From contig CAYPYS010000003.1 of the NCBI GenBank assembly GCA_964415355.1, positions 68,156 through 132,155 on the forward strand: a DNA stretch of 64,000 nucleotides. Reading direction: 5' to 3'. This document shows, one piece after another, positions 1-64,000 of the stretch (its first letter is position 1; the number at the start of each line of letters is the position of its first letter). The notes below the pieces were generated by a model that was given only the letters and a program-made list of their open reading frames with translations, was not told the origin of the DNA and searched no databases. Source of the stretch: an uncultured Planctomycetia bacterium. Lineage in GTDB: Bacteria; Omnitrophota; Gorgyraeia; Gorgyraeales; Gorgyraeaceae. The position numbers and the translations under genes are program-made.

Positions 1-453
1 TTGCAATACTATAGGGCCTGCGTCCATATCATGGGTCACAAAGTGTACGGTCGGACCAGTCACCTTCACCCCATATTCGAACGCGTCTTTTATCCCATGC
101 GTGCCCTTAAATGAAGGCAGGAGCGCAGGATGTATATTTAAAATTTTATTCTTATACGCTGCCACAAAGTCAGGCGAAAGCATCTTCATATAGCCGGCAA
201 GCGCTATTAATTCTATCTTTTCTTTTTTAAGATTTTTCAAAATTTCGCCTTCAAAGTCTTCCTTCGACTTGAAATCCTTTCTTTCAACCGCGAGGGTCTT
301 GATCCCGGCTTTCCTGGCCCGGGTCAGGGCAAAACAATCCGGCACGTCTGAGACAACCAGCTTTAAATCCGCCTTTATACGGCCTCTTTTATGCGCCTCT
401 ATTATGGCCTGCAGATTCGTCCCGCTTCCCGAACAAAACACCGCTATATTCAT
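1..453 (-). CDS. purN: phosphoribosylglycinamide formyltransferase PurN, N-terminal part; gene runs off the window edge
   Basis: Minus-strand ATG at 453..451 with GGAGGGG RBS; translation MNIAVFCSGSGTNLQAIIEAHK...NIHPALLPSFKG is PurN-like; absent from ORF track because truncated. Confidence 0.65.
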   Translation of the reverse strand, partial: MNIAVFCSGSGTNLQAIIEAHKRGRIKADLKLVVSDVPDCFALTRARKAGIKTLAVERKDFKSKEDFEGEILKNLKKEKIELIALAGYMKMLSPDFVAAYKNKILNIHPALLPSFKGTHGIKDAFEYGVKVTGPTVHFVTHDMDAGPIVLQ

Positions 454-467
454 CTTCCCCTCCGTCC

Positions 468-504
468 TAACTTTACACTTTAACGTTGTTAAAGTGTAAA
501 GTTA
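468..504. repeat. palindromic intergenic element copy 1 (perfect 16-bp arms)
   Basis: taactttacactttaacgttgttaaagtgtaaagtta; supplies trxA stop. Confidence 0.9.
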
Positions 505-822
505 AGCAAGCATTTCCTCTATCTTTTCTGTAATATTATCCTTAGAGGCAACTCCTACGACTCTTGTAAATTCCTTTCCATCCTTGAATAATATAATAGT
601 AGGTATATTCATCACGCCGAACTTTGTAGCAACAGCCATTGCGTCGTCTATATTGAGCTTCGCGACCTTGCATCTTCCTTTGTACTCGTTCGCTAGCTGC
701 TCTATAATAGGGGCTATCATCTTGCATGGCATGCACCACGTCGCCCAGAAATCCACGATTACAGGTTTGTCTGATTGCAAAACCTCGGCTTCGAAATTTT
801 CTTGTCCCAGTTGCAACATCAT
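502..822 (-). CDS. trxA: thioredoxin
   Basis: WCMPCK active-site motif, ~107 aa from MM start; stop codon is the terminal TTA of repeat copy at 468..504. Confidence 0.8.
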   Translation of the reverse strand: MMLQLGQENFEAEVLQSDKPVIVDFWATWCMPCKMIAPIIEQLANEYKGRCKVAKLNIDDAMAVATKFGVMNIPTIILFKDGKEFTRVVGVASKDNITEKIEEMLA

Positions 823-1646
823 TCTCTCCCTTCTCTGTCTCCTGGCCCTATAATACACCCGGTAGGACACTTTTTAACACAGATGTCCAATGCTTTTGCA
901 TCGTTCGTCTTTTTATAATCCAATCTTGATAGGTTATTCTCTACAATGAACGCGCCCTTCGAGAGCTTTTCGCAAACCTTACATGCAATACAACCTGCCT
1001 TGCATGCATTTTTCACAAAAGTTATTTTGTCGCGAGACAGGCACTTAACATAATACATTTCTCTTGCATCTTCAAGAGAAATAATATCTTTAGGACAAGT
1101 AGCCACGCATTTGCCACATGCAGTGCATTTATCAGGGTCGACTACAGGAATACCGGCTTTCCTCATGTGGATAGCGTCAAAAGGACATATCGCAACGCAA
1201 TCCCCAAAACCAAGACATCCAAATTTACATATTTTCTGGCCATCGGCGATCAAGCTCGCTGCTCGGCAAGTCTGAACACCTTCGTATAAAAACTTGTCCT
1301 TCGCATTCTTGCCTCCGCCGCACTTGACCTGTGCTATCTTTTTCTGCACAGAGACCCTCTCGGTGCCAAGTATCTCTGCTATCTTAAAATACACTTCTTC
1401 CCCGCCAGCAGAACAACTAGTCAGACTCGCGTCTCCTTTTGCGATAGATTCTGCCAATGCAGCGCATCCTGCTTTTCCGCAGGCCCCGCAATTAGAGCCC
1501 GGTAGCGCCGAAAGCACCCTGTCTATCTTGGGGTCGACTTCGACTCTGAATATCCTGGAGGCAAAAGCCAGGCCCAATCCAAAAAGAACGCCCATGCTCA
1601 ACATTATAATAATAGGCACGATCATATTAAAACCTGAATCCTGCAA
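819..1646 (-). CDS. rnfB: Rnf complex subunit B (N-terminal TM, Fe-S, two 4Fe-4S ferredoxin motifs)
   Basis: CGACGKAGC plus CKFGCLGFGDCVAICP and CTACGKCVATCP motifs. Confidence 0.85.
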   Translation of the reverse strand: MQDSGFNMIVPIIIMLSMGVLFGLGLAFASRIFRVEVDPKIDRVLSALPGSNCGACGKAGCAALAESIAKGDASLTSCSAGGEEVYFKIAEILGTERVSVQKKIAQVKCGGGKNAKDKFLYEGVQTCRAASLIADGQKICKFGCLGFGDCVAICPFDAIHMRKAGIPVVDPDKCTACGKCVATCPKDIISLEDAREMYYVKCLSRDKITFVKNACKAGCIACKVCEKLSKGAFIVENNLSRLDYKKTNDAKALDICVKKCPTGCIIGPGDREGRE

Positions 1647-2235
1647 ATCCCATAAATGCCATTGACATAAGAGAAGCTACGATAAAAGCTATAGGCATAT
1701 CCTTAAAAGGCTTTGGCACGTCACAAAGTTCAAGCCTTTCGCGTATGCCTGACATAAAAAGTAACACTATTGTAAAACCTATTCCCGCGCAGAAACCTTG
1801 AGTCACACAAAATAAGAAACTCTCTATAAAGCTCTCCTGGACCTTAAGAAACATCTCACTGTTTAAAACTGCCACGCCAAACACAGCGCAATTCGTAGTA
1901 ATGAGGGCGAGGTAGATTCCAAAGACCCTGTATAGAGCCGGGCTAAACTTCTGTATAAACATCTCTATGAGCTGCACAAAACTCGCGATCACCAGTATAA
2001 ATGACAAGGTGCGCAAATATTCTATGTGGAAAGGTTTCAATAAAAAGCTATACACTGCCCAGGTAATAATCGAAGAAGCGGTCATAACAAATGTCACAGC
2101 AAGTCCCATATAAAAAGCAGAGCGACTCTCTTTTGATACGCCTATAAACGGGCAAAGGCCCAGAAATTTAGAGAGAATAAAATTATTAATAAATATAACA
2201 CTTATCGCTATCATTAAAAACTGATTGAATTCCAT
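1627..2235 (-). CDS. rnfA: Rnf complex subunit A
   Basis: Polytopic 202 aa, strong RnfA/NqrE similarity (GLCPFIGVS, TNCAVFG). Confidence 0.9.
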   Translation of the reverse strand: MEFNQFLMIAISVIFINNFILSKFLGLCPFIGVSKESRSAFYMGLAVTFVMTASSIITWAVYSFLLKPFHIEYLRTLSFILVIASFVQLIEMFIQKFSPALYRVFGIYLALITTNCAVFGVAVLNSEMFLKVQESFIESFLFCVTQGFCAGIGFTIVLLFMSGIRERLELCDVPKPFKDMPIAFIVASLMSMAFMGFAGFRF

Positions 2236-2237
2236 TG

Positions 2238-2825
2238 TTATTTCCTCGTCACATGATTCACAATGCCTATCAACAACCCTATGACCAAAAGCGCGCCAGG
2301 CGCAAGTATGAATAAAATAGCTGGTTCAAATCCCTTAACGATCACAAGCCCTGCTAATGTCCCATTGCCCAAAGACTCTCTTATTGCTGAGATAAGAACA
2401 AGGGCCAACGTAAAACCAACCCCCATACCAAGTCCGTCAAAGATGGCCCTTGTTACGCCGTATTTTGACGCAAAGGCCTCTGCCCTGCCCAGTACAATGC
2501 AATTCACTACAATAAGCGGGACGAATATACCCAATGACTTTGATAATGCTGGAAAATACGCCTTCATAACCAGCTCGACTATGGTAACAAACGTAGCTAT
2601 GATGACAATAAAACAGGGTATCCTTATTCTTTTTGGTATAAAATCCCTGATGCTCGAGATGATGATGTTCGAACCGAGCATCACAAAGGTAGCCGCAATA
2701 CCCATGCCGAATCCGTTTCCTACACTGGTCGAGACTGCCAATGTCGGGCACAAACCCAGCGCTAGCCTGAAAGTCGGGTTCTCGCGGATAATACCTTTTA
2801 GGAATTCCTGGAATAGTTTTTTCAT
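2238..2825 (-). CDS. rnfE: Rnf complex subunit E
   Basis: LALGLCPTLAVS, GIFVPLIVVNCIVLGRAEAFA, RsxE-like. Confidence 0.9.
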   Translation of the reverse strand: MKKLFQEFLKGIIRENPTFRLALGLCPTLAVSTSVGNGFGMGIAATFVMLGSNIIISSIRDFIPKRIRIPCFIVIIATFVTIVELVMKAYFPALSKSLGIFVPLIVVNCIVLGRAEAFASKYGVTRAIFDGLGMGVGFTLALVLISAIRESLGNGTLAGLVIVKGFEPAILFILAPGALLVIGLLIGIVNHVTRK

Positions 2826-2827
2826 TT

Positions 2828-3760
2828 CTATCTCTTGCCGTACACCCTTGTCTTTGTATACCTATCTATAATAGGCACCATGGCGTTCATAAAAAGTATT
2901 GCATACGAAACACCTTCTGGATACCCGCCTCTTAATCTTATAACTGCTGTCAATACGCCGCATCCTATACCAAATATGATCTTTCCTTTCCTGGTAAGCG
3001 GCCGTGTAACATAGTCTGTCGCCATGAAAAAAGCACCCAACACTAAACCACCTGTCAGAAAGTGAAAAATAAAATCACCTTTTAAAAGACCATCCCCTCC
3101 GAAAATCCAGACCAGTATCATTGTTGTGCCTATAAAACTCGCGGGTATGTGAAAAGATATGATCTTTGTCATAAGCAAGACTGCAGCACCTATCAATAAA
3201 AGCAATATAGAGACCTCTCCTATGCAGCCTCCGTGATTTCCAAGAAAAAGGTCCACATAAGAAAAGACTTGGGTGGTTTCTTTTGCTAAAGGCGTTGCGG
3301 TTGAAACAGCATCAGGAAACCATCTCGGGTTTTTCCACGTGGTCATATACACTGGCCACGAGATCTGTAAAAATACCCTGCCGATAAGAGCGGGATTGAA
3401 AATATTGTGACCCAGCCCGCCAAAGATCTGCTTTCCTATGACAATGCTAACTACGCCTCCGACTACAGGAAGCCACAGAGGCATCTCGGGCGGGAGATTG
3501 TACGCCAGAAGTAATCCTGTTAGAAAAGCGCTCCCGTCTAAAATAGCCTTTGGATCTTTATTTCTGAGTTTCAAAAATATAAACTCGCTTACAATGCAAG
3601 ATATGATACAGAGAAGCGTGACCTTTAAACTCGAGAGGCCAAAAATGTATATACCTGCGACTCCTGCCGGTATAAGCGAGAGTATCACGATATACATGAT
3701 CCTCTGCGTTGTAAGAGGTGATTTAATATGCGGAGCTGAGGAAACGGTTAATTTGTTCAT
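2828..3760 (-). CDS. rnfD: Rnf complex subunit D
   Basis: Aligns along full length with RsxD (SAFLTGLLLA, GGLGHNIFNPALIG, STATPL flavinylation motif, IDRYTKTRVYG). Confidence 0.9.
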   Translation of the reverse strand: MNKLTVSSAPHIKSPLTTQRIMYIVILSLIPAGVAGIYIFGLSSLKVTLLCIISCIVSEFIFLKLRNKDPKAILDGSAFLTGLLLAYNLPPEMPLWLPVVGGVVSIVIGKQIFGGLGHNIFNPALIGRVFLQISWPVYMTTWKNPRWFPDAVSTATPLAKETTQVFSYVDLFLGNHGGCIGEVSILLLLIGAAVLLMTKIISFHIPASFIGTTMILVWIFGGDGLLKGDFIFHFLTGGLVLGAFFMATDYVTRPLTRKGKIIFGIGCGVLTAVIRLRGGYPEGVSYAILFMNAMVPIIDRYTKTRVYGKR

Positions 3761-3777
3761 AGCAATCTCTGAGAGTT

Positions 3778-3818
3778 CTTAAGTTTACATTTCAACAACG
3801 TTAAAGTGTAAACTTAAG
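3778..3818. repeat. element copy 2 (AAGTTT subfamily)
   Basis: cttaagtttacatttcaacaacgttaaagtgtaaacttaag, between rnfG and rnfD. Confidence 0.9.
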
Positions 3819-3824
3819 CAATGA

Positions 3825-4436
3825 CTACCTCTCTATTATCTCCAATCCTTTTTCTCTTATCGAATCTAGCACGGCCTCGCTGGATATAGTCGCTCCGGAA
3901 ATAGCATGGATGTTAGCGTCTTCGCAAAATTCCAGCTTATAAATATTGCATCCGTTAAACTGTTCGGTAAAATAAGGAAGTCTTTCCCTCTCAGCTTCTC
4001 TCTCTTGTAAAAAAAACTGTTTTAACGCCTTTGATATTGTCTTATCAGATACTACCTCTGTTATTTTAGCCCCGAGGCCCGGAGTTTCGTTCTGACTGAG
4101 CATCCTTACTCCGGTTATGGTGCCGTCTTTTTTTATCCCTACCATTGTCTCGATGACACTGGAATAACCATATTTTTTTGCGATAAACACATAGCCCTGC
4201 GGCCTGCCGCTGGACCCCTTGAACACTTCCCAGTATTTTACAGCGCCATTCTCTTCTACAGGTTCAATACGGTCCCCCACTGTCGCCGGGATTACCTGCT
4301 CCAAGGCATTCTCTTTGACCATAGCCTCTTGCATTTCTATTTTTGGTTTTGTAATAAAATAAACACTGGCCAAGACAGACGCTGCCACTAAATTCACCAA
4401 ACCCAGCACCAATGTAAACCGCAAAATACTCTTCAT
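3825..4436 (-). CDS. rnfG: Rnf complex subunit G (FMN-binding)
   Basis: Single N-terminal TM, ETPGLGAKI and SGATIS flavinylation motifs; lies upstream of rnfD (non-canonical order). Confidence 0.85.
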   Translation of the reverse strand: MKSILRFTLVLGLVNLVAASVLASVYFITKPKIEMQEAMVKENALEQVIPATVGDRIEPVEENGAVKYWEVFKGSSGRPQGYVFIAKKYGYSSVIETMVGIKKDGTITGVRMLSQNETPGLGAKITEVVSDKTISKALKQFFLQEREAERERLPYFTEQFNGCNIYKLEFCEDANIHAISGATISSEAVLDSIREKGLEIIER

Positions 4437-4443
4437 AATCCCC

Positions 4444-4480
4444 TAACTTTACACTTTAACGTTGTTGAAATGTAAAGTTA
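4444..4480. repeat. element copy 3 (opposite orientation)
   Basis: taactttacactttaacgttgttgaaatgtaaagtta, between rnfC and rnfG. Confidence 0.9.
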
Positions 4481-5785
4481 ACTCTTTGCTTTTCTCTTGG
4501 CTAACTTTATAAGCTGCAATAGCGGTATCTTCGACGGGCATACATAGTCGCACGAGCCGCATTCAATGCAGTCAAGCGGACTATAAGAATTCGCTATGTC
4601 AAATCTATTATTTTGCGCACCGAGGCCGATCATGCATGGCATGAGACCTGCGGGGCACGCTTCAATGCATCGCGAGCATCTTATGCAACTTACCTCACCC
4701 GGAGATTTAAAACTTTCGTCCAAGACAAGGATGCCCGAAGTCCCTTTTACAACCGGCGCATCTAAACTAAATTGCGCAATCCCTGTCATAGGCCCACCCA
4801 TTATAATCTTATAAATATTGCGCTCGGCATCGAATCCGCAAAATTCCAATAAATCTTTTATGGGCGTGCCTATCCTCGCTAAGACATTCTTAGGCTCTTT
4901 TAAAAAACTGCCTGATACCGTAACAACCCTTTCATACAATGGCTTGCCGAAATATACTGCCTCATAAATAGCAAAAACCGTCTGAACATTGCTTACAACG
5001 CATCCTATGTCAAGCGGCAACCCACCAGAAGGTACCTCGCGATTAAAAAGCGTCTTTATAAGCTGCTTTTCACCCCCTTGCGGATACTGTGTCTTTAGCT
5101 TAACTATCCTGACGCCTGACGCCTGAGGCCTGAGGCTGATTAGCGCATTTCTCAGTTTTTCTATAGCATCTATCTTATTGTCTTCTATCCCTATTATTAT
5201 ATCTTTTACGCCCAGCGCACAGGCAACAAGATCAATCCCCAGAAGGATCTCTTTTGGCCGCTCAAGCATCAAGCGATGATCACAGGTAAGAAGAGGCTCG
5301 CATTCTGCACCATTTATAATCAAGGTGTCAATATTTTTGCCACGGGGAAGACTCAGCTTAACGTGCGTGGGAAACGCCGCCCCTCCCAATCCTACGATAC
5401 CCGCATCTTTTACGATATTCACGATCTCTTCTTTCGAAAAAGAAGGCTTATCCGTTCGTGAACCTGAAAATGCCTTGATATCTTTGCCGTCAGATTCTAC
5501 TGTAATAGACTTAAAAGAACCAGCAATGGGATGAACATTATCTTCAATAGCAATCACCTTGCCGGATACGCTAGAATGCAAGTTGCTGGAGATAAAGCTC
5601 TTGCCCCTGGCAATAAGAGAGCCTGTCTTTACGCTGTCCCCAATATTAACAATTGGTTCTGAAGGCAAGCCTGCGTGTTGACTCAAGGCGAGCATGACCT
5701 TTTTGGGTAAAGGTATTCTCTCGATCTTCTTTAGTATCGTAGATTCTTTAAGTTCGGGTGGGTGTATAAAATTCATCTTGGACAT
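4478..5785 (-). CDS. rnfC: Rnf complex subunit C
   Basis: 435 aa, two CxxCxxCxxxCP ferredoxin motifs (CIRCSRCIEACP, CIECGSCDYVCP), NADH-binding fold. Confidence 0.9.
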   Translation of the reverse strand: MSKMNFIHPPELKESTILKKIERIPLPKKVMLALSQHAGLPSEPIVNIGDSVKTGSLIARGKSFISSNLHSSVSGKVIAIEDNVHPIAGSFKSITVESDGKDIKAFSGSRTDKPSFSKEEIVNIVKDAGIVGLGGAAFPTHVKLSLPRGKNIDTLIINGAECEPLLTCDHRLMLERPKEILLGIDLVACALGVKDIIIGIEDNKIDAIEKLRNALISLRPQASGVRIVKLKTQYPQGGEKQLIKTLFNREVPSGGLPLDIGCVVSNVQTVFAIYEAVYFGKPLYERVVTVSGSFLKEPKNVLARIGTPIKDLLEFCGFDAERNIYKIIMGGPMTGIAQFSLDAPVVKGTSGILVLDESFKSPGEVSCIRCSRCIEACPAGLMPCMIGLGAQNNRFDIANSYSPLDCIECGSCDYVCPSKIPLLQLIKLAKRKAKS

Positions 5786-5818
5786 GAGTTCATATTATTA
5801 TACAAAAAAGCGGCTTCC

Positions 5819-5842
5819 TTGACAACCTTTTTGGCATAATGT
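5819..5842 (+). promoter_or_regulatory. candidate plus-strand promoter (TTGACA -35 with AT-rich -10 region)
   Basis: TTGACA at 5819..5824 followed by cataatgt; spacing to best -10 is suboptimal. Confidence 0.25.
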
Positions 5843-5867
5843 AAACTTGGAATCAGGAGAAAATCAT

Positions 5868-6029
5868 ATGGCCATAGGTGACTTTGGGCAATGTTGTACA
5901 GATTGCCAGATCTATTGGACCTGCGAAACAAAATGGTACAGAGGAGAGCGCCACGAAGAAAACCTCTGCTGCAACGCCTGCAATTATCACAACGAGTGTA
6001 AAAAAATCTTCAAAAAGAGAAAAAATTAA
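5868..6029 (+). CDS. Cys-rich 53-aa protein with internal CCxxCx5C duplication
   Basis: AGGAG RBS 8 nt upstream of ATG; MAIGDFGQCCTDCQIYWTCETKWYRGERHEENLCCNACNYHNECKKIFKKRKN; followed by repeat copy 6034..6070; plus strand in an otherwise minus-strand region. Confidence 0.35.
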   Translation: MAIGDFGQCCTDCQIYWTCETKWYRGERHEENLCCNACNYHNECKKIFKKRKN

Positions 6030-6033
6030 TCTC

Positions 6034-6070
6034 TAACTTTACATTTCAACAACGTTAAAATGTAAAGTTA
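6034..6070. repeat. element copy 4
   Basis: taactttacatttcaacaacgttaaaatgtaaagtta; supplies MFS stop. Confidence 0.9.
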
Positions 6071-7315
6071 GGCTTTTGGCGATTTTGACCGAATCAGTTT
6101 CACAAATCCTATCGCAGAAAATACCGTCCCGACTATAACAAGAATCAACTCTTTCCTCACCCATTCAGCAATCAAAGAAACAAATATCATAAATAAAAGA
6201 AAAGCGATATGCATTATTATATCTATTGAGCTAAATACCCTACCTCTCATTTTTTCTTCCATTACCTCATGCAAAAGCGTACTAGAGGAAACGACGATAG
6301 GAGAAGCGAGTAGGCCTATAAGCATGGAAAACGCGGCTGCAACAAAAAAATAAGGCCACAACTTTAGCCCAATAGCAAATAAAACTATAGCCAATCCCGT
6401 AAGGCACAGACCAAAATTTATTGTTTTTCTTTTGCAGAATCTTCCACCGAACCTCCCATATGCCAGCGAGCCAAATAATAAACCTATACCCAAAAACATC
6501 GCCAAAAAGCCAAGATGTTCGGTCGAAGAGTGCAATCTGTCCTGGATAAATACTATTATTATAATATAAATAGATCCGACTCCAGCCATCATCAAGAACA
6601 TGGTATTTGCGATCATTCTTATGTCCTTATGGTTCTTCAGATATAACAACCCTTCCTTTATGTCTCCTAATATTGTCTTTTTTATAATGAACTTTAGCTT
6701 CTCTCTGGCTCTAGAAACCTTAGGTCCAGCTTTAAACTTGAAAACAACAAATGAAACCATTATAGCGGAAATAAAATATGTAACAGAATCCACATAAAAT
6801 CCGCCTTTTGCTCCTAGCTTTGCCACTATTAAGCCTCCGAGACCAAACCCAACAACAGCTGCGATCATTCTGGTAGTGGACGTCAAAGAATTAGCAAGGA
6901 GTAATTTGTCTTTCTGCACAATATCAGGAATTATTGCAAGTTTGGACGGCAGAAAAAATCTTGTAACAGAGAAAATAAGAAACACCATAATATATACGGG
7001 TGCCATGCTCTCTGAACATGATATGACCAACGGCATAAAAAGCACCAATATGCCTCTTAATAGATCGCAAGCTACCATTGTGTATTTTCTATTCCACCTA
7101 TCAACACAAATACCAGCGATCGGGCCTACGATAAAAACAGGAAGTATGGTAAAAGATAAAAGCTTGGCAAGCTCTATGGTAGAACCTGGCATTCGCGCGT
7201 ATATAAGACCTATTAGCGCCATCTGATTAAGCCTATCGCCAAAATTCGATATGATTTGGGAAACCCAAAGGAGTGAAAAATTTTTATCTCTTAAAAGCTC
7301 TCTTAATCTCGCCAC
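6068..7315 (-). CDS. MFS transporter
   Basis: 12-TM MFS pattern; track ORF extends to 7444 through a tRNA-fragment/GC-rich region, probable real start GTG ~7315 (VARLRELLRDKNFSLLW). Confidence 0.55.
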   Translation of the reverse strand: MARLRELLRDKNFSLLWVSQIISNFGDRLNQMALIGLIYARMPGSTIELAKLLSFTILPVFIVGPIAGICVDRWNRKYTMVACDLLRGILVLFMPLVISCSESMAPVYIMVFLIFSVTRFFLPSKLAIIPDIVQKDKLLLANSLTSTTRMIAAVVGFGLGGLIVAKLGAKGGFYVDSVTYFISAIMVSFVVFKFKAGPKVSRAREKLKFIIKKTILGDIKEGLLYLKNHKDIRMIANTMFLMMAGVGSIYIIIIVFIQDRLHSSTEHLGFLAMFLGIGLLFGSLAYGRFGGRFCKRKTINFGLCLTGLAIVLFAIGLKLWPYFFVAAAFSMLIGLLASPIVVSSSTLLHEVMEEKMRGRVFSSIDIIMHIAFLLFMIFVSLIAEWVRKELILVIVGTVFSAIGFVKLIRSKSPKA

Positions 7316-7325
7316 TTTTAATCTT

Positions 7326-7357
7326 TCAGTATTTCTGGAGCCGATGAGAGGATTCGG
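7326..7357 (-). repeat. 32-bp direct copy of tRNA-Thr 3' end (21 nt) plus 11-nt 3' flank
   Basis: tcagtatttctggagccgatgagaggattcg identical to 7461..7492. Confidence 0.7.
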
Positions 7358-7470
7358 CGCTTCATCCTTCGGATGAAGTCGGCCAGCCGCTTTGCTGGCG
7401 CTGCTCCTTTTAGTCGCAGCTTTTCCTCGCTTTGCTCGGCGCAAAGCTCCATTCGAATCCTCAGTATTTC

Positions 7471-7546
7471 TGGAGCCGATGAGAGGATTCGAACCTCCGA
7501 CCTGAGCTTTACGAAAGCCCTGCTCTGCCAGCTGAGCTACATCGGC
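7471..7546 (-). tRNA. tRNA-Thr (anticodon CGT)
   Basis: Reverse complement folds as cloverleaf GCCGATG..TTCGAATCC..CATCGGCTCCA with anticodon loop TTCGTAA; CCA encoded. Confidence 0.75.
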
Positions 7547-7623
7547 ATGTGTTTTGAGACAATTATACCATTAACTGAAAATCTAGGAAATCAAAATCTT
7601 TATGGATATTCCCAACTTATGCA

Positions 7624-7652
7624 TTGACAAGGCATTTTAAAGCATATATAAT
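7624..7652 (+). promoter_or_regulatory. consensus sigma70-type promoter TTGACA-N17-TATAAT
   Basis: TTGACA 7624..7629, TATAAT 7647..7652, exact 17-bp spacer; drives entericidin-like gene. Confidence 0.55.
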
Positions 7653-7699
7653 CTCTTCTCTTTATATTGTTGTTAAAAATTTTATTGAAAGGGGGTATC

Positions 7700-7831
7700 T
7701 TGAAAAAATTAAAATTATACATCTTGGCAATACTTGTTTCTACGATTGCTATAAGCCTTACCGGCTGCGGGACAATAGAAGGAGTCCGCAAGGATATACG
7801 TGTCGTGGGTAAAGTTTTAAGTAATGCATGA
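7700..7831 (+). CDS. entericidin-family small lipoprotein (43 aa, TTG start)
   Basis: GGGGG RBS then TTG; MKKLKLYILAILVSTIAISLTGCGTIEGVRKDIRVVGKVLSNA; lipobox LTGC and mature peptide resemble EcnA/EcnB (LTGCNTARGFGEDIKHLGNSIS). Confidence 0.5.
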   Translation: MKKLKLYILAILVSTIAISLTGCGTIEGVRKDIRVVGKVLSNA

Positions 7832-7892
7832 TTAAAAATTCTTCCGCACTTATACTTCCTAAATAAAAAGAGGGCACTAAAAATTTAATATC

Positions 7893-7929
7893 TAACTTTA
7901 CACTTCAACGTTGTTGAAATGTAAAGTTA
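7893..7929. repeat. element copy 5
   Basis: taactttacacttcaacgttgttgaaatgtaaagtta. Confidence 0.9.
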
Positions 7930-8526
7930 GGCGGGTTGAGCTTTTTTGGGCAGGAAAAATCTGAATACCTTTTTTACGAATCTGAACATCATCTTCAAAA
8001 ACCATATGGAAAACAGGACAAAAAGGATTACGATTATGCCGGTTATAATAGGGTGATTGACGATCATCCAAAGCGCACCCACCACCATGGCATCTTCTGA
8101 TACGCTGGCAATCGAATTAGTAACCGGCTCCGGTGAAGTATTTATAGCAACGCGGGCGGTGGCCTTTGTCAGGTGAGAGTCCATCGCGACTGTTCCGCTT
8201 AAAAGAGCAGCCGGGATCTGCGCAACCGGGCCTATGTCAGCCATCGCCATATAAGATAATGCAGCGCCGCCTATAGGCCTTATAAAAGTATGAACGGAAT
8301 CCCATACAGAATCAACCAGAGGGATCTTATCAGCAAAAAACTCAACCGCATACATCAATATAGCGACAGCGATAATAAGAGGATTGGAAATAACATCTAA
8401 ATTTCCGGGCAGATTTATAACGCCCATCTTATCCATAATTCCCAATCCCGCGATAGTCAGATAAAGATTCACGCCAGATGCCCAGGAACCACCTAAAAGG
8501 ACTCCTAAATTACTTAACACTTCCAT
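7927..8526 (-). CDS. DUF4126-like membrane protein
   Basis: 199 aa polytopic; pattern resembles DUF4126 family. Confidence 0.4.
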   Translation of the reverse strand: MEVLSNLGVLLGGSWASGVNLYLTIAGLGIMDKMGVINLPGNLDVISNPLIIAVAILMYAVEFFADKIPLVDSVWDSVHTFIRPIGGAALSYMAMADIGPVAQIPAALLSGTVAMDSHLTKATARVAINTSPEPVTNSIASVSEDAMVVGALWMIVNHPIITGIIVILFVLFSIWFLKMMFRFVKKVFRFFLPKKAQPA

Positions 8527-8541
8527 ATCGCACCACCTTGT

Positions 8542-9069
8542 CTAAACTTGAAACGTCAAGTTAACTGCATCAGGCACGATCCTTGAAACTATAAGAAAAA
8601 ACATGATTATCGCTATTACAACCTTTGCTACTATCGATCCGATTCTTCCCAAAACACTTCCAAGTCCTGCTTTGATCGATTTTACAAGATCTCTTTGTAT
8701 AAAAAATTCCACGAGAAACGCTCCGAGAAAAATACCCAAGAGCGTCCCAAGCACAATCCCTACCCCAAATACCGGTGTCCCTAAAATAGCTCCTGCAATG
8801 CCTCCGATGATCGCGCCTACAATCGCAGGATTTGACGCGCCGAATCTCTTGCCGCCTATTATAACAAAGACATATTCCAAGACCTCGCCGCATAAATATA
8901 GAAGCAGTAAAATTATAAGTATCCTTGGATCTAAAACGAGAAAATCTGTGAGGGATGAATAAATGATAGACCCTAATAATATAATCAAGGTCCCAAACGT
9001 AGTGAAGAAAATAGCCGTAAAGCCTATTATGCTAAATATTACTAAAATTATTAACGCCAAAATCTCCAT
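8542..9069 (-). CDS. DUF456-like membrane protein
   Basis: 175 aa, Gly-rich TM helices typical of DUF456/YqgC. Confidence 0.4.
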   Translation of the reverse strand: MEILALIILVIFSIIGFTAIFFTTFGTLIILLGSIIYSSLTDFLVLDPRILIILLLLYLCGEVLEYVFVIIGGKRFGASNPAIVGAIIGGIAGAILGTPVFGVGIVLGTLLGIFLGAFLVEFFIQRDLVKSIKAGLGSVLGRIGSIVAKVVIAIIMFFLIVSRIVPDAVNLTFQV

Positions 9070-9087
9070 TTTTTGGCTCTCGGCGCT

Positions 9088-9804
9088 TTATTTCTTTTTT
9101 ATAGAATACAGAACAAGGCCTGATATTAAAACCGCGACCAACAAAAGAAGCACAGAAAGGTTCTGCATAAAAGAAGGAGATAACCCGCCAGCTCCCTTTG
9201 TCATAATCAAAGCCCCGTCTTTATCGGAAGACGGTATTCCTTTTTTAAATCTTAGATTACCGCCTGTATCCATCCATAGATAATATTCGCGACCCTGGAC
9301 ATCCGTAAGCATAATCCTGCTTGGACCCGATGTATCGCCACGCAGAATCAAATCCTTTTTAAGAGTCAAAGACCCGGACATTACAGCATCTATGTCATTC
9401 CGTATGAGCTGGCTAGAGTCCAGCATATCTATTGTTTGGGCATTAAATGCATAAGCGGAGGAGGCAAGTTTTATCCTGGGCGCCATTTCTCCGTCGCTGG
9501 CAACTTCTATACCCATCCAAAGATCCTTACCAAAATCTACATCCAAAGGATTTATCGAACCGAGAAGTACATTGAACATGCCATTATTTATAGTAAGTAT
9601 ATGCCCTTCCTCCCAGAGAACCTCGCCTTCGGCATCCACGTCATAAAACCTGAAAGTTACAAGGTAATTGCCGGTCAGAGGGTTATCGTCTTTGTCGGTA
9701 AATCTGCCCTGATAATTTATGACCTGAGGTACATCTGCGTAAGTTGACACAGAAAAATATGCCATTCCGATAATAATGAATAAGACCAAGATAATCTTTT
9801 TCAT
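9088..9804 (-). CDS. secreted protein with C-terminal TM anchor and KKK tail
   Basis: Real start MKKIILVLF (signal peptide); track ORF over-extends into tRNA-Phe; C-terminus LSVLLLLVAVLISGLVLYSIKKK. Confidence 0.45.
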   Translation of the reverse strand: MKKIILVLFIIIGMAYFSVSTYADVPQVINYQGRFTDKDDNPLTGNYLVTFRFYDVDAEGEVLWEEGHILTINNGMFNVLLGSINPLDVDFGKDLWMGIEVASDGEMAPRIKLASSAYAFNAQTIDMLDSSQLIRNDIDAVMSGSLTLKKDLILRGDTSGPSRIMLTDVQGREYYLWMDTGGNLRFKKGIPSSDKDGALIMTKGAGGLSPSFMQNLSVLLLLVAVLISGLVLYSIKKK

Positions 9805-9829
9805 ATATACCCCCTCTGTTTTTGGCTGA

Positions 9830-9905
9830 TGGTGCCGGGGCCCAGAATCGAACTGGGGACGCACGGATTTTCAGTCCGTCGCTCTACCTGCTGAGCTACC
9901 CCGGC
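9830..9905 (-). tRNA. tRNA-Phe (anticodon GAA)
   Basis: GCCGGGGTAGCTCAGCAGGTAGAGCGACGGACTGAAAATCCGT...GGTTCGATTC..CCCCGGCACCA. Confidence 0.8.
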
Positions 9906-9976
9906 GACAGCAACTTGTAATTATTTTATCAAAGCCTCTACTTATGTCAATACAAATAGTTTTATTTTCACTGTCT

Positions 9977-10013
9977 TAACTTTACATTTCAACAACGTTA
10001 AAGTGTAAAGTTA
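9977..10013. repeat. element copy 6; encodes NFTL-stop of ApbE
   Basis: taactttacatttcaacaacgttaaagtgtaaagtta. Confidence 0.9.
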
Positions 10014-10861
10014 GCGTCTGCTTCTATTATTAAAACTTCTGTGTCTTTTAAAGATTCTATGAGTCGCGAACCCTGTTCTTTGCCCATTACAAAGACAGCT
10101 GTAGAAAGGGCATCTGCTTCTTCTGCTGAACTGGCAATGACAGTAACGCTAGCAATGCTTTCGGCGGCCTTGCCGTTAGCAGGGTCTATTATATGAGACC
10201 CTCTTTCATAATAACCTGACGTGGAAATAGCCTTATCTCTTAAATCCAATTTATATATTATTTTTTTCTTATTCTCAGGGCTCTGTATTCCTATCTTCCA
10301 GGATTCTTTGCGCAGTGGATTGCCCAACGCATATATGTTCCCCCCGATATTTATCAATGCATTACTGACTCCCTTTGACAATAAAATTTCTTTTGTCCTG
10401 TCTACTGCATAGCCCTTTGCTATCCCGCCCAAATCTATCTTCATATCTTCTTCTAAAAAACGTACGGATAATCTTTCTTTATCTAAAGAGATTTTTTCAT
10501 ATCTTCCTTTTTTTAAAGGCTCGATCGTTATATCAAAGCTTCCGCTGCTCAGCCTGCTATAATTAATAGCTCGCTCTATAAGTCCGAAAACCTCTGCGTC
10601 TATATTTACAGCCCCACTGCCTGCGAGCCTATTTATCCTTGAAACCTCGCTTTCATTATTAAATTTATCAAAAATTCTTTCTATGCGCTCTATCTCTCTA
10701 AACGCATCCTCAATCGCATCGGATGCATCTCTCTCGTCAGAAGCATAATAAGATATCTCTGCAAAGGTATCCATTGCGATCCTTGTCTCCTTAAACAGTC
10801 GAGGCTGACTGCAAGAACAAAAAAATAGAAAAACAAAAATAAACAAAAATATATTCTTCAT
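9998..10861 (-). CDS. apbE: FAD:protein FMN transferase (ApbE family) lipoprotein
   Basis: DLGGIAKGYAVD, IDPANG motifs; lipobox FFCSC; last 4 codons plus stop encoded by repeat copy 9977..10013. Confidence 0.8.
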   Translation of the reverse strand: MKNIFLFIFVFLFFCSCSQPRLFKETRIAMDTFAEISYYASDERDASDAIEDAFREIERIERIFDKFNNESEVSRINRLAGSGAVNIDAEVFGLIERAINYSRLSSGSFDITIEPLKKGRYEKISLDKERLSVRFLEEDMKIDLGGIAKGYAVDRTKEILLSKGVSNALINIGGNIYALGNPLRKESWKIGIQSPENKKKIIYKLDLRDKAISTSGYYERGSHIIDPANGKAAESIASVTVIASSAEEADALSTAVFVMGKEQGSRLIESLKDTEVLIIEADANFTL

Positions 10862-10863
10862 AA

Positions 10864-10906
10864 CAAAATAAAAAATCCCGCACCTTTTAGAAAAAAGATG
10901 CGGGTT
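10864..10906 (-). terminator. intrinsic terminator after pdaD (GC stem cccgca/tgcggg then U-run on minus strand)
   Basis: aaataaaaaat-cccgca-N16-tgcggg on plus strand gives hairpin followed by UUUUUUAUUU in the minus-strand transcript. Confidence 0.5.
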
Positions 10907-10924
10907 GGCTAAAATCTTAAAGCA

Positions 10925-11557
10925 TCAAAATAAAAATACTGCTGCTGCTATAACAGTAGACCAGTTTCCGTTCGGGTCTATTATCGTGGACTGGGTGACA
11001 TTCCCGGTTTTGACAATCTTATCGCTCATCCTGTATTCTTCTTTCACCTCGTCCCAGTTTTTGGAATCATCGAAATCTGAAAATCCCAATGTAGACGCAA
11101 GCATCCTGGCTGCCAACTCTTCAGCATAGTCTCCAGCGGTCTCGTCAGTCTCACCATATGCATGATGCTCGCTCAAATATCCATACATATTATCTTCGGC
11201 GGGTATTGCACTTCCAACAGAAGACGCGATTAGCCGTCGAGGCTCGTTAGAGCTGCAGCGCGCCAACACACAATATGTTATCATGCCAGGCACGAGTTCT
11301 TTGATGCCTTCGTTTCGCGAAAGGATTTTACATCCAGGCGGAAAAATACTCGAGACATAGACAAGATTGCATTTTTCAATACCTGCGTCTTTTAAGGCCA
11401 GCTCGTACGAGCGGAGTTCTTCTTTATGAGTACCCACTCCTTTTGTAAAAAAAATCTTAGCGGGCACCAGTTTAACAGGCTGTTGTTGCGTCGCAGGAGA
11501 TGCTGACTGTTGCGCCGCAACTGTTTGCTGTGATCCGTTACTGTTGTTATTATTCAT
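10925..11557 (-). CDS. pdaD: pyruvoyl-dependent arginine decarboxylase with ~40-aa Q/N-rich N-terminal extension
   Basis: [43 protein letters not shown] matches PdaD/AaxB family. Confidence 0.65.
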
Positions 11558-11559
11558 GC

Positions 11560-12081
11560 TTAATTGCCTTTAGGATGTTCGGTCGCCTGGGGATGCTCAG
11601 CTGCTTTGGGATGTTCGGCTGGCTTCGGATGCTCGGTTGCCTTGGGATGCTCAACCTTCTCTGCTTCCTCTACTGCAATTTCTACCTCTTCCGTCTCTGA
11701 TTCTTCTATTAAAACATCCACCCAGCTCGCGATAAGCTTACCGCTTTCTTCACTATAATAACCTACCTCTGCCGTATCTCCTTCTTTAACATCTGAAAGC
11801 TGTATATCCTCTATCCCCTCCCAGAGTATTGTCTCTTCTTCCACAACAGAAAATTCTCTTTCAATTCCATCCTCCGTCTTCACAGCTATAACGCCTGTAG
11901 TCACATCTAAAGACGTTACCTCTCCGGTGATAACCCCTTCCTCTAACTCTCCTGCCTCAAGAGGTATGAGTTCTTCTAGATCGCTAGACGCTGTCTCTTC
12001 AACTTCTTCCTGAGCAAAAATAGGGGCCGATAAAAAAAGGACCGCAAAAAATAAAATAAAAAATTTAATCGTGCTTTTCAT
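11560..12081 (-). CDS. secreted acidic protein with C-terminal (EHPKxx)5 repeats
   Basis: Signal peptide [23 protein letters not shown], acidic linker shared with next gene, 18-bp tandem DNA repeats at 11565..11655. Confidence 0.4.
11565..11655. repeat. 18-bp tandem repeat x5 (ttgggatgctcggctgcc-like) encoding EHPKAT repeats
   Basis: Visible periodicity ggatgctc every 18 bp. Confidence 0.6.
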
Positions 12082-12142
12082 GACGCATCCTCCTTTTTAA
12101 AATCTAAAAAGATTATAGCACAAAAAATATCTTTTTCAATGA

Positions 12143-12649
12143 TTATGGTGCTACTTGTGCCCTCGATGTTACGAATACGTATTCAAGATCTTTTTTCCCC
12201 GAATTTTTTATATCGTGTGGTATCTGCGGCGGTATATATAATACGTGATTTTTTCTGATTTCAAAAATTTTATTTTTACCTACGAGTGCTTCTCCTTTGC
12301 CTTTTAAAATAATAAGGATCTCTTCTCTTCCATTTGTCAAATGCTCACCCGTGCTCTTGCCCGGCTTTAGCGTGACATGGCCAGATTCTAGATCTACACT
12401 GCCCAAATCCTTGTCGATCAGTCTCTGATATCTTTTTCTGGATTCCACTTTGACTAACTTCGGCTCTTTCATGCTAGCTGATGTGACCTCTCCCGTAATC
12501 ACGCCCTCCTCCAGTTCCTCTGCTTTAAGAGGAATGAGTTCCTCCAGATCCTCAGCTGCCGCCTCTTTAACTTCTTCCTGAGCAAAAATAGGGGTCGATA
12601 AAAAAAGAATAGTAAAAAATAAAATAAAAAATTTAACCAAGCTTTTCAT
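12143..12649 (-). CDS. secreted cupin-domain protein (chimera: N-terminus as in 11560..12081, cupin as in 12713..13042)
   Basis: Signal peptide plus acidic linker near-identical to neighbour; C-terminal 109 aa ~80% identical to next gene; cupin_2-like GEHxxxxxEE..HDI pattern. Confidence 0.5.
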   Translation of the reverse strand: MKSLVKFFILFFTILFLSTPIFAQEEVKEAAAEDLEELIPLKAEELEEGVITGEVTSASMKEPKLVKVESRKRYQRLIDKDLGSVDLESGHVTLKPGKSTGEHLTNGREEILIILKGKGEALVGKNKIFEIRKNHVLYIPPQIPHDIKNSGKKDLEYVFVTSRAQVAP

Positions 12650-12712
12650 AACGCACCCTCCTTATTTTAAAATCTAAAAAGATTATAGCACAAAAAATAT
12701 CTTTTTCAATGA

Positions 12713-13042
12713 TTATGGTGCTACTTGTGCCTTTGATGTTACAAACACATACTCGAGATCTTTCTTGCCTGAATTTTTTATATCGTGGGTTGTCTGCGGC
12801 GGTATATATAATACATGATTTCCTTTGATTGTAAAAATTTTATTCTTATCTACCACTGCTTTGCCTTCTCCTCTTAAGACAATAATGATCTCTTCTCTTT
12901 CATTTGTCGAATGTTCGCCTATATTCTCGCCCGCCTTTAGCACGACGTGGCCTGATTTCAAGCCGGAACTACCCAAGTCTTTATTGACCAATCTCTGATA
13001 TTTTTCTATGGACTCTAGTTTTACTAACCTTGGCTCTTTCAT
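12713..13042 (-). CDS. cupin-domain protein (stand-alone, no signal peptide)
   Basis: Paralog of C-terminal half of 12143..12649; TATTATAAT immediately upstream of ATG, no SD. Confidence 0.45.
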   Translation of the reverse strand: MKEPRLVKLESIEKYQRLVNKDLGSSGLKSGHVVLKAGENIGEHSTNEREEIIIVLRGEGKAVVDKNKIFTIKGNHVLYIPPQTTHDIKNSGKKDLEYVFVTSKAQVAP

Positions 13043-13103
13043 ATACGCTTATTATAATACATGGGGAGGTATTTTTGGAAGTAAATATATTTTTGACCTG
13101 CAT

Positions 13104-13139
13104 AACTTTACACTTTAACGTTGTTGAAATGTAAAGTTA
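13104..13139. repeat. element copy 7, abutting tRNA-Asp 3' end
   Basis: taactttacactttaacgttgttgaaatgtaaagtta. Confidence 0.9.
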
Positions 13140-13216
13140 TGGCGGGGACGACGGGGCTCGAACCCGCGACCTCAAGATCGACAATCTTGCGTTCTATCCA
13201 AACTGAACTACGTCCC
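13140..13216 (-). tRNA. tRNA-Asp (anticodon GTC)
   Basis: GGGGACGTAGTTCAGTTGGATAGAAC..CAAGATTGTCGATCTTG..GGTTCGAGCCCCGTCGTCCCCGCCA. Confidence 0.8.
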
Positions 13217-13243
13217 CAAAATTTTCTCTTTTAACGTGCGATA

Positions 13244-13321
13244 ATGGTGGGCGGTACAGGGCTCGAACCTGTGAAACCTCTTCGGTGTAAACGAAGCGCT
13301 CTACCAACTGAGCTAACCGCC
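13244..13321 (-). tRNA. tRNA-Val (anticodon TAC)
   Basis: GGGCGGTTAGCTCAGTTGGTAGAGCGCTTCGTTTACACCGAAG..GGTTCGAGCCCTGTACCGCCCACCA. Confidence 0.8.
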
Positions 13322-13377
13322 CTGTTAAGCGCCTTAATACTATACAATACCAGCCACTATGTTTCAAGCAATATTTC

Positions 13378-13827
13378 TCAGAGCTTTCCTGCCGCCATCA
13401 TTATGAATACCATTACAAATAGCGCAACTGTTTCGATGATACCGAGGACCATAAGGTAGTTTCCAAAGCCTTTACCTGTCTCTGCCATTGCGTCAGCTGC
13501 TGAAGCACCTGCCTTGCCCTGCATCCACGCGGACATGCCCATCGCAATACCGCAGAGAATCCCTGCGGCCCACATGAACTGGCCTTTCTTCGCTAGTTCT
13601 ACAAGCGTATTCATCACTATCATGCCATAGATCGTCTGTGTTAGCGGTGCGCCGACAAATACAGTGAGCACGAAAGGCGCGTTCTTATTCTGCGCAAAAC
13701 ACTTCTTCCATGAACCCACTGCTGCCATGCCTGCCGCGCCTGTGCCGAGCGCCGAGCCTATTGCGGCAAATGCCAGAGATGCTGCGATCCCCAGATCCTT
13801 AAACTGCAATAATAAATTCGCATCCAT
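13378..13827 (-). CDS. ntpK: V-type ATPase subunit K (proteolipid)
   Basis: Start MDANLLL with AGGAGG RBS; two-hairpin proteolipid with conserved Glu. Confidence 0.85.
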   Translation of the reverse strand: MDANLLLQFKDLGIAASLAFAAIGSALGTGAAGMAAVGSWKKCFAQNKNAPFVLTVFVGAPLTQTIYGMIVMNTLVELAKKGQFMWAAGILCGIAMGMSAWMQGKAGASAADAMAETGKGFGNYLMVLGIIETVALFVMVFIMMAAGKL

Positions 13828-13828
13828 A

Positions 13829-15583
13829 TCAACTTGCCTCCTGTCTAAAAGGTTTATATTCGACTCCTGACCACTCCATATTAAGATGACTTGAAAACTC
13901 CAGGACATTCAGACGGACCCCATGCACCAGGACAGCCATCGCGCCCAATAAAATGTTCAATGTGTGACCGAAAATAAGGACAAGCGCTGTAAAAAATCCG
14001 GAAATTATATCCCCGTATCCGATGCCTAGCGCCATCTGATTAAACGCGTCTGCCACAGCAACCGTTGCTGCTCCTACAGCGAACAAACGTATATATGAAA
14101 CTGTGTCGGTAAAAGCATTTATTACATTAAGAAGCAGACCTCCTATCCCGGAACCAATCGTCTTAAAAATGTTTTTGGTGGGATTCGTGCAAAGAATAAC
14201 GAGGCTGGCACCACAAATAAAAAGGTATTTACCTGATTCGGGAAATATCTCTCCCAATATCAGCATCCTCGCCAGAAAATACGCCGCCCACAACATACAC
14301 ACCCACCCTGCCTCTGAAAACGCCTTAAGTGAAGGCATCTTACGTATGAATCTCCACGTATGCGCGATGCTCAGATGAAGCGCGCCTATAAAAAAACAAA
14401 GCGCTTGGATATTTCTGCTCTCTCTTAAAAAAGGAAGAAGCGGCTTTACAGTCGGAGGAAGCCATGACTGACCAAAAAAAGTGCCGGTCAAAACACCCCA
14501 TATAATCGTAGAGATACTCAAGAAATACGTAAGTATAAAAATAGATTTATCCTTGATCCTATTTTTAAACCTAGCGTGGCAAAAAAGATTGGCGATAAAA
14601 AATACGACTCCGTATCCTGCGTCACCTATAAGCATCCCGAAAAATACCGAGAAGAACAACAGAAACCAGAAACTTATATCCATCTCTCTGTATCCGGGTA
14701 TGGTCTTTATCACCTGGAACACGGGCTTTATCATTTCTATCCAGCGCGGATTTTTTATTAAAGTCGGGACATTATCGCTTTCATCCGGATCTTCGACGAG
14801 AAGCCCCCACCTTTCAGCCTTTGTGCGCCTTTCAAAAGAATTAACAGCATGGACCGGACAATACCCTATGATGTACGAAAGGTTTTCGAATCTGCCCATG
14901 CCTGCACGCGCCCTGTTAAACTCCAGGATTGACTCAAGATGTCTCTTGTGAGATATTAGTAAATTTTTATATCCTGCCAATTCTATTAATCTTTTATCAA
15001 TACCGGAAAGTCTCTTTTTATGTTCTTTTTCCTCGGCGATCATCTCTCCTAAGCTCTTGGCCGGCATATTCAATGTGCCAAACTTTAAATCCATATCTCT
15101 CTGCGATATTATCGCGCAATAATGTACATTGCCTTTCTTAAAAAGTTTTTCCAGAATGACCTCGCCCGGCACTTCCTTTATCTGTTTTTTTGTAAGCCTG
15201 CAAAGATAAACTGACACTCCCCTACTCTTCAAATCATCTATAAACTCTGGATCAAAATCCCCCCACGCCTTCCATGTCTCTATGTCCTTGTTTATCTTTC
15301 TCAGGCTTTCCAGGATGATCTCTTTTTTGTCTACCAGGCTGACTGCCTCATGGGCTAATTTTCCAGGACCTTCGCTTAAATGTCTATTGTCTTTGGTGTT
15401 AGGCAATATATCTATGGCCTTTGAAATAGAGAGACATGTTCTCTCTACCTCTTTTATGCCTTCCCCCTCCGGGGCATTTTGGTGCTCTATATGTAGAAGC
15501 CCTAGTTTTCCTAAAGATGTAAGCGCCTCCTCGACATCTTTGGCTTGAACCACAAGGGTTATTTTTTTCATCCTGACGATCAT
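13829..15583 (-). CDS. ntpI: V-type ATPase subunit I
   Basis: 584 aa, soluble N-terminal half plus multi-TM C-terminal half. Confidence 0.85.
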   Translation of the reverse strand: MIVRMKKITLVVQAKDVEEALTSLGKLGLLHIEHQNAPEGEGIKEVERTCLSISKAIDILPNTKDNRHLSEGPGKLAHEAVSLVDKKEIILESLRKINKDIETWKAWGDFDPEFIDDLKSRGVSVYLCRLTKKQIKEVPGEVILEKLFKKGNVHYCAIISQRDMDLKFGTLNMPAKSLGEMIAEEKEHKKRLSGIDKRLIELAGYKNLLISHKRHLESILEFNRARAGMGRFENLSYIIGYCPVHAVNSFERRTKAERWGLLVEDPDESDNVPTLIKNPRWIEMIKPVFQVIKTIPGYREMDISFWFLLFFSVFFGMLIGDAGYGVVFFIANLFCHARFKNRIKDKSIFILTYFLSISTIIWGVLTGTFFGQSWLPPTVKPLLPFLRESRNIQALCFFIGALHLSIAHTWRFIRKMPSLKAFSEAGWVCMLWAAYFLARMLILGEIFPESGKYLFICGASLVILCTNPTKNIFKTIGSGIGGLLLNVINAFTDTVSYIRLFAVGAATVAVADAFNQMALGIGYGDIISGFFTALVLIFGHTLNILLGAMAVLVHGVRLNVLEFSSHLNMEWSGVEYKPFRQEAS

Positions 15584-16191
15584 ATCAAGGCTTCCTCTAA
15601 TTTTTCACTTTTATTCTTCGCGATCTTCGAACGGCCCACGGCATTAGTCTGCTGGTCACCAAGACATATTCTTATGAGCCGGATATTCTCCATCGCCTCA
15701 GGTATCTTTATTTTTTCAAAGAGATTGACGCGCTGAGCGGTTATCCTTAATTCATGCCCTAAGATCTTCAATTGTTCCTTGAATATTTTCTCTTCCTCTA
15801 ATAATACAACAAGCTGTCTTATCTTTTCGATCGCCCTATCCACCCACAGCGGAGTCAAAAACATATCATAATCAGGTTCGTCAAAATCCTCTCCTTCAAA
15901 AGTCGGCATATCGATCCCGGCTATATTTAATTCTCCTATGCGGATTCTCCTGGGCTTTATCCATTTAGAAACATAATCACCTGGTTCATTCAGGAGACTT
16001 GCCCATTCATTTATCTCGTTTTCCGCGCTGTATATCTCCTGTAGCTTCAGCTTTAATTTTTCGTGGATATGGTGTATCTCCAGCTGCAGTTGTTGTTTTT
16101 TTAATTGTAGGATAGGGAGGTAATGCGTGAATTGCTTCAGCGACTCGCGCTGTCTCTTTAGTTCGCCTTTTGTGAGTTTAATCTTTGCCAT
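15580..16191 (-). CDS. ntpD: V-type ATPase subunit D
   Basis: [21 protein letters not shown] coiled-coil, 203 aa. Confidence 0.85.
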
Positions 16192-17479
16192 GCGGCCAGA
16201 ACTCCTGCACCAGTTCTGATTTTATTCCCACTTCGAATGATTCAAAATGCTCCGCCAGGATCTGCCAGCCCAGGTCCAATGCATTCTCGAGGGTGACATT
16301 TACGGATAGATCCATCATCTTCCGTTCGAATGCCTGACCGTATCTCAAAAGTTTTTTATCCCACTCGCTCATTCTAAATCCCATTGCCTGTTTTTCCAAT
16401 GTCGAGCGATAATCGGCAAAAAGCTGGATCATCCTGTTCATGACTATCCTGTGGTCTTTCCTCGTGCGTCCATTTACCTGCTGCTTGAGACGACTAAGGG
16501 AACCAAACGGCTCTATGGATTTGTTTCTCAGGTAAAACTGTCCCTCTGTGATGTAACCGGTGTTGTCAGGCACTGGATGAGTAACATCGTCGCCCGGCAT
16601 CGTAGTGACAGCGAGCACTGTAATAGAGCCTGCTGTATCAAAATCAACTGCCTTTTCGTATCGACTCGCCAGCTGGCTGTATAGATCTCCGGGGTAACCC
16701 CTGTTTGAGGGAATCTGTTCCATTGTAATCGATATTTCTTTTAGTGCGTCGCAAAAATTTGTCATATCGCTTAAGAGTACCAGCACGCGCTTTCCTTTTA
16801 ACGCAAAACCTTCCGCGACAGCCAGGCTGATATCAGGCACGAGAAGACATTCGACCGTAGGGTCAGAAGCAGTGTGGACAAAAAATATAGATCTCGAAAG
16901 CGAACCGTGTTTTTCCAGCGTATCCCTGAAGAAAAGATAGTCGTCGTATTTAAGGCCCATGCCCCCTAAGATTATCAGATCTACTTCTGCCTGGGTCGCG
17001 ATGCGGGCAAGCACATCATTATAGGGTTCTCCGGGCACTGAGAATATGGGAAGTTTTTGCGATTCCACCAGCGTGTTGAATATATCTATCATGGGGATGC
17101 CCGTACGGACCATCTTTCGAGGTATGATCCTTTTCGCGGGGTTTACAGGGGGCCCTCCTATCTCTGTCATATTCTCGACGAGCTCAGGGCCATTGTCCCG
17201 CGGCAGGCCTGCGCCGTTAAATATACGACCCATGAGATTTTCGCTAAAAGAAATCCTCATTGCATGCCCTAAAAATCTTACCTTGTCGCCCGTAGATACG
17301 CCTCTCGAGCCTGCGAATACCTGTAAATATACACGTTCACCATCGATCCTTATGACCTGGGCTAAAGACTTTCCTGCCCTGGAGGCTATCTCGGCAAGAT
17401 CCTTATAGCCTATATCCTTTGCTTCTACTGTCACGACATTCCCTGCTATCTGTATTATGCGGTTATATATTTTCTGCAT
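16178..17479 (-). CDS. ntpB: V-type ATPase subunit B
   Basis: 433 aa non-catalytic nucleotide-binding subunit. Confidence 0.9.
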
Positions 17480-19223
17480 GGCCCCGTCCCGATTTCTTCA
17501 GTCTTTCAGAAACTGTTGTTTTTATATCTTCTTCCTTTTTGGGAAAATCCCCCGCATCCTGATCTACCGAATTCCACTCTATAAACTTCTGTCTTAAATT
17601 CTGGAAAAACTTCCTTGCTGAATCCTTGTCTCCAAATTCAAACCGGCTTTCCAGGATCTCGTAGATCACGCGAAATACATGCTTCTGCCTCTCCTTTATC
17701 GTCGCTGCATCCACCTCGTCAAACGCATTCTGCTGCAAGTAAACAGAATCCAGAAACTCTGCCTTTAAATATATGATAAAATCTGAGAGAGACGTCCCTT
17801 CTTCGCCCACGACCTTCATCATCTGGTTTACCTCATTCCCTTTCCTTAAAATACGCTGAGCCGTCTGTATTTCTTTCTCGTCTATAAAACTTTTATATTT
17901 GCTCCAGCTTTCCATGGGATCTATCGCAGGATATTTTCGCGCGTTTGCGCGGTTATTCGAAAGTCCGTGGAATGCTCCGACCACCTTCAATGTGGCCTGG
18001 GTCACTGGTTCCTCAAAATTTCCTCCGGCGGGACTTACGGCTCCTCCTATAGTGACAGAACCAATGCTTCCGTCGCGCAATTTCACCAGGCCTGCGCGTT
18101 CGTAAAAAGAAGCTATCCTGGTCTCAAGATACGCAGGGAACGCTTCTTCGCCGGGTATCTCTTCAAGCCGGCCTGACATCTCGCGCATGGCCTGCGCCCA
18201 GCGCGACGTAGAATCAGCTATCAAGAGAACATTAAGGCCCATCTGGCGATAGTATTCTGCGATAGTAACAGCCGTATACACACTCGATTCACGCGCAGCA
18301 ACAGGCATTGAACTGGTGTTGCAAATAATCACTGTGCGTTCTATAAGAAACCTTCCGGTCCTGGGATCTTTGATCTCAGGGAATGTCCTGAGGGTTTCAA
18401 CGACCTCTCCAGCCCTTTCCCCGCAAGCTGCGATAATGACTATATCTACCTCTGCATGTTTACTTATCAGCTGCTGCAAAACCGTCTTCCCCGAACCAAA
18501 AGGTCCCGGCACGCAATACGTACCTCCGCGAGCAACGGGCATCAGGGTATCAACTATCCTTATTTTTGTAACAAGAGGGTCCTGCGGTTTGAGTTTTTCC
18601 GCATACGCTGATATCGGTACCTTGACAGGCCATATCTGCTGCATCGCGGCATCATGAATATTGCCATGTTCATCTCTGAGTTTTGCGATTGTGTGTTTTA
18701 AATTATATTTACCTTTTTTTACTATTGCTTCTATCTCTAACTCACCATTAAGTCTAAACGGCGCCATTATCCAGTGCTGGAAAATACCTTCTTTTACAAA
18801 TCCAAGCTTACCGCCAGCCCTGCATCTTTCGCCTTTTTTAACAGATGGGGTAAATTCCCATTTAGCTTCGTCAGGCAACGCCTCCAGGTACACGCCACGC
18901 TTCAAGAAAAAACCGCATCGCTCTGCTAGCTGCGGCAATGGATTTTGTAACCCATCGAATATCTGCCCCAAGAGCCCGGGGCCTAATTCAACGGACAGGA
19001 GCTCATCTGAAAATTCAACCTTCTCCCCTACCTTTAAACCTTTTGTATCTTCATATACTTGCAGCTCTGCCTTATTGCCTCTGACGCGGATCACCTCGGA
19101 CTTCAAGCGCTCTTCATTGTGCAGAATAAATGCGACCTCGTTCTGCACGACATAATCATCGAACTCCACTGCCACCATGTTTCCGTTTATACCCGCAATC
19201 TTCCCGATTCTTCTACTTCTCAT
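17463..19223 (-). CDS. ntpA: V-type ATPase catalytic subunit A
   Basis: [10 protein letters not shown]-loop, 586 aa. Confidence 0.9.
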
Positions 19224-19251
19224 CCCCTCTCCTTCTACTCTATAATTTCAC

Positions 19252-19782
19252 TTAAGCAGCGGTGATCAGATCCTGTAAAACCTGCATACCATCACTTGAA
19301 TTTATCTGATCCCAGCGAATTAAAATCTGAAGCTTCAAAGCATAGGTCACTAAATAATCTATATCAAAATAATGGGCCTTGCCAAGATCATCCAGCTTCT
19401 CCCACCTCAATCGATCCAAAGAAACCTCTGCCTCAAGAGGAGAATCTTGATCTACGACCCATTGCGCAAAACCCGCCATAAAAAGATCCGTAGAATCTTC
19501 TCCCCGAATATATTTACTTACATCCTTACCTTGCTTATTGGCCCGCACCCTTATTATCTCATTTACAAGAGTCATGTTAAACTTGTTCCATTCCCTAAGA
19601 GTCAGGCAACGGCTATCAGGCGATTCTAGAGACACGAGTTTTATTTCTTTTATGATATCCAGATCGCCCGGAGATAACTGCTCTTCGCATATGGAAAGAA
19701 AATGCGCATAAGTAAAAGGCGTCTTCATTCCAAATTCAAGCAATGGCAGGCTGGCTATCAGATAATAGTAAGCTTCTCTCAT
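19252..19782 (-). CDS. V-ATPase-associated hypothetical protein (position of Chlamydia CT309/DUF2764)
   Basis: 176 aa between subunits E and A, as in chlamydial-type V-ATPase operons. Confidence 0.35.
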   Translation of the reverse strand: MREAYYYLIASLPLLEFGMKTPFTYAHFLSICEEQLSPGDLDIIKEIKLVSLESPDSRCLTLREWNKFNMTLVNEIIRVRANKQGKDVSKYIRGEDSTDLFMAGFAQWVVDQDSPLEAEVSLDRLRWEKLDDLGKAHYFDIDYLVTYALKLQILIRWDQINSSDGMQVLQDLITAA

Positions 19783-20381
19783 TTTAACAATTTTGAAAGT
19801 TCAGGATTCAGATACGAACAAAGCGCTGCTGCTAATCCCTCGTCTGTAAAATCGAAAAAGGACTTTCCCTTATCAAAGCTCATGGAAAATCCCGCATTTA
19901 TATCCTGAGACGGTTTAAACTCTATCCCGTCTTTGAGTTTTTCTTTTAGTTTCGATATAAAAGTATTTCTAAGTTTTGCCAGGTCTTCTTTTTTTAACAA
20001 TACCTTTATATCAGAGGTCTTGCCGCTTTGATCGACATATTTTTTTATAAGGCTCTTTAAAATCTCTGCTGTATCTTCAGGCGACATGGCCTTAACAGCC
20101 TCGGCACTCACTATCTTGCCAAAAAGTTTCCTTATCTCATCTTTTAAAGAAAGCATGAGGTCTCGCGAAGCCTGTTTTAATGCTGTCTCTCCTGACTTTT
20201 TTGTTTTCTCAGATTCTATTTTAGCATACTCTACTATCTTTTTTGCTTCCATCTTTGCATCAGAGAGTATCCTTTCTGCATCCTTCTTTGCCTTTGTCTC
20301 TATAGATCTGTATTTTTCTTCTGCCTTCTTTACGCCTTCCATGTTTATCTTTTCAAGAAGTTCTTTTAGTTTCTCTGACAT
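19779..20381 (-). CDS. ntpE: V-type ATPase subunit E
   Basis: Lys/Glu-rich coiled coil MSEKLKELLEKINMEGVKKAEEKYRS. Confidence 0.7.
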   Translation of the reverse strand: MSEKLKELLEKINMEGVKKAEEKYRSIETKAKKDAERILSDAKMEAKKIVEYAKIESEKTKKSGETALKQASRDLMLSLKDEIRKLFGKIVSAEAVKAMSPEDTAEILKSLIKKYVDQSGKTSDIKVLLKKEDLAKLRNTFISKLKEKLKDGIEFKPSQDINAGFSMSFDKGKSFFDFTDEGLAAALCSYLNPELSKLLK

Positions 20382-20409
20382 GATAATATCTCCGTATTTT
20401 ATTACCACC

Positions 20410-20446
20410 TAACTTTACATTTCAACAACGTTAAAGTGTAAAGTTA
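20410..20446. repeat. element copy 8 (ntpE/pyrE junction)
   Basis: consensus copy; supplies pyrE stop. Confidence 0.9.
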
Positions 20447-21010
20447 GCGGCTGCCGGGTTTTGTTATCTCGGCCCCTTTTTTGCACAAAGGGCACTGTTC
20501 TGGGGGGAAAACTGGAAGATCTAATTTTATCAGACTAAATGACTTTACGCCAAAATCTATTTTTTCGCTACTTCTGTCTATAATACTTCCAACACCTATT
20601 ATACTTGCGCCGGTTGCTTTTACAACCTCTAAAACCTCCTTGGTCGAAAGACCGGTCGTTATCACGTCTTCGACCACAAGTACCCTTTCGCCAGGCCTGA
20701 TCTCAAAACCTCTCCTCAAAACCATGGACCTGTCTTTTCTTTCTGTAAAAATAGAGGTGACCCCTAAAGCCCTTGCTGTCTCATAAGAGACGATCACTCC
20801 TCCGAGCGCTGGCGCGACGACGCACGCAGGCTTCTCATCTTTGAAATGACTGGCAAGCTGCGCACATAATTTCTCGGCATATTCCGGATATTGTAGAATC
20901 CTGGCGCATTGCAAATAATCACCGCTGTGCAATCCACTCGATAATCTAAAATGCCCCTTTAGAAGCGCCTTTGTATTTTTTAGAATTCTCAGGATTTCTT
21001 TTTCTTTCAT
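20444..21010 (-). CDS. pyrE: orotate phosphoribosyltransferase
   Basis: LVVEDVITTGLSTKE PRPP-binding motif; stop supplied by repeat copy. Confidence 0.85.
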   Translation of the reverse strand: MKEKEILRILKNTKALLKGHFRLSSGLHSGDYLQCARILQYPEYAEKLCAQLASHFKDEKPACVVAPALGGVIVSYETARALGVTSIFTERKDRSMVLRRGFEIRPGERVLVVEDVITTGLSTKEVLEVVKATGASIIGVGSIIDRSSEKIDFGVKSFSLIKLDLPVFPPEQCPLCKKGAEITKPGSR

Positions 21011-21022
21011 ATCTTCAAAGGC

Positions 21023-21059
21023 TAACTTTACATTTCAACAACGTTAAAGTGTAAAGTTA
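21023..21059. repeat. element copy 9 (pyrE/pyrF junction)
   Basis: consensus copy; supplies pyrF stop. Confidence 0.9.
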
Positions 21060-21752
21060 GAACATGCTTTGTAATGCCTTGACAGGGTCTTTTGCCTTTG
21101 TAATAGGCCGGCCGATTACTATGTAATCCGCTCCAGCATCGATTGCCTGTTTTGGCGTAGCAACTCTTTTCTGGTCCTCTTTTTGGCTTCCTTCAGGCCT
21201 GACTCCGGGTGTAACTATTAAGAAATTCTCCCCAAATGTCTTCCTGAGCTTTGCGGTTTCTTTAGGAGACGCCACAACGCCATCCAGCCCTGAATCTTTT
21301 GCCAGCCTGGCAAGGTCAAATACCTGTTCCTCCGGCACTTTGTTGATCCCAACCTCACGCAGAGATTCTTTATCCATGCTTGTAAGAACAGTAACTCCTA
21401 AAATCCTCGGCCTGCCCTGACCCAATCTTTCGCTCTCTTCTTCGGCCCCCTCGAGCGCAGCCTTCATCATGGCCCTTCCGCCAGAAGCATGCACATTAAA
21501 CATGGTCGCGCCTAACCGCGCAGCAACCCTTGCAGAACTTTTGACAGTATTTGGGATATCATGGAACTTTAAATCCAAAAATATATCTTTGTCATGTTTT
21601 TTAATTATATCTATTGCCTTTGCGCCGCAGGAATAAAATAATTCCATGCCTACCTTAAAAATATTTACATGCGGACTTAATATGTCGAGCAAACGATCGA
21701 CTTCCTTGATCGTATTGGTATCAAGCGCTACTATGACTTTGTCTTTGTCCAT
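21057..21752 (-). CDS. pyrF: orotidine 5'-phosphate decarboxylase
   Basis: MDKDKVIVALDTNT..FKVGMELF, 231 aa. Confidence 0.85.
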   Translation of the reverse strand: MDKDKVIVALDTNTIKEVDRLLDILSPHVNIFKVGMELFYSCGAKAIDIIKKHDKDIFLDLKFHDIPNTVKSSARVAARLGATMFNVHASGGRAMMKAALEGAEEESERLGQGRPRILGVTVLTSMDKESLREVGINKVPEEQVFDLARLAKDSGLDGVVASPKETAKLRKTFGENFLIVTPGVRPEGSQKEDQKRVATPKQAIDAGADYIVIGRPITKAKDPVKALQSMF

Positions 21753-22588
21753 TTCTCAACACCTTTTATTATTTTTTCGCAGATACACGGCTCTACAAAA
21801 TTGGCTGTACCTACCTGCACTGCCTTTGCGCCTGCTATTAAAAATTCAATTGCGTCTTCCGCATCCATTATACCACCCATGCCTATAACTGGCTTTTTAA
21901 TATTCTTCGCGACCTCCCAGACCATTCTCAGCGCGATAGGCTTTATGCACGGCCCGCTCAATCCCCCGACGATATTCCCAAGCTTTGGTTTTCCTGTCTC
22001 TATATCTATGGCCATCCCCAAAAAAGTATTAACCAGGCTTACTGCGTCTGAGCCTGCGCTGCAGGCTGCCCTGGCGATCTCTACAACATCAGTCACATTC
22101 GGTGAAAGCTTCGTGATCAATGTCTTGCCCGTAGTCATTCTCGCGCTTTTAACCACATCGTACGTCGCATCTTTGTCTTGCGCAACCAGGTTTTTAGCTT
22201 TTATATTAGGGCACGATATATTCAACTCCAACCCGTCCACGCCTTTGACTTTATCCAACCTTTTGGCCAGCTGACAAAATTCCTTTGTACTATCCCCTGA
22301 TATACTTACGATTATCGGCACACCAAGTTTTGATAGATATGGTAATTTCTCTTTTATAAAATTTTCAACGCCTTCATTTTGCAGGCCAATGGAATTAAGC
22401 ATACCATAAGCCGTCTCGCAAACCCTAGGCATAGGGTTGCCGGGCCGCGCTTTAATAGTTATTGTCTTCGTGACTATCGCGCCCAGTTTCTTTAAGTCCA
22501 CTAGCCCTTCAAACTCCTTTGCGTAACCAAAGGTGCCTGAAGCGACCATCACAGGATTTTTTAATTTTATCTTCCCTATCCTAATCAC
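21731..22588 (-). CDS. pyrD: dihydroorotate dehydrogenase catalytic subunit (class 1B)
   Basis: Probable GTG start at 22588 (GGGAGA RBS); track ORF N-terminus MLKCKVSGRC is repeat read-through. Confidence 0.8.
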   Translation of the reverse strand: MIRIGKIKLKNPVMVASGTFGYAKEFEGLVDLKKLGAIVTKTITIKARPGNPMPRVCETAYGMLNSIGLQNEGVENFIKEKLPYLSKLGVPIIVSISGDSTKEFCQLAKRLDKVKGVDGLELNISCPNIKAKNLVAQDKDATYDVVKSARMTTGKTLITKLSPNVTDVVEIARAACSAGSDAVSLVNTFLGMAIDIETGKPKLGNIVGGLSGPCIKPIALRMVWEVAKNIKKPVIGMGGIMDAEDAIEFLIAGAKAVQVGTANFVEPCICEKIIKGVEKWTKTKS

Positions 22589-22602
22589 TCTACATCTCCC
22601 GC

Positions 22603-22639
22603 TAACTTTACATTTCAACAACGTTAAAGTGTAAAGTTA
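22603..22639. repeat. element copy 10 (pyrK/pyrD junction, inside operon)
   Basis: consensus copy; supplies pyrK stop. Confidence 0.9.
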
Positions 22640-23424
22640 GCCCCATATTATTTCATTGGCGTCGAATATGGGTCCGTCTTTGCATACAAACTTACAGGCA
22701 ATACCTTTGCCTTTTACTCTCACAGCGCAACCCAGGCACGCGCCAATGCCACACGCCATTTCTTCTTCCAACGAAGCATAGCATTTTATCTTATTCTTAG
22801 CACAAATATCAGCAATGCTTTTTAACATTGGTTGTGGCCCACATGTATAAATCGTTGACCTGTTGGCCTGTAAAATTTTTTGAAATAAGCCTGAAACAAA
22901 ACCTTTATATCCTTTGCTTCCGTCATCAGTAGCAATATGGACTTTAGCGCCAAGATTTTTAAAATCCTTCTCGCACAATAGCGTTTTCTTTGTCTTTGCA
23001 CCGATCAAAACAGTCATCTTTATTTTCTTCTTGGCTAAAACCTCTGCAAGAAAAACCAGCGGCGCAACGCCTATGCCGCCAGTGATTAGAATTGCCGTTT
23101 GCCGCTTGTCGCCCTTCGCCCGAGGCAATGTAAAACCATTGCCCAAAGGGCCTAAGACTTTAAGAAAATCTCCTTTTTTCTTTCTAGCTAATAACTCTGT
23201 TCCTTTGCCTATTACTTCATATAAAATTTCGATCGCATTTTGAGTTTTAAGCCTATGAATACTAAACGGTCTCCTCAAAAACGGCTCTAGCGTATCACTG
23301 CACCTAACCTGCACAAACTGGCCTGCTTTTGCGCTCTTCGCAATACTAGGTGCCTCAAGGCCCATCTTAAAATAGCCTGACCCTATATTCTCGTTGGATA
23401 AAACCTTTGCTTTTATGTCTTTCA
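22637..23424 (-). CDS. pyrK: dihydroorotate dehydrogenase electron-transfer subunit
   Basis: FAD/NAD-binding fold, C-terminal CGIGACLGC Fe-S motif; stop codon from repeat copy. Confidence 0.85.
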
Positions 23425-23438
23425 TCTCGCGCAATCGG

Positions 23439-23477
23439 CTTAAGTATACACTTTAACATTGTTAAAATGTATACTTA
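23439..23477. repeat. element copy 11 (GTATAC subfamily)
   Basis: cttaagtatacactttaacattgttaaaatgtatacttaa. Confidence 0.85.
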
Positions 23478-23495
23478 AAATTAAAATGTTTCTTA

Positions 23496-24728
23496 TTAGA
23501 AGAGGTTGAGCTGTTTTTCCTCTTTGACCTCTGCTCCTTTTAATATATCTATCTTACCGTATTCACCGTCAAATCCCGGGAGTATCTCAACATTCCCGTT
23601 TCTCACGTTCAAAATCGCCTTTGCTATCTTGCTAGGAAGTTTCTTCAAAAGATCGCCCTCGCTCACCTCAGTAAGTACCTCGAATTCTGTGCCGACTCTC
23701 GGGACTATAGCTCGATACTCTGCTGCTACTGCCTTGGAGCCATCGCCTACGCCAAGGACATCCGAGATGATTTCGGCAAGCGGCACCATTCTCTTGTAAG
23801 GGATCCTTGCCTCTGGCTCAAATCCCTCAGGCCTATCTGCAAGCTCGTCTACTCTGTTCATGACACCTACTGTCAAAGGTTTGCCGCAGGCAGGGCAAAT
23901 ATTTTTATTCTTCTTGCTTTCTGAAGGGCTAAATCTCACATTGCAATTCCTGTGACCATCATAGTGATATTTTCCTTCTTCTGGAAAGAACTCAATGGTA
24001 TGAAGGAATTTTTTTCTGTCTTTCTTTTTCAAAACATCTACTATAGAGTTATAACTCATCTCTGTATCAAATACATTTGCCTCTCGCCCGATCTTCTGTG
24101 GTGAGTGTGAATCAGAATTTGATATCAGGCTGAATCTATCGAGCTTACTCCAGCGCCAGTTCATGCCAGGATCTGACGATAACCCTGTTTCGAGCGCATA
24201 GATATCCTTTGAATATTCTTCGAAACATTCTTCTATTGTATCAAATCCTGATTTAGACCCGAACAATGAAAACCACGGGGTCCATATATGGCCAGGCACG
24301 ACGAATACGTCTTTGCTTATCCCAAAGAGAATCTCGACAAGATCTTTTGCATCCATACCTATAATAGGTCTCCCGTCAGCCGAGAGGTTCCCGTAACCGG
24401 AAAGCGTTGAATTTATTTTTTCAGCGATCTTGAAGCTCGGCGCGAAAATAACATTGTGGATCTTTCTGACCTTTCCGCCTTTAGAATAGATGCAGGATAT
24501 CTCACCCGTAAGAATAAAATTCACTCCGTTGTACTCAAATAAACCATTGCCTGAATCCTTCAAGGTATCTTTTAATTCTTCCAACCATAGGTAATGCGTA
24601 AAGTCACCCGTGCCCAATAGTGATATACCTTTGATCTTTGCGAATTCCGAAAGAGTCTTCACCTCCATCTGAGGACTGGTGGCACGGCTATACTTAGAAT
24701 GGATATGAAAATCAGCTACAAACTTCAT
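23496..24728 (-). CDS. PHP-domain protein with C4 zinc ribbon, endonuclease Q-like (TIGR00375-type)
   Basis: N-terminal FHIHSKYSRATSP PHP motif, CPACGKPL zinc finger, 410 aa; embedded between pyrK and pyrC. Confidence 0.45.
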   Translation of the reverse strand: MKFVADFHIHSKYSRATSPQMEVKTLSEFAKIKGISLLGTGDFTHYLWLEELKDTLKDSGNGLFEYNGVNFILTGEISCIYSKGGKVRKIHNVIFAPSFKIAEKINSTLSGYGNLSADGRPIIGMDAKDLVEILFGISKDVFVVPGHIWTPWFSLFGSKSGFDTIEECFEEYSKDIYALETGLSSDPGMNWRWSKLDRFSLISNSDSHSPQKIGREANVFDTEMSYNSIVDVLKKKDRKKFLHTIEFFPEEGKYHYDGHRNCNVRFSPSESKKNKNICPACGKPLTVGVMNRVDELADRPEGFEPEARIPYKRMVPLAEIISDVLGVGDGSKAVAAEYRAIVPRVGTEFEVLTEVSEGDLLKKLPSKIAKAILNVRNGNVEILPGFDGEYGKIDILKGAEVKEEKQLNLF

Positions 24729-26008
24729 ATATATCCTCCATTATAAACGATCTCGCCTTTGCAAATAGTGCATTCGACTAAGCCTTTTAATTTTTTGCCC
24801 AGGAATGCGGAATTTTTCGACTTGGACACAAGATTCCTCTTCTTAACTATCCATTCTTTATCCGGAGAAACTATTGCTATATCTGCATCACAACCCGCGC
24901 TTAAAGACCCCTTGTCTATACCTGAAATCTTCGCAGGCTCAGAACACATTTTTTTAACCAGATCGCTCCAGCTCAAAAGCCCTGTGTGGACCAGCTCAGT
25001 CGCGCTGACCGCAAGCTCTGTTTCTAAGCCAATACTCCCTGACGCTGCGTGTTCGAATTCTATCTCTTTCTCGTTTTCTGTATGAGGCGCGTGGTCAGAG
25101 GCAATGACATCTATCGTACCTTCTTTAAGGCCTTGCTTTATAGCATCGGCATCTAGTTTACTTCTTAAAGGAGGATTTATTTTCATGTTCGTGTTGTAAT
25201 CGAGCACATCGTCCTCGTTCAAACTAAAATAATGCGGGGCTGTTTCTGCTGTCACTTTTATACCTTTTTTCTTTGCCTTTTTTATGACCTCGATCGACTC
25301 TTTGCAACTAAGGTGGGCTATGTGAATAGCTGCGCCTGCCTTTTCTGCTAATCTAATATCGCGCTCGACTCTCTTATATTCTGATTCGCAAGAAACCCCT
25401 TTCAGGCCAAGCCTGGTCGAAGTAAAACCAAGATTTACAACACCTTTGCTGGAAAGCGCCTGGTCTTCACAGTGACATATTACAATAATCTTTTCTTTCT
25501 TTGCCTTGGTAAGAGCCTTTAGTAACAACTCATCGCTGTCTACAGATGAACCATCGTCGCTTATGGCAATTACACCTTCTTTCTTTAAGGTCGCAATGTC
25601 ACAGAGCTCTTTGCCTTCGCGACCAAGCGTAATCGCACCTACCATAAACACATCTACGTCAGCTGTCCTTTTTATAATGTCTTTGAGAAGCTTCACGTTC
25701 TCTACGCAATCAATAGCCGGAAGCGTGTTTGGCATTGTCAAAACACTTGTCACGCCACCTTTTGCAGCTGCCTTTGTGCCGCTCGCTACTGTCTCTTTGT
25801 CTCCCCTGCCAGGCTCTCTCAAGTGCACGTGCATATCTACGAGCCCAGGCATAACTATTTTGTTTTTAGCATCGATCGCTTTGTCTGCCTCTGATGTTAT
25901 AGACTTTTCCACTCTGGAAATCTTGGCACCGCTTACAAGAATATCCATTGTCTCTTCTATGTTATTAGCAGGATCTATTACGAGCCCATTCTTAATCAAT
26001 AATTTCAT
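24725..26008 (-). CDS. pyrC: dihydroorotase
   Basis: DMHVHLREPG metal-binding motif, 427 aa. Confidence 0.85.
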   Translation of the reverse strand: MKLLIKNGLVIDPANNIEETMDILVSGAKISRVEKSITSEADKAIDAKNKIVMPGLVDMHVHLREPGRGDKETVASGTKAAAKGGVTSVLTMPNTLPAIDCVENVKLLKDIIKRTADVDVFMVGAITLGREGKELCDIATLKKEGVIAISDDGSSVDSDELLLKALTKAKKEKIIVICHCEDQALSSKGVVNLGFTSTRLGLKGVSCESEYKRVERDIRLAEKAGAAIHIAHLSCKESIEVIKKAKKKGIKVTAETAPHYFSLNEDDVLDYNTNMKINPPLRSKLDADAIKQGLKEGTIDVIASDHAPHTENEKEIEFEHAASGSIGLETELAVSATELVHTGLLSWSDLVKKMCSEPAKISGIDKGSLSAGCDADIAIVSPDKEWIVKKRNLVSKSKNSAFLGKKLKGLVECTICKGEIVYNGGYI

Positions 26009-26966
26009 TGTTATTTTTCTTCTCCCTTGCCTGCGACAACCAAAATAAAACTGCCATGCGCACAGCTATGCCGTTTGTAACCTGTTCGAGAATAACAGAA
26101 TTCGCGCCGTCTGCCACCTTACTCGAGATCTCAATTCCCCTGTTTATAGGGCCCGGATGCATTATTACAATATCTTTTTTGACCTTAGCCAATCGCTCCT
26201 CTGTTATTCCGAATTTCTTGAAATATTCCAACTGCTGTGGAAACGCTGTTTTTTCGTCCCGCTCAAACTGCATCCTTAATACATTTACTGCATCAGCACC
26301 TGAAAGCGCCTCGTCTATGTCATCTGTAACTTCGATGCCCATCTTTTCTATGCCAGGTGGTATCAACATACTAGGCGCGCAGACCATGACCTTTGCACCT
26401 AATTTAGTCAGGCCCCAGATGTTCGAACGCGCAACGCGCGAATGTGCAATATCCCCAACTATACTGACTTTCAAGCCTTCTATACGTCCTAATTTTTTCT
26501 TCAGCGTAAATATGTCCAGAAGGCCCTGGGTAGGATGCTCATGCCATCCATCGCCTGCGTTCACAACGCTTATATTCACGTGACGCGCGAGCATGGTTGC
26601 TGCGCCTGAACAATTGTGCCTTACGATAATGATGTCTGCCTTCAATGCCTCTATGTTCTTGCCTGTATCATTTAATGTCTCGCCTTTTTTCACGCTTGAG
26701 GTCTCTGTCGCGATATTAATGACATCTGCGGATAATCTCTTGGCAGCTATCTCAAAAGACACCCTTGTCCTCGTAGAGGGTTCGTAGAACAAATTTACGA
26801 CTGTTTTTCCGCGAAGAGCAGGCACCTTTTTTATAGGCCTATCTAGTATCTCCCTGAAAGAATCTGCCGTCTCCAAGACCAATTCTATGTCATCCTTGGA
26901 AAGATACTCCAGGCCTAAAAGATCCTTATGGACCCATTTTGTCTTTTTCTTTGTCGTCTTAGCCAT
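25992..26966 (-). CDS. pyrB: aspartate carbamoyltransferase catalytic subunit
   Basis: STRTR and HPTQ motifs. Confidence 0.9.
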
Positions 26967-27510
26967 CTTGTGCTTCCTCTATAAAAACAATATCTTCTCC
27001 ATCTGTCTCTTCCAGTTTCAACTGCACAAGCTCTTTTTGAGACGTCGGGACATTTTTACCCACATAGTCTGCTCTTATCGGCAGCTCCCTGTGGCCCCTG
27101 TCTATAAGGATCGCTAACTGTATAATCTTGGGTCTGCCAAAATCTATAAGCGCGTCTAAGGCACATCGTATAGTCCTGCCTGTATACAGCACATCATCGA
27201 CCAATATTATAACCTTCCCTTCTATGTCAAAATCTATCTCTGTCCTATGCACCACAGGCTGTTCTGATATAACGCTCAAATCATCCCTGTATAATGTAAT
27301 ATCTAGAGCGCCTACTGGCAATTTTGCGCCATCGATTGCTTCTATCGCCGCTGCAATCCTCTCTGCAAGAACATAGCCTCTGGTCCTGATACCGATTATT
27401 GCCAGATCTTTAGAACCCTTGTTTTTTTCCAAGATCTCGTGGCTTATCCTTTTGATTGCGCGTTCTATCTCTTCTTTTGTCAGGATATTTGCCTTTTGTT
27501 TAAACCCCAT
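26959..27510 (-). CDS. pyrR: bifunctional PyrR regulator/uracil phosphoribosyltransferase
   Basis: Start MGFKQ with GGAGG RBS; [16 protein letters not shown] motif. Confidence 0.85.
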
Positions 27511-27520
27511 ACTGCCTCCG

Positions 27521-27632
27521 AGCAAAAAAAATACCTTCCCGCTTATTTATAGCAAGAAGGTATAAGTTTCTTCGATTCTCTATGCACTTTCATTTTTACC
27601 ACCTTATCAACCTCTCAGGGCTGATTTAAAGG
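27521..27632 (-). promoter_or_regulatory. PyrR-type transcription attenuator: terminator hairpin plus U8 next to RBS, and upstream PyrR-box-like loop
   Basis: Transcript ACCUUCUUGC-loop-GCGGGAAGGU then UAUUUUUUUU at 27521..27560; AGCCCUGAGAGGUU at ~27608..27624 matches ARUCCNGNGAGGYU 13/14. Confidence 0.45.
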
Positions 27633-27676
27633 TTATCTTTCCTATTATTATACAGAAAATACCTGATTTGTCAATC

Positions 27677-27715
27677 CTTAAGTATACTTTCAACAATGTT
27701 AAAAGTATACTTAAG
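27677..27715. repeat. element copy 12 (GTATAC subfamily, shortened arms)
   Basis: cttaagtatactttcaacaatgttaaaagtatacttaag. Confidence 0.8.
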
Positions 27716-27738
27716 CTTACGTACCCAGCTCTGTAAAG

Positions 27739-28962
27739 CTAGAGGGCTACGACGTCGCCCTTGTGATAGAGCGACAAAAACAACAACAGATATTCCTTTA
27801 AGTGGCGCGTAAGGAGAAAATTCTGCCTTATGTGCTCACGGCCGTTCTCACCAAGTCTCTTTGCGTACTCTGGTGCGCTCAAAAGCTGTTTTATATAAAA
27901 CGCTGCTCCTTCCACGGTATTGCATAAAATTCCACTATACTTATGTTTTATCTGCAAAGGTATGCCTCCGACAGCTGACCCAACCACTGGCTTGGCTTTC
28001 CACAGGGCCTCTGAGACAGTAAGCGCAAACCCTTCTCTGATGGACTTCTGAAGCACCACATCTGAGACGCGCTGGAATGCATTGATCTCATAAGGTATAT
28101 CTTCCACCATAAGCGCTGTGATATCAGGATCGTCACCCGCAGCCTCTTTCACTTGACCGTATATCTTGTCTGACTCAGGATCATCAGCAGCGCGATTGCC
28201 CACCAGCAACAATTGACAATCAATGTATTTCTTTACCAGCTTGTATGCCTCTATCACTCCAACTGGATCTTTAAGAGCATCATATCTTGAGATCTGACAT
28301 ATCAAAGGCTTTTTCCCAGGATCGACTTTGTATTTATTAAGCACAGTGTCGATTTCCTTCTGCGTTAACTCTCTGTTTTTATCGCTAAAAGGATCGATAG
28401 ATGGGGAAATAAGAACTTGCCTTGTCTTCATTTTATGAGCAAAATGCGCGCTTGAAAAAATCGCCGCGTGATACTTGTTTGCGAGACCTTCTAAAAATCC
28501 CCATACCTTTCTATCGGGATTCGATACATCGACATGGCAACGCCATATCCATTTGCTATTTTTCATCTTAGACTTGCGCTGTATCAGTCCTATCGGCTGC
28601 GGGTCATGTATAAACATGATATCGCCGTATAAATTCATCTCCCTGACGTTTTCCCTGCTAATATCATTGAATATCTTCCACATCTTTCTTGTGATCTTCG
28701 CCTTTTTTCCATGCAATGCATTATGTATGCTCTTAGTCACTTCAAAAAAATCAGCACTGCCTTTTATGACGTCCCACTGTGCGCTAACGCCAAGCTCCTG
28801 CATAAGAGGAGTGATCTTGCTCAGTATCTCTGCGACACCGCCACCCATGGCAGTAGAGTTTATATGCTGGATCGTCTTGCCGCGCAAATAGTCAGCCAAG
28901 AGCCTCAGCTCCTCTATCGTACTTCTTCCCACTACTTCTTCGTATCTATCTATTCTTCCCAT
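27739..28962 (-). CDS. treT: trehalose glycosyltransferring synthase (GT4)
   Basis: INSTAMGGGVAEILSKITPLMQELGVSAQWDVIKGSADFFEVTKSIHNALHG matches archaeal TreT closely. Confidence 0.7.
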   Translation of the reverse strand: MGRIDRYEEVVGRSTIEELRLLADYLRGKTIQHINSTAMGGGVAEILSKITPLMQELGVSAQWDVIKGSADFFEVTKSIHNALHGKKAKITRKMWKIFNDISRENVREMNLYGDIMFIHDPQPIGLIQRKSKMKNSKWIWRCHVDVSNPDRKVWGFLEGLANKYHAAIFSSAHFAHKMKTRQVLISPSIDPFSDKNRELTQKEIDTVLNKYKVDPGKKPLICQISRYDALKDPVGVIEAYKLVKKYIDCQLLLVGNRAADDPESDKIYGQVKEAAGDDPDITALMVEDIPYEINAFQRVSDVVLQKSIREGFALTVSEALWKAKPVVGSAVGGIPLQIKHKYSGILCNTVEGAAFYIKQLLSAPEYAKRLGENGREHIRQNFLLTRHLKEYLLLFLSLYHKGDVVAL

Positions 28963-29620
28963 TTTTTAGTCTCTCTTCTGCAAGCTCTATTATCTTTCTC
29001 CTTAAGTCTTCCATGGTAAACGTATACGGATCCAAAGACATTATCTTTTCAGCGAGCTCAATCTCTGACAGCGACGTTCCCAGCCAAAAAGAAAAATCAT
29101 TCGTTTCCTTGTCCAGCCTGAGACGTGCCTCAAACATATGAAAATATATTGAATCTAGCGTAACCTCTTTGAGCATATCGACAAAGTCTTTTAAAGTCGC
29201 TGCCACATGAGGCGTGGGCAAGACAAAACTCGCGCTTTTTATAAAATGGAATACCCTATTGCGGGCCGCGAATCTCTCTTTTGTCCTTGGATTTCTCTCT
29301 ACATGCTCTTCTATGATTCTCACGATCTCGTTCCTTAGCGCGCGTATGCTCGGGTATTTGATCGTATCGATACTGGCGATTCTCTCTCCCAACACTTCTT
29401 CATTTAAGACATTTGTTATCCAATGGGCAAAATCATTTGGTGGCTCTGGAGAAAGATACTCGTGCTGCTGCAGGAAATGGTGGGTGTGGTAATAAATCGA
29501 AGAGCCCGGCACCCTCCTAATAAGCTCCAAAAGTTCCTCTATATTAGAAGCCTTAAGGCCTGTAAGGATCCTCATATGAAGTCTTGTATAAAATCTAAAT
29601 GTCTTATCGTTATTCGCCAT
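28946..29620 (-). CDS. hypothetical protein with twofold internal repeat (NDFxxW...LxExIxSxD)
   Basis: 224 aa, overlaps treT start by 17 nt and so is likely co-translated. Confidence 0.35.
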   Translation of the reverse strand: MANNDKTFRFYTRLHMRILTGLKASNIEELLELIRRVPGSSIYYHTHHFLQQHEYLSPEPPNDFAHWITNVLNEEVLGERIASIDTIKYPSIRALRNEIVRIIEEHVERNPRTKERFAARNRVFHFIKSASFVLPTPHVAATLKDFVDMLKEVTLDSIYFHMFEARLRLDKETNDFSFWLGTSLSEIELAEKIMSLDPYTFTMEDLRRKIIELAEERLKNGKNR

Positions 29621-29643
29621 AATTACTATTATATATTATATCC

Positions 29644-29680
29644 TAACTTTACATTTCAACAACGTTAAAGTGTAAAGTTA
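29644..29680. repeat. element copy 13
   Basis: consensus copy; supplies otsB stop. Confidence 0.9.
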
Positions 29681-30481
29681 GGCGGGCGGAAGCGTGGTCA
29701 GCTTTTTTAAAAACTTCCCCACCTCTCTCGTATTGCTCAGGAAATAATCTGAACCGATGCCCTTCTTTGGTTTACCGACAAACACGGACACGCCTTTTTT
29801 TCTGATCGCGCGAAACGCATCTATGTCCGTAACATCATCCCCTATATATAAAGGAAAGGTCTTTTTCTTTTTAAGGAGCCAGTTAACAGCCCTTCCTTTA
29901 TTCCAATCTAGATTAGGCCTTACCTCCCAAACTTTTTTGCCTGAAGTAACCTTTATCTTTTTAGATATTATATATGGTCTAGTTATTTTATCAAGCTTCT
30001 TTTTTATTAAAGTCTTATCTTTTGATCTTGCAAGTCTATAATGCAGACTTAACGTAGCGCCTTTATCCTCTATAAATACTCCTTTAATATTTTTCATATC
30101 CTTACGTAACTGCGCTCCGATTTTTTTTACAATAGGTCTTGCAATACCCGCAGCAGATGGCCTTGAAAACCTGATACCCTTCCCTTCTATCTCGAGGCCA
30201 TGATTACCTGCATAGATAATGCCTTTTATGCCGACCATATTTTTTACATTCTTCAACGAACGACCGCTTATGATCGCTATCATAAATCTTGGATCTTTCT
30301 TTAATTTACTGATTGATATTTTTACTGAGCGCGGAAACTTCGCATATTCAGGTCTTTTGACGATGGGCGTAAGAGTGCCATCATAATCAAGGAATAAAAA
30401 AACATGCGGAGAGTTTTGTATCTTAGAGGAAAGCCTGTTCCAGTCGTTGAAAAGATATCGCATTCTATTCTTTAAACTCAA
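29678..30481 (-). CDS. otsB: trehalose-6-phosphate phosphatase
   Basis: LFLDYDGTLTPIV HAD-IIB motif. Confidence 0.75.
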   Translation of the reverse strand: MSLKNRMRYLFNDWNRLSSKIQNSPHVFLFLDYDGTLTPIVKRPEYAKFPRSVKISISKLKKDPRFMIAIISGRSLKNVKNMVGIKGIIYAGNHGLEIEGKGIRFSRPSAAGIARPIVKKIGAQLRKDMKNIKGVFIEDKGATLSLHYRLARSKDKTLIKKKLDKITRPYIISKKIKVTSGKKVWEVRPNLDWNKGRAVNWLLKKKKTFPLYIGDDVTDIDAFRAIRKKGVSVFVGKPKKGIGSDYFLSNTREVGKFLKKLTTLPPA

Positions 30482-31943
30482 ATTTCAAAAGCGCCGAGAG
30501 AACCTTGCCCGCCCATTTATAGATATTATTCGTTGCCACTTGCTCGCGCATTTTAAGCATACGACGCTTGGCCTCTTTCTTTCTCATAGACAAGGCCTCT
30601 TTTATTTTATCTGCAAAATCCTCTGTATCATAAGGGTTGATCATGACAGCGTCTTCTAATTCTCGAGCAGAACCTGTAAATTGGCTAAGGATCAAGCCGC
30701 CAGATCCATCTGAATGAGTAGCTATGTATTCCTTTGCCACAAGATTCATACCGTCGTGAAGCGGGCTTACTATGCACATATTCGCGAGTTTATAAAAAGC
30801 CACCACCTCAGGATAGCTCAGATGCCGCCTTACAAAAAGTATCGGCGCCCAACCCTCTTGTTGATGCTTCCAGTTTATCTCTTCGACAAGCGCATTTATT
30901 TCGTCATTGAGATTTTTGTACGCTGGGATATGAAGTCTCGACAATCTACCCATTTGTATAAAAACAAACTTACCCTTATATTCAGGATATTTTTCCACAA
31001 ACCTATCGATCGCACGTAATCTCTCAGGTATGCCCTTTGTGTAATCGATCCTATCCAGCCCTAACATGATGAACTCGTAATCGAGCAAAAATTCTTCGTT
31101 GAGATTCTGCATATATTCTTTTATCTTGTCAGACTCTGCGAGCTTCTTTACATACTCATAGTCCACGCCTATAGGAAACGGCCTTATAATCGTCTCATGG
31201 CCTCCTTTTATAATGGAAAATCTCTCGCGATCAACGCGCGCCTCAATCTCTTTTTCCACAGTAGCTATGAAATTCTCGCAATGATATCTCAGGTGAAAAC
31301 CCAGGAGGTCATTTGCCAGGAGACCTTCCAGGATCTCGGCCTTTTTAGGACAGATCCTGAACACCTCTGGATTAGGCCATGGTATATGCCAGAAATGCGC
31401 CGTAATAATATTATTTCCTTTGGCCTCTTTTAAAAATTTTGGCAGAAGCGCCATGTGGTAGTCTTGAATCCACACAAACGCCTTTCTGTCGCCTATCTTC
31501 TCGAGTATGGCATCTGCAAATTTTCTGTTTACTCTCTCATACATCTTCCAGTCAAACTTTTCGAACTTAGGACGGGTGTAAGATATATGAGACAGCGGCC
31601 ACAGCGCTTCATTGGAAAAACCATAATAATAACCGTCTTCTTCTTCTTTTGTGAGCCACACCCGGTGAAGCGTGTACTTTGGGTCATCTGGCGGCACCTG
31701 AATTCTATTGTTTTTATCCACTGTCTTTTTATCCGCATCTCCGCTTCCATGCGCGATCCACAGACCACTGCACGCCTTCATAACAGGATCAAGCGCTGTA
31801 ACTACGCCTCCTGCAGAACGCTGCCATACGATCTTTCCCTTTTTGTGAAAATGGATGTAGGGCTCTCTATTGGAAACAGCTATCAAGAGATAATCCCCTA
31901 ACTGCTCATCTATGACCTTTTTAAGCGCTTCCTGTGTCCACAT
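30465..31943 (-). CDS. otsA: alpha,alpha-trehalose-phosphate synthase
   Basis: 492 aa GT20 family (WIQDYHMALLP, LHDGMNLVAKEY). Confidence 0.85.
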   Translation of the reverse strand: MWTQEALKKVIDEQLGDYLLIAVSNREPYIHFHKKGKIVWQRSAGGVVTALDPVMKACSGLWIAHGSGDADKKTVDKNNRIQVPPDDPKYTLHRVWLTKEEEDGYYYGFSNEALWPLSHISYTRPKFEKFDWKMYERVNRKFADAILEKIGDRKAFVWIQDYHMALLPKFLKEAKGNNIITAHFWHIPWPNPEVFRICPKKAEILEGLLANDLLGFHLRYHCENFIATVEKEIEARVDRERFSIIKGGHETIIRPFPIGVDYEYVKKLAESDKIKEYMQNLNEEFLLDYEFIMLGLDRIDYTKGIPERLRAIDRFVEKYPEYKGKFVFIQMGRLSRLHIPAYKNLNDEINALVEEINWKHQQEGWAPILFVRRHLSYPEVVAFYKLANMCIVSPLHDGMNLVAKEYIATHSDGSGGLILSQFTGSARELEDAVMINPYDTEDFADKIKEALSMRKKEAKRRMLKMREQVATNNIYKWAGKVLSALLKFEFKE

Positions 31944-31958
31944 AACAACTTCCTCTCT

Positions 31959-31995
31959 TAACTTTACATTTCAACAACGTTAAAATGTAAAGTTA
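31959..31995. repeat. element copy 14
   Basis: taactttacatttcaacaacgttaaaatgtaaagtta. Confidence 0.9.
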
Positions 31996-32005
31996 AGATC
32001 CGCGA

Positions 32006-32326
32006 TTACGATTCCATAATGTCTATCTTAACCTTAGACTTATATCTAAGAGGGTCCTGACCAAAAAACTCTTCAAGAAAATGAGTATTAGAAAGGCGAT
32101 TATCGGTGATATATCGATACCAATCCCAAAATTCAGAGGAAGCATCTTTCTTATTGGGTATAAGATCGGCTCTGTGACCTTTGTATAAAAACTGCACTAT
32201 TGGATTATAAGGATCCGGGTTCACCCAGCTTATCAGGGCCCTTATCAATATAAGCCAATAAATTAGCGTTAGCACTACATTCAATACGCTCGCCAATGCT
32301 TGTAGTAGATTTGAAAGAATAAACAT
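32006..32326 (-). CDS. small membrane protein, YggT-like N-terminus
   Basis: [16 protein letters not shown] resembles YggT motif; 106 aa. Confidence 0.3.
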
Positions 32327-33414
32327 TATTTGGCTTTCTCCTGGTCATAGTTAATCGCCCTTATTGGATAAGGTATTATAATACCTTCTTTGTTGTAACG
32401 TTCGTGCAGCCGCTTTATGAATTCGTGCTTTATAAGATAATTATCTACAAATTCCTTTGCCCGCAAGATAACTGTAAAATCTATGCTGAAATCATTAAAT
32501 GTGTGATAACGAATAAAAGGCTCGAATCCCGGCACTCCGCCCTGGACCGTTTTCATGACTTCCCTGGCTACCTCGATCGTCACCTTCTCTACGCGCTTCA
32601 AATCAGCCTCATAGTGCACGCCAACCTGGACCAGCACTGCCATCTCAGTTTCAGGATAATAGTAATTCAGGATCTTGGAACTCACCAAAATCTTATTCGG
32701 TATGACAACTACATTATTAGGCAACATCCTGATCCACGTAGAGCGCCAGCCGACTTTTGCTACATACCCTTCTTCTCCGGAATCAAGCTTTATGAATTGA
32801 CCTATCTTTATCGGTTTGTCTACGATAATCTGAATGCCTGAGAAAAAATTCTCCAACGTAGGCTGAAGCGCCAGAGCCACTGCCAATGAACCGATACCAA
32901 GAGACGCGAGAAGTGGCGTGATCGACACGCCAAAACTATCCATCAATATCAATAAACCCAGCACTATTACTATTATTCTTACAAAGGTCCTGACTACGCC
33001 GCCTGAGGTTTTCAGTATATCCACTTTTTTAGAATAGGTCTGGATGAGATTATTGAAGAGCCTGTCCAGGAATATTACAATGGCGATTATTGTCGTTGTT
33101 CGGAGAGCTATTGAGAAATATCTTGATACTTCAGAATCCGTGAGGAGCGGGGAGACCCGTTCTAAGATAAATACGCCGCTTACGAATATCAGCAAAACCA
33201 ATGGGAAATTCAGGGCTGAGAGCAGGATATCGTCCACCTGTGACTTGGTGCGACTGGCAAATTTCTCTATGCGGACAAATACGATCTTTTTAATAAATAA
33301 AAGGATTGTAACCCACAGAAAGTATATGACTGGCGCATATATAAAGGTAGGAATCGTAATATTGAAAAGCACAATTTCTTTCATAATATACTCATAATAA
33401 ACGACTTGCCTCAA
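32326..33414 (-). CDS. mechanosensitive ion channel (MscS family)
   Basis: 3 TM then beta-domain; 362 aa. Confidence 0.75.
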   Translation of the reverse strand: MRQVVYYEYIMKEIVLFNITIPTFIYAPVIYFLWVTILLFIKKIVFVRIEKFASRTKSQVDDILLSALNFPLVLLIFVSGVFILERVSPLLTDSEVSRYFSIALRTTTIIAIVIFLDRLFNNLIQTYSKKVDILKTSGGVVRTFVRIIVIVLGLLILMDSFGVSITPLLASLGIGSLAVALALQPTLENFFSGIQIIVDKPIKIGQFIKLDSGEEGYVAKVGWRSTWIRMLPNNVVVIPNKILVSSKILNYYYPETEMAVLVQVGVHYEADLKRVEKVTIEVAREVMKTVQGGVPGFEPFIRYHTFNDFSIDFTVILRAKEFVDNYLIKHEFIKRLHERYNKEGIIIPYPIRAINYDQEKAK

Positions 33415-33444
33415 TTTGTCAAGGAAATTCCCAGCACAAAGACC

Positions 33445-33481
33445 TAAGTTTACATTTCAACAACGTTAAAGTGTAAAGTTA
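33445..33481. repeat. element copy 15 (hybrid AAGTTT / AAAGTT arms)
   Basis: taagtttacatttcaacaacgttaaagtgtaaagtta; supplies rsmI stop. Confidence 0.9.
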
Positions 33482-34156
33482 GGAAGAAAAAGGGGAGATA
33501 ATAAGGCAAAATTCGCCTCTGGGCGGGGTTTTAGTGAAATGCTGCATTGCCAGGGAAACTTTGAAACGTAGGACCTCTTCATATATCTTCGTAATTTCCC
33601 TGGTAATAGCCAGCTCTCTGTCTCCTAAGATATCAAATATATCAGCCAGGAGCTTCAGTAGCCTATGGGGCGATTCATATAATATAATAGTTTTTCTCTC
33701 GCTGCTTAAGAGCCCCAGTTGTTTGCGTCTCTTGGCCTTTTTATGCGATAAAAACCCCTGAAATACAAAGCTATCAGTAGGCATGCCTGATAAGACCAGG
33801 GCTGATACAAATGCGCAAGGTCCGGGAGCAACTGTGACTGAAATACCATTCTCTATGGCGCGCCTGATGATATTGAAACCCGGATCGCTTATGCCAGGCG
33901 TGCCACTGTCAGAAACAAGGGCGACTTCCTTGTCCTCTTTTAGAAGCTGCACCAGATATTCTCCTTTTTTGATCTTATTATGCTCGAAATAGCTTGTGGT
34001 CGGGGTTGAAATTTGATAATGTGAAAGCAGTTTTTTTGTATGGCGCGTGTCTTCGCAAGCAATGAGATCCACTGCCTTCAGTATCTCAATAGCCCTAAAC
34101 GTTATATCTTTCAAATTGCCTATAGGGGTGGATACTATATAAAGTTTACCTGGCAT
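33479..34156 (-). CDS. rsmI: 16S rRNA (cytidine1402-2'-O)-methyltransferase
   Basis: YIVSTPIGNLKDITFRAIEILKAVDLIACEDTRHT. Confidence 0.85.
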   Translation of the reverse strand: MPGKLYIVSTPIGNLKDITFRAIEILKAVDLIACEDTRHTKKLLSHYQISTPTTSYFEHNKIKKGEYLVQLLKEDKEVALVSDSGTPGISDPGFNIIRRAIENGISVTVAPGPCAFVSALVLSGMPTDSFVFQGFLSHKKAKRRKQLGLLSSERKTIILYESPHRLLKLLADIFDILGDRELAITREITKIYEEVLRFKVSLAMQHFTKTPPRGEFCLIISPFSS

Positions 34157-34186
34157 AAAAATATCGTTCCAAGCAAATTATGTCGC

Positions 34187-34226
34187 TTAAGTATACACTT
34201 TAACATTGTTGAAATGTATACTTAAG
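34187..34226. repeat. element copy 16 (GTATAC subfamily)
   Basis: cttaagtatacactttaacattgttgaaatgtatacttaag. Confidence 0.85.
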
Positions 34227-34241
34227 CGAGGATAAAAGGGT

Positions 34242-36071
34242 TTATTCCACAGTAACGCTTTTTGCTAGATTCCTGGGCTGGTCTACGTCACAACCTCTTT
34301 TAACAGCGATATAATATGCAAGAAGCTGCAACGGCAGCGCTGAAACAATCGGAGAGAAAAGTTCGTCTATCTTTGGTATATACGCGACCTCTTTTGTAAA
34401 CCTCTTGATCCTCGCATCGCCTTCGGTCGCGACTATGATGACCTTTCCTTTCCTAGCGCGTATCTCCTGGATATTGGAAAGCATCTTGTCATATGTGCTG
34501 GATGCCGGCGCGATACAAACAACTGCCCTGTATTCATCTATCAACGCAATCGGCCCATGCTTCATCTCCCCCGCAGCATAGCCTTCTGCGGGTATATATG
34601 AAATTTCTTTGAGTTTCAAGGCGCCTTCCAGGGCAGTCGGAAAATTCAGATTTCTACCAAGATACAAAAATGACCCAAAATGTAAATGCTTGCCGGCTAT
34701 CTTTTTAATAAGATCTTTTTTATTCAATATCTTATGCAGAACCACTGGGACCTTTGCAAATTCTCTTATCGCATATCTCTTGAGCTCCTTCTTAAGTAAA
34801 GATCTTTTCTCCGCAATATAGAACGACAATAGATACAATATTGCGAGCTGCGCAGTATATGCCTTTGTCGAGGCGACACCGATCTCCGGCCCGGCGTATG
34901 TATATAAGACATCATCCGATATCCTGACCAAACTCGACCCCACTACATTACATATGGATAAGATCCTAGCGCCTCTCGTCCTCGCCTCTTTAACAGCAGC
35001 CAAGGTATCTGCTGTCTCTCCTGATTGACTGATAGCTATAACGAGAGTGTTCTTGTTTACAATAGGCTCCCTGTACCTGAATTCCGACGACAAATCTGTA
35101 CATACTGGTATACGAGTGAATTTCTCGATCAAATACTTACCGACCAGGCCAGCGTGATAAGCAGTGCCGCAGGCAAGTATTAATATATTGGAAATTTTAG
35201 CTATGTCTTTGTCGTTTATATTCAACCCTTCCAGTACAATTTTGGAATCTCTCAAGCGCGAACTTATTATCTGCCTCAAGACCCTTGGCTGCTCGTGTAT
35301 CTCTTTCAACATAAAATGCGGATAACCCGATTTCTGAGCGCTGGAAATAGTCCATTTAATGGAATCTATTTTTTTCTTCTTTTCTTTGCCGCCCGAGTCA
35401 AATACCCTTACCTTATCTTTTGTCAAAACCGCTATCTCTCCGTCGTCAAGGTACATTACCTGCTTCGTGTGCTTTAATACCGCGGGTATATCTGAAGCGA
35501 TAAAATTTTCACTCTTACCTAATCCCACAATAAGCGGGCTCTCTCTTCTGGCGCCCACTAGTTTATGAGGCTGGTCCTTGCAGATAATACCTACGGCGAA
35601 AGATCCCTTTAGCTCTTTTATTGTCTTTAAAACAGCTTTTTCTAAATCCTCCCTATAATATTTCTCAAGAAGATGGGATACAACTTCTGTGTCTGTCTCT
35701 GATTTAAATCTGTGGCCTTCTTTGATCAACCGCTCTTTTAATTCGCTGAAATTTTCTATTATACCATTGTGGACTACTGAAAAATTCTCTGAACAATCGA
35801 CGTGTGGATGCGCGTTAATATTGGTGGGCGCGCCATGAGTGGCCCAGCGGCTATGTCCTATGCCTACTCTGCTGCCGACCAAAGCCTTTTTCCATTTTAT
35901 AGAAGCGACTAAATCCTTAATCTTGCCCGATCTCTTTGCGATATTGATCTTATTGCCTTTTATGACGCTCACGCCAGCTGAATCATAGCCACGATATTCA
36001 AGCTGCTTAAGCCCATCCAAAAGAACGGATAATGCATCCTTCTTGCCAATATACCCTACTATGCCACACAT
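34242..36071 (-). CDS. glmS: glutamine--fructose-6-phosphate aminotransferase
   Basis: MCGIVGYIG N-terminal Cys, 609 aa, two SIS domains. Confidence 0.9.
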   Translation of the reverse strand: MCGIVGYIGKKDALSVLLDGLKQLEYRGYDSAGVSVIKGNKINIAKRSGKIKDLVASIKWKKALVGSRVGIGHSRWATHGAPTNINAHPHVDCSENFSVVHNGIIENFSELKERLIKEGHRFKSETDTEVVSHLLEKYYREDLEKAVLKTIKELKGSFAVGIICKDQPHKLVGARRESPLIVGLGKSENFIASDIPAVLKHTKQVMYLDDGEIAVLTKDKVRVFDSGGKEKKKKIDSIKWTISSAQKSGYPHFMLKEIHEQPRVLRQIISSRLRDSKIVLEGLNINDKDIAKISNILILACGTAYHAGLVGKYLIEKFTRIPVCTDLSSEFRYREPIVNKNTLVIAISQSGETADTLAAVKEARTRGARILSICNVVGSSLVRISDDVLYTYAGPEIGVASTKAYTAQLAILYLLSFYIAEKRSLLKKELKRYAIREFAKVPVVLHKILNKKDLIKKIAGKHLHFGSFLYLGRNLNFPTALEGALKLKEISYIPAEGYAAGEMKHGPIALIDEYRAVVCIAPASSTYDKMLSNIQEIRARKGKVIIVATEGDARIKRFTKEVAYIPKIDELFSPIVSALPLQLLAYYIAVKRGCDVDQPRNLAKSVTVE

Positions 36072-36090
36072 ATCCTACGCGCCTCTCTCT

Positions 36091-36129
36091 TTAAGTTTAC
36101 ATTTCAACAACGTTAAAATGTAAACTTAG
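36091..36129. repeat. element copy 17 (AAGTTT subfamily)
   Basis: ttaagtttacatttcaacaacgttaaaatgtaaacttag. Confidence 0.9.
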
Positions 36130-36134
36130 ACTTT

Positions 36135-36764
36135 TCAGCATAATATACCAACATCCACAACGACAACATCCCCTGCATGCTCTGGACCTTTATTTATATA
36201 GAACCCTTTTTTTGCAAACTGCATAGTCGCGGTCTTTTTGGCCTTTACAGCCTCACCCAGGACTTCGCCTGTATCAGCGTCAAGGCCGGACGGCACATCA
36301 GCAGAGAGAATCGGAATGCCGTAGACATTCAAATCTTTTATTATATCCCTTGCCGCTCCTTTGACCTCGCCTTTCAGCCCAATGCCGAATATAGCATCTA
36401 TAATCAAATCGCAATGTAATTTAGCGGGAGATAAAATCTCTTCGGCCTCCACGCCTGATTTCTTTAATATTTCCAAATTTATCTTTGGGTCATTTTTTAT
36501 TTTCGACTTCTGCCCGATTATGTGCACCTCTACCTCGATACCTCGTCTTGCAAGATACCTGGCAGCTACGAATCCGTCTCCCCCATTATTGCCTGGCCCG
36601 CAGAATATTGCAACTTTTTTTCGCGCGCCTCCTCCAAGCATTTCCAGAGCTATATCGCTCACTCCTCGACCAGCATTCTCCATAAGCACAATAGAAGGCA
36701 CGCCAATATCCTCTATTGTCCTGCGATCCAGCTCCTGCATTTCTGAGCTCGAAACAGTTTTCAT
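36135..36764 (-). CDS. nnrE: NAD(P)H-hydrate epimerase (YjeF N-terminal domain)
   Basis: Start MKTVSSSEM; GPGNNGGDG motif; track N-terminus is repeat read-through. Confidence 0.7.
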   Translation of the reverse strand: MKTVSSSEMQELDRRTIEDIGVPSIVLMENAGRGVSDIALEMLGGGARKKVAIFCGPGNNGGDGFVAARYLARRGIEVEVHIIGQKSKIKNDPKINLEILKKSGVEAEEILSPAKLHCDLIIDAIFGIGLKGEVKGAARDIIKDLNVYGIPILSADVPSGLDADTGEVLGEAVKAKKTATMQFAKKGFYINKGPEHAGDVVVVDVGILC

Positions 36765-36812
36765 GGTGCTATATATTATAACACCTGCCGCTCTTCCCTT
36801 CAACCTCGGCCT

Positions 36813-36866
36813 AACTTTACATTTCAACGTTGGGGAAGCCTGTGCCACGAAGTAGTATGTAAAGTT
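36813..36866. repeat. element copy 18 split by ~26-bp insertion in the loop
   Basis: taactttacatttcaacgtt-ggggaagcctgtgccacgaagtagta-tgtaaagtt, in divergent promoter region. Confidence 0.7.
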
Positions 36867-36883
36867 GAAGCGTTTAGCTTATT

Positions 36884-46013: not shown

Positions 46014-46432
46014 GTAACACCCTCTTTTTTCAAAAGTGCTGTTGTCACGCCATCGCCTTTGATTAAATGCGACTTGAAGCTACCGTCATAAATCTCACCG
46101 ACGCCGCACGAAGGGCTTTTTGATTTCAAAATAGATTCTTTTATATTAAATTTTTTTACGATGTCGAGCGCGGCAACCGCGCCTTTTAAGAATTCAAGAG
46201 TTACATCTTGCCCATTTTCATCAAAAACCTTTGCCTCTCCACTTAAAACATCCTGGCCCTCTCCTCCTTTGATCTCTGTCTTTGTGCGGGGGATCGCTCT
46301 GCCACCAAGGACCTCTGGACAAACAGCTACTGCCTGTTTTTTGTCGACGAGTTCCTTTATTTCAGGATTCAATCTATGCTTTCCGTCCCATGAGCAATTT
46401 TTTCCAGCCAGACATGCGCTTACCAATATCAT
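45998..46432 (-). CDS. DUF523 family protein
   Basis: MILVSACLAGKNCSWDGKHRL. Confidence 0.45.
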   Translation of the reverse strand: MILVSACLAGKNCSWDGKHRLNPEIKELVDKKQAVAVCPEVLGGRAIPRTKTEIKGGEGQDVLSGEAKVFDENGQDVTLEFLKGAVAALDIVKKFNIKESILKSKSPSCGVGEIYDGSFKSHLIKGDGVTTALLKKEGVTCRAV

Positions 46433-47046
46433 ATGTCTAACTCCGATCTGACTTTATCTGTAGAGCCATTGCCATCAAAAACTAAACCCTTGATGCCTAA
46501 TTTCTCAGCTGCCTCGATCAGATCTCTCCTATCGTCTATATAAAGCGCTCTCGATTCTACAGTCTTTGCCGCATCAAGCGCAATCTTGTAAATCTCAGGC
46601 GCTGGCTTTCTAAGCCCGACTTCATAAGAAAGAATAAGTTTGTCAAATTTTTCAAAGACAGGCATTTTAGGTCTTAGAAATTTAAAATGTGTTTCATTAA
46701 GATTGGATATCATGATAAGCTTGTGGTCTCTTTTAATTTCTCCTAAAAACTTCTGCATCTTAAGGTTTTCCGACACCTCAAAGAATATATCATTCCAGAT
46801 GTTAAAAAAACTATCGCGATCCATGTCTAATTTGAGAAAATCCTTTACCCTATGAAAAAACTCGTCGGTAGTGATCGCCCCTTTTTCATACAGCTCTGTA
46901 AGAGGAGAATCGAAGAATAGATTATAGATATCTTCTTCTTTTTTAGGGGTGTGCTGTAAAATCTTCTTCGCGGCAATCCTGTGGTCAAAATTGATCAGGA
47001 CATTGCCCAAGTCAGATATTATTGTGTCGAATTTCTTCTGTACCAT
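46429..47046 (-). CDS. HAD-superfamily hydrolase
   Basis: 205 aa, IISDLGNVLI N-terminal Asp motif. Confidence 0.55.
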   Translation of the reverse strand: MVQKKFDTIISDLGNVLINFDHRIAAKKILQHTPKKEEDIYNLFFDSPLTELYEKGAITTDEFFHRVKDFLKLDMDRDSFFNIWNDIFFEVSENLKMQKFLGEIKRDHKLIMISNLNETHFKFLRPKMPVFEKFDKLILSYEVGLRKPAPEIYKIALDAAKTVESRALYIDDRRDLIEAAEKLGIKGLVFDGNGSTDKVRSELDI

Positions 47047-47094
47047 AGTTAATTAGTATAGTCGGCTTATATCGTAGAATCAAGTACATTATAC

Positions 47095-47131
47095 TAACTT
47101 TACATTTCAACAACGTTAAAGTGTAAAGTTA
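47095..47131. repeat. element copy 23
   Basis: consensus copy. Confidence 0.9.
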
Positions 47132-48394
47132 GCGCCAGGTGAGCCAGAGAAAGATGTAAGCTGATGATACTGCGGCGAGGGTAAACGGAAGGCCTATCTT
47201 TAAAAAATCCAAGAAACCTACTTTGTAGCCACGCTCTCTGAGCATTCCCATTGAGACAATATTGGCTGAAGCGCCTATAGGAGTTATATTCCCCCCTAGA
47301 GTAGCGCCTATCAATAGGCCAAATAAGAATAACTCTGGCGCAGCGCCCATGCTGGATGCAAGGATCTTTGCGACAGGTATCATGGTTATGACATAGGGTA
47401 TGTTGTCTATAAATGCAGAGAATAAAACCGAGGCCCACACGATCAAGGTAAACGTAAGGAAGATGTTCCCACCTGTTACATCTGATATAAAATTTGCCAG
47501 GTCCTCTATTATGCCCACGTGGCTAAGCGTACCTATGAGGATAAATACACCTATCAAGAACAGAAATGTCCTCCAGTCTATATTTTTTATAAATGAAAAC
47601 TCCTCTTTACTGGAGATCTTATGCCAGAGAACCCCTATGCCGCCAAAAAATAGGCAGATCAGTGCGATCGAATAATAGGGCTTTTGCGTGATAAAACTGG
47701 AAACTCCTAGACTAGCTATCATAAGAGACATAAGAATAGTTGGCATCCATGTTTTAACCTTTACCTGCTCGATCCTTTCTGCGCGCTGCCTGAAACGCCT
47801 AAAAATAAGATACAAAACTACGAATGAAGCCACTGCGCCTATTTCCACTGCAAATGCAATGCCAGGTCTTCCTTTCATCCAGAAAAAGTCCATGAAATTC
47901 ATTCTATGGAGCATGGCAAGAATGATGCTGGGCGAATCTCCTATCATTGTCGCAGATCCCTGAAGATTAGAGCTCACGGCTATGCTTATCAAAAACGGAA
48001 TCGGATTGGCTTTTAATTTTTTGGCGACCTCGAATGCGATCGGCGCCACTATAATGACCGTTGCGACATTTTCTGTAAAACTGGATATGAAGCTTGAGAG
48101 AAGCGCGATGAACAAAATCGCCATTCCTACATTTTTGGATTTAGAGACGAGCCTTGTTGCAAGAAATCCAGGCACATTGGAATATATAAATAAGCCTGAG
48201 AGAATCATTGAGCCTAAAAATACTCCCAAGACATTAAAGTTTATGCTCGACAGTGCTTGTTTTAGATCAATTGCCTGGGAAATTAAAAGTATGGCAACGC
48301 CGCTGAATAGCGGGATAAGTGGATTGACTTTGCGGTTGAATAATATAACAGAAGCGTAAGTCAGCAGAAATATAGTAACTACAAAAATCTTCAT
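47129..48394 (-). CDS. ArsB/NhaD-superfamily anion permease
   Basis: 421 aa polytopic with internal symmetry. Confidence 0.45.
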   Translation of the reverse strand: MKIFVVTIFLLTYASVILFNRKVNPLIPLFSGVAILLISQAIDLKQALSSINFNVLGVFLGSMILSGLFIYSNVPGFLATRLVSKSKNVGMAILFIALLSSFISSFTENVATVIIVAPIAFEVAKKLKANPIPFLISIAVSSNLQGSATMIGDSPSIILAMLHRMNFMDFFWMKGRPGIAFAVEIGAVASFVVLYLIFRRFRQRAERIEQVKVKTWMPTILMSLMIASLGVSSFITQKPYYSIALICLFFGGIGVLWHKISSKEEFSFIKNIDWRTFLFLIGVFILIGTLSHVGIIEDLANFISDVTGGNIFLTFTLIVWASVLFSAFIDNIPYVITMIPVAKILASSMGAAPELFLFGLLIGATLGGNITPIGASANIVSMGMLRERGYKVGFLDFLKIGLPFTLAAVSSAYIFLWLTWR

Positions 48395-49023
48395 GCTCCC
48401 CTGCTTTTCTCTGCCAGAAAGTACGTAAGCCTTTCTAGCTCCATAGAGAGATCTATATTTAAAATCTCTACATCTTTTGGGCCTCTCGACGCCCTGGGCC
48501 TTATAGGCGCAAAATTTAGTATGGCCTTGATCCCTGAAGAAACAAGGTTATCAATAACATCCTGCGCTGACTCATGCGGAACAGCAACGACCGCCATGCT
48601 TAATTTATTGGCGCTTACTATTTTTTTGAGGTCCTTTATATCTCTTATCTTAATCCCCTGCCTGACTTTGTCAATCTTTCTCTTGTCATTATCAAATGCA
48701 TACTTTATATTAAATCCCTGCCCCTTGAACCCCTTATAAGCAAGAAGCGCTGAGCCAAGATTGCCCACACCGACCAATGCAACAGCCCAATCTCTGTCTA
48801 TGCCCAGGATTTTTCTGAGCTGCTCCTTTAATTCCTCTATTATATATCCCCGGCCGCGCGTGCCAAACTGACCAAAATACGCAAGATCTTTTCTGATCTG
48901 CGCAGCACTGCAACCAGTAAGGCTCGAGAGTTCTTGCGAGGAAATCACGCTTGCATTTTTGGTTGATAAAAGTGCTCTATAATAAAGTGAAATCCTAGGG
49001 ATACTTAGAGATGGGATCTTCAT
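48391..49023 (-). CDS. rex: redox-sensing transcriptional repressor Rex
   Basis: AVVAVPHESAQDVIDNLVSSGIKAILNFAP Rossmann/winged-helix pattern. Confidence 0.8.
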   Translation of the reverse strand: MKIPSLSIPRISLYYRALLSTKNASVISSQELSSLTGCSAAQIRKDLAYFGQFGTRGRGYIIEELKEQLRKILGIDRDWAVALVGVGNLGSALLAYKGFKGQGFNIKYAFDNDKRKIDKVRQGIKIRDIKDLKKIVSANKLSMAVVAVPHESAQDVIDNLVSSGIKAILNFAPIRPRASRGPKDVEILNIDLSMELERLTYFLAEKSRGA

Positions 49024-49036
49024 GCTATTTTCGCAC

Positions 49037-49082
49037 GGTTACAAAAGGTACAAAAACTCTAAAAATCTGTACCTTCTGTACC
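49037..49082. promoter_or_regulatory. cluster of four GGTACA(AAAA) half-sites (two direct, two inverted) upstream of rex
   Basis: ggttacaaaa, ggtacaaaaa, then tctgtacc twice. Confidence 0.3.
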
Positions 49083-49119
49083 TAACTTTACATTTCAACA
49101 ACGTTAAAATGTAAAGTTA
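49083..49119. repeat. element copy 24
   Basis: taactttacatttcaacaacgttaaaatgtaaagtta. Confidence 0.9.
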
Positions 49120-49126
49120 GGGATAA

Positions 49127-50350
49127 TTACTTTATTGGTCTTTCTTTTAGAGGCTTAAATGTAACGCCGCTTTCAGCCCCTGGGATAGGTGCAACAGGCT
49201 CTGTAAGGAGAAATTCCCCCTTATCGATCCAGCCTTTGAGAGTCTGGGCTATTTCAACTGCCTTTGAGTAGCTGGACAAAGCGCCTGTCGGCACTTCTTT
49301 CCCCTTCACTTGAATCTTGCCACTCTTAAGCTGAGTATAATTCACCTCTCCAAGACTTCCTGGTTTGCAATTTGGGTAGGAATCGCTATAGTCAACTATC
49401 TGTGTCCAGATTTCTTCGTCTTTTACCGCTGTAAATTTACATATCTCTTCATTAAGTATAGGTATAGGCACACCTACGCCGACTGTGAGTGTAACGCCAT
49501 AGCCCTGAAAAGTCGTACCTACTAAATAGTCGGAAGACATTTCTTTTAAATCTCCGATTACTGCCAGCGTACCTGCTGGTGCTTGAGGAATTCCAGTGTT
49601 TTTGCGCTTAACTGTTGGCGCGTGCTGAGTACCCTGCCATGCCACATAACCTGTGCCTCCTCCGAGGAATATCTTTGTGCCGATACCTAACGTCTTGTAG
49701 TGAGGATCATTTAATAGTGGTGAAAGCTGGCCTGCGCTGCAATAATAAGCATTGCCAAGCTGCGGCCTCAAGGTGCCCATGTAAGTATAAATCATCCTGT
49801 CAGAAAGATTCACGGCACAGTTATAATTCTGGTACACGTTCCTGATATTAAAGAGAACTGTTTCATTCAGATCTTTTATATTAATAAGCGTCTCTAGTTT
49901 CTTGCGAGGATAACAGTCGGTGCCATAAGCTGTAGCAGAAAGCCTAAGATCCTTCCCTGCAACAAGCTCCTCTATTACATGCGCGCCGCCATATTTAAAC
50001 TCGCCTGGATAGACTTTATTGGTAGGATCGTCCTCGGGCATAGCGGTCGCACCTAAAAATAAATCAACTGCTGCAAAGCCAGCGTATACAGGCACGTCAT
50101 TCAACGTAACCTTGCCTCCGCCGAGCTTTATCCTGGGCTTGGAGTGACCTATATTAAAATACGCACCTGATGAACACATTGGCCCGAACGTCCCTGTGGT
50201 TACAACATCCACTTTCGCCGCTGTCTTCTCAAGACCATCTCGCTCCACCAAGTCAATTATCTCTTCTGCTGTGACAACCACAGCCTGCTTCTTTTTGATC
50301 TTTTCATTGATCTCTCTAATAGTCTTCGCCATTCCAAGCCTCCCTTTCAT
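49127..50350 (-). CDS. DUF39/COG1900 homocysteine-biosynthesis (sulfur-incorporation) protein
   Basis: 407 aa; resembles methanogen-type COG1900 proteins. Confidence 0.5.
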   Translation of the reverse strand: MKGRLGMAKTIREINEKIKKKQAVVVTAEEIIDLVERDGLEKTAAKVDVVTTGTFGPMCSSGAYFNIGHSKPRIKLGGGKVTLNDVPVYAGFAAVDLFLGATAMPEDDPTNKVYPGEFKYGGAHVIEELVAGKDLRLSATAYGTDCYPRKKLETLINIKDLNETVLFNIRNVYQNYNCAVNLSDRMIYTYMGTLRPQLGNAYYCSAGQLSPLLNDPHYKTLGIGTKIFLGGGTGYVAWQGTQHAPTVKRKNTGIPQAPAGTLAVIGDLKEMSSDYLVGTTFQGYGVTLTVGVGVPIPILNEEICKFTAVKDEEIWTQIVDYSDSYPNCKPGSLGEVNYTQLKSGKIQVKGKEVPTGALSSYSKAVEIAQTLKGWIDKGEFLLTEPVAPIPGAESGVTFKPLKERPIK

Positions 50351-50363
50351 TTTAAGAGTTTGC

Positions 50364-50400
50364 TAACTTTACACTTTAACGTTGTTGAAATGTAAAGTTA
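50364..50400. repeat. element copy 25
   Basis: consensus copy; supplies cysK stop. Confidence 0.9.
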
Positions 50401-51324
50401 GGATTTGAATAAGTCTGTGCTTATGTATCTTTCTCCTGTGTCGGGTAAGATTACTACTATGAGCTTGCCTTTGTTCTCTGGACGTTTGGCTATTTCCACC
50501 GCTGCATACACTGCTGCGCCACTGGATATGCCTGCAAGTATCCCTTCTTCTTTAGCTAGAAGTTTTGAAGTCGCAAATGCGTCTTCGTTTTTAACTTTTA
50601 GAATCTCATCTATTAATCCAGTATCCAAGACATCTGGGACAAAACCAGCGCCTATGCCCTGGATCTTATGAGACCCGGAACTACCTCCGGAAAGAACAGG
50701 TGAATCAAATGGCTCAACCGCTACCACTTTAAATTCTTTTTTTCTCTTCTTTATAGCCTGGGCCACGCCTGTCAAAGTACCACCTGTCCCAACGCCACTA
50801 ATAAGAATATCGACCTTTCCGTCTGTGTCTTTCCAGATTTCTTCAGCTGTTGCTTCTCTGTGGATCTTTGGATTCGCAGGATTTTTAAACTGTTGTGGCA
50901 TAAAAGCACCTTTGGTCTTTTTGGTCAACTCTTCTGCCTTTTCAACAGCACCCTTCATGCCTTTGTCGCCGGGCGTAAGAACGATCTCAGCCCCGAATAA
51001 GTCCAGAACCTTTCGCCTCTCGACACTCATTGTCTCAGGCATTGTAATAATAAGCTTATAACCCTTTGCTGCTGCGATAAACGCAAGACCAATGCCAGTA
51101 TTGCCACTAGTAGGCTCTATGATCGTGCCGCCTGGCTTTAAAATACCTTTATCCTCCGCATCCTTGATCATTGAAAAACCTATCCTATCCTTCACGCTGC
51201 CGCAAGGATTAAAGGATTCGAGCTTCCCGACAATTTCCGCTTCTATATCTTTGGCTATAGCGCCCAATCTTACGAGCGGGGTATTTCCAATCGTCTCTGT
51301 TATATCTTTATAAATCTTAGACAT
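50398..51324 (-). CDS. cysK: cysteine synthase (O-acetylserine sulfhydrylase)
   Basis: PLP fold, SVKDR, GTGGT motifs. Confidence 0.85.
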
Positions 51325-51337
51325 TATTACCTCCTCA

Positions 51338-51790
51338 TTAAATATAATAGGTAGGCTCTTTTTTCTCTTTTCTTCTCTCTTCCAGTTTTCTCACTAGCTC
51401 AGCAAAGGTAACCGTATCTACCGTAAGAGAAATAGCTGTATACACCTGATTCCATATGTCTCTAAATACACAGGACTTGAAATCCTTGCAATCATCATAC
51501 CTTTTTTTGTTTGCGCAGCTAATTGGTTCTATCGGGCCTTCTATAAATCTAATCACCTCGCCCATTGTAATCTTCTCAGGAGGCCTTGCTAGAAAATAAC
51601 CACCACTTACACCACGTTTACTATCTACAAAACCGCCTTTCTTTAAGATAAGCAAAACCTGTTCCAAAAATTTTGCAGGGATATCGCCTTTTTTTGAAAG
51701 ATCCTGAATAGAGAAAACACCTTTATTATAATTTAAGGCTAATTCCAGCATTGTCTTGAGCGCGTAGTCGGTTTTATAACTTATCTTCAT
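51338..51790 (-). CDS. Rrf2-family transcriptional regulator
   Basis: [18 protein letters not shown]; Cys residues for Fe-S. Confidence 0.75.
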
Positions 51791-51868
51791 CTTAGCCTCC
51801 TAATCTCTATAATTATGATTTACTTAGTAGTGATTATAACACAACCTCTTCCGATGTCAAGTATTTTT

Positions 51869-51908
51869 TTAAGTATACACTTTAACATTGTTGAAATGTA
51901 AACTTAAG
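51869..51908. repeat. element copy 26 (chimeric arms GTATAC / AAACTT)
   Basis: ttaagtatacactttaacattgttgaaatgtaaacttaag. Confidence 0.8.
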
Positions 51909-52605
51909 CAATATTATACAAACTTGATTTTTCTTTTGGAATTATTTTGCCGTCTTGTAAATAGACTACTTTATTGGCCTGTGAGCCTAATTTAGGATTG
52001 TGGGTCGCTACTATTATTGTCAGGCCTTCTTCTTTATTTAGCTTCTTGAATATATCAAATATTTCCTGCGCGCTTTTTGTGTCCAGGTTACCTGTTGGCT
52101 CGTCTGCCAATAAAATTTTAGGTGATGTTGCCAATGCCCTTGCGATCGCTACTCTCTGCCTCTCCCCTCCGGATAACTCTTTTGGCAAATGATTCATACG
52201 ATGGCCAAGGCCTACTTTTCTAAGGATCTCTACTGATTTGCTTCTTCCTTGATATTGTCTTGAAAAAGATAAAGGGAGTTCCGCGTTCTCTAGCGCCGTA
52301 AGGCTTGATATAAGAAGAAAATCCTGAAATATAAAACTGATACCACTGCGCCTCATATTAACCAATGCGTTCTCTTTAGCACTTGAGACATCCTTTCCCA
52401 GGACCTCTAGTTTTCCTCCGGAAATCATGTCCAGGCAACCTATCATATCCAAAAGCGTGGTCTTGCCTGAGCCAGACGGCCCCATGAGCGCGACAAAATC
52501 ACCCTGCCGGATATCCAGACTGACGCCATTGACTGCCCGTATATTTTCGGCAGTCAATTTATATATCTTTGTTAAATTTTGTGTTTTTATAATATTATCG
52601 GCCAT
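51904..52605 (-). CDS. ABC transporter ATP-binding protein (MacB/LolD type)
   Basis: GPSGSGKTT, LSGGERQRVAIARAL. Confidence 0.85.
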   Translation of the reverse strand: MADNIIKTQNLTKIYKLTAENIRAVNGVSLDIRQGDFVALMGPSGSGKTTLLDMIGCLDMISGGKLEVLGKDVSSAKENALVNMRRSGISFIFQDFLLISSLTALENAELPLSFSRQYQGRSKSVEILRKVGLGHRMNHLPKELSGGERQRVAIARALATSPKILLADEPTGNLDTKSAQEIFDIFKKLNKEEGLTIIVATHNPKLGSQANKVVYLQDGKIIPKEKSSLYNIA

Positions 52606-52607
52606 TT

Positions 52608-53792
52608 TTAATCTCCTGTTCTGATGGCCTCTATTGGCCTCATTGACGATGCCCTCAATGCAGGATATGTCCCCGCGATCAGCCCCATAATTATGGTCGC
52701 TACAAATGATAGAATTAAAAGATAAGGTGTAATCAATACTAATTGGCCGCCAGGCGTATAAGGCAAGACCTGCCTTATAATGCGTTCCACTAAATTACTC
52801 CCTAAGATAGCCAGGATATTCCCAAAAATCCCTCCAAAGATACAAACAAGAGTCGTCTCTATCCATATTATCCGGAATATATCCATTCTGGACGCACCGA
52901 GCGCCTTCATGACTCCTATCTCACGCGTACGCTCGAATACCGACATTAAAATAGTATTCGTAACCCCGATCACGGCTATAAAAATAGCTATTATGGCAAC
53001 AGAATTTGCCATAACCTTGGCTGACGCTATTAGATTCAGGATGGTTCCCCTTACCTGCGCAAGACTTATGACCTGTATGCCCGGCTCATTGTATAAATCC
53101 TCCTCAAATTCCGAAAGCATGGTGATTTCTTCTAGCTTTACGCCTATGCCGGTTAATTTACCCGAAAGACCGAATATAGTCTGAGCTGTCTTTAAAGGCA
53201 TAAAGATCACGCCGTCATCCTGCGTGCCTGTGCGCTCAAAAATACCTCTCACTGTAAGTATCTTCTCTACGCCTGGTATAAAAAGTTTATCTCCGACCAG
53301 GCGCTGCTCTACCTCAGCCGCCTCATAGCCCATTATGACTTCGTCTGCCGCATCGGTCGAAAACCATCCTCCGTCTTTAAACTTATTCCACGGTTTTAAT
53401 TTAAGAAAGGATCTTTCGATGCCCATATACATCGCAAACCCGCCTCGGCCCTCTGACCTTTCCTGATTATATACGGTAGAGACAAGCTGCGGAGTTATCG
53501 TATCCACTCTTTGATCATCCACGATCCTTTCGTATATATCCTCGTCCATATAACGAAGGCCTCCTCCACCCTTAAGCATGAGCGTAGCTGCCTCATACGG
53601 GCAACCCTTGGCAGTTACCAGAACATGATAACCCATCCTGTCGATATCAGTACTAAGCCCTTTCTGATAACCTTTGTCAAAGCCCAAAAGACTTACTAAA
53701 ACCGCCACTGCTATTGACACGCCACCTACTGTCAGAACGGTGCGTATTTTTTTCCGTTTGAGATTCTTAAAAGCTATTATAAAAAATCTCAT
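52608..53792 (-). CDS. ABC transporter permease, FtsX/MacB-like with large periplasmic domain
   Basis: 394 aa, 1 TM + periplasmic domain + 3 TM. Confidence 0.75.
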   Translation of the reverse strand: MRFFIIAFKNLKRKKIRTVLTVGGVSIAVAVLVSLLGFDKGYQKGLSTDIDRMGYHVLVTAKGCPYEAATLMLKGGGGLRYMDEDIYERIVDDQRVDTITPQLVSTVYNQERSEGRGGFAMYMGIERSFLKLKPWNKFKDGGWFSTDAADEVIMGYEAAEVEQRLVGDKLFIPGVEKILTVRGIFERTGTQDDGVIFMPLKTAQTIFGLSGKLTGIGVKLEEITMLSEFEEDLYNEPGIQVISLAQVRGTILNLIASAKVMANSVAIIAIFIAVIGVTNTILMSVFERTREIGVMKALGASRMDIFRIIWIETTLVCIFGGIFGNILAILGSNLVERIIRQVLPYTPGGQLVLITPYLLILSFVATIIMGLIAGTYPALRASSMRPIEAIRTGD

Positions 53793-54160
53793 TTTAGCTC
53801 CACCCCTTCTCCTATGATCATTGTCTTTCCGTATTGTATCTTTACTTTACCTTCTACAGTAGCCGTACTGCCGACCTTCTGCGGAATGGCAAAGCCATAA
53901 GGTTTGAAATCCACGTATATCACGCCTTCCTTGTCTTTCAAATCGATCCAACACCCTGTAGAGCACTCGTTTATTATCTTTCCCTCTACCCTTACTGTTT
54001 CACCATTGTATTTATCCGGATTTGAAAGAATGTCGCCTACTTCGGTCGCCTCTCTCTCTGTAAGGGCCTTTCCAAAATTCTCTCTCTTGCCACATCCGTT
54101 CAAAAATCCTATGCCGAAAACCAGTAAACCTATCAAAGCCAAAAACGTCAATCTCTTCAT
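53789..54160 (-). CDS. small lipoprotein with CSTGC motif (OB-fold-like)
   Basis: Lipobox LNGC; 123 aa. Confidence 0.45.
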   Translation of the reverse strand: MKRLTFLALIGLLVFGIGFLNGCGKRENFGKALTEREATEVGDILSNPDKYNGETVRVEGKIINECSTGCWIDLKDKEGVIYVDFKPYGFAIPQKVGSTATVEGKVKIQYGKTMIIGEGVELK

Positions 54161-54804
54161 TTTTCATCGCCTCCCCAGAATCTCTCGAGAAGAATAAGGT
54201 TCTTTTTAATCCCCCTTAATGTCGAATAAAAATCTTCTGCACTGTTTTCGCTCAGGTCTTTTATGCCCTCCAAAACACCCTTATTAAAAAAATCCTCTAG
54301 CTTCAAGCCTATAAACTGCCCTGTAAAAGAATCATCCCTGAATTTAGGCGCTTCGGGCGAAGAGATCTTCTGATAATAAAAATCTATGATAGTGCTCTCT
54401 AAATCCGTGGCCAAAATGATCTGCATGCCGCCGTACATGCCTTTTTGATTCACGCCATGAACACGACCTATTAGTTCTTTACCTTTTAGAACAGTGTAAT
54501 AGGCGTAGGGAGTATCTAATGTTTCGTAGATCGAATCGAACGTATCTCCTAATTCCTCTTCTATTTCCCTTTTCAACTCCTCTCCACCCCTTTCCTCTAT
54601 AGTAATAAACTCTGTCCTGTAACCCGTAGATTCCGGGAAAATCCTTCTTATGTCTCTATCCGGGTCATTCAAGGTGCACCCCACAGCAGCGAATGATACT
54701 GTAGCATAGCCGAGCAAGAATAAAATACTAATTCCCAAAATAATAGAATTGCAACAAGGCCTTGTCATCTTCTTTCTCTCCATAAAGATTAAAATCATGC
54801 GCAA
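54157..54804 (-). CDS. exported protein with FMN_bind-like domain
   Basis: GMYGGMQIILATDLESTIIDFYYQKISSPEAP resembles NqrC/RnfG-type FMN_bind block. Confidence 0.3.
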   Translation of the reverse strand: MRMILIFMERKKMTRPCCNSIILGISILFLLGYATVSFAAVGCTLNDPDRDIRRIFPESTGYRTEFITIEERGGEELKREIEEELGDTFDSIYETLDTPYAYYTVLKGKELIGRVHGVNQKGMYGGMQIILATDLESTIIDFYYQKISSPEAPKFRDDSFTGQFIGLKLEDFFNKGVLEGIKDLSENSAEDFYSTLRGIKKNLILLERFWGGDEK

Positions 54805-55735
54805 GAAGCGTCCTGAGCGTAATGTTTTCGTTTAACTTATAGGAAATACCCGCGCTCAAGGTAGAATCATCAGTATCGCTAGCGTGGATATCGTTTATCC
54901 ATGACTGAAACTGCAGTTCCAACTGCACATTTTGATGCTTTGGCAAGGTATAATCTAGTTCAAAAAGATAGCCTAAAACATCTTCATTGTCATCTTGTCC
55001 ATAAGCTAGCTCTCCTTTAAAAACATATGGTCCATAGAGATATTGCGCATCCAGGCCAATTCTTTCCTTAGTGACTGCATCATTTGACAGAAGATGATTT
55101 TTTGGAAACGTGCTCATGCCTTTTGTCTTCAAAACCTCTCCATGCATAAAAGAGATGCCATATTGAAAATCCTGAGTCGCGGGCGAGCCGATCCTTGTAG
55201 TAAAAAGATAGATTCCATCAGTCCTCCGAATACTCATGCCTGAACCAGTCTGCAAGGCAATCTTATAGTCAAATTTTTCCATGCTTCCTTTTAATGCTAC
55301 GCCCCAGTCTTTTTTAAAACCAATATTTTTCTTTGCCAGAGTCTGCATAAGCGTTCCATGCGTGTCAAGCACCGGCTCCAGCCCAAAGGCCGGGTCAAAA
55401 TGTCCGAGCTTAATGTTATACCCATAGCCAAGCTTATACTCCATCCATGCATTGTGGATCTCGATTGCCCGCGCATCCTGTGAATCCTCTAAGCTGTCAT
55501 ATGAAAATCGTACCTGTAGATCAGTCGTGAGAAAATCCCCGTATTCGTCCGAAAATTTCCTGTAGTCTTCGAACCCGATAGAATTCATCAAGGAATCGCC
55601 CTTGCCTGTCCACTCATCCCTATCTGAATAGCCTCCTATAATATTGACCTCTTTATAAAAAAGCGCCTGATTAGCAAATGCAAGGGTTACTGAAAAAATA
55701 AAGACCGAGGCTATGATAAAACTTATAATTTTCAT
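54728..55735 (-). CDS. outer-membrane beta-barrel protein (porin-like)
   Basis: Signal peptide, alternating amphipathic strands, C-terminal YYFGN. Confidence 0.4.
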   Translation of the reverse strand: MKIISFIIASVFIFSVTLAFANQALFYKEVNIIGGYSDRDEWTGKGDSLMNSIGFEDYRKFSDEYGDFLTTDLQVRFSYDSLEDSQDARAIEIHNAWMEYKLGYGYNIKLGHFDPAFGLEPVLDTHGTLMQTLAKKNIGFKKDWGVALKGSMEKFDYKIALQTGSGMSIRRTDGIYLFTTRIGSPATQDFQYGISFMHGEVLKTKGMSTFPKNHLLSNDAVTKERIGLDAQYLYGPYVFKGELAYGQDDNEDVLGYLFELDYTLPKHQNVQLELQFQSWINDIHASDTDDSTLSAGISYKLNENITLRTLLAHDFNLYGEKEDDKALLQFYYFGN

Positions 55736-55745
55736 CTCAAGATCC

Positions 55746-56048
55746 TTAGCCTGATTTTCTGAATCTGGAAATAAGTTCGATTATCTCATCTATCTTTTTC
55801 TCTTTTTCAGATTCAGACCTTCCTTTAAGGGCACGGACAACGCAACCATCAAGGTGTTTTCTAAAAATATTATTCTCTACCCTGTAGAGCGCGCCGATAA
55901 TAGAGTGGATCTGCGTGATGATATCCACGCAATAGCGGCCCTCATCTATCATTTTCTGGATGCCTTTGACCTGTCCTTCTATCCTCTTAAGAGGTATCAG
56001 CTGTTCCGGGTGTACGGTCTTCTGTTTCATAGTAATCTCTCCTCCCAC
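55746..56048 (-). CDS. CsoR/RcnR-family metal-sensing repressor
   Basis: IEGQVKGIQKMIDEGRYCVDIITQIHSIIGALYRV with C-H-C signature positions. Confidence 0.7.
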   Translation of the reverse strand: MGGEITMKQKTVHPEQLIPLKRIEGQVKGIQKMIDEGRYCVDIITQIHSIIGALYRVENNIFRKHLDGCVVRALKGRSESEKEKKIDEIIELISRFRKSG

Positions 56049-56092
56049 TGTAAGTATACCATACCCCCCTACCCTATGTCAAGAAGAAACCT

Positions 56093-56130
56093 AACTTTAC
56101 ATTTCAACAATGTTAAAGTGTATACTTAAG
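56093..56130. repeat. element copy 27 (chimeric arms AACTTT / GTATAC)
   Basis: taactttacatttcaacaatgttaaagtgtatacttaag. Confidence 0.8.
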
Positions 56131-56132
56131 TG

Positions 56133-57227
56133 TTAATTTTTTGCAAATATATGCCTGGTCCTTAGGCATACCCTGACGAGCATCAGCATTACTGGTACCT
56201 CTATGAGTACCCCTACTACTGTTGCAAGGGATGCGCCTGAAGACAAGCCAAATAGGACCGTGGATGTGGCAATGGCAACCTCGAAATGATTACTAGCTCC
56301 GATCAATGCAGACGGAGCAGCATCCCTGTAGGAAAGTTTCAGCCATCTTGCCATTGCATAGGTCAGTCCGAATATAAGGCAGGTCTGTATAAAAAGCGGG
56401 ATCGCGATCAAAACTATTGTCTGGGGTTGATTTATGATCAATTCGCCTTTAAATGAAAATAAAAGCACGAGTGTAATAAGTAAAGCGCAAATCGACACTG
56501 GAGTCAGATAATGAAGGAATTTCTCTTCAAACCATCTGAAGCCTTTTCTGGCAATAATACATCTCCGCGTGTGATAGCCTAGAAAAAGCGGCATGCCCAC
56601 ATACATTACAACTGATAGCACAATGGTCTGCCATGGGATAGGCATCTTGTTCACACCCAATAGCCATCCTCCTAACGGCGCATAGAGAAAGAGCATGGCC
56701 AAAGAATTTACAGCCACCATGACAAGCGTATGGCCGTCATTGCCCTTGGACAGATGCCCCCAGATAAGCACCATTGCAGTGCACGGCGCAATGCCCAACA
56801 GTATACACCCAGAAATATAAGAACGGTATAACTCTACCTCTTGTCCTCCTCTAACGATTTCAAAACCAGGGAGCATTTTCTTAAAAAACACGCCTAAAAA
56901 TAAACTGGATATGGCCAACATGGTAAATGGCTTAATGCACCAGTTGACAAACAATGTAAGCGCTACTGGCTTGGGCGCTTTACCTGCCTTTATGACTTCT
57001 CTAAAATCAATCTTCACCATGATAGGATACATCATGAAGAAAAGACATATTGCTATAGGTATAGAGACCTGGTAGATGGAGATTCTATCTAAGGTGAGTG
57101 CAACTTGCGGGAACAACTTCCCGAGTAATATCCCTATGCCAATGCAAGCAATCACCCATACCGTGAGATATTTCTCAAAAAAACTCAAGCGTCGCTCTTC
57201 ATGCATAATTGCAGTTTTATTTCTCAT
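56133..57227 (-). CDS. arsenite efflux permease ACR3
   Basis: Acr3 family polytopic protein; flanked by repeat copies. Confidence 0.75.
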
Positions 57228-57287
57228 GTCTTAAATTCTATAATATTATCTAAGCGAAGTCGAGAAGAATATCATAAGGACGCGAGG

Positions 57288-57328
57288 CTTAAGTATACAC
57301 TTTAACATTGTTGAAATGTATACTTAAG
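57288..57328. repeat. element copy 28 (GTATAC subfamily)
   Basis: cttaagtatacactttaacattgttgaaatgtatacttaag. Confidence 0.85.
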
Positions 57329-58028
57329 CAATTGTCTTCAGGAAGGTTTCTTTGCCGATTTCCTCGATTAATAAAGCGAGGCGTTGGCGGGGTTTGGCGT
57401 GCTGTTTATAGAAAGAAACGACTTTTTTGATCAAAGAGATTGCTTCCTCCTCTGTCAAAACTCTATCTAGCTTAAAACCAACTCTGGGAGTTCGACCGCC
57501 GCAGCCACCTATATATACTGCATAGCCAATTCTTTTTTCAGGATGCGATACATCCACTGCGCCATGTAGGCCTATCTCAGACACCTGTACTCTCGTACAG
57601 GCATTTGGGCAGCCAGATATCACGATCTTAAACTTATGGGGAAGATCCATAGCGCATTTTATGCCGGCATTTTCAATTTTCTCAAAAAGCGAGAACGTAT
57701 TCACAAGTCCCCGTTTGCACCAGTTATCCCCAGGGCATGCTGTTGTAGCTCTTAAGCGCGGCCCTGACGTCCCTGTTTCTATACCAGCGCTGCGAAGCTC
57801 CTTCTCCACGACATCGATAACTTCATATCTTATAAACGGGACCTCTATCCCCTGGCGCACAGTAATATGTGTAATACTACGTCCGTATTTTTTGGCAATA
57901 TCTGCAAGTTTTTCAAGATGTGAGTCTCCGTAATTACCTGCTGACATGCGCGTACGCAAAGTAAATAGCCCATCCTCTTTGGAACGCAAGAACCCACGTT
58001 TTTTCAATGCGTCATAATCTATGCTCAT
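57324..58028 (-). CDS. small assimilatory-type sulfite/nitrite reductase (siroheme-4Fe-4S)
   Basis: CPGDNWC (Cx5C) ... CPNAC (Cx3C) coupling-cysteine pattern; 234 aa like low-MW alSiR. Confidence 0.55.
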   Translation of the reverse strand: MSIDYDALKKRGFLRSKEDGLFTLRTRMSAGNYGDSHLEKLADIAKKYGRSITHITVRQGIEVPFIRYEVIDVVEKELRSAGIETGTSGPRLRATTACPGDNWCKRGLVNTFSLFEKIENAGIKCAMDLPHKFKIVISGCPNACTRVQVSEIGLHGAVDVSHPEKRIGYAVYIGGCGGRTPRVGFKLDRVLTEEEAISLIKKVVSFYKQHAKPRQRLALLIEEIGKETFLKTIA

Positions 58029-59164
58029 AAACCCCTCAGAACCTTTCTTATTATACCAATGGTTTTATCAATATCTTTCTCTGTATGACTGAAAGATAAG
58101 AAATTTACCTCGTTCTCTGATGGTGCAAGATAAATACCTTTCTTAAGAAGTCTTTTATAAAAAGATCGAAACTGTGACTTTTTTCGAAATCTCAAGCTGA
58201 ATATTGTCTTATAATGTATAACATCTAAATCATCCCTTTCTTCCCTAATAGCCTCCACTAGTTTCTTTGTTTTCTTTTCTAAAGAACTGTATCTATTTTT
58301 CAAAGACGATAAAGCCTTGAGCGTTTCTATGCCTGACTGCATCACTATGGGATTTCCTGCAAATGTCGAGCCCTGATAAAGATCTCCTAATGGAGCAAGC
58401 TTATCCATGACAGCCGCGTTCCCGCCATATGCCCCTATCGGCAAACCTCCTCCTATTATTTTCCCAAGACAGATCAAATCAGGTCGAACCCCAACTATAT
58501 CTGAGACTGAACCAAATTTAAACCTGAATCCTGTTATTACCTCGTCAAAGATCAGAAGCGCACCATATCTCCTGGTCAGTTTTCTCAAAGACTTTAAAAA
58601 ATCCTTATCAGGCAAGACCACGCCATGATTCCCGCCAACTGGCTCCACTATTACTGCTGCGATATTTTTCCCATGTTCTTTAAAAACCTTCTCTACCGAG
58701 TCTTTGCTTGTCTCTTCTAAAAGATAATCAGCGTGGCCATGATATGAATTTTTAAATTTTAAAATCTTCTTTTTCCCTGTATATTCTCTTGCAAGACGAG
58801 TCGCGCCTAACACTGTCTCAGTGCCGGAATTTACAAATCTGACCTTTTTAATCACAGGAATTGCCTTTTTAATCAAACCAGCTAATTCTATTTCTTTCGA
58901 GTTAGTAGCGCCAAAGCTAGAACCATCTCTAAGTGCCAAACTTACACTTTTTACTACTCGAGGATATGCATGGCCCAGGATCAAAGCGCCATATGAAAGC
59001 GCATAGTCGATATAAGCGCTTCCATCATAGTCGAAAACCTTAGACCCTTTTCCTTTTTTTATCAATAAAGGCTTGATCCCGACGTATTTAAATGAACGCA
59101 CAGGGCTATTTACTCCGCCCACTAAATGCTCTTTTGCTTTTTTAAAAAGTAAATTACTTTTCAT
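58025..59164 (-). CDS. hemL: glutamate-1-semialdehyde 2,1-aminomutase
   Basis: PLP aminotransferase class III. Confidence 0.9.
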   Translation of the reverse strand: MKSNLLFKKAKEHLVGGVNSPVRSFKYVGIKPLLIKKGKGSKVFDYDGSAYIDYALSYGALILGHAYPRVVKSVSLALRDGSSFGATNSKEIELAGLIKKAIPVIKKVRFVNSGTETVLGATRLAREYTGKKKILKFKNSYHGHADYLLEETSKDSVEKVFKEHGKNIAAVIVEPVGGNHGVVLPDKDFLKSLRKLTRRYGALLIFDEVITGFRFKFGSVSDIVGVRPDLICLGKIIGGGLPIGAYGGNAAVMDKLAPLGDLYQGSTFAGNPIVMQSGIETLKALSSLKNRYSSLEKKTKKLVEAIREERDDLDVIHYKTIFSLRFRKKSQFRSFYKRLLKKGIYLAPSENEVNFLSFSHTEKDIDKTIGIIRKVLRGL

Positions 59165-60075
59165 CGGTTATCCAACCATTTTGCTATGTCTTTTGCGTGA
59201 TACGTAATGATATAATCTGCGCCTGCGCGTTTAATAGACGAAAGGATCTCAAACACCATATCTTTTTCACGCCAGCTATTGTTATTAGCACCATTTTTCA
59301 CCATGCTATACTCGCCGCTAACATTATAAACAGCGAGCGGATGCCTGAATTTTCGCCTTGCTTCCTTGATAATATCCAGATAACTCAAGCCCGGTTTTAC
59401 CATTACAACATCTGCGCCTTCTTTTATGTCTTCCTCTATTTCTTTAAGCGCATCTTCTCTGCTTGTAAAATCAAGCTGATAAGCTCTCCTATTACCAAAC
59501 TTAGGACTAGAATCCGCTATATCCCTGAAAGGGCCATAAAAATTAGATGCAAATTTTGCCGAATAACTTAATATCTTCGTCCTTTTGTATCCATTTCTAT
59601 CCAATGTATTTCTTATTGCCCTTACCTGGTTTTCCAACATTGCAGAAGGCGCTACATAGTCTGCGCCTGATGCTGCATGAGAAAGCGCCATACGAGAAAG
59701 CGCCTTTAAACTAGAAGGGTTATCTATTTTCTTTTTCCCATTTTTTATAATGCCGCAGTGACCGTGTGATGTATAAGCACATAGACATACATCAGTAATT
59801 ACTGTGATTTCAGGAAAAGACTTTTTGAGTAAGCTTACTGCTTCTGCTACGATATTCTTTTTCTCGTAGGCAGCGCTGCCGCGCGCGTCTTTTTTGTCCG
59901 GGATGCCGAAAAGTAACACCTTTGTAATACCTAGTCTCTGTAAGTAGAGCACTTCGTCCAGCAGCATGTCAGGAGAAAATCTATGGACCCCTGGCATGGA
60001 AGAAATCTCCTCGCGCACATATTCTCCTTTTTTTACAAATAATGGGTAGATCAAGGTATCAAGCTCAATATTCAT
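59161..60075 (-). CDS. hemB: porphobilinogen synthase
   Basis: 304 aa; active-site Lys region SGEYSM. Confidence 0.9.
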   Translation of the reverse strand: MNIELDTLIYPLFVKKGEYVREEISSMPGVHRFSPDMLLDEVLYLQRLGITKVLLFGIPDKKDARGSAAYEKKNIVAEAVSLLKKSFPEITVITDVCLCAYTSHGHCGIIKNGKKKIDNPSSLKALSRMALSHAASGADYVAPSAMLENQVRAIRNTLDRNGYKRTKILSYSAKFASNFYGPFRDIADSSPKFGNRRAYQLDFTSREDALKEIEEDIKEGADVVMVKPGLSYLDIIKEARRKFRHPLAVYNVSGEYSMVKNGANNNSWREKDMVFEILSSIKRAGADYIITYHAKDIAKWLDNR

Positions 60076-60098
60076 GTTCTCCCTCTCTCTTCTTCCCG

Positions 60099-60135
60099 TA
60101 ACTTTACACTTTAACGTTGTTGAAATGTAAAGTTA
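60099..60135. repeat. element copy 29; encodes cobA C-terminal 9 aa
   Basis: taactttacactttaacgttgttgaaatgtaaagtta. Confidence 0.9.
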
Positions 60136-60835
60136 GAGTCTCTCCTACTATTAATACTGCCGGGGGTTTGATATTGGACCTTTTTGCCTCTTCTTCTATC
60201 GTTGCGATAGTGCCGCGTATGATCCGTGAATCTTTTTGCGTCGCCTTTTCTATAAATGCGCAGGGCGTAGTTTCTTTTCTTTTGCTCCTACGCAATGCCT
60301 TTACTATATTCTTTATGTTTTTGACCCCCATTAAATAAACGAGTGTTTGGCAGTCAGGCGCGTCTATATCAGCGTTTATGTCTTTTTTGCGACCCGTGAG
60401 TATCGCGACCGAAGAGACCCTGTTTTTTATAGTCAGGGGTATACCGTGACTCTCAGGGCCTGCAATAGCTGAAGTTATACCAGGGATTACTTCAAATTCT
60501 ATACCTTTATCAGCAAGGAATCTCGCCTCTTCATATCCGCGGCTAAATATAAAAGGATCGCCTCCTTTAAGCCGCACGACGTTTTTATAAATAAGGGATT
60601 TTTCATAAAGCAATTTATTTATCTCGTCCTGCTCCTTAAGATGCAGTCCATCTTTTTTTCCAACACAGACCTTTTTGCAAGATACCTTTGTATATTTCAA
60701 GAGCCCAGGGCTAGACAGGAAATCATAAAGCACGCAGTCTGCTTTTTTAAGCGCCTTAAGACCTTTTACGCTAATAAGTTCGGGATCGCCCGGACCTGCT
60801 CCGACAATGTATGCTTTATGCTGTTTCTTTTTCAT
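60104..60835 (-). CDS. cobA: uroporphyrinogen-III C-methyltransferase; last 9 residues encoded by repeat copy
   Basis: VGAGPGDPELISVKG; C-terminus TLHFNNVKV derives from element 60099..60135. Confidence 0.85.
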   Translation of the reverse strand: MKKKQHKAYIVGAGPGDPELISVKGLKALKKADCVLYDFLSSPGLLKYTKVSCKKVCVGKKDGLHLKEQDEINKLLYEKSLIYKNVVRLKGGDPFIFSRGYEEARFLADKGIEFEVIPGITSAIAGPESHGIPLTIKNRVSSVAILTGRKKDINADIDAPDCQTLVYLMGVKNIKNIVKALRRSKRKETTPCAFIEKATQKDSRIIRGTIATIEEEAKRSNIKPPAVLIVGETLTLHFNNVKV

Positions 60836-61478
60836 CTATTCTCCTAAAAATCCCGACAAGATCTTTTCTATCTTTTCTAACCTGCGCTGCAAGCCTTCCC
60901 TGTAGAGGATGAGGTTGTATAACATCCAAAGGTATAATCTGACTTATCCTGTTTTCATATCCCAATCTAAGTAATGCTGCGTGCGCTATAATGACAGCAT
61001 CAAAATAACCCTTGTCTAGCTGTGCTAATCTCTCGTCTATATTCCCTCGTATGTCTAATGTGACCAAATCGCTGCGATAACACGAAACCCAGGACTTACG
61101 ATTTTCGCTACTTGTCCCCACTATTGAACCTGTAGGCAATGTATCAAGTGTAAAATTTCCCCTGGAGACAAGACAATCATATCTTGAGATTGATTTTGTC
61201 ATTGCTGCGATAGTCAAATCCCTGGGCATATTTTCTTCCAGATCCTTTGCGCTATGCACAGCTACATCTATATGTCTATCCAGGAGCGCCCTTTCTATCT
61301 CGTAGGTGAAAAAATCCGTGTTCTCTTCTAATCTAAGAGCTCTGGTCTTATCCTTATCGCCTTTTGTCTCGATAGGTATAACATCAAATTTTAATTCCGG
61401 CAGGAGTCGCTGTATCTCTTTAACCTGTTTCAATGCTAATAAGCTCGGACGCGCCCCTACCTTTATATGAGTCTTCAT
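60816..61478 (-). CDS. hemC: hydroxymethylbilane synthase lacking C-terminal cofactor domain (possible pseudogene)
   Basis: Domains 1-2 align with HemC; ORF stops where domain 3 (cofactor Cys) should begin. Confidence 0.55.
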   Translation of the reverse strand: MKTHIKVGARPSLLALKQVKEIQRLLPELKFDVIPIETKGDKDKTRALRLEENTDFFTYEIERALLDRHIDVAVHSAKDLEENMPRDLTIAAMTKSISRYDCLVSRGNFTLDTLPTGSIVGTSSENRKSWVSCYRSDLVTLDIRGNIDERLAQLDKGYFDAVIIAHAALLRLGYENRISQIIPLDVIQPHPLQGRLAAQVRKDRKDLVGIFRRIDEKETA

Positions 61479-62430
61479 ATCGTCCCTCCAATAACTCTGC
61501 GCTATGCTGGCGTATTAAAGATTCTGCGCTCTTAATATTTTCTTCTAAGGTCTTAGCGTATCCTCTAAACAACTGATCTAAATCATCAAGATTTTTCAGC
61601 GAGATGCCTGATATATTTTGCACAGCTGGCTCAATGTCTCTTGGCATTGCTAAATCATAGAGATCCAAAGGCTCAATTCGTTTCTCAGTAATATCCACAA
61701 AATGTTCTTTCTTTAGCACATAATGCGGACTCGATGTAGCGCTTATCACTGCGTCGGCACGCAAAAGTAATTCTCTTAAATCGTCTAATAAAACTGCTTT
61801 CCCCTCAGACCACCTGGCAAGCTGTTTTGCTCTTTTGTGTTTTTTGCGCGCCACAAAATGTAGATTGATTCCGGCTGGTTTATTTTCAGAAAAAAGTCTG
61901 GCAATCTTACCTGTCCCGACTATGACTATATCTTTTTTTCTGCTCTCTATTAAACGCTTAAAAATAATTTCGGCAATATTGGAACTTTTTTCTTCTATGC
62001 CTGACCTAATCCTTATATCCTCCGCCCTTATTAAAACTTCTTTCCATATATTTCTCAATATCCATGGAAATGAGTATTCGTTAACCCATGAATCCAGCTG
62101 GGCCAACACCTCCTCTTCTCCTTTAACCTGTGATTCCAGGCCACATGAAAGCCGCAGCATATGTTCAATGACTCTTCTGGTCCCAAGTCTCACATAAGAT
62201 CTTTCAAATAGAGCAGAAAACCTCGAATAAAATAGATCTAGAATATCTGTTATCTGGAAAACATTTTCAGAGGCTCCATACAGTTCAATCCTGTTGCATG
62301 TAAAAAGCACTGCCTTTTCCTCTCCGGTATTTTTCCAGAAATCTACGATCTCATTGCGCGCCTTATGTACGGATTCACGTATTGATATAGGTGCACTTTT
62401 ATAATCTATTCCTATAAGATACAAAACCAT
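61420..62430 (-). CDS. hemA: glutamyl-tRNA reductase (short form)
   Basis: MVLYLIGIDYKSAPISIRE; 336 aa, C-terminal dimerisation region reduced. Confidence 0.75.
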   Translation of the reverse strand: MVLYLIGIDYKSAPISIRESVHKARNEIVDFWKNTGEEKAVLFTCNRIELYGASENVFQITDILDLFYSRFSALFERSYVRLGTRRVIEHMLRLSCGLESQVKGEEEVLAQLDSWVNEYSFPWILRNIWKEVLIRAEDIRIRSGIEEKSSNIAEIIFKRLIESRKKDIVIVGTGKIARLFSENKPAGINLHFVARKKHKRAKQLARWSEGKAVLLDDLRELLLRADAVISATSSPHYVLKKEHFVDITEKRIEPLDLYDLAMPRDIEPAVQNISGISLKNLDDLDQLFRGYAKTLEENIKSAESLIRQHSAELLEGRYEDSYKGRGASELISIETG

Positions 62431-62872
62431 CCCAATGCTCCTTTAGGTAATTCTTCAGATCCCTGGATAGGACCGGGTCCTGACCATCCGTATACACTGC
62501 TATAAGCGCTTTTCTAAATCTCAAGAGCGCAGGCGATATAAAATCGCTGAGCTTTGAATTATCAACCACATTGACCGGTATCTGAAATTCATCAGCCCAT
62601 TTTTTTACAAATCTATTCACGTCTTTTCTGTCTGTTGCGCTCACGATAAGCGTAGCCTCACGCACGTCTGAACGCGCAACTGGCCTGGCAATCCACTTCA
62701 CAGTCCCGCTTTTGACCAAGCGTCTGATATTACGCGTTGCCCTGGGAGACACGATGTAGACTTCTGCGCCAGAGTCTAAAAGATTATAGACCTTGCGCTC
62801 TGCTACTTTGCCAGCACCCACTACAACTACACGCTTATCTTTCAGTTTTATTGCTATGGGTAGATATTTCAT
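62399..62872 (-). CDS. sirC: precorrin-2 dehydrogenase / sirohydrochlorin ferrochelatase-type (siroheme synthase N-domain)
   Basis: Start MKYLPIAIKL; VVVVGAGKVAERK Rossmann motif. Confidence 0.7.
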   Translation of the reverse strand: MKYLPIAIKLKDKRVVVVGAGKVAERKVYNLLDSGAEVYIVSPRATRNIRRLVKSGTVKWIARPVARSDVREATLIVSATDRKDVNRFVKKWADEFQIPVNVVDNSKLSDFISPALLRFRKALIAVYTDGQDPVLSRDLKNYLKEHWDGFVSYRNRL

Positions 62873-63579
62873 ACATTTGTCTTGAGCGGCCTTGTGTGGA
62901 TACCACACTCGCCGCCGCATTTACTGGTGCCGATCCAGCGCCCGGCACGTTCATTGTCGTCGTTTGTGATTTTAGTGCACGGCGCGCACCCAAGCGAGCG
63001 GTAACCCTCGGCATATAGAGGATTCACTTTCACGCCATAAAGCGCCAGATATTGCCAGACCTCTCTTTCCTTCCATATAAGAATAGGATTTAATTTTATA
63101 AGCCCCTTGTCGCGTTCTTCTATTTCTTTAAAGTCAGTGCGTGTACGGCCTTCTGTACAGCGAAGTCCTGTAACCCAGCACGTAACACTCATTTCTTCTA
63201 TCGCGCGCTTGACAGGCTCTACCTTTAATATATCGCAGCATCTGTCAGGTTCGGTTTTGTATAATTCATCCGGGATAGCCGCGTCGTTTTTATAGACTTT
63301 TGTCTCAGGGTACTCAGCTACAACTTCATTCATAAACCGGACTGTCTCTTTTGGCTTAAACCTGGTTGTCACTACAAAACCTCGGATCTTTGGGTTCACA
63401 CGCTTTGCCAGATCCCATACTGCGACAGAATCCTTTCCAAGGCTATTCGCCACTACCAAGCCGTCTCCGTATTTTTCATAGGCCTCCTTTATGAGCTGCA
63501 GCGAGCGGTTCACCTTTTGTTTAAAATTCAATGTCTCCACCAACACCTTCAAGTCTTCCTGAGTTTCTAGTAAACTCAT
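62869..63579 (-). CDS. cysH: phosphoadenosine phosphosulfate reductase family protein
   Basis: LVVANSLGKDSVAVWDLA PP-loop; C-terminal Cys pair. Confidence 0.7.
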   Translation of the reverse strand: MSLLETQEDLKVLVETLNFKQKVNRSLQLIKEAYEKYGDGLVVANSLGKDSVAVWDLAKRVNPKIRGFVVTTRFKPKETVRFMNEVVAEYPETKVYKNDAAIPDELYKTEPDRCCDILKVEPVKRAIEEMSVTCWVTGLRCTEGRTRTDFKEIEERDKGLIKLNPILIWKEREVWQYLALYGVKVNPLYAEGYRSLGCAPCTKITNDDNERAGRWIGTSKCGGECGIHTRPLKTNV

Positions 63580-63594
63580 ACTCCCTCCTCCTGG

Positions 63595-63816
63595 TTAGAT
63601 CTGGTACTCTGGGGTTCCTAGTCTTCCGTATTTTACCCTGTTCCAGATGCGTTCATGTGCATAATACAAAAAAATCTTTACAAGATTCGCGCTTATACCA
63701 ACGACAAGCGACTCTTTGATATCTTTACTGTAGATATAAATAGCTATGATAGTTACTAGAAATGCGATTATACGCCAGGTAAATGCCTTAAAAAGAGATC
63801 GTTTTGGATGTTCCAT
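63595..63816 (-). CDS. DUF2061-like small membrane protein
   Basis: 73 aa, two TM; AGGAGG RBS. Confidence 0.4.
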   Translation of the reverse strand: MEHPKRSLFKAFTWRIIAFLVTIIAIYIYSKDIKESLVVGISANLVKIFLYYAHERIWNRVKYGRLGTPEYQI

Positions 63817-63938
63817 TTTTCCTCCTGATATATTACTATTACAATAGGATTAGTCGTGATTAGATTAAAAAAATAAGGGGTTAGTGTTCTTATTTGTTTT
63901 AAATCTCTACTAATCTAATCATATTTATAATAATTAAA

Positions 63939-63966
63939 GTATACCACATAACAAAATCATGTCAAG
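63939..63966 (-). promoter_or_regulatory. promoter TTGACA-N16-TGgTATACT (extended -10) for the sulfur/siroheme operon
   Basis: Minus-strand reading ttgacatgattttgttatgtggtatact; followed by 11-bp inverted repeat tgattagatta/taatctaatca at ~63872..63930 in the leader. Confidence 0.45.
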
Positions 63967-63974
63967 CATTTTTT

Positions 63975-64000
63975 TAACTTTACATTTCAACAACGTTAAA
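63975..64000. repeat. element copy 30 (truncated by window end)
   Basis: taactttacatttcaacaacgttaaa. Confidence 0.8.

Follow-up and report, generated by a model that had tools for sequence, protein, structure and literature searches.

The window analyzed here is a 64-kb stretch of one contig from an uncultured marine bacterium, and a covariance model built from the copies places 31 sites of one palindromic element in it, with none expected by chance. The sites comprise 27 full 37-mers, which were also recovered by a looser scan of the window, two variants, one disrupted copy, and one copy cut by the window end. An earlier note on this DNA had reported about 31 copies, the first at position 468, which is borne out, and its consensus has 23 matches with at most three mismatches, compared to 0.00 expected from 100 shuffles. 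The core is 37 bp long, with 17-bp arms and a 3-nt loop, and often extends to 39-41 bp with flanking pairs. Only 3-4 of the 17 stem pairs are G-C, an internal C.A mismatch in the stem is conserved, and a U-tract is absent. The loop on the plus strand reads AAC or AAT in 16 copies and GTT or ATT in 11, confirming that both orientations occur on one coding strand. The 9.6 kb of contig immediately beyond the window hold six further copies. The family is not restricted to the window: a sister MAG (~84% nucleotide identity) carries the element on about 45 contigs, two other MAGs and the flanks of the source contig have it too, and the unrelated genome L024 (37.8% G+C) contains a single copy just upstream of a gene start. 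The sites in the window, with their adjacent genes and some counterparts in the sister MAG and in the syntenic relative L075, are:

468-504: full copy; perfect arms, GTT loop on the plus strand; a minus-strand thioredoxin gene ends in its TTA at 502-504 (TAA stop), and the next gene starts 14 nt on
3780-3816: full copy, rnfG/rnfD; the rnfG TAG stop is 11 nt before; kept in the sister MAG
4444-4480: full copy, rnfC/rnfG; gives the rnfC stop and ends 7 nt before the rnfG start; absent from the sister MAG, where a CGTATA-rich tract takes its place
6034-6070: full copy upstream of the rnfC promoter region; gives the stop of an MFS transporter gene; compensatory C4G/G34C and T6A/A32T changes in the sister orthologue
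7893-7929: full copy; gives the DUF4126 gene stop, upstream of the tRNA-Thr region
9977-10013: full copy; the ApbE gene runs in and stops at an internal TAA (offset +13), followed by a sigma-70-like promoter and tRNA-Phe
13103-13139: full copy; adjoins the encoded CCA 3' end of tRNA-Asp (13140-13217)
20410-20446: full copy; gives the pyrE stop; kept in the sister MAG
21023-21059: full copy, pyrF/pyrE; gives the pyrF stop; in the sister orthologue the loop is flipped and the stem is GTTCAC/GTGAAC
22603-22639: full copy, pyrK/pyrD; gives the pyrK stop
23441-23477: full copy, TAAGTATAC subtype, upstream of pyrK; 21 nt past the stop of a 410-aa gene; the sister MAG copy is degenerate
27677-27715: shortened 35-nt variant (at 27679) whose loop is 1 nt; a 12/12 sigma-70-like promoter lies 4 nt downstream, ahead of a PyrR RNA site; full-length in the sister MAG
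29644-29680: full copy; gives the trehalose-phosphatase gene stop
31959-31995: full copy; 13 nt past the YggT gene stop, with the otsA-like gene start 15 nt after
33445-33481: full copy; gives a TP_methylase gene stop; promoter-like site (11/12) 22 nt downstream
34188-34224: full copy, TAAGTATAC subtype; 20 nt past the glmS stop; the sister MAG has a CGTATA-rich tract instead of a copy
36092-36128: full copy; 9 nt past the TGA stop of the YjeF_N gene, with the glmS start 20 nt after
36812-36867: disrupted or decayed copy with arms about 23 nt apart; occupies the only divergent spacer of the window; the sister MAG has an intact copy (L009 6710)
39115-39151 (about): divergent variant, loop of 1 nt; the only plus-strand gene stops inside it (39143-39145); first of two adjacent copies at a convergent junction
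39156-39192: full copy; gives the stop of the minus-strand Memo/AMMECR1 gene; second copy at the convergent junction
40865-40901: full copy; gives the radical-SAM gene stop; no element in L075, whose native TAA is at this codon
43259-43295: full copy; gives the lgt stop, with the next gene start 13 nt after
44733-44769: full copy; gives the stop of a thymidylate-synthase-like gene; no element in L075, where the two genes abut or overlap
47095-47131: full copy; gives the CitMHS transporter gene stop; L075 lacks the element and has its native TAA at this codon
49083-49119: full copy; 10 nt past the HcyBio gene stop, upstream of rex
50364-50400: full copy, cysK-like/HcyBio; gives the cysK stop; junction empty in at least seven relatives
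51870-51906: full copy with mixed arms; gives the ABC ATPase gene stop; 12/12 promoter-like site from 9 nt downstream
56092-56128: full copy with mixed arms; 7 nt past the SBF transporter gene stop; 11/12 promoter-like site from 9 nt downstream
57290-57326: full copy, TAAGTATAC subtype; gives the NIR_SIR gene stop
60099-60135: full copy; a third-frame TAA (offset +29) ends the TP_methylase gene upstream, which reads through the copy
63975-64000: truncated by the end of the window; the whole copy in the source contig (L139 9569-9605) gives the ThiI gene stop and is followed 9 nt later by a TTGACA promoter-like sequence

Next to the copy at 40865, a second repeat family is represented by a G+C-rich hairpin (40836-40855).

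All sites in the window sit at gene junctions and none is placed in coding sequence. There are 73 junctions, of which 28 are occupied, and copies are present in 27 of the 35 spacers that are 25 nt or longer versus one of the 38 shorter ones. The earlier estimate that roughly half of the intergenic gaps carry the element is thus too low for spacers of this length, while the proportion for all junctions is 28 of 73. Only junctions of non-overlapping genes are occupied, with coding sequence and tightly coupled junctions being spared. The coding fraction is 0.945, and the copies (30 x 37 nt) make up about a third of the approximately 3.5 kb of non-coding DNA. Divergent (5'-5') spacers hold 3 of the 108 classified copies. 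The claim that copies lie inside operons agrees with the Pfam matches at rnfC/rnfG (4444), rnfG/rnfD (3780), pyrF/pyrE (21023), and pyrK/pyrD (22603), and the gene next to the pyrE copy at 20410, labeled ntpE in the earlier note, had no Pfam match.

The stop codon of the upstream gene is located inside the element in 18 of the 26 oriented copies in the window, at the element's first TAA (offset 0) in 16 of these, and at offsets +13 and +29 in one each. Across all 118 oriented copies, most of them from the sister MAG, the counts at these three offsets are 51, 6, and 7. Since the TP_methylase gene reads through the copy at 60099, roughly ten of its C-terminal codons are encoded by the element. 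The fusion to stop codons is the most distinctive feature of the family and had been missed in the earlier note.

The element is absent from three junctions in L075, two of which have a TAA at the same codon, and in at least seven relatives the cysK stop is directly followed by a Shine-Dalgarno (SD) sequence and HcyBio. The empty junctions in the distant relatives identify the copies as insertions, and at the junctions open to comparison the element's first TAA sits at the former native stop. The density is about one copy per 2 kb here versus one per 55-60 kb in the relatives (31 sites in 64 kb versus 15 in 805 kb, 13 of the 15 being in about 795 kb of HcyBio-relative loci). The family was thus multiplied roughly 30-fold in the common ancestor with the sister species, by insertion at previously empty junctions. 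Family members with different apical stems are present at the HcyBio/rex junction (49083 here) in several distant relatives, and unrelated palindromic families fill the same kinds of junctions in relatives.

In the sister MAG, 16 of 19 sites are common to both genomes with exactly the same boundaries, the loop orientation is the same at 12 of 13 sites, and across ~16% divergence the copies have changed less than the spacer sequence around them. No insertion polymorphism was seen among contigs of the same population. Being conserved gene 3' ends at 16 of 19 sites, the copies shared with the sister genome are old and stable rather than recent insertions. The earlier note had set conserved gene 3' ends against insertions, and each description holds in part: the former for the sister MAG, the latter for the distant relatives with their empty junctions. 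After the spread, the copies stayed in place, with positions kept and loop orientation mostly kept. Orthologous copies differ at 4.2 of 37 positions, which equals the 4.1 differences between non-orthologous copies of the two genomes, while paralogues within a genome differ at only 1.8 (window) or 2.7 (sister) positions. The changes C4:G34 to G4:C34, T11 to C, and loop C20 to T recur at many orthologous sites. At the sequence level, this pattern indicates concerted evolution, with the copies being homogenized within each genome.

The persistence at fixed sites could alternatively reflect a selfish or neutral relic of a single burst, inserted wherever tolerated (after the stops of non-overlapping genes) and retained because precise deletion is rare, with no host function and only an incidental hairpin. 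The junctions of the relatives were empty and their genes work without the element, unrelated palindromic families use the same kinds of junctions, the copy in the window's only divergent spacer has decayed, and occupancy tracks permissiveness (1 of 38 tight junctions), all of which fit such a relic. However, the homogenization within genomes suggests continuing activity, the copies outlast the flanking spacer sequence across the ~16% divergence, their stems are maintained by compensatory change, and the sister genome shows a stability bias on the sense strand. Furthermore, in a genome that is 94.5% coding, about 2% of useless DNA should face deletion pressure. We therefore regard a relic as unlikely, albeit the most serious of the alternatives.

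Changes on both sides were observed in 8 of the 17 stem pairs and 95.3% of the cells are paired, a level reached in 0 of 500 shuffles. In relatives, the apical stem is swapped for other self-complementary sequence, while the basal stem is kept. These patterns bear on whether the palindrome is a double-stranded binding site for a dimeric nucleoid-associated protein or global regulator, with the arms as two half-sites. The symmetric 17-bp half-sites have a fixed 3-bp spacing, the copies at 27679, 51870, 56092, and 63975 are centered about 58-63 bp upstream of predicted strong-promoter starts, and the single copy in L024 is just upstream of a gene start. However, the arms co-vary (C4:G34 to G4:C34, T6:A32 to A6:T32, T7:A31 to C7:G31), which is required by intrastrand pairing but not by a dimer. 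Several half-site variants coexist within one genome, the apical parts are replaced by unrelated sequence in relatives, the majority of copies lie at 3' ends, remote from promoters, and isolated half-sites are essentially absent, making a dimer site very improbable. In the half-site scan, 30 of 33 left-arm and 28 of 29 right-arm matches fell inside elements, and none of the few isolated half-sites was enriched in genes.

The scan also effectively refutes an inverted pair of DNA uptake sequences of the Neisseria/Haemophilus type. Such pairs double as terminators, and both the density of about one per 2 kb, which is similar to that of DUS/USS, and the location after genes resemble the situation here. 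However, uptake sequences occur mostly as single copies, including within genes, and single half-sites are absent here.

The predicted RNA stems range from -11 to -18 kcal/mol across copies, and differ little between the two orientations (-10.7 versus -12.4 kcal/mol). Such a near-symmetric hairpin forms a similar stem either way, so that mixed orientation does not exclude a role at the RNA level. The earlier argument that orientation is untied to transcription, and that the element is hence not a simple terminator, was right in its conclusion but weak in its reasoning. A canonical terminator is ruled out by the lack of a U-tract and by the 3-4 G-C pairs in 17. Nor is orientation free in the sister genome, where it is biased 2:1 and the more stable hairpin is on the sense strand in 40 versus 15 cases (p = 0.001); the corresponding numbers in the window, 17 versus 9, are not significant (p = 0.17). 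The sense strand has 65 G.U pairs versus 37 C.A mismatches. The excess of G.U over C.A and the orientation biases could also be due to strand-specific mutation or replication-strand effects, and transcription and GC skew are co-oriented here. Canonical terminators are almost lacking in the genome, and terminator-like sites showed no enrichment (23 versus 18.0, 16 versus 16.6, and 16 versus 15.4). Five promoter-like sites (11-12 of 12) begin 4-26 nt past the copies at 9977, 27679, 33445, 51870, and 56092, and the TTGACA box after the copy at 63975 was seen by eye.

These features raise the question of whether the element serves the host mainly at the RNA level, as a factor-dependent terminator or an RNase processing hairpin whose base is bound by a dedicated protein, providing genome-wide cistron punctuation, with the spread of the DNA being secondary. 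The basal stem keeps its sequence across lineages while the apical stem keeps only its pairing, a family member is present at the HcyBio/rex junction in many relatives, the hairpin starts exactly at the stop codon, canonical terminators are lacking, and copies are placed before strong promoters and after one tRNA 3' end. However, near-identity and concerted change need copying rather than site-by-site selection, the relatives cope with about one copy per 55-60 kb, and termination would be harmful within the single-complex operon rnfC/G/D. The mixed orientation and the conserved internal C.A mismatch, which a simple hairpin does not need, also argue against this explanation, and we consider it improbable.

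In agreement with the earlier note, no transposase was found among the approximately 40 window proteins scanned, nor in the called genes of the contig flanks or in the Pfam lists for 84 kb of the contig. A RAYT was not found in the sampled DNA, which is a weak test, and no repeat of the size of an insertion sequence was found there. Target-site duplications are unreadable, since TA, TAA, and TTAA belong to the palindrome itself.

The element is a new REP-like family of non-autonomous, lineage-specific palindromic DNA repeats, not canonical REP/RAYT. The previous interpretation was correct in describing a dispersed REP/MITE-like palindromic family that is not a canonical terminator, but its orientation logic was weak, and the defining REP/RAYT features (GT[A/G]G, inverted doublets) are lacking. 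Judging from the sequence comparisons, the explanation that we favor, with modest confidence, is a non-canonical REP-like mobile palindrome, homogenized at the DNA level, with a co-transcribed hairpin that probably serves as a structure for the 3' end or for processing. Homogenization would require DNA-level copy-correction or re-copying, driven by a putative trans-acting enzyme that recognizes the conserved basal stem TAA(C/G)TTTACA. Each copy would be co-transcribed with the gene whose stop it carries, placing a 17-20-bp hairpin at the 3' end of the cistron. There it would most likely block exonucleases, provide a site for processing, or act as a weak terminator or an insulator ahead of whichever promoter or cistron follows. 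For the 3 of 108 copies in divergent spacers, a role at a 3' end has no meaning.

The inverted repeats at the 3' ends of chloroplast mRNAs and the RNase III sites between the early genes of phage T7 are likewise hairpins without a U-tract and serve as processing or stability signals rather than efficient terminators. Like the element described here, they follow cistrons of long polycistronic transcripts, but the analogy is only functional, since they are neither dispersed near-identical repeats nor mobile. Correia/NEMIS elements in Neisseria insert at intergenic TA-containing targets and are co-transcribed with their neighbors, and their inverted ends fold into long RNA hairpins, the cleavage of which by RNase III alters mRNA levels. 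They are 100-155 bp long, have 26-bp terminal repeats flanking a non-palindromic core, and contain promoter and IHF sites, whereas the whole element in the window is a 37-bp hairpin fused to stop codons. For REPs in E. coli, Liang, Rudd and Deutscher reportedly showed in 2015 that a stable hairpin within about 15 nt of the termination codon affects upstream translation and the fate of the mRNA. The hairpin is also near the stop here, beginning at the stop codon in most copies, but while in E. coli this concerns only some of the G+C-rich REPs, such a placement is the rule here and the predicted stems are weaker (-11 to -18 kcal/mol).

REP/REPIN sequences are short imperfect palindromes of 20-40 bp that are very numerous and nearly all extragenic, species-specific, vertically inherited, and persistent at conserved sites, with populations that co-evolve within genomes and reported effects on mRNA stability and transcription (PMC3686654, PMC3337134, 10.1101/2021.07.10.451892). 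The family described here resembles the REP/REPIN and RAYT systems of E. coli, Pseudomonas, and Stenotrophomonas in consisting of numerous short extragenic palindromes with a species-specific, vertically inherited sequence that persist at their sites as co-evolving populations. However, no RAYT was found in the sampled DNA, the 5' GT[A/G]G tetranucleotide is missing, and the copies are singlets rather than inverted doublets. Further differences are the A+T-rich arms of 17 bp, as opposed to short G+C-rich stems, the density of about one copy per 2 kb, and the start of the element at the stop codon.

The consensus proposed in the earlier note matched 23 sites in the window at three or fewer mismatches, while 0.00 were expected from shuffled sequences. 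A looser scan recovered 27 full 37-mers, and when a covariance model was trained on the copies it identified 31 sites, which agrees with the earlier estimate of about 31. Variant and incomplete copies are the following:

27677-27715: shortened variant, covariance-model site
39115-39151: variant with a 1-nt loop, covariance-model site
36812-36867: disrupted copy, covariance-model site
63975 (start): copy truncated by the end of the window, complete in the source contig

The consensus is TAA(C/G)TTTACAYTTYAAC-RWY-GTTRAARTGTAAA(C/G)TTA. Each copy is built from two 17-bp arms and a 3-nt loop, with a core of 37 bp and an overall length of 37-41 bp, and is self-complementary throughout. The stem is often lengthened by its flanks, which read C-TAAC...GTTA-G or GCT-TAAG...CTTA-AGC in the window and CTTAAG...CTTAAG in the sister genome CAYULJ01. 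Read from the sequence, each of the three frames contains a TAA on either strand of the element. Since the consensus, in whichever orientation it is read, holds a G.T and a C.A position, both strands should fold almost equally well, and the predicted RNA folding energies are -10.7 and -12.4 kcal/mol (z ~ -4.8). The arms match almost always within the subtypes TAACTTTAC, TAAGTTTAC, TAAGTATAC and TAAGTTCAC. Among 46 distinct sequences, both sides have changed in 8 of the 17 pairs and 95.3% of the cells are paired, a pairing score that was approached by no shuffle and by no slid register. The covariation of the arms fits pairing within a strand, in RNA or single-stranded DNA, better than a binding site for a dimeric protein.

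Copies occur in both orientations, as the earlier note had recognized, with an AAC or AAT loop on the + strand in 16 copies and the reverse complement in 11. The genes are, as it says, essentially co-directional, and all are located on the - strand except one (36884-39145). The GC skew is negative on the + strand along the whole window, and because the genes lie on one strand and the skew is uniform, the window cannot separate the direction of transcription from that of replication. The more stable hairpin is located on the sense strand in 40 versus 15 copies in the sister genome (p = 0.001) and in 17 versus 9 copies in the window, the latter not being significant. The sense strand contains 65 G.U pairs versus 37 C.A mismatches. 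The sister copies with fully Watson-Crick arms show no bias in loop orientation (14 versus 12), while the asymmetric form favors the G.U pair in the transcript (26 versus 7). The strand asymmetry hints at selection that may act on the transcript. Alternatively, it may reflect a mutation or replication-strand bias, as the sense strand is also the one rich in G+T.

The element is confined to gene junctions. While 27 of the 35 junctions whose spacer is 25 nt or longer are occupied, this is true of only one of the 38 shorter ones (73 junctions altogether), and no copy is intragenic despite a coding density of 94.5% in the window. Long runs of overlapping genes are free of the element, among them a stretch of eight genes (13378-20408), the ABC cluster and rnfD-E-A-B. 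The presence of copies inside operons, claimed from the sequence alone, holds when the genes are identified by Pfam: copies are located at the rnfC/rnfG and rnfG/rnfD junctions of rnfC-G-D-E-A-B and at the pyrK/pyrD and pyrF/pyrE junctions of the pyr operon, with another copy after pyrE. The rnf genes (819-5785) are arranged in the order C-G-D-E-A-B, with the FMN-binding G subunit preceding D; the commonly cited order is C-D-G-E-A-B. The pyr cluster is headed by a PyrR-binding RNA leader (RF00515, 57.5 bits, 27524-27636, - strand), located downstream of a perfect sigma-70-like promoter at 27674-27647.

Of 108 copies with a classified transcription context, 97 are located between tandem genes, 8 between convergent and 3 between divergent genes, and the only copy in a divergent spacer of the window is the decayed one. 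One copy directly adjoins the CCA end of tRNA-Asp. Promoter-like sites with 11-12 of 12 matches begin 4-26 nt past copies 9977, 27679, 33445, 51870 and 56092, a TTGACA box was seen by eye after 63975, and about 12 further copies are followed by a Shine-Dalgarno sequence and a start codon 7-23 nt downstream.

The most distinctive feature of the element is its fusion with the upstream stop codon. In 16 of the 26 oriented window copies, the upstream gene stops at the first TAA of the element, and in two further copies an internal TAA serves as the stop, at +13 and +29. Among all 118 oriented copies (26 in the window and 92 at other loci, nearly all from the sister MAG), the stop is at offset 0 in 51, at +13 in 6 and at +29 in 7. 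The three stop frames are thus used unequally, whereas equal use would be expected if the element had inserted at random into the 3' ends of coding sequences. In genes without the element, TAA accounts for about half of the stops (TAA 25, TGA 16, TAG 9). Two proteins end in these other frames within the copies at 60099-60135 and 9977-10013, so that their last 4-10 residues are tails encoded by the element, which may be mis-annotated.

To place the element in a wider context, we note that the window belongs to a 140-kb metagenome contig (JGI 3300009374 Ga0118720_1000061) and that its proteins recur, identical, in several marine metagenome assemblies. The flanks of the window contain six more copies in 9.6 kb on the right and one copy in 8.9 kb on the left. 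The only differences at copies among contigs of the same population are scaffold N-gaps; the apparent indels at L053 (~1258-1267) and L055 (~5127-5136) are such N-runs with misjoined sequence. When one genome per species was scanned, the element was identified in at least three MAGs, and the taxonomy of these carriers is that of the MAG labels only. The first, CAYULJ01, is labelled "uncultured Planctomycetia" and has copies on about 45 contigs among the matches listed, the second is labelled Candidatus Omnitrophota, and the third, with 37.8% G+C, looks unrelated and contains one copy. This perfect lone copy, TAACTTTACATTTTAAC-GTT-GTTAAAATGTAAAGTTA (L024, 4816-4852), is located directly before a Shine-Dalgarno sequence and ATG in a MAG that has no similarity to the window. 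Either the element is present at low copy number in another lineage, or this copy is an artefact of binning. No copy was identified in viral contigs or in plasmid and phage collections.

The sister genome CAYULJ01 aligns with the window in six syntenic blocks of 83-87% nucleotide identity. Of the 19 window sites in these blocks, 16 are conserved with exactly the same boundaries, while sites 4444 and 34188 have a CGTATA-rich tract in place of the copy and site 51870 falls at a break in synteny. These CGTATA/TCGTATA-rich tracts (L018, ~2490-2575; L009, ~4040-4140; both in the sister MAG) are located at the rnfC/rnfG and glmS/TP_methylase junctions, exactly those of window copies 4444 and 34188. 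The loop orientation is the same in 12 of 13 clean orthologous pairs, for which we estimate a chance probability of about 0.005. Orthologous copies differ at 4.2 of 37 positions, as do non-orthologous pairs between the genomes (4.1), while paralogs from the same genome show only 1.8 differences in the window and 2.7 in the sister. Many orthologous sites share identical changes, namely the compensatory replacement of C4:G34 by G4:C34 and the substitution of C for T11 and of T for C20 in the loop. The genome-specific copy sequences are thus the product of concerted evolution, which requires copying rather than site-by-site selection.

More distant relatives were sampled as 80 metagenome loci with 73-90% amino-acid identity to HcyBio, the product of the gene neighboring copies 49083 and 50364. 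One of these loci, L075, is collinear with the window across 13 genes and contains zero copies. At its CitMHS/HAD and radical-SAM/Memo junctions, a native TAA is located at the same codon as the TAA of the element, and at the thymidylate-synthase/nitroreductase junction the genes abut. Similarly, in at least seven relatives the Shine-Dalgarno sequence of HcyBio comes immediately after the cysK stop. The window copies are therefore insertions into formerly empty, compact junctions. Outside the window and sister lineage, the covariance model identified just 15 sites in 805 kb: 13 in about 795 kb of the HcyBio-relative loci, or about one per 60 kb, and two single copies at L008 and L024. The basal stem TAA(C/G)(T/G)T(T/G)ACA is retained at the distant sites, while the apical stem and loop are swapped for other self-complementary sequences (e.g. 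TCTGAC-ATT-GTCAGA, TTCGTGCC-T-GGCAC). Several distant sites fall in the HcyBio/rex junction, so the family is old, and its roughly 30-fold expansion is restricted to the lineage of the window and its sister.

Other palindromes occur as well. The relatives contain families with GTAG cores, e.g. AACCGCGTAGGTTGCC...GGCAACCTACGCGGTT (L065 4008, 7521 and 10778; L062 409 and 1434; L067 75; L059 2354; L075 18878), which resemble REPs of the canonical RAYT type. Some of these occupy junctions where the window has the main element. A second family, a G+C-rich hairpin GTCATTCCCGCG-N3/4-CGCGGGAAT, is located beside the main element at varying distance and orientation (window 40836-40855; L009 ~3317-3340; L041, L002 and L039), and on the window + strand it is followed by a T-run. 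The palindrome (G)GTACA/GTTACAAAA...TTTTGTAAC/TGTACC (~49030-49078), upstream of a rex-like gene (48391-49023), is conserved in L062-L074 right after the HcyBio gene and may be a Rex operator. It adjoins element 49083 on the opposite side from that in the relatives. The element itself was rejected as a Rex operator, since the Rex-like palindrome by 49083 is a distinct sequence.

Taken together, the genome comparisons show insertion at the stop codon of empty junctions in a lineage-specific burst, followed by positional stability, concerted evolution and maintenance of the hairpin. We infer a trans-acting DNA enzyme that would recognize the conserved basal stem, and a co-transcribed hairpin that could serve as a 3'-end barrier, a processing site or a weak insulator. 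The main rival explanation takes the copies for relics that are tolerated and have no function. A bolder and rather improbable reading is that the element is a domesticated, genome-wide punctuation of cistrons, in which a stop-fused hairpin is paired with a dedicated, sequence-specific enzyme for both DNA and RNA. The hairpin at the stop codon would mark almost all non-overlapping gene boundaries of very long co-directional transcripts, the enzyme would recognize the conserved base and process the RNA or terminate transcription, and the same enzyme would maintain the uniformity of the DNA copies. If true, the system would be the equivalent in bacteria of the mitochondrial tRNA punctuation.

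Small palindromic repeats are widespread in bacteria, and their origin, upkeep and function are disputed. The element offers an unusually clean natural experiment on such repeats: in a streamlined genome, 94.5% coding, one repeat nevertheless makes up about three quarters of the real spacers. It combines a stop-codon weld, positions frozen between species, homogenization within genomes and empty outgroup sites, so that insertion history, positional selection and copy-correction, which are usually confounded, become separable. The combination also predicts a trans-acting enzyme. When uncultured PVC/Omnitrophota-like genomes are annotated, the element can be used in practice to recognize where genes end, and it also causes starts, stops and C-terminal tails to be mis-called.

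The element differs from several known classes. Unlike intrinsic terminators, it lacks a G+C-rich stem with a U-tract, as only 3-4 of the 17 stem pairs are G-C. A single copy, 6034, passed a terminator scan, the sequence after the stems is G/A-rich and Shine-Dalgarno-like, and terminator-like sites in the window show no excess over shuffled sequence. DNA uptake sequences are abundant as lone half-sites all over a genome, genes included, whereas here 30 of 33 half-site matches to the left arm and 28 of 29 to the right arm are located within elements. A CRISPR array would consist of direct repeats at regular intervals, with unique spacers of about equal length, whereas the distance between copies varies from 41 bp to over 7000 bp, with genes between them and in both orientations. 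Rfam 15 at the gathering threshold identified only tRNAs and one PyrR site in the window and did not match the element, and a permissive scan of four copies gave chance-level matches only. MITEs have terminal inverted repeats like those of a full-length IS, a non-palindromic interior and usually a length of 50-500 bp, whereas the element is 37-41 bp long and wholly self-complementary. In the 0.44 Mb of window and sister loci, no repeat above about 160 bp was identified, and hence no IS. As for the target-site duplication expected around a MITE, the element ends on both sides in TA, TAA or (C)TTAA(G), which is part of the palindrome, and the empty sites of the relatives are too diverged downstream to reveal one.

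REPs in the refined definition have a 5' GT[A/G]G adjoining the palindrome (PMC3686654), and two inverted REPs form a REPIN, a larger hairpin served by a REP-flanked RAYT gene (PMC3686654, PMC3337134). In the element, GTAG and GTGG are absent from the consensus on either strand, and the flanks contain only C/G or CTTAAG stem extensions. Unlike REPINs, there is a single adjacent pair (39115/39156), and all remaining copies stand alone, with more than 600 bp between them. In line with the earlier note, which saw no mobility gene, no RAYT or Y1-HUH Pfam family is present among the genes called on 84 kb of the source contig, from an incomplete genome. A phmmer search with a lone E. coli RayT query, which is a weak probe, gave no match below E = 0.1 in the 0.44 Mb of window and sister loci or in the 1.16 Mb of all loci, the genome again being incomplete. 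No description of the element was identified in the literature searched on Omnitrophota and palindromic or intergenic repeats, including a complete-genome preprint of 2026 on this phylum. Like REPs, it is a short, imperfect, extragenic palindrome in many copies, with 31 sites in 64 kb, all at junctions. We conclude that the element represents a real, previously undescribed family of REP-like palindromic repeats that falls outside the REP/RAYT definition.

What the first reader, a model, noticed from the sequence alone, without database searches (positions are those of the whole stretch)
9977..10013. Element carries TAA in all six reading frames and routinely donates stop codons and C-terminal residues to upstream genes
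In either orientation the element contains TAA at positions giving one stop per frame (taa-cttt..., ttTAAc/gtTAAag, gTAAag). At least 18 genes terminate on an element-encoded stop (trxA, MFS, apbE, pyrE, pyrF, pyrK, otsB, rsmI, lgt, thyA, cysK, the radical SAM gene, the Memo fusion, the small sulfite reductase and others). ApbE ends ...NFTL* and CobA ends ...TLHFNNVKV*, with those residues translated from the element. The element thus behaves like an insertion that is harmless at gene 3' ends because it self-terminates translation in any frame.
Basis: seen in the sequence. Interest (0 to 1): 0.6.

Follow-up and report, generated by a model that had tools for sequence, protein, structure and literature searches.

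The report
Stop-codon-hugging palindromic repeat family
A 37-41 base hairpin-forming repeat sits behind almost every gene or operon segment of this uncultured Omnitrophota bacterium, usually sharing its terminal TAA with the gene's stop codon and occasionally rewriting a protein's last few residues; it is a new, unusually dense relative of the bacterial REP repeats, not a new kind of system.

Summary
The 37-nt palindrome at 9977-10013 has 27 full copies in 64 kb, none expected by chance, plus four variant or cut copies. The master carries TAA in all six frames. Nineteen genes stop on it, and the named genes check out.

Seventeen of the 19 genes stop on the element's first TAA, against one third expected. 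Only ApbE (NFTL*) and CobA (TLHFNNVKV*) read into it, as does a SpeE-like gene into a variant copy. CobA's native tail (VVKNGHKS*) really was replaced. Six-frame TAA occurs in 5.7% of composition-matched palindromes.

The element is a REP-like hairpin repeat:
- it shows compensatory stem changes;
- it fills about three quarters of gaps of 35 nt or more;
- it follows a tRNA and lies inside the rnf and pyr operons;
- it is dense in a related genome sharing 83-88% nucleotide identity in syntenic stretches, absent from three more distant relatives, and replaced by two copies of a core-sharing hairpin in a fourth.

Each genome has its own master sequence at shared sites. One copy is flipped in place in a relative. 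G·U wobbles are favoured in the mRNA sense.

No transposase, target duplication or clean empty site was found, and function is unmeasured. REP ends supplying stop codons is already published.

The parts
468..504 (.). Full copy, type A outer stem; its terminal TAA is the stop of trxA (502..870, - strand)
3780..3816 (.). Full copy, type B (TAAGTTTACA..TGTAAACTTA); 8 nt after the TAG stop of the FMN_bind (rnfG-like) gene 3825..4436; lies inside the rnf cluster
4444..4480 (.). Full copy, type A; terminal TAA is the stop of rnfC (4478..5785); the next gene starts 7 nt after the element
6034..6070 (.). Full copy, type A; terminal TAA is the stop of the MFS transporter gene
7893..7929 (.). Full copy, type A; terminal TAA is the stop of the DUF4126 gene 7927..8526
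9977..10013 (.). The flagged copy (master sequence); apbE reads into it in frame 2 and stops at element position 14, giving the tail NFTL*; in relative L148 the same site holds the exact reverse complement, giving NFTFQQR*
13103..13139 (.). Full copy directly abutting the 3' CCA end of tRNA-Asp (13140-13217, - strand)
20410..20446 (.). Full copy; terminal TAA is the stop of pyrE; in the related genome the native TAG sits at this position and the element lies 25 nt further on
21023..21059 (.). Full copy; terminal TAA is the stop of pyrF; lies inside the pyr cluster
22603..22639 (.). Full copy; terminal TAA is the stop of pyrK (IWG*; the related genome has IWP* with a type B copy); pyrD starts about 8 nt after it
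23441..23477 (.). Full copy, type C (TAAGTATACA..TGTATACTTA); 18 nt after the TAA stop of 23496..24728; the spacer is a degenerate lone arm of an older copy
27679..27713 (.). 35-nt variant with matching 1-nt deletions in both arms, so pairing is kept; lies after gene 27739..28962 and upstream of the PyrR leader
29644..29680 (.). Full copy; terminal TAA is the stop of otsB
31959..31995 (.). Full copy 10 nt after the TAA stop of 32006..32326
33445..33481 (.). Hybrid copy (one arm type B, the other type A); terminal TAA is the stop of rsmI
34188..34224 (.). Full copy, type C; 17 nt after the stop of the glmS-like gene 34242..36071; the related genome has an unrelated palindrome at this site
36092..36128 (.). 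Full copy, type B; 6 nt after the TGA stop of the YjeF_N gene 36135..36848
36812..36867 (-). 56-nt 'type X' variant: same outer stem, but an insert carrying a CCAC-UUCG-GUGG-like mini-hairpin; lies between divergent genes; nine 60-nt copies occur in the related genome
39114..39148 (.). 35-nt short-stem variant; the SpeE-like gene 36884..39145 (+ strand) ends inside it with the tail LKLTFNIVES*
39156..39192 (.). Hybrid copy; terminal TAA is the stop of the AmmeMemoRadiSam B/A fusion gene (39190..40665); stands 7 nt from the previous copy between convergent genes
40865..40901 (.). Full copy, type C; terminal TAA is the stop of the AmmeMemoRadiSam radical SAM gene
43259..43295 (.). Full copy; terminal TAA is the stop of lgt
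44733..44769 (.). Full copy; terminal TAA is the stop of the thymidylate-synthase-like gene
47095..47131 (.). Full copy; terminal TAA is the stop of the ArsB/DASS-like permease gene 47129..48394
49083..49119 (.). Full copy 7 nt after the TAA stop of 49127..50350; the orthologous copy in the related genome is 37/37 identical while its flanks are about 88% identical
50364..50400 (.). Full copy; terminal TAA is the stop of cysK (FKS*; the related genome has FK*, then 5 nt, then the element)
51870..51906 (.). Hybrid copy; terminal TAA is the stop of the ABC ATPase gene; followed by an A-tract and a perfect TTGACA-16-TATAAT promoter match
56092..56128 (.). Hybrid copy (type A arm plus type C arm) 4 nt after the stop of the SBF-like transporter gene; followed by TTGACA-18-TATACT; distant relative L054 has a core-sharing hairpin at the same gene end
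57290..57326 (.). Full copy, type C; terminal TAA is the stop of the small sulfite reductase gene, at the same residue position as the native TAA in relative L052
60099..60135 (.). Master copy inserted where cobA and hemB overlap in relatives; cobA reads in frame 3 and stops at position 30 (TLHFNNVKV*), replacing the native VVKNGHKS*
63975..64000 (.). Copy cut by the window end; complete in L058:6825-6861, where its TAA is the stop of the ThiI-like gene and a TTGACA promoter match follows

Best explanation
This is a lineage-specific family of REP-like (repetitive extragenic palindrome) elements in an uncultured Omnitrophota genome. Each unit is a 37-nt imperfect palindrome; with its self-complementary flanks it is 39 nt (C-TAAC...GTTA-G) or 41 nt (CT-TAAG...CTTA-AG). 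It folds into a 17-19 bp A/U-rich hairpin with a 3-nt loop.

Shown:
- The family is very dense, about 0.42 copies per kb, and fills about three quarters of the intergenic gaps of 35 nt or more.
- Stem pairing is kept by compensatory changes.
- Copies sit at or within a few bases of gene 3' ends. They also follow a tRNA and lie inside the rnf cluster and a PyrR-led pyr cluster.
- Because the unit begins with TAA, about two thirds of copies share that TAA with the upstream stop codon.
- A minority of genes run into the unit and are closed by its internal TAAs, which gives short element-encoded tails.

Inferred:
- The unit spreads and is renewed by an unidentified copying process, either transposition by an unseen enzyme or conversion from other copies. 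The grounds are its patchy distribution among relatives, a different master sequence per genome at shared sites, hybrid-arm copies, a lone-arm remnant beside a full copy, and one copy flipped in place.
- Copies persist at stop codons because that is the position in a tightly packed genome where a self-folding, stop-bearing insert does least harm. The folded stem brings the stop codon back next to the following ribosome-binding site.
- The unit is transcribed with the upstream gene and folds in the mRNA. There it most plausibly acts as a 3' protective or insulating hairpin, not as a strong terminator.
For: - Family and significance: 22-27 copies against 0 expected. Single arms never occur alone in the window or the first 51 loci, about 0.38 Mb in all.
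- Hairpin: predicted free energy -13 to -24 kcal/mol, z-scores -5 to -10. On 38 distinct sequences 94.6% of cells pair, 6 of 17 pairs change on both sides, and 0 of 500 shuffles reach the observed covariation score. One copy has matching 1-nt deletions in both arms.
- Placement: elements occupy 27 of about 35 gaps of 35 nt or more. One abuts the CCA end of tRNA-Asp. Copies lie between rnfC, rnfG and rnfD and between pyr genes downstream of a PyrR leader. Consensus promoters follow elements 51870 and 56092 directly.
- Stop relation: in the window 17 genes stop on the first TAA, 2 read in and 7 copies lie downstream of a native stop. In the related genome the counts are 33, 12 and 44.
- Replaced tails.
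- Patchy distribution: 110 copies in the related genome CAYULJ01, whose syntenic stretches are 83-88% identical to the window. No copies in 8-20 kb loci of four relatives whose CobA is 79-84% identical. Only a core-sharing hairpin without TAA ends occurs in L054/L055, at two orthologous gene ends.
- Turnover: 14 of 17 window copies have a partner at the same site in CAYULJ01, but mostly of another subfamily. Each genome has its own master: 13 of 31 copies are identical in the window's genome, and 38 + 31 of 110 in CAYULJ01. CAYULJ01 has a copy at L018:5377 where the window has none. A lone arm stands beside a full copy at the 23441 site in both genomes, and the full copy there is decayed in CAYULJ01 but perfect in the window. 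The ApbE copy is the exact reverse complement in L148, with the same junctions.
- Sense bias: copies with a single stem mismatch show G·U rather than A·C in the sense of the upstream gene, 34 against 10, p = 4e-4.
- Precedent: REP ends supplying stop codons, and G·T bias taken as a sign of transcription (PMC3733652).
Against: - No transposase was seen. Pfam lists covering about 41 kb of the roughly 81 kb read from the source contig, and the relatives' loci, show no Y1/RAYT or IS enzyme next to copies.
- No target-site duplication can be shown, because the flanking bases belong to the palindrome and are specific to each subfamily.
- No clean empty site was found. The only presence/absence difference lies in poorly alignable non-coding DNA.
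- Ten population contigs 99.9-100% identical to the window show no insertion polymorphism.
- Site conservation, together with a 37/37-identical orthologous copy whose flanks are 88% identical, fits purifying selection on a functional signal as well as it fits a mobile element.
- How a different subfamily, including the outermost bases inside the last codon, comes to occupy the same site in two genomes is not explained.
- The G·U bias cannot be separated from replication direction, because almost all genes are co-oriented with it.
- No expression data were available.
Confidence: 0.6

Rival explanations
1. Dedicated gene-punctuation signal. The hairpin would be a functional RNA or DNA signal, such as a factor-dependent terminator, an RNA-processing site or a 3'-end stabiliser. 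It would be required at gene ends and recognised by a lineage-specific protein. Within-genome uniformity and genome-specific master sequences would then reflect co-evolution with that protein, not copying.
For: - Copies sit at the same gene ends in genomes whose syntenic stretches are 83-88% identical, and even a hairpin sharing only the core sits at two of these ends in a more distant relative.
- One orthologous copy is 37/37 identical although its flanks have diverged.
- At two sites the related genome carries a different palindrome instead.
- Canonical terminator matches are at chance level: 16 found against 15.4 expected, and 23 against 18.
- The one clearly canonical terminator occupies a gap that lacks the element.
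- Strong promoters follow several copies.
- G·U wobbles are favoured in the mRNA sense.
- One copy directly follows a tRNA.
Against: - Copies lie inside the rnf and PyrR-led pyr clusters with the next start codon 7-20 nt away, so strong termination there would cut the operons.
- Stems are A/U-rich and have no U-tract.
- Orientation relative to the gene is mixed, 16 against 11 in the window.
- Relatives whose CobA is 79-84% identical do without the element in the same syntenic region.
- At least one copy is decaying in the related genome.
- Co-evolution would need coordinated double substitutions at each of the many sites.
Confidence: 0.2
2. The element inserts near gene 3' ends without regard to reading frame, and survives mainly because it carries stops in all six frames.
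For: - All six frames are closed in the master sequence.
- ApbE, CobA and the SpeE-like gene in the window, and 12 genes in the related genome, do end on internal stops with element-coded tails.
- CobA's native tail was replaced.
- The high-copy forms have TAA ends, whereas the low-copy relatives of the hairpin (L001, L054) do not.
Against: - Frame use is 17:1:1 in the window and 33:5:7 in the related genome, against 1:1:1 expected.
- Proteins stopping on the first TAA have native length.
- Many copies lie downstream of native stops, after a tRNA, or in a 5' region.
- Subfamily C lacks one frame's stop within the 37 nt.
- Six-frame closure is expected in 6-23% of such palindromes.
Confidence: 0.12
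3. Miniature inverted-repeat transposon of an IS630- or IS5-type element. It would insert at TA or YTAR and duplicate the target, so that insertion into a TAA or TAG stop rebuilds a TAA.
For: - The ends read Y-TA-A...T-TA-R, and the base after the element in the gene direction is A or G in all 17 fused cases. That is what a TA duplication inside a TAR stop would leave.
- The family is multi-copy and occurs in both orientations.
Against: - The flanking bases are subfamily-specific and self-complementary: C/G with type A, CT/AG with type B. They therefore belong to the unit, not the target.
- The ratio of G to A after the element (11:6) does not follow TAG:TAA usage (8:21).
- No longer element with the same ends and no lone arms flanking a gene were found in the window or the first 51 loci, about 0.38 Mb.
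- The cobA/hemB site shows 64 nt replacing 10 nt, not a clean insertion.
- 37 nt is far below usual MITE size.
Confidence: 0.06
4. DNA-level site. The palindrome would be a paired DNA-uptake sequence or the binding site of a dimeric DNA-binding protein, kept uniform by molecular drive.
For: - Density is near one per 2 kb and the sequence is genome-specific, both reminiscent of uptake-sequence dialects.
- Inverted uptake-sequence pairs act as terminators in Neisseria (my own knowledge).
- An 11-nt core, CTTTACACTTT, is shared across relatives.
Against: - Half-sites never occur singly or inside coding sequence.
- Compensatory stem variants coexist within one genome, which argues for structure over sequence read-out.
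- Nothing was found in viral contigs.
Confidence: 0.03

Closest known systems
REP / BIME elements of Proteobacteria (GTAG- and CGTC-tagged REPs, some linked to RAYT transposases)
   Same: - 20-40-nt imperfect palindromes in high copy.
- Mostly downstream of ORFs, between co-directional or convergent genes.
- Transcribed hairpins with G·T pairs.
- Termini of GTAG REPs often supply the TAG stop of the flanking ORF, and some units encode residues (PMC3733652).
- REPs within 15 nt of a stop affect translation in E. coli (as cited in PMC12306157).
   Different: - No GTAG or CGTC tag; the ends are TAA/TTA and are themselves part of the stem.
- Units are single, not paired into REPIN-like doublets.
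- No RAYT gene was seen.
- Density, and the share of copies fused to the stop (about two thirds in the window), are far higher than the roughly 11% of E. coli REPs lying within 15 nt of a stop.
- The host is Omnitrophota.
Bacterial MITEs with TA duplication (Correia/NEMIS, ERIC, RUP)
   Same: - Non-coding inverted-repeat units next to genes.
- Co-transcribed and folding into hairpins.
- Some ORFs end inside them (background cited in PMC3733652).
   Different: - Those are 70-300 bp with distinct terminal repeats, a demonstrable TA duplication and a parent IS.
- Here the whole unit is one 37-41-nt stem-loop, with no duplication and no parent found.
Rickettsia palindromic elements (RPE)
   Same: Palindromic repeats that end up translated as part of host proteins.
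   Different: RPEs insert in frame inside ORFs and add internal segments. Here only C-terminal ends are touched and translation stops within the unit.
Inverted DNA-uptake-sequence pairs downstream of genes (Neisseria, Haemophilus)
   Same: A genome-specific short sequence at about one per 1-2 kb, often as an inverted pair behind genes.
   Different: Uptake sequences are mostly single and frequent inside coding DNA. The arms of this element never occur alone.

Membership tests
REP elements (sensu Di Nocera 2013; RAYT-associated REPs) | Short (20-40 bp) imperfect palindrome repeated many times per genome | tested here: met
   37-nt unit; 27 full copies in 64 kb against 0 expected; 110 copies in the loci of the related genome
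REP elements (sensu Di Nocera 2013; RAYT-associated REPs) | Extragenic, mainly downstream of ORFs between co-directional or convergent genes | tested here: met
   26 of 27 copies lie at or within 18 nt after a gene or tRNA 3' end; single copies are shared by convergent genes in L014, L023 and L153:10967
REP elements (sensu Di Nocera 2013; RAYT-associated REPs) | Conserved GTAG or CGTC tetranucleotide tag at one end | tested here: not met
   The ends are (C)TAAC / (CT)TAAG and their complements; no copy has GTAG or CGTC
REP elements (sensu Di Nocera 2013; RAYT-associated REPs) | A cognate RAYT (Y1 transposase) gene flanked by the repeats | tested here: inconclusive
   None appears among the Pfam-annotated genes covering about 41 kb of the roughly 81 kb read from the source contig; the middle of the window was annotated only in part. 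The rest of the genome could not be searched.
REP elements (sensu Di Nocera 2013; RAYT-associated REPs) | Stem mismatches biased to G·T in the transcribed sense | tested here: met
   34 G·U against 10 A·C among single-mismatch copies, p = 4e-4; confounded with replication direction
MITE (IS-derived miniature transposon) | Target-site duplication flanking the unit | tested here: inconclusive
   A TA...TA reading is possible, but the flanking bases are subfamily-specific parts of the palindrome, and no clean empty site was obtained
MITE (IS-derived miniature transposon) | A parent IS with the same terminal repeats | tested here: not met
   No lone arms bracketing a gene in the window or the first 51 loci, about 0.38 Mb. 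This covers only the DNA sampled.
Intrinsic (Rho-independent) terminator | G+C-rich stem followed by a U-tract, placed at operon ends | tested here: not met
   A/U-rich stem and no T-run after it in the gene direction; copies lie inside the rnf and pyr clusters; a canonical terminator elsewhere in the window (10877-10904) looks quite different
DNA uptake sequences | Short motif that occurs singly, including inside coding DNA | tested here: not met
   Arms occur only as pairs
CRISPR array | Direct repeats regularly spaced by 25-50-nt spacers | tested here: not met
   Spacing is 600-7300 nt, both orientations occur, and genes lie between copies
Any Rfam RNA family | Match to a curated covariance model | tested here: not met
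   At gathering thresholds the window yields only tRNAs and a PyrR leader; at E up to 1, the 5 kb holding three element forms gives only chance-level matches

The most novel reading that the evidence does not exclude
The hairpin could be a genome-wide gene-punctuation device in this Omnitrophota lineage, recognised by a dedicated protein. That protein would either process or terminate RNA at the base of the stem, exactly at the UAA, or re-copy the master sequence into resident sites. Either activity would explain three things together: the fusion to stop codons, the conservation of sites, and a different uniform master sequence in each genome, down to the last codon of the upstream gene.
Probability: 0.15. 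Interest if true: 0.8.

Novelty: new variant of a known kind. Interest (0 to 1): 0.5.

Why it matters
- Annotation. Gene ends here are set by a repeat. Protein C-termini differ between close relatives because a 37-nt palindrome was inserted (CobA), flipped (ApbE: NFTL* against NFTFQQR*) or swapped for another subfamily (PyrK: ...IWG* against ...IWP*). Gene callers and orthologue alignments will misread such ends.
- Evolution. The family is a compact natural case for asking how short palindromic repeats are kept uniform within a genome while staying at the same sites between genomes. That question is still open for REP and REPIN elements.
- Gene expression in an uncultured phylum. Canonical terminator matches are at chance level in the two 20-kb stretches scanned, and an A/U-rich hairpin sits on most stop codons. 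This makes a testable prediction for metatranscriptome 3'-end maps.

Tried and rejected
- Metagenome scan with PyrF, meant to collect near relatives for empty-site analysis.
- Population contigs carrying the identical CobA. All are 99.9-100% identical to the window and show no insertion polymorphism.
- Viral contigs: no copy of the element.
- Literature searches for Omnitrophota/Omnitrophica with palindromic, hairpin or repeat: nothing relevant. A search on MITE, stop codon and TAA gave nothing bacterial and relevant.
- Integron attC reading, rejected. The intervening genes are housekeeping genes (pyr, rnf, V-ATPase, cysK) and the copies lie in both orientations.
- Site-specific recombination as the source of the hybrid copy at 56092, not supported. 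The 690-nt, two-gene indel beside it in the related genome is not bracketed by two elements.
- Promoter inside the element, rejected. TTTACA and TAAAGT/TATACT are 19 nt apart, and the scan calls promoters after the elements, not in them.
- The second palindrome seen at two sites of the related genome (CGTATATCG-rich) is not a family; it has only those two copies.
- Separating transcription from replication as the cause of the G·U bias failed. Only 1 of 37 informative copies lies on the other strand.
- One look-up of encoding contigs was lost because my otsB start codon differed from the called gene.
Full report
**1. What is at the coordinates**

Window 9977-10013 is TAACTTTACATTTCAACAACGTTAAAGTGTAAAGTTA. 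It consists of two 17-nt arms that pair with each other around a 3-nt loop. There is one T·G position (11/27) and one C·A position (14/24).

The 31-nt core recurs 22 times with up to 3 mismatches, against 0.00 expected from shuffles. A looser search gives 27 full copies in the 64 kb. Four more are variant or cut copies. Single arms never occur alone.

Three outer-stem subfamilies coexist in the window, and their changes compensate each other:
- type A, TAACTTTACA..TGTAAAGTTA;
- type B, TAAGTTTACA..TGTAAACTTA;
- type C, TAAGTATACA..TGTATACTTA.

There are also hybrids whose two arms come from different types.

As RNA the units fold at -13 to -24 kcal/mol, with z-scores of -5 to -10. On 38 distinct sequences from three genomes, 94.6% of cells pair. 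Six of the 17 pairs change on both sides, and no shuffle in 500 reaches the observed covariation score. One copy has lost one base from each arm at matching positions.

**2.

TAA lies at positions 1, 23 and 30 in one orientation and at 1, 14 and 30 in the other, so all six frames are closed. Nineteen genes end on an element stop, and NCBIfam confirms the names given. ApbE ends ...ADANFTL* and CobA ends ...[14 protein letters not shown] twentieth gene, the SpeE-like gene on the + strand, ends inside a short variant with the tail LKLTFNIVES*.

There are two caveats. Subfamily C lacks the third-frame stop unless the next base is A. And 5.7% of composition-matched palindromes have TAA in all six frames, while 23% have some stop in all six.

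**3.

Seventeen of the 19 genes stop on the first three bases of the element. One uses frame 2 and one uses frame 3. Against equal frame use this gives p = 6e-7.

In the related genome the counts are:
- 33 on the first TAA;
- 12 reading in;
- 44 with a native stop 4-29 nt upstream, most often with a 4-5-nt spacer.

Genes in the window with no element nearby use TAA 21 times, TGA 15 times and TAG 8 times.

Several proteins that stop on the first TAA reach the end of their family profiles: pyrE 187/187, cysK 298/298 and pyrK 257/258. The small sulfite reductase ends at the same residue position as in the element-free relative L052.

The palindrome extends into the last sense codon. That codon is NNC in 11 of 19 window cases, with G following the element. 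In the related genome it is NCT in 28 of 36 cases, with AG following. Orthologous proteins therefore differ in their last residue according to the subfamily present. PyrK ends IWG* against IWP*, and RsmI ends FSS* against LSP*.

**4. Orthologue test of the two read-in genes**

*CobA.* About 60 orthologues inspected end ...PPAVLIVGEVVKNGHKS* or similar; only the window protein has ...[15 protein letters not shown]. In relatives L052, L054 and L056, cobA overlaps hemB by 17 nt. In the window, the 10 nt between GGAGAG and the hemB ATG are replaced by 64 nt: ACTC, the element, and a 23-nt purine-rich spacer carrying a new ribosome-binding site. The native tail was therefore replaced.

*ApbE.* Orthologues without the element end ...DKDGKLVKYP*. 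Three relatives with the element read it in frame 2:
- the window, with NFTL*;
- L148, with NFTFQQR*;
- L149, with KYTL*, from a type C copy placed 9 nt further on.

The window and L148 have the same junctions, but the element in one is the exact reverse complement of the other. That is a flip in place which changes the protein's end. The native N-[IL]-T near the end of some orthologues resembles NFT, and the native AATATTACA matches the element's AACTTTACA at 7 of 9 bases. I treat this as possibly chance.

**5. Where the copies sit**

All genes but one are on the - strand. Elements occupy 27 of about 35 gaps of 35 nt or more.
- One copy starts immediately after the CCA of tRNA-Asp.
- Copies lie between rnfC, the FMN_bind gene and rnfD.
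- Copies lie within a pyr cluster: PyrR leader, pyrR, pyrB, pyrC, an unknown gene, pyrK, pyrD, pyrF, pyrE. There the next start codon is often 7-20 nt beyond the element, so strong termination at these copies is unlikely.
- Elsewhere an A-tract and a consensus promoter follow directly, after 51870, 56092, 9977 and the copy at the window's end.
- Canonical terminator matches are at chance level. One clear canonical terminator (10877-10904), conserved in relatives, lies in a gap that lacks the element.
- Between the convergent genes at 39.1 kb, each gene has its own hairpin.
- Just outside the window, a single element supplies both stop codons of a convergent pair (L153:10967).

**6. Who has it**

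Homologues name the organism as Omnitrophota. The window is part of the 140-kb contig JGI 3300009374 Ga0118720_1000061. Across about 81 kb of that contig there are 33 copies.

- many contigs of MAG CAYULJ01, with 110 copies in 49 loci;
- a single perfect palindrome in Omnitrophota UBA10183;
- a single perfect palindrome in CAJVXN01.

CAYULJ01 is syntenic with the window at 83-88% nucleotide identity. Relatives whose CobA is 79-84% identical (L052-L057) have no copy in 8-20 kb loci. However, L054 and L055 carry GCTTTACACTTTAGTCC.GGACTAAAGTGTAAAGC. It has the same 11-nt core and no TAA ends, and it lies directly after two gene ends that hold the element in the window. The core hairpin is therefore older and low-copy, and the form with TAA ends is the one that multiplied.

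**7. Turnover**

Fourteen of 17 window copies have a partner at the same site in CAYULJ01, but the partner is usually another subfamily. Each genome has its own dominant sequence: 13 of 31 copies are identical in the window's genome, and 38 plus 31 of 110 in CAYULJ01.

Junctions are identical at most shared sites, but the spacing differs at pyrE (25 nt), otsB (10 nt) and cysK (5 nt). In each of these the window has the fused form.

Further signs of turnover:
- One orthologous pair is 37/37 identical although its flanks are about 88% identical.
- Another partner is decayed, with 9 mismatches.
- At that site both genomes keep a degenerate lone arm beside the full copy.
- CAYULJ01 has a copy next to a tRNA fragment where the window has none.

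These facts call for renewal of copies, by re-insertion at resident sites or by conversion. I cannot tell which, and neither explains easily how the outermost bases inside the last codon change with the subfamily.

No transposase, no duplication and no clean empty site were found.

**8. RNA or DNA**

Among copies with a single stem mismatch and an unambiguous upstream gene, the mismatch reads G·U in the gene's sense 34 times and A·C 10 times (p = 4e-4). This fits folding in the mRNA. It is confounded with replication direction, because nearly all genes are co-oriented with it.

A 56-60-nt variant, type X, carries an insert with a CCAC-UUCG-GUGG mini-hairpin. Wherever the context can be read, it points the same way as the downstream gene.

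No Rfam family matches any form of the element.

**9. Comparison with what is known**

The closest kind is REP elements. Di Nocera et al. [quoted passage not shown] In E. coli, REPs within 15 nt of a stop affect translation, and only about 11% of REPs lie that close (PMC12306157).

This family fails the GTAG/CGTC tag test, and a RAYT gene could not be assessed. It works like a REP but is not shown to be a member of the RAYT-linked families. It is not a MITE in the usual sense, not an intrinsic terminator, not an uptake sequence and not a CRISPR array (see the membership table).

**10. Verdict**

The dominant arrangement, however, is an in-frame shared TAA at the native gene end.

The element is best described as a new, very dense, TAA-ended variant of REP-like hairpin repeats in Omnitrophota. 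Its copies are renewed in a genome-specific way. Its mobilising agent and its effect on RNA remain unknown.

Noticed in passing
window 36812-36867 (- strand sense); L004:2638, L010:154, L016:466, L022:1994, L026:1246 and 7441, L029:2869, L044:4840, L049:4431: A 56-60-nt 'type X' form of the element. It keeps the outer 12-bp stem, but one inner arm is replaced by TACCACTTCGTGGCACAGGCTTCCCC, which contains a CCAC-UUCG-GUGG mini-hairpin. In at least 7 of 10 copies it lies just upstream of a ribosome-binding site and start codon in the same orientation. That suggests a strand-specific role which the plain element lacks.
   Followed up: partly
window 7326-7356 and 7461-7491: An exact 31-nt direct repeat covering the 3' part of tRNA-Thr (7471-7546, - strand) plus 10 nt beyond it, 135 nt apart. 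It looks like the scar of an element that once integrated into the tRNA. The related genome has a copy of the palindromic element beside this fragment where the window has none.
   Followed up: partly
window 40836-40855; L041:4760; L052:6647 and 13468; L009 near 3300: A second, G+C-rich hairpin repeat (GTC)ATTCC(C/T)GCG...CGC(G/A)GGAAT(GAC) recurs at gene ends in this genome and in relatives that lack the TAA-ended element.
   Followed up: partly
window 11912-12394 and 12480-12964: Tandem duplication of a cupin-domain gene together with its promoter region (TTGAAA-16-TATAAT with an upstream TG); the two copies are 76-83% identical.
   Followed up: no
window 27524-27636 (- strand): Rfam PyrR-binding leader (57.5 bits, gathering score 54) ahead of a Bacillus-like pyr cluster. 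The palindromic element interrupts this cluster at four places (23441, 22603, 21023, 20410).
   Followed up: partly
window 60076-60098 compared with L052/L054/L056: Relatives couple cobA and hemB through a 17-nt overlap. The window instead has a 23-nt purine-rich spacer (CGGGAAGAAGAGAGAGGGAGAAC) with a new ribosome-binding site after the element. Similar AGAGAGG-type tracts follow several other copies (31959, 36092).
   Followed up: partly
L153:10967-11003 (source contig, about 9.5 kb before the window start); also L014:3846 and L023:6669: One element lies between convergent genes, and both of its terminal TAAs serve as the two stop codons.
   Followed up: partly
window 54161-54727: A 567-nt stretch with no ORF of 60 aa or more in my ORF tiling, no element and no Rfam match. 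It is the longest such gap in the window.
   Followed up: no
whole window: GC skew is negative in every 2-kb bin, and all genes but one (36884..39145) are on the - strand. Transcription and replication direction therefore cannot be told apart here.
   Followed up: partly
L046:5530-6220 compared with window 56049-56091: The related genome has two extra small genes, an ArsR-like regulator of 112 aa and a Cys-rich protein of 59 aa, between the promoter and the element. The window lacks both.
   Followed up: partly

What the first reader, a model, noticed from the sequence alone, without database searches (positions are those of the whole stretch)
23439..23477. Compensatory arm substitutions define three element subfamilies, plus chimeric copies
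Outer-arm variants are always changed symmetrically. AACTTT...AAAGTT is the majority form. AAGTTT...AAACTT occurs in copies at 3778, 36091 and 39155. AAGTAT...ATACTT occurs in copies at 23439, 27677, 34187, 40864 and 57288. Palindromy is preserved by paired substitutions (C:G to G:C; TT:AA to AT:AT). This indicates selection on secondary structure (cruciform or single-strand hairpin) rather than on a one-sided protein-binding motif. Copies at 51869 and 56093 have arms from different subfamilies, suggesting recombination or gene conversion between copies. Inner-arm differences (acatTt/aaaGtg) are tolerated as G-U wobbles in RNA.
Basis: seen in the sequence. Interest (0 to 1): 0.6.

Follow-up and report, generated by a model that had tools for sequence, protein, structure and literature searches.

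The report
REP-like hairpin repeats in Omnitrophota
The palindromes are a very abundant family of short hairpin-forming repeats sitting right behind genes in an uncultured Omnitrophota bacterium; they keep their stem through paired base changes. In related genomes they flank a REP-type tyrosine transposase gene, so this is a new variant of a known kind of bacterial mobile DNA.

Summary
The repeat is real. There are 30 copies of a 37-39 bp near-palindrome, one 58-bp variant and one cut copy in 64 kb, all between genes.

The paired arm changes are real but not universal. 24 of 28 window copies have matched outer arms. Four are mixed: 33444, 39155, 51869 and 56091.

Across 122 distinct copies from related genomes and metagenomes, 15 of 18 stem pairs show changes on both sides, and at least 12 matched arm types exist. 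A stem-pairing constraint is therefore well supported.

The element behaves as a REP (repetitive extragenic palindrome):
- It fills 27 of about 31 intergenic gaps of 35 bp or more.
- It supplies the upstream gene's TAA stop codon in 17 of 30 copies.
- In a sister genome (about 84% identical) and seven other lineages, the same or a cognate palindrome flanks a Y1/HUH transposase. That protein's predicted fold best matches E. coli RAYT bound to a REP hairpin.

Orthologous junctions in the two genomes keep the element and its orientation but carry different matched arm types. This implies concerted replacement, not point mutation.

Whether the hairpin matters as single-stranded DNA, as RNA or as both is unresolved. 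It is a new variant of a known kind: no GTAG tag, a 17-19 bp stem, and a transposase with an added helix-turn-helix (HTH) domain.

The parts
23440..23478 (-). The copy named in the finding. It is C-type (AAGTAT/ATACTT arms, AAT centre on the - strand) and lies between a TIGR00375-family gene and the dihydroorotate dehydrogenase electron-transfer subunit gene.
   Evidence: As sense-strand RNA it folds into a fully paired stem, -19 kcal/mol, z -8.2.
467..505 (-). A-type copy with a perfect inner stem. The upstream gene's stop codon lies inside it.
3779..3817 (+). B-type copy (AAGTTT/AAACTT).
   Evidence: The orthologous copy in L019 is also B-type.
4443..4481 (-). A-type copy with the stop codon inside. 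It is absent at the orthologous site of the sister genome, where another repeat sits.
   Evidence: It is present in L133.
6033..6071 (+). A-type copy. The orthologous copy in the sister genome is C-type.
7892..7930 (-). A-type copy with the stop codon inside.
9976..10014 (+). A-type copy, followed by a sigma-70-like promoter.
13102..13140 (-). A-type copy that starts 2 nt after the 3' end of a tRNA gene.
19224..19251 (.). Probable decayed relic: a degenerate left arm plus TTAAG. A full copy sits at this junction in L128, and a 58-bp variant sits there in L030.
   Evidence: Assigned by inference from the alignments.
20409..20447 (+). A-type copy upstream of the V-type ATPase operon, with the stop codon inside. 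The ortholog is B-type.
21022..21060 (+). A-type copy. The ortholog is D-type (AAGTTC/GAACTT).
22602..22640 (+). A-type copy. The ortholog is B-type.
27678..27714 (+). C-type copy of 37 bp with one base pair deleted symmetrically. It lies between a gene end and the promoter and PyrR leader of the pyr operon. The ortholog is a full-length D-type.
29643..29681 (+). A-type copy. The ortholog is B-type.
31958..31996 (+). A-type copy. The ortholog is D-type.
33444..33482 (+). It is fixed in 7 independent assemblies of the same population.
34187..34225 (-). C-type copy downstream of glmS. It is absent at the orthologous site of the sister genome.
36091..36129 (+). B-type copy. The ortholog is B-type.
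36811..36868 (+). 58-bp variant with A-type outer arms and the insert GGGGAAGCCTGTGCCACGAAGTAGTA replacing the inner right arm. It is the only copy in a divergent intergenic region. The ortholog is an ordinary 39-bp D-type copy.
39113..39151 (-). Variant copy with GTTAAC arms (short, 37-bp-type form). It stands in tandem with the next copy between convergent genes and is absent in L117.
39155..39193 (+). Mixed copy (left arm B, right arm A, AAT centre).
40864..40902 (+). C-type copy with the stop codon inside. Together with an adjacent GC-rich hairpin it is absent in L117, where the two genes abut.
43258..43296 (+). A-type copy with the stop codon inside.
44732..44770 (-). A-type copy with the stop codon inside.
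47094..47132 (+). A-type copy with the stop codon inside.
49082..49120 (+). A-type copy. The orthologous copy in L021 is identical.
50363..50401 (-). A-type copy. The ortholog is C-type.
51869..51907 (-). Mixed copy (B and C arms), followed by the promoter TTGACA-17-TATAAT.
56091..56129 (+). Mixed copy (A left arm; AAT centre and C right arm), followed by the promoter TTGACA-17-TATACT. The ortholog is B-type.
57289..57327 (-). C-type copy with the stop codon inside. The ortholog is B-type.
60098..60136 (-). A-type copy.
63974..64000 (+). A-type copy cut by the end of the window.

Best explanation
The 39-bp palindromes are a family of repetitive extragenic palindromes (REPs) in an uncultured Omnitrophota bacterium.

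**Proposed mechanism.** They are the substrates, and probably the products, of a chromosomal REP-associated tyrosine transposase (RAYT-like Y1/HUH enzyme with an added C-terminal HTH). Enzymes of this kind bind and cut folded single-stranded DNA hairpins, so a copy stays recognisable only while its two arms pair. That requirement explains several observations:
- Arm changes survive as complementary pairs.
- Distinct matched arm types (A, B, C and others) coexist as lineages.
- A whole base pair can be lost symmetrically.

Mixed copies arise by recombination or gene conversion between copies, with a breakpoint inside the element. At fixed junctions, copies are replaced in a concerted way by the type dominant in each genome.

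The copies sit directly behind genes and often supply the TAA stop codon. Every copy is therefore also transcribed as a stable hairpin at the 3' end of a cistron. A secondary RNA-level role, such as a 3' end barrier or terminator, is possible.

**Shown:** the family, its positions, the covariation, the flanking of the transposase gene in relatives, and the subfamily switching at orthologous sites.

**Inferred:**
- that this enzyme acts on these hairpins;
- that the constraint acts on single-stranded DNA;
- the conversion mechanism;
- that the window's own genome carries the enzyme.
For: **Anatomy and abundance.**
- There are 30 copies in 64 kb, all intergenic.
- 27 of about 31 gaps of 35 bp or more are occupied.
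- Arms never occur singly.

**Covariation.**
- 15 of 18 pairs show double-sided changes, 92.6% of cells pair, and 0 of 500 shuffles reach this.
- At least 12 matched outer-arm types exist; about 91% of 255 copies are matched.

**Transposase link.**
- L041:1560-2351 in the sister genome encodes a 263-aa Y1_Tnp protein between thrC and the next gene.
- It has a B-type element 21 nt upstream. An inverted B-type element overlaps its last codons.
- Pfam PF01797 scores 39.4 bits against a gathering score of 23. The best NCBIfam hit is REP_Tyr_transpos, E 3e-17. Both scores are for the 51%-identical homologue L111:96-1076; L041's protein (P0001) carries the precomputed PF01797 tag.
- The HUH histidines and the Y-IHxNPV tyrosine are invariant in 34 homologues.
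- The AlphaFold model (pLDDT 85.6) best matches 4er8_A, E. coli RAYT bound to a REP hairpin (E 5.8e-7, TM 0.74).

**Same arrangement in other lineages.**
- L162, with C-type elements on both sides.
- L163/L164, with a C-type element upstream. These come from the same sample series as the window population and are 82% identical to L041.
- L111/L139.
- L166, with three copies upstream and one inverted downstream.
- L165 and L167, each flanked by its own different palindrome.
- Elusimicrobia L168 and WOR-3 L169, with the same ACTTTACAYTT outer arm.

**Concerted turnover.**
- In the ungapped orthologous site comparisons, the outer-arm positions show 11 double compensated changes against 3 single ones.
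- Orientation is kept in 14 of 15 sites.
- Gains and losses occur at 4 or 5 sites.

**Agreement with published REP properties.** REPs lie downstream of ORFs, their termini provide stop codons, and subfamilies carry complementary stem residues (PMC3733652). RAYTs bind, cleave and rejoin REP hairpins (PMC3479197 title/abstract; PMC6006769 background).
Against: - No RAYT gene lies in the window itself. The link rests on relatives.
- Because elements sit at nearly every junction in these genomes, flanking of any one gene could be coincidence. However, flanking also holds in genomes where only the two gene-adjacent copies are seen (L168, L169).
- The NCBIfam REP_Tyr_transpos score (62.8) is below its cutoff (80), and a sequence profile did not hit 4ER8.
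- The canonical unpaired GTAG/CGTC tag of REPs is absent.
- Y1 proteins with a C-terminal HTH (subclass 2.1, 'TIRYT') were reported not to be REP-associated (PMC6006769).
- Positions are largely conserved between genomes about 84% identical, and copies are invariant within the population. Current mobility is therefore low.
- Stem positions 12/28 and 15/25 do not covary.
Confidence: 0.7

Rival explanations
1. The stem is maintained mainly for an RNA function. Each copy would be a transcribed hairpin at the 3' end of a cistron that terminates transcription, blocks 3'-5' exonucleases or is an RNase III site. The transposase link would be secondary or historical.
For: - Copies lie 0-24 nt after stop codons, and after a tRNA gene.
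- They are followed either by the next RBS and start codon or by a sigma-70-like promoter.
- Convergent genes carry one copy each (39113 and 39155).
- Either orientation gives an equally good hairpin, -14 to -19 kcal/mol.
- Occupancy is conserved between species.
- The sense strand is slightly more stable (-17.0 vs -16.25 kcal/mol, p 0.015) and has more G.U than C.A.
- REPs elsewhere are reported to act this way (PMC3733652 abstract).
Against: - The sense-strand bias disappears in the metagenome copies. It is also the bias expected from the strong GC skew alone.
- No U-tract follows the stem, and the genome has ordinary GC-rich/U-tract terminators.
- One copy sits in a divergent promoter region (36811).
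- An RNA role does not explain why many dispersed hairpins share one sequence.
- It does not explain why that sequence flanks a Y1 transposase in eight lineages.
- It does not explain why arm types switch in concert.
Confidence: 0.25
2. The element is a minimal MITE. It would consist of two terminal inverted repeats of a DDE-type insertion sequence joined back to back, inserted at TA or TTAA with target-site duplication. The arms would match because both are bound by the same transposase.
For: - Many copies are bounded by TTAA...TTAA or yTAA...TTAr.
- Presence/absence differences exist between relatives.
- The 58-bp variant and nested insertions resemble MITE families.
Against: - No clean empty site with a single TA/TTAA was found.
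- The A-type ends CTAA...TTAG are inverted, not direct.
- No element with these arms around a DDE transposase was seen in 0.8 Mb of related DNA. The only gene bracketed by them is a Y1 enzyme.
- At least 12 coexisting matched arm types are hard to fit to sequence-specific TIR binding.
Confidence: 0.07
3. Palindromy is kept without selection by arm-to-arm copying: mismatch repair or fold-back synthesis in a transient hairpin or cruciform. A change in one arm would be mechanically copied to the other.
For: - Symmetric one-base-pair deletions occur (27678, 39113).
- Double transversions recur at the same pair.
Against: - The asymmetries at 12/28, 15/25 and the centre are stably kept in most copies. 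They are even kept between orthologous copies, so arms are not being homogenised against each other.
- A mixed copy is fixed across 7 assemblies of the population.
Confidence: 0.08
4. The palindromes are operator-like binding sites for a dimeric DNA-binding or nucleoid protein, or they are DNA-uptake sequences arranged in inverted pairs.
For: - They have two-fold symmetry and high density.
- The inner 23 nt are well conserved (90.6% between orthologs).
Against: - A dimer reading base identity would not accept 12 or more different arm types while still requiring the two arms to match each other.
- Arms never occur singly or inside genes, unlike uptake sequences.
- Copies lie behind genes rather than at promoters.
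Confidence: 0.03

Closest known systems
REP elements with their RAYT / TnpA_REP transposase (E. coli, Pseudomonas, Stenotrophomonas; PDB 4ER8)
   Same: - It is a short extragenic imperfect palindrome at high copy number.
- It lies downstream of genes and between unidirectional or convergent genes.
- Its termini supply stop codons.
- Subfamilies carry complementary stem changes.
- The Y1/HUH transposase gene is bracketed by the repeat, usually in inverted orientation.
- The transposase gene lies in a conserved chromosomal context (thrC next to it in L041, L162, L163 and L166).
   Different: - It has no unpaired GTAG or CGTC tag.
- The stem is 17-19 bp and nearly perfect, against 5-13 bp in described families (PMC3733652).
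- Copies are singletons rather than REPIN/BIME doublets.
- The enzyme is about 260-300 aa with a C-terminal HTH and scores below the NCBIfam RAYT cutoff.
- The hosts are Omnitrophota, with relatives in Elusimicrobia and WOR-3.
- The density, about 1 per 2.1 kb, is at or above the densest cases known to me (own knowledge).
TIRYT / TIRtrons = Y1 subclass 2.1 (Di Nocera 2013, PMC3733652; Quentin 2018, PMC6006769)
   Same: - The protein is a Y1 transposase homologous to TnpA_REP with a C-terminal HTH-like extension.
- The gene is flanked by inverted repeats.
   Different: - Those proteins were reported to lack REP-like hairpins nearby, and their TIRs share a GGGGWSAS motif.
- Here each flank is itself a hairpin-forming palindrome.
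- In some Omnitrophota that palindrome has multiplied to dozens of copies per 64 kb.
- Whether the protein belongs to subclass 2.1 was not tested.
IS200/IS605 insertion sequences (IS608, ISDra2)
   Same: - The enzyme has a Y1/HUH fold; Foldseek matches 2-29, apart from 2fyx_A (rank 31), are these enzymes.
- Subterminal hairpins are recognised as single-stranded DNA.
   Different: - Here the gene appears fixed in one chromosomal place while the solo hairpins are what is multiplied.
- No tnpB is present.
- The hairpins are nearly symmetric, so left and right ends are not clearly distinguished.
Integron attC sites
   Same: - They are imperfect palindromes directly behind genes.
- They are recognised as folded single strands.
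- Structure is conserved more than sequence.
   Different: - The genes here are housekeeping genes, not cassettes.
- Both orientations occur.
- No integrase is nearby.
- The inner sequence is strongly conserved.

Membership tests
REP / RAYT system | A short (about 20-40 nt) imperfect palindrome able to form a stem-loop. | tested here: met
   The elements are 37-39 bp. They fold at -14 to -19 kcal/mol, with z-scores of -4.4 to -8.2 for the three matched copies folded and -2.4 for the mixed copy 56091 (-10.6 kcal/mol).
REP / RAYT system | High copy number, confined to extragenic space, mostly downstream of genes. | tested here: met
   There are 30 copies in 64 kb, all intergenic. They lie 0-24 nt after stop codons. 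27 of about 31 gaps of 35 bp or more are occupied.
REP / RAYT system | A Y1/HUH tyrosine transposase gene flanked by copies of the same repeat (REPtron arrangement). | tested here: met
   Met in the sister genome (L041) and in L162, L163/L164, L111/L139, L165, L166, L167, L168 and L169. Not testable for the window's own genome, because the gene is not in the window.
REP / RAYT system | The transposase carries the HUH motif and the catalytic tyrosine, and has the RAYT fold. | tested here: met
   H76, H78, Y135 and N139 are invariant. Pfam Y1_Tnp scores above its gathering score. The best structural match is 4er8_A.
REP / RAYT system | The transposase reaches the curated RAYT family threshold (NCBIfam NF047646). 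| tested here: not met
   It scores 62.8 bits against a cutoff of 80, although this is the best-scoring family, E 3e-17. A sequence profile against the PDB did not hit 4ER8.
REP / RAYT system | A conserved unpaired GTAG (or CGTC) tetranucleotide at one foot of the hairpin. | tested here: not met
   The ends are yTAA...TTAr and pair with each other. Beyond them only C at -1 and G at +1 are enriched.
REP / RAYT system | Arrangement as inverted doublets (REPIN/BIME). | tested here: not met
   All copies are singletons except the tandem pair 39113/39155. This is not an absolute requirement, since singleton-dominated families are described (PMC3733652).
REP / RAYT system | The transposase is single-copy and vertically inherited. 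| tested here: inconclusive
   The neighbourhood is conserved: thrC lies upstream in L041, L162, L163 and L166. The copy number per genome could not be counted.
REP / RAYT system | The enzyme binds, cleaves and rejoins the single-stranded hairpin. | not testable with these tools
   This needs biochemistry.
TIR-type MITE (DDE transposase) | Target-site duplication, and a parent IS with the same termini. | tested here: not met
   No clean duplication was seen at four presence/absence sites. No DDE element with these arms occurs in the 0.8 Mb examined.
Intrinsic (Rho-independent) terminator | A GC-rich stem followed by a U-tract. | tested here: not met
   The stem is AT-rich and long. The downstream 25 nt are purine-rich and T is not enriched. 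A canonical terminator is present elsewhere in the window.
Rfam RNA families | A match to a curated covariance model. | tested here: not met
   Only four tRNAs and the PyrR leader reach gathering scores in the window.

The most novel reading that the evidence does not exclude
In this Omnitrophota clade a Y1-HTH transposase of the class thought not to be REP-associated has spread its flanking hairpin to almost every gene junction. The copies are no longer simply inserted and lost. Instead they are exchanged in place, by enzyme-mediated cut-and-rejoin or by short-tract conversion between copies, so the whole population drifts in concert from one matched arm type to another. Meanwhile the copies serve the host as universal gene-end punctuation, supplying the stop codon and a 3' hairpin.
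Probability: 0.25. Interest if true: 0.7.

Novelty: new variant of a known kind. Interest (0 to 1): 0.5.

Why it matters
- REP/RAYT systems have been studied almost only in Proteobacteria. Here is a very dense, structurally clean example in an uncultured, small-celled phylum, and it extends the association to a transposase subclass (Y1 plus HTH) reported as REP-free.
- Two syntenic genomes, together with many metagenome copies, let orthologous copies be compared one by one. That comparison shows directly that copies at fixed positions change arm type in concert while staying self-complementary. This bears on the old question of how REP families stay homogeneous: gene conversion or transposition.
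- Practically, these repeats supply the stop codons of many genes and will confuse gene callers, terminator predictors and assemblers for this phylum.

Tried and rejected
- **Phage or plasmid origin.** Rejected: the genes are housekeeping genes, and the GlmS relatives are all Omnitrophota.
- **Known RNA family.** No Rfam hit.
- **Longer parent element.** The half-elements joined to GGGGAAGCCTGTGCCAC are a 58-bp variant. Those joined to AATAGGGACAG are nested insertions of a second palindromic repeat. Neither is the end of a larger transposon.
- **G.U versus C.A strand test for an RNA role.** There is a modest excess on the sense strand, but positions 1-4 are constrained by the stop codon and position 19 cannot pair. 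The metagenome copies show no bias, and GC skew predicts the same direction. Only 6 informative copies lie on the C-rich strand (2 vs 4). The test is inconclusive.
- **Target-site duplication.** All four or five presence/absence sites are untidy: extra deletions, a co-inserted GC hairpin, or a different repeat in the 'empty' site.
- **Sequence search of the PDB with the transposase or its profile.** It found no RAYT. The fold search was needed.
- **Literature search for palindromic repeats in Omnitrophota.** It found nothing relevant.
- **Origin of the RAYT lead.** It was only a lead and was then verified with Pfam, NCBIfam and the fold search.
Full report
**What is at the coordinates.** It is a 39-bp palindrome with one non-complementary position. 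It lies between two co-directional genes on the minus strand: a TIGR00375-family gene and the dihydroorotate dehydrogenase electron-transfer subunit gene, next to pyrC. The window is a piece of a cellular chromosome. It carries the pyr genes, a V-type ATPase operon, glmS, otsA and four tRNAs. About 42% is G+C, and nearly all genes lie on the G-rich minus strand. The window's GlmS is identical to a protein seen on contigs of up to 144 kb, and all its close relatives are named Candidatus Omnitrophota.

**Census in the window.** A symmetry scan and an nhmmer profile built from the copies agree. They find 30 copies of 37-39 bp, one 58-bp variant (36811-36868) and one copy cut by the window end. 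Shuffled sequence gives none.

Oriented by the asymmetric centre, the consensus is yTAACTTTACATTTCAAC-AAC-GTTAAAGTGTAAAGTTAr. The outer-arm types are:
- A (AACTTT/AAAGTT): 17 copies.
- B (AAGTTT/AAACTT): 3779 and 36091.
- C (AAGTAT/ATACTT): 23440, 27678, 34187, 40864 and 57289.
- A GTTAAC variant at 39113.
- Four mixed copies: 33444 (B/A), 39155 (B/A), 51869 (B/C) and 56091 (A/C).

Copy 39155 is mixed, not B. Copy 33444 was missed. 'Always symmetric' becomes 24 of 28.

C-type arms always come with an AAT centre. Copy 56091 carries the AAT centre plus a C right arm next to an A left arm. That is three linked characters on one side, which points to recombination rather than point mutation.

Copies 27678 and 39113 have lost one base pair symmetrically.

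**Is the stem under constraint?** I collected copies from elsewhere with two pattern scans.
- The genome scan found the element in four MAGs (metagenome-assembled genomes). One of them (CAYULJ01, labelled Planctomycetia by its submitter) has very many copies.
- The metagenome scan used only the inner core as its pattern, so that the outer arms were unbiased. It gave 109 further loci.

On 122 distinct full-length copies with a hairpin of 18 pairs, the results were:
- 92.6% of cells pair.
- 15 of 18 pairs show changes on both sides.
- The covariation score is 0.258, against 0.099 in shuffles (0 of 500 reach it).
- Sliding the partner by 1-3 columns drops pairing to 21-44%.

At least 12 matched outer-arm types occur (CTTT, GTTT, GTAT, GTTC, CTTC, GTTA, CTTG, GTTG, GCTT, GCTA, TTTC, CTAC). 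Matched arms make up 24/28, 103/109 and 105/118 copies in the window, the sister genome and the metagenomes. Rarer copies even have compensated inner-arm changes, such as CTCTGAC/GTCAGAG and AAATCAAC/GTTGATTT.

Two positions, 12/28 and 15/25, are exceptions. They vary as independent transitions, and C.A is the commonest state at 15/25 (68 of 122).

It is not met: about 9% of copies are mixed.

**Where the copies sit.**
- Every window copy is intergenic.
- In 17 of 30 copies, the stop codon of the upstream gene is the TAA at positions 2-4 of the element. Over all loci the figure is 70 of 162. The rest lie 3-32 nt behind a stop codon.
- One copy starts 2 nt after a tRNA gene.
- Two convergent genes have one copy each (39113 and 39155).
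- 27 of about 31 intergenic gaps of 35 bp or more hold a copy. Junctions with overlapping genes, such as those inside the V-ATPase operon, hold none.
- Downstream follows either the next ribosome-binding site and start codon within 7-35 nt, or a sigma-70-like promoter. An example is TTGACA-17-TATAAT after 51869; similar promoters follow 56091, 27678 and 9976.
- No T-run follows the stem. A canonical GC-rich/U-tract terminator exists elsewhere, at about 10870-10905.
- Both orientations occur, 62:38 relative to the gene.
- Single arms are never found alone: 56 of 57 arm matches lie inside elements.
- No Rfam family matches the element.

**Orthologous copies.** Six loci of the CAYULJ01 genome are syntenic with the window at 79-88% identity. 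Six short metagenome contigs add a third and a fourth relative.
- 15 of 17 window junctions that could be compared carry the element in both genomes.
- 14 of those 15 have the same orientation.
- The arm type usually differs: A/A against B/B (20409, 22602, 29643), against C/C (6033, 50363) or against D/D = AAGTTC/GAACTT (21022, 31958).
- The 58-bp variant at 36811 is matched by an ordinary 39-bp copy.

Counted per stem pair in the 12 ungapped comparisons, outer positions 5, 7 and 8 show 11 double compensated changes, 3 single ones and 1 double change that is not compensated. Inner positions 12 and 15 show 14 single transitions and 1 double change.

The same double transversion (C:G to G:C) recurs at 7 or more of 15 sites in genomes only about 16% diverged. 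Independent mutation cannot produce that. Copies must be replaced or converted as units, with orientation preserved.

The elements are not hyper-conserved. The inner 23 nt are 90.6% identical and the outer 16 nt are 79.7% identical, against about 84% overall.

Gains and losses also occur:
- 4443 and 34187 are missing in the sister genome, where another repeat sits.
- 40864 plus an adjacent GC hairpin is missing in L117, where the two genes abut and the upstream gene uses a different stop codon.
- Two junctions are filled only in the sister genome.
- Window 19224-19251 looks like a decayed relic of a copy that is intact in L128.

Within the window's own population, seven further assemblies at 99.9-100% identity carry identical copies, including the mixed copy 33444. 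One uncompensated point mutation is the only difference.

**The transposase link.** The hits led to an ORF in L111/L139. It matches Pfam Y1_Tnp (39.4 bits, gathering score 23). Its best NCBIfam family is 'REP-associated tyrosine transposase' (62.8 bits, below the cutoff of 80), and it has a C-terminal HTH.

Its 51%-identical homologue in the sister genome is L041:1560-2351. This gene lies between thrC and the next gene. A B-type element ends 21 nt upstream of its start codon. An inverted B-type element overlaps its last five codons and stop codon.

The family has 1186 members at E <= 1e-10; most of those that carry an organism name are from Omnitrophota. The HUH histidines and the Y-IHxNPV tyrosine are invariant in 34 of them. 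An AlphaFold model (pLDDT 85.6) best matches 4er8_A, the E. coli RAYT bound to a REP hairpin (E 5.8e-7, TM 0.74 over the target). The IS200/IS608/ISDra2 transposases follow.

The bracketing holds in every lineage I looked at:
- L162 (75% identical protein): C-type elements on both sides.
- L163/L164 (78%): a C-type element with window-like CTAA/TTAG ends and AAC centre upstream. These come from the same sample series as the window population and are 82% identical in DNA to L041, so they are probably the window organism's own locus.
- L111/L139: copies before and after the gene.
- L166: three upstream copies and one inverted downstream copy of an asymmetric relative of the element.
- L165 and L167: a different palindrome of their own on both sides. 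In L165 that palindrome recurs behind other genes.
- Elusimicrobia (L168) and WOR-3 (L169) MAGs: palindromes with the same ACTTTACAYTT outer arm on both sides of the gene. No further copies are seen in 10-20 kb.

**Interpretation.** These are the defining features of a REP/RAYT system.
- RAYTs are chromosomal Y1/HUH enzymes flanked by the repeat they are thought to disperse. They act on folded single-stranded hairpins (PMC3116915, PMC3479197, PMC6006769).
- Published surveys already describe REP families lying downstream of ORFs, termini that supply stop codons, and subfamilies with alternative complementary stem residues (PMC3733652).

A copy remains a substrate, and perhaps a useful RNA hairpin, only while its arms pair. 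The arm types are lineages within the repeat population. The mixed copies are recombinants.

Four things are unusual:
- There is no GTAG/CGTC tag.
- The stem is long and nearly perfect.
- The enzyme has an HTH extension. Y1 proteins with such extensions (subclass 2.1, 'TIRYT') were reported to lack REP-like sequences (PMC6006769).
- Arm types turn over in concert at fixed junctions, and junctions are close to saturated.

**What stays open.**
- I could not decide whether the pairing constraint acts on single-stranded DNA, on RNA or on both.
- The sense strand carries more G.U than C.A (58 vs 34 copies, p 0.016 for positions 5-19) and folds slightly better (p 0.015). The effect is absent in the metagenome copies. 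It is also what the strong GC skew would produce, and only six informative copies lie on the C-rich strand.
- The mechanism of in-place replacement (ectopic conversion or enzyme-mediated exchange) is inferred, not shown.
- The RAYT gene of the window organism itself is not in the window.

Noticed in passing
window 27524-27636 (-): A PyrR-binding leader RNA (Rfam RF00515, 57.5 bits) lies in front of the pyr operon. It is preceded by the promoter TTGACA-17-TATAAT, which starts a few bases after element 27678-27714.
   Followed up: partly
window 7474-7546, 9833-9905, 13143-13217, 13248-13322 (-); about 7335-7360: Four tRNA genes. About 110 bp downstream of the tRNA at 7474-7546 lies a partial duplicate of its 3' part (TGGAGCCGATGAGAGGATTCG on the + strand). 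In the sister genome an element sits right next to that duplicate.
   Followed up: no
window about 10870-10905 (-): A canonical intrinsic terminator (CCCGCATC...GGTGCGGG followed by a T-run). The organism therefore also uses ordinary terminators.
   Followed up: partly
window 12082-12142 and 12650-12712: Two nearly identical 60-bp intergenic regions, each with a promoter-like TTGAAA...TATAAT, lie in front of the small genes 11560-12081 and 12143-12649, whose first codons are also alike (a third small gene, 12713-13042, follows). These are the only gaps of this size without an element, apart from 10861-10925.
   Followed up: no
window 40828-40852; also L010, L013, L165:9095: A second small repeat: the GC-rich hairpin GTCATTCCCGCG(N4)CGGGAAT. 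In the window it was co-inserted with element 40864 relative to L117.
   Followed up: partly
L006:1954-2024 and 6839-6904; L013:315-383; L034:6099-6169; L038:4868: The sister genome has an inverted-repeat family of about 80 bp (AAAAATAGGGACAGACACCTATTTTT ... AAAAATAGGTGTCTGTCCCTATTTTT). It is twice nested into a 39-bp element, replacing one arm.
   Followed up: partly
L019 about 2480-2560 and L010 about 3900-3990 (orthologous to window 4443 and 34187): A CGTATATCGTATTTCG-rich repeat occupies the junctions where the window has elements 4443 and 34187.
   Followed up: no
window 36811-36868; L004:2641, L011:157, L017:469, L023:1997, L027:1249 and 7422, L030:2856, L045:4821, L052:4434: A 58-bp element variant in which GGGGAAGCCTGTGCCACGAAGTGGTA replaces the inner right arm. 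Its outer arms covary too, for example AAGTTCGCA/TGCGAACTT in L027. Its fold is not better than shuffled sequence (z -0.5 to -1.2).
   Followed up: partly
window 36884-39145 (+): The only long plus-strand gene, 753 aa, is a fused membrane/spermidine-synthase-like protein (NCBIfam MFS_SpdSyn, polyamine aminopropyltransferase).
   Followed up: no
proteins P0170 and P0179: Some Omnitrophota GlmS homologues are about 1050 aa long. They carry the additional Pfam domains PF14528 and PF14890, which I recall (not checked) to be intein/homing-endonuclease domains.
   Followed up: no
L111:1132-1566; L166:10929-11369: In two lineages an XRE-type HTH_3 gene directly follows the RAYT-like gene. It lies inside the pair of inverted elements, so it may be a conserved partner.
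   Followed up: no
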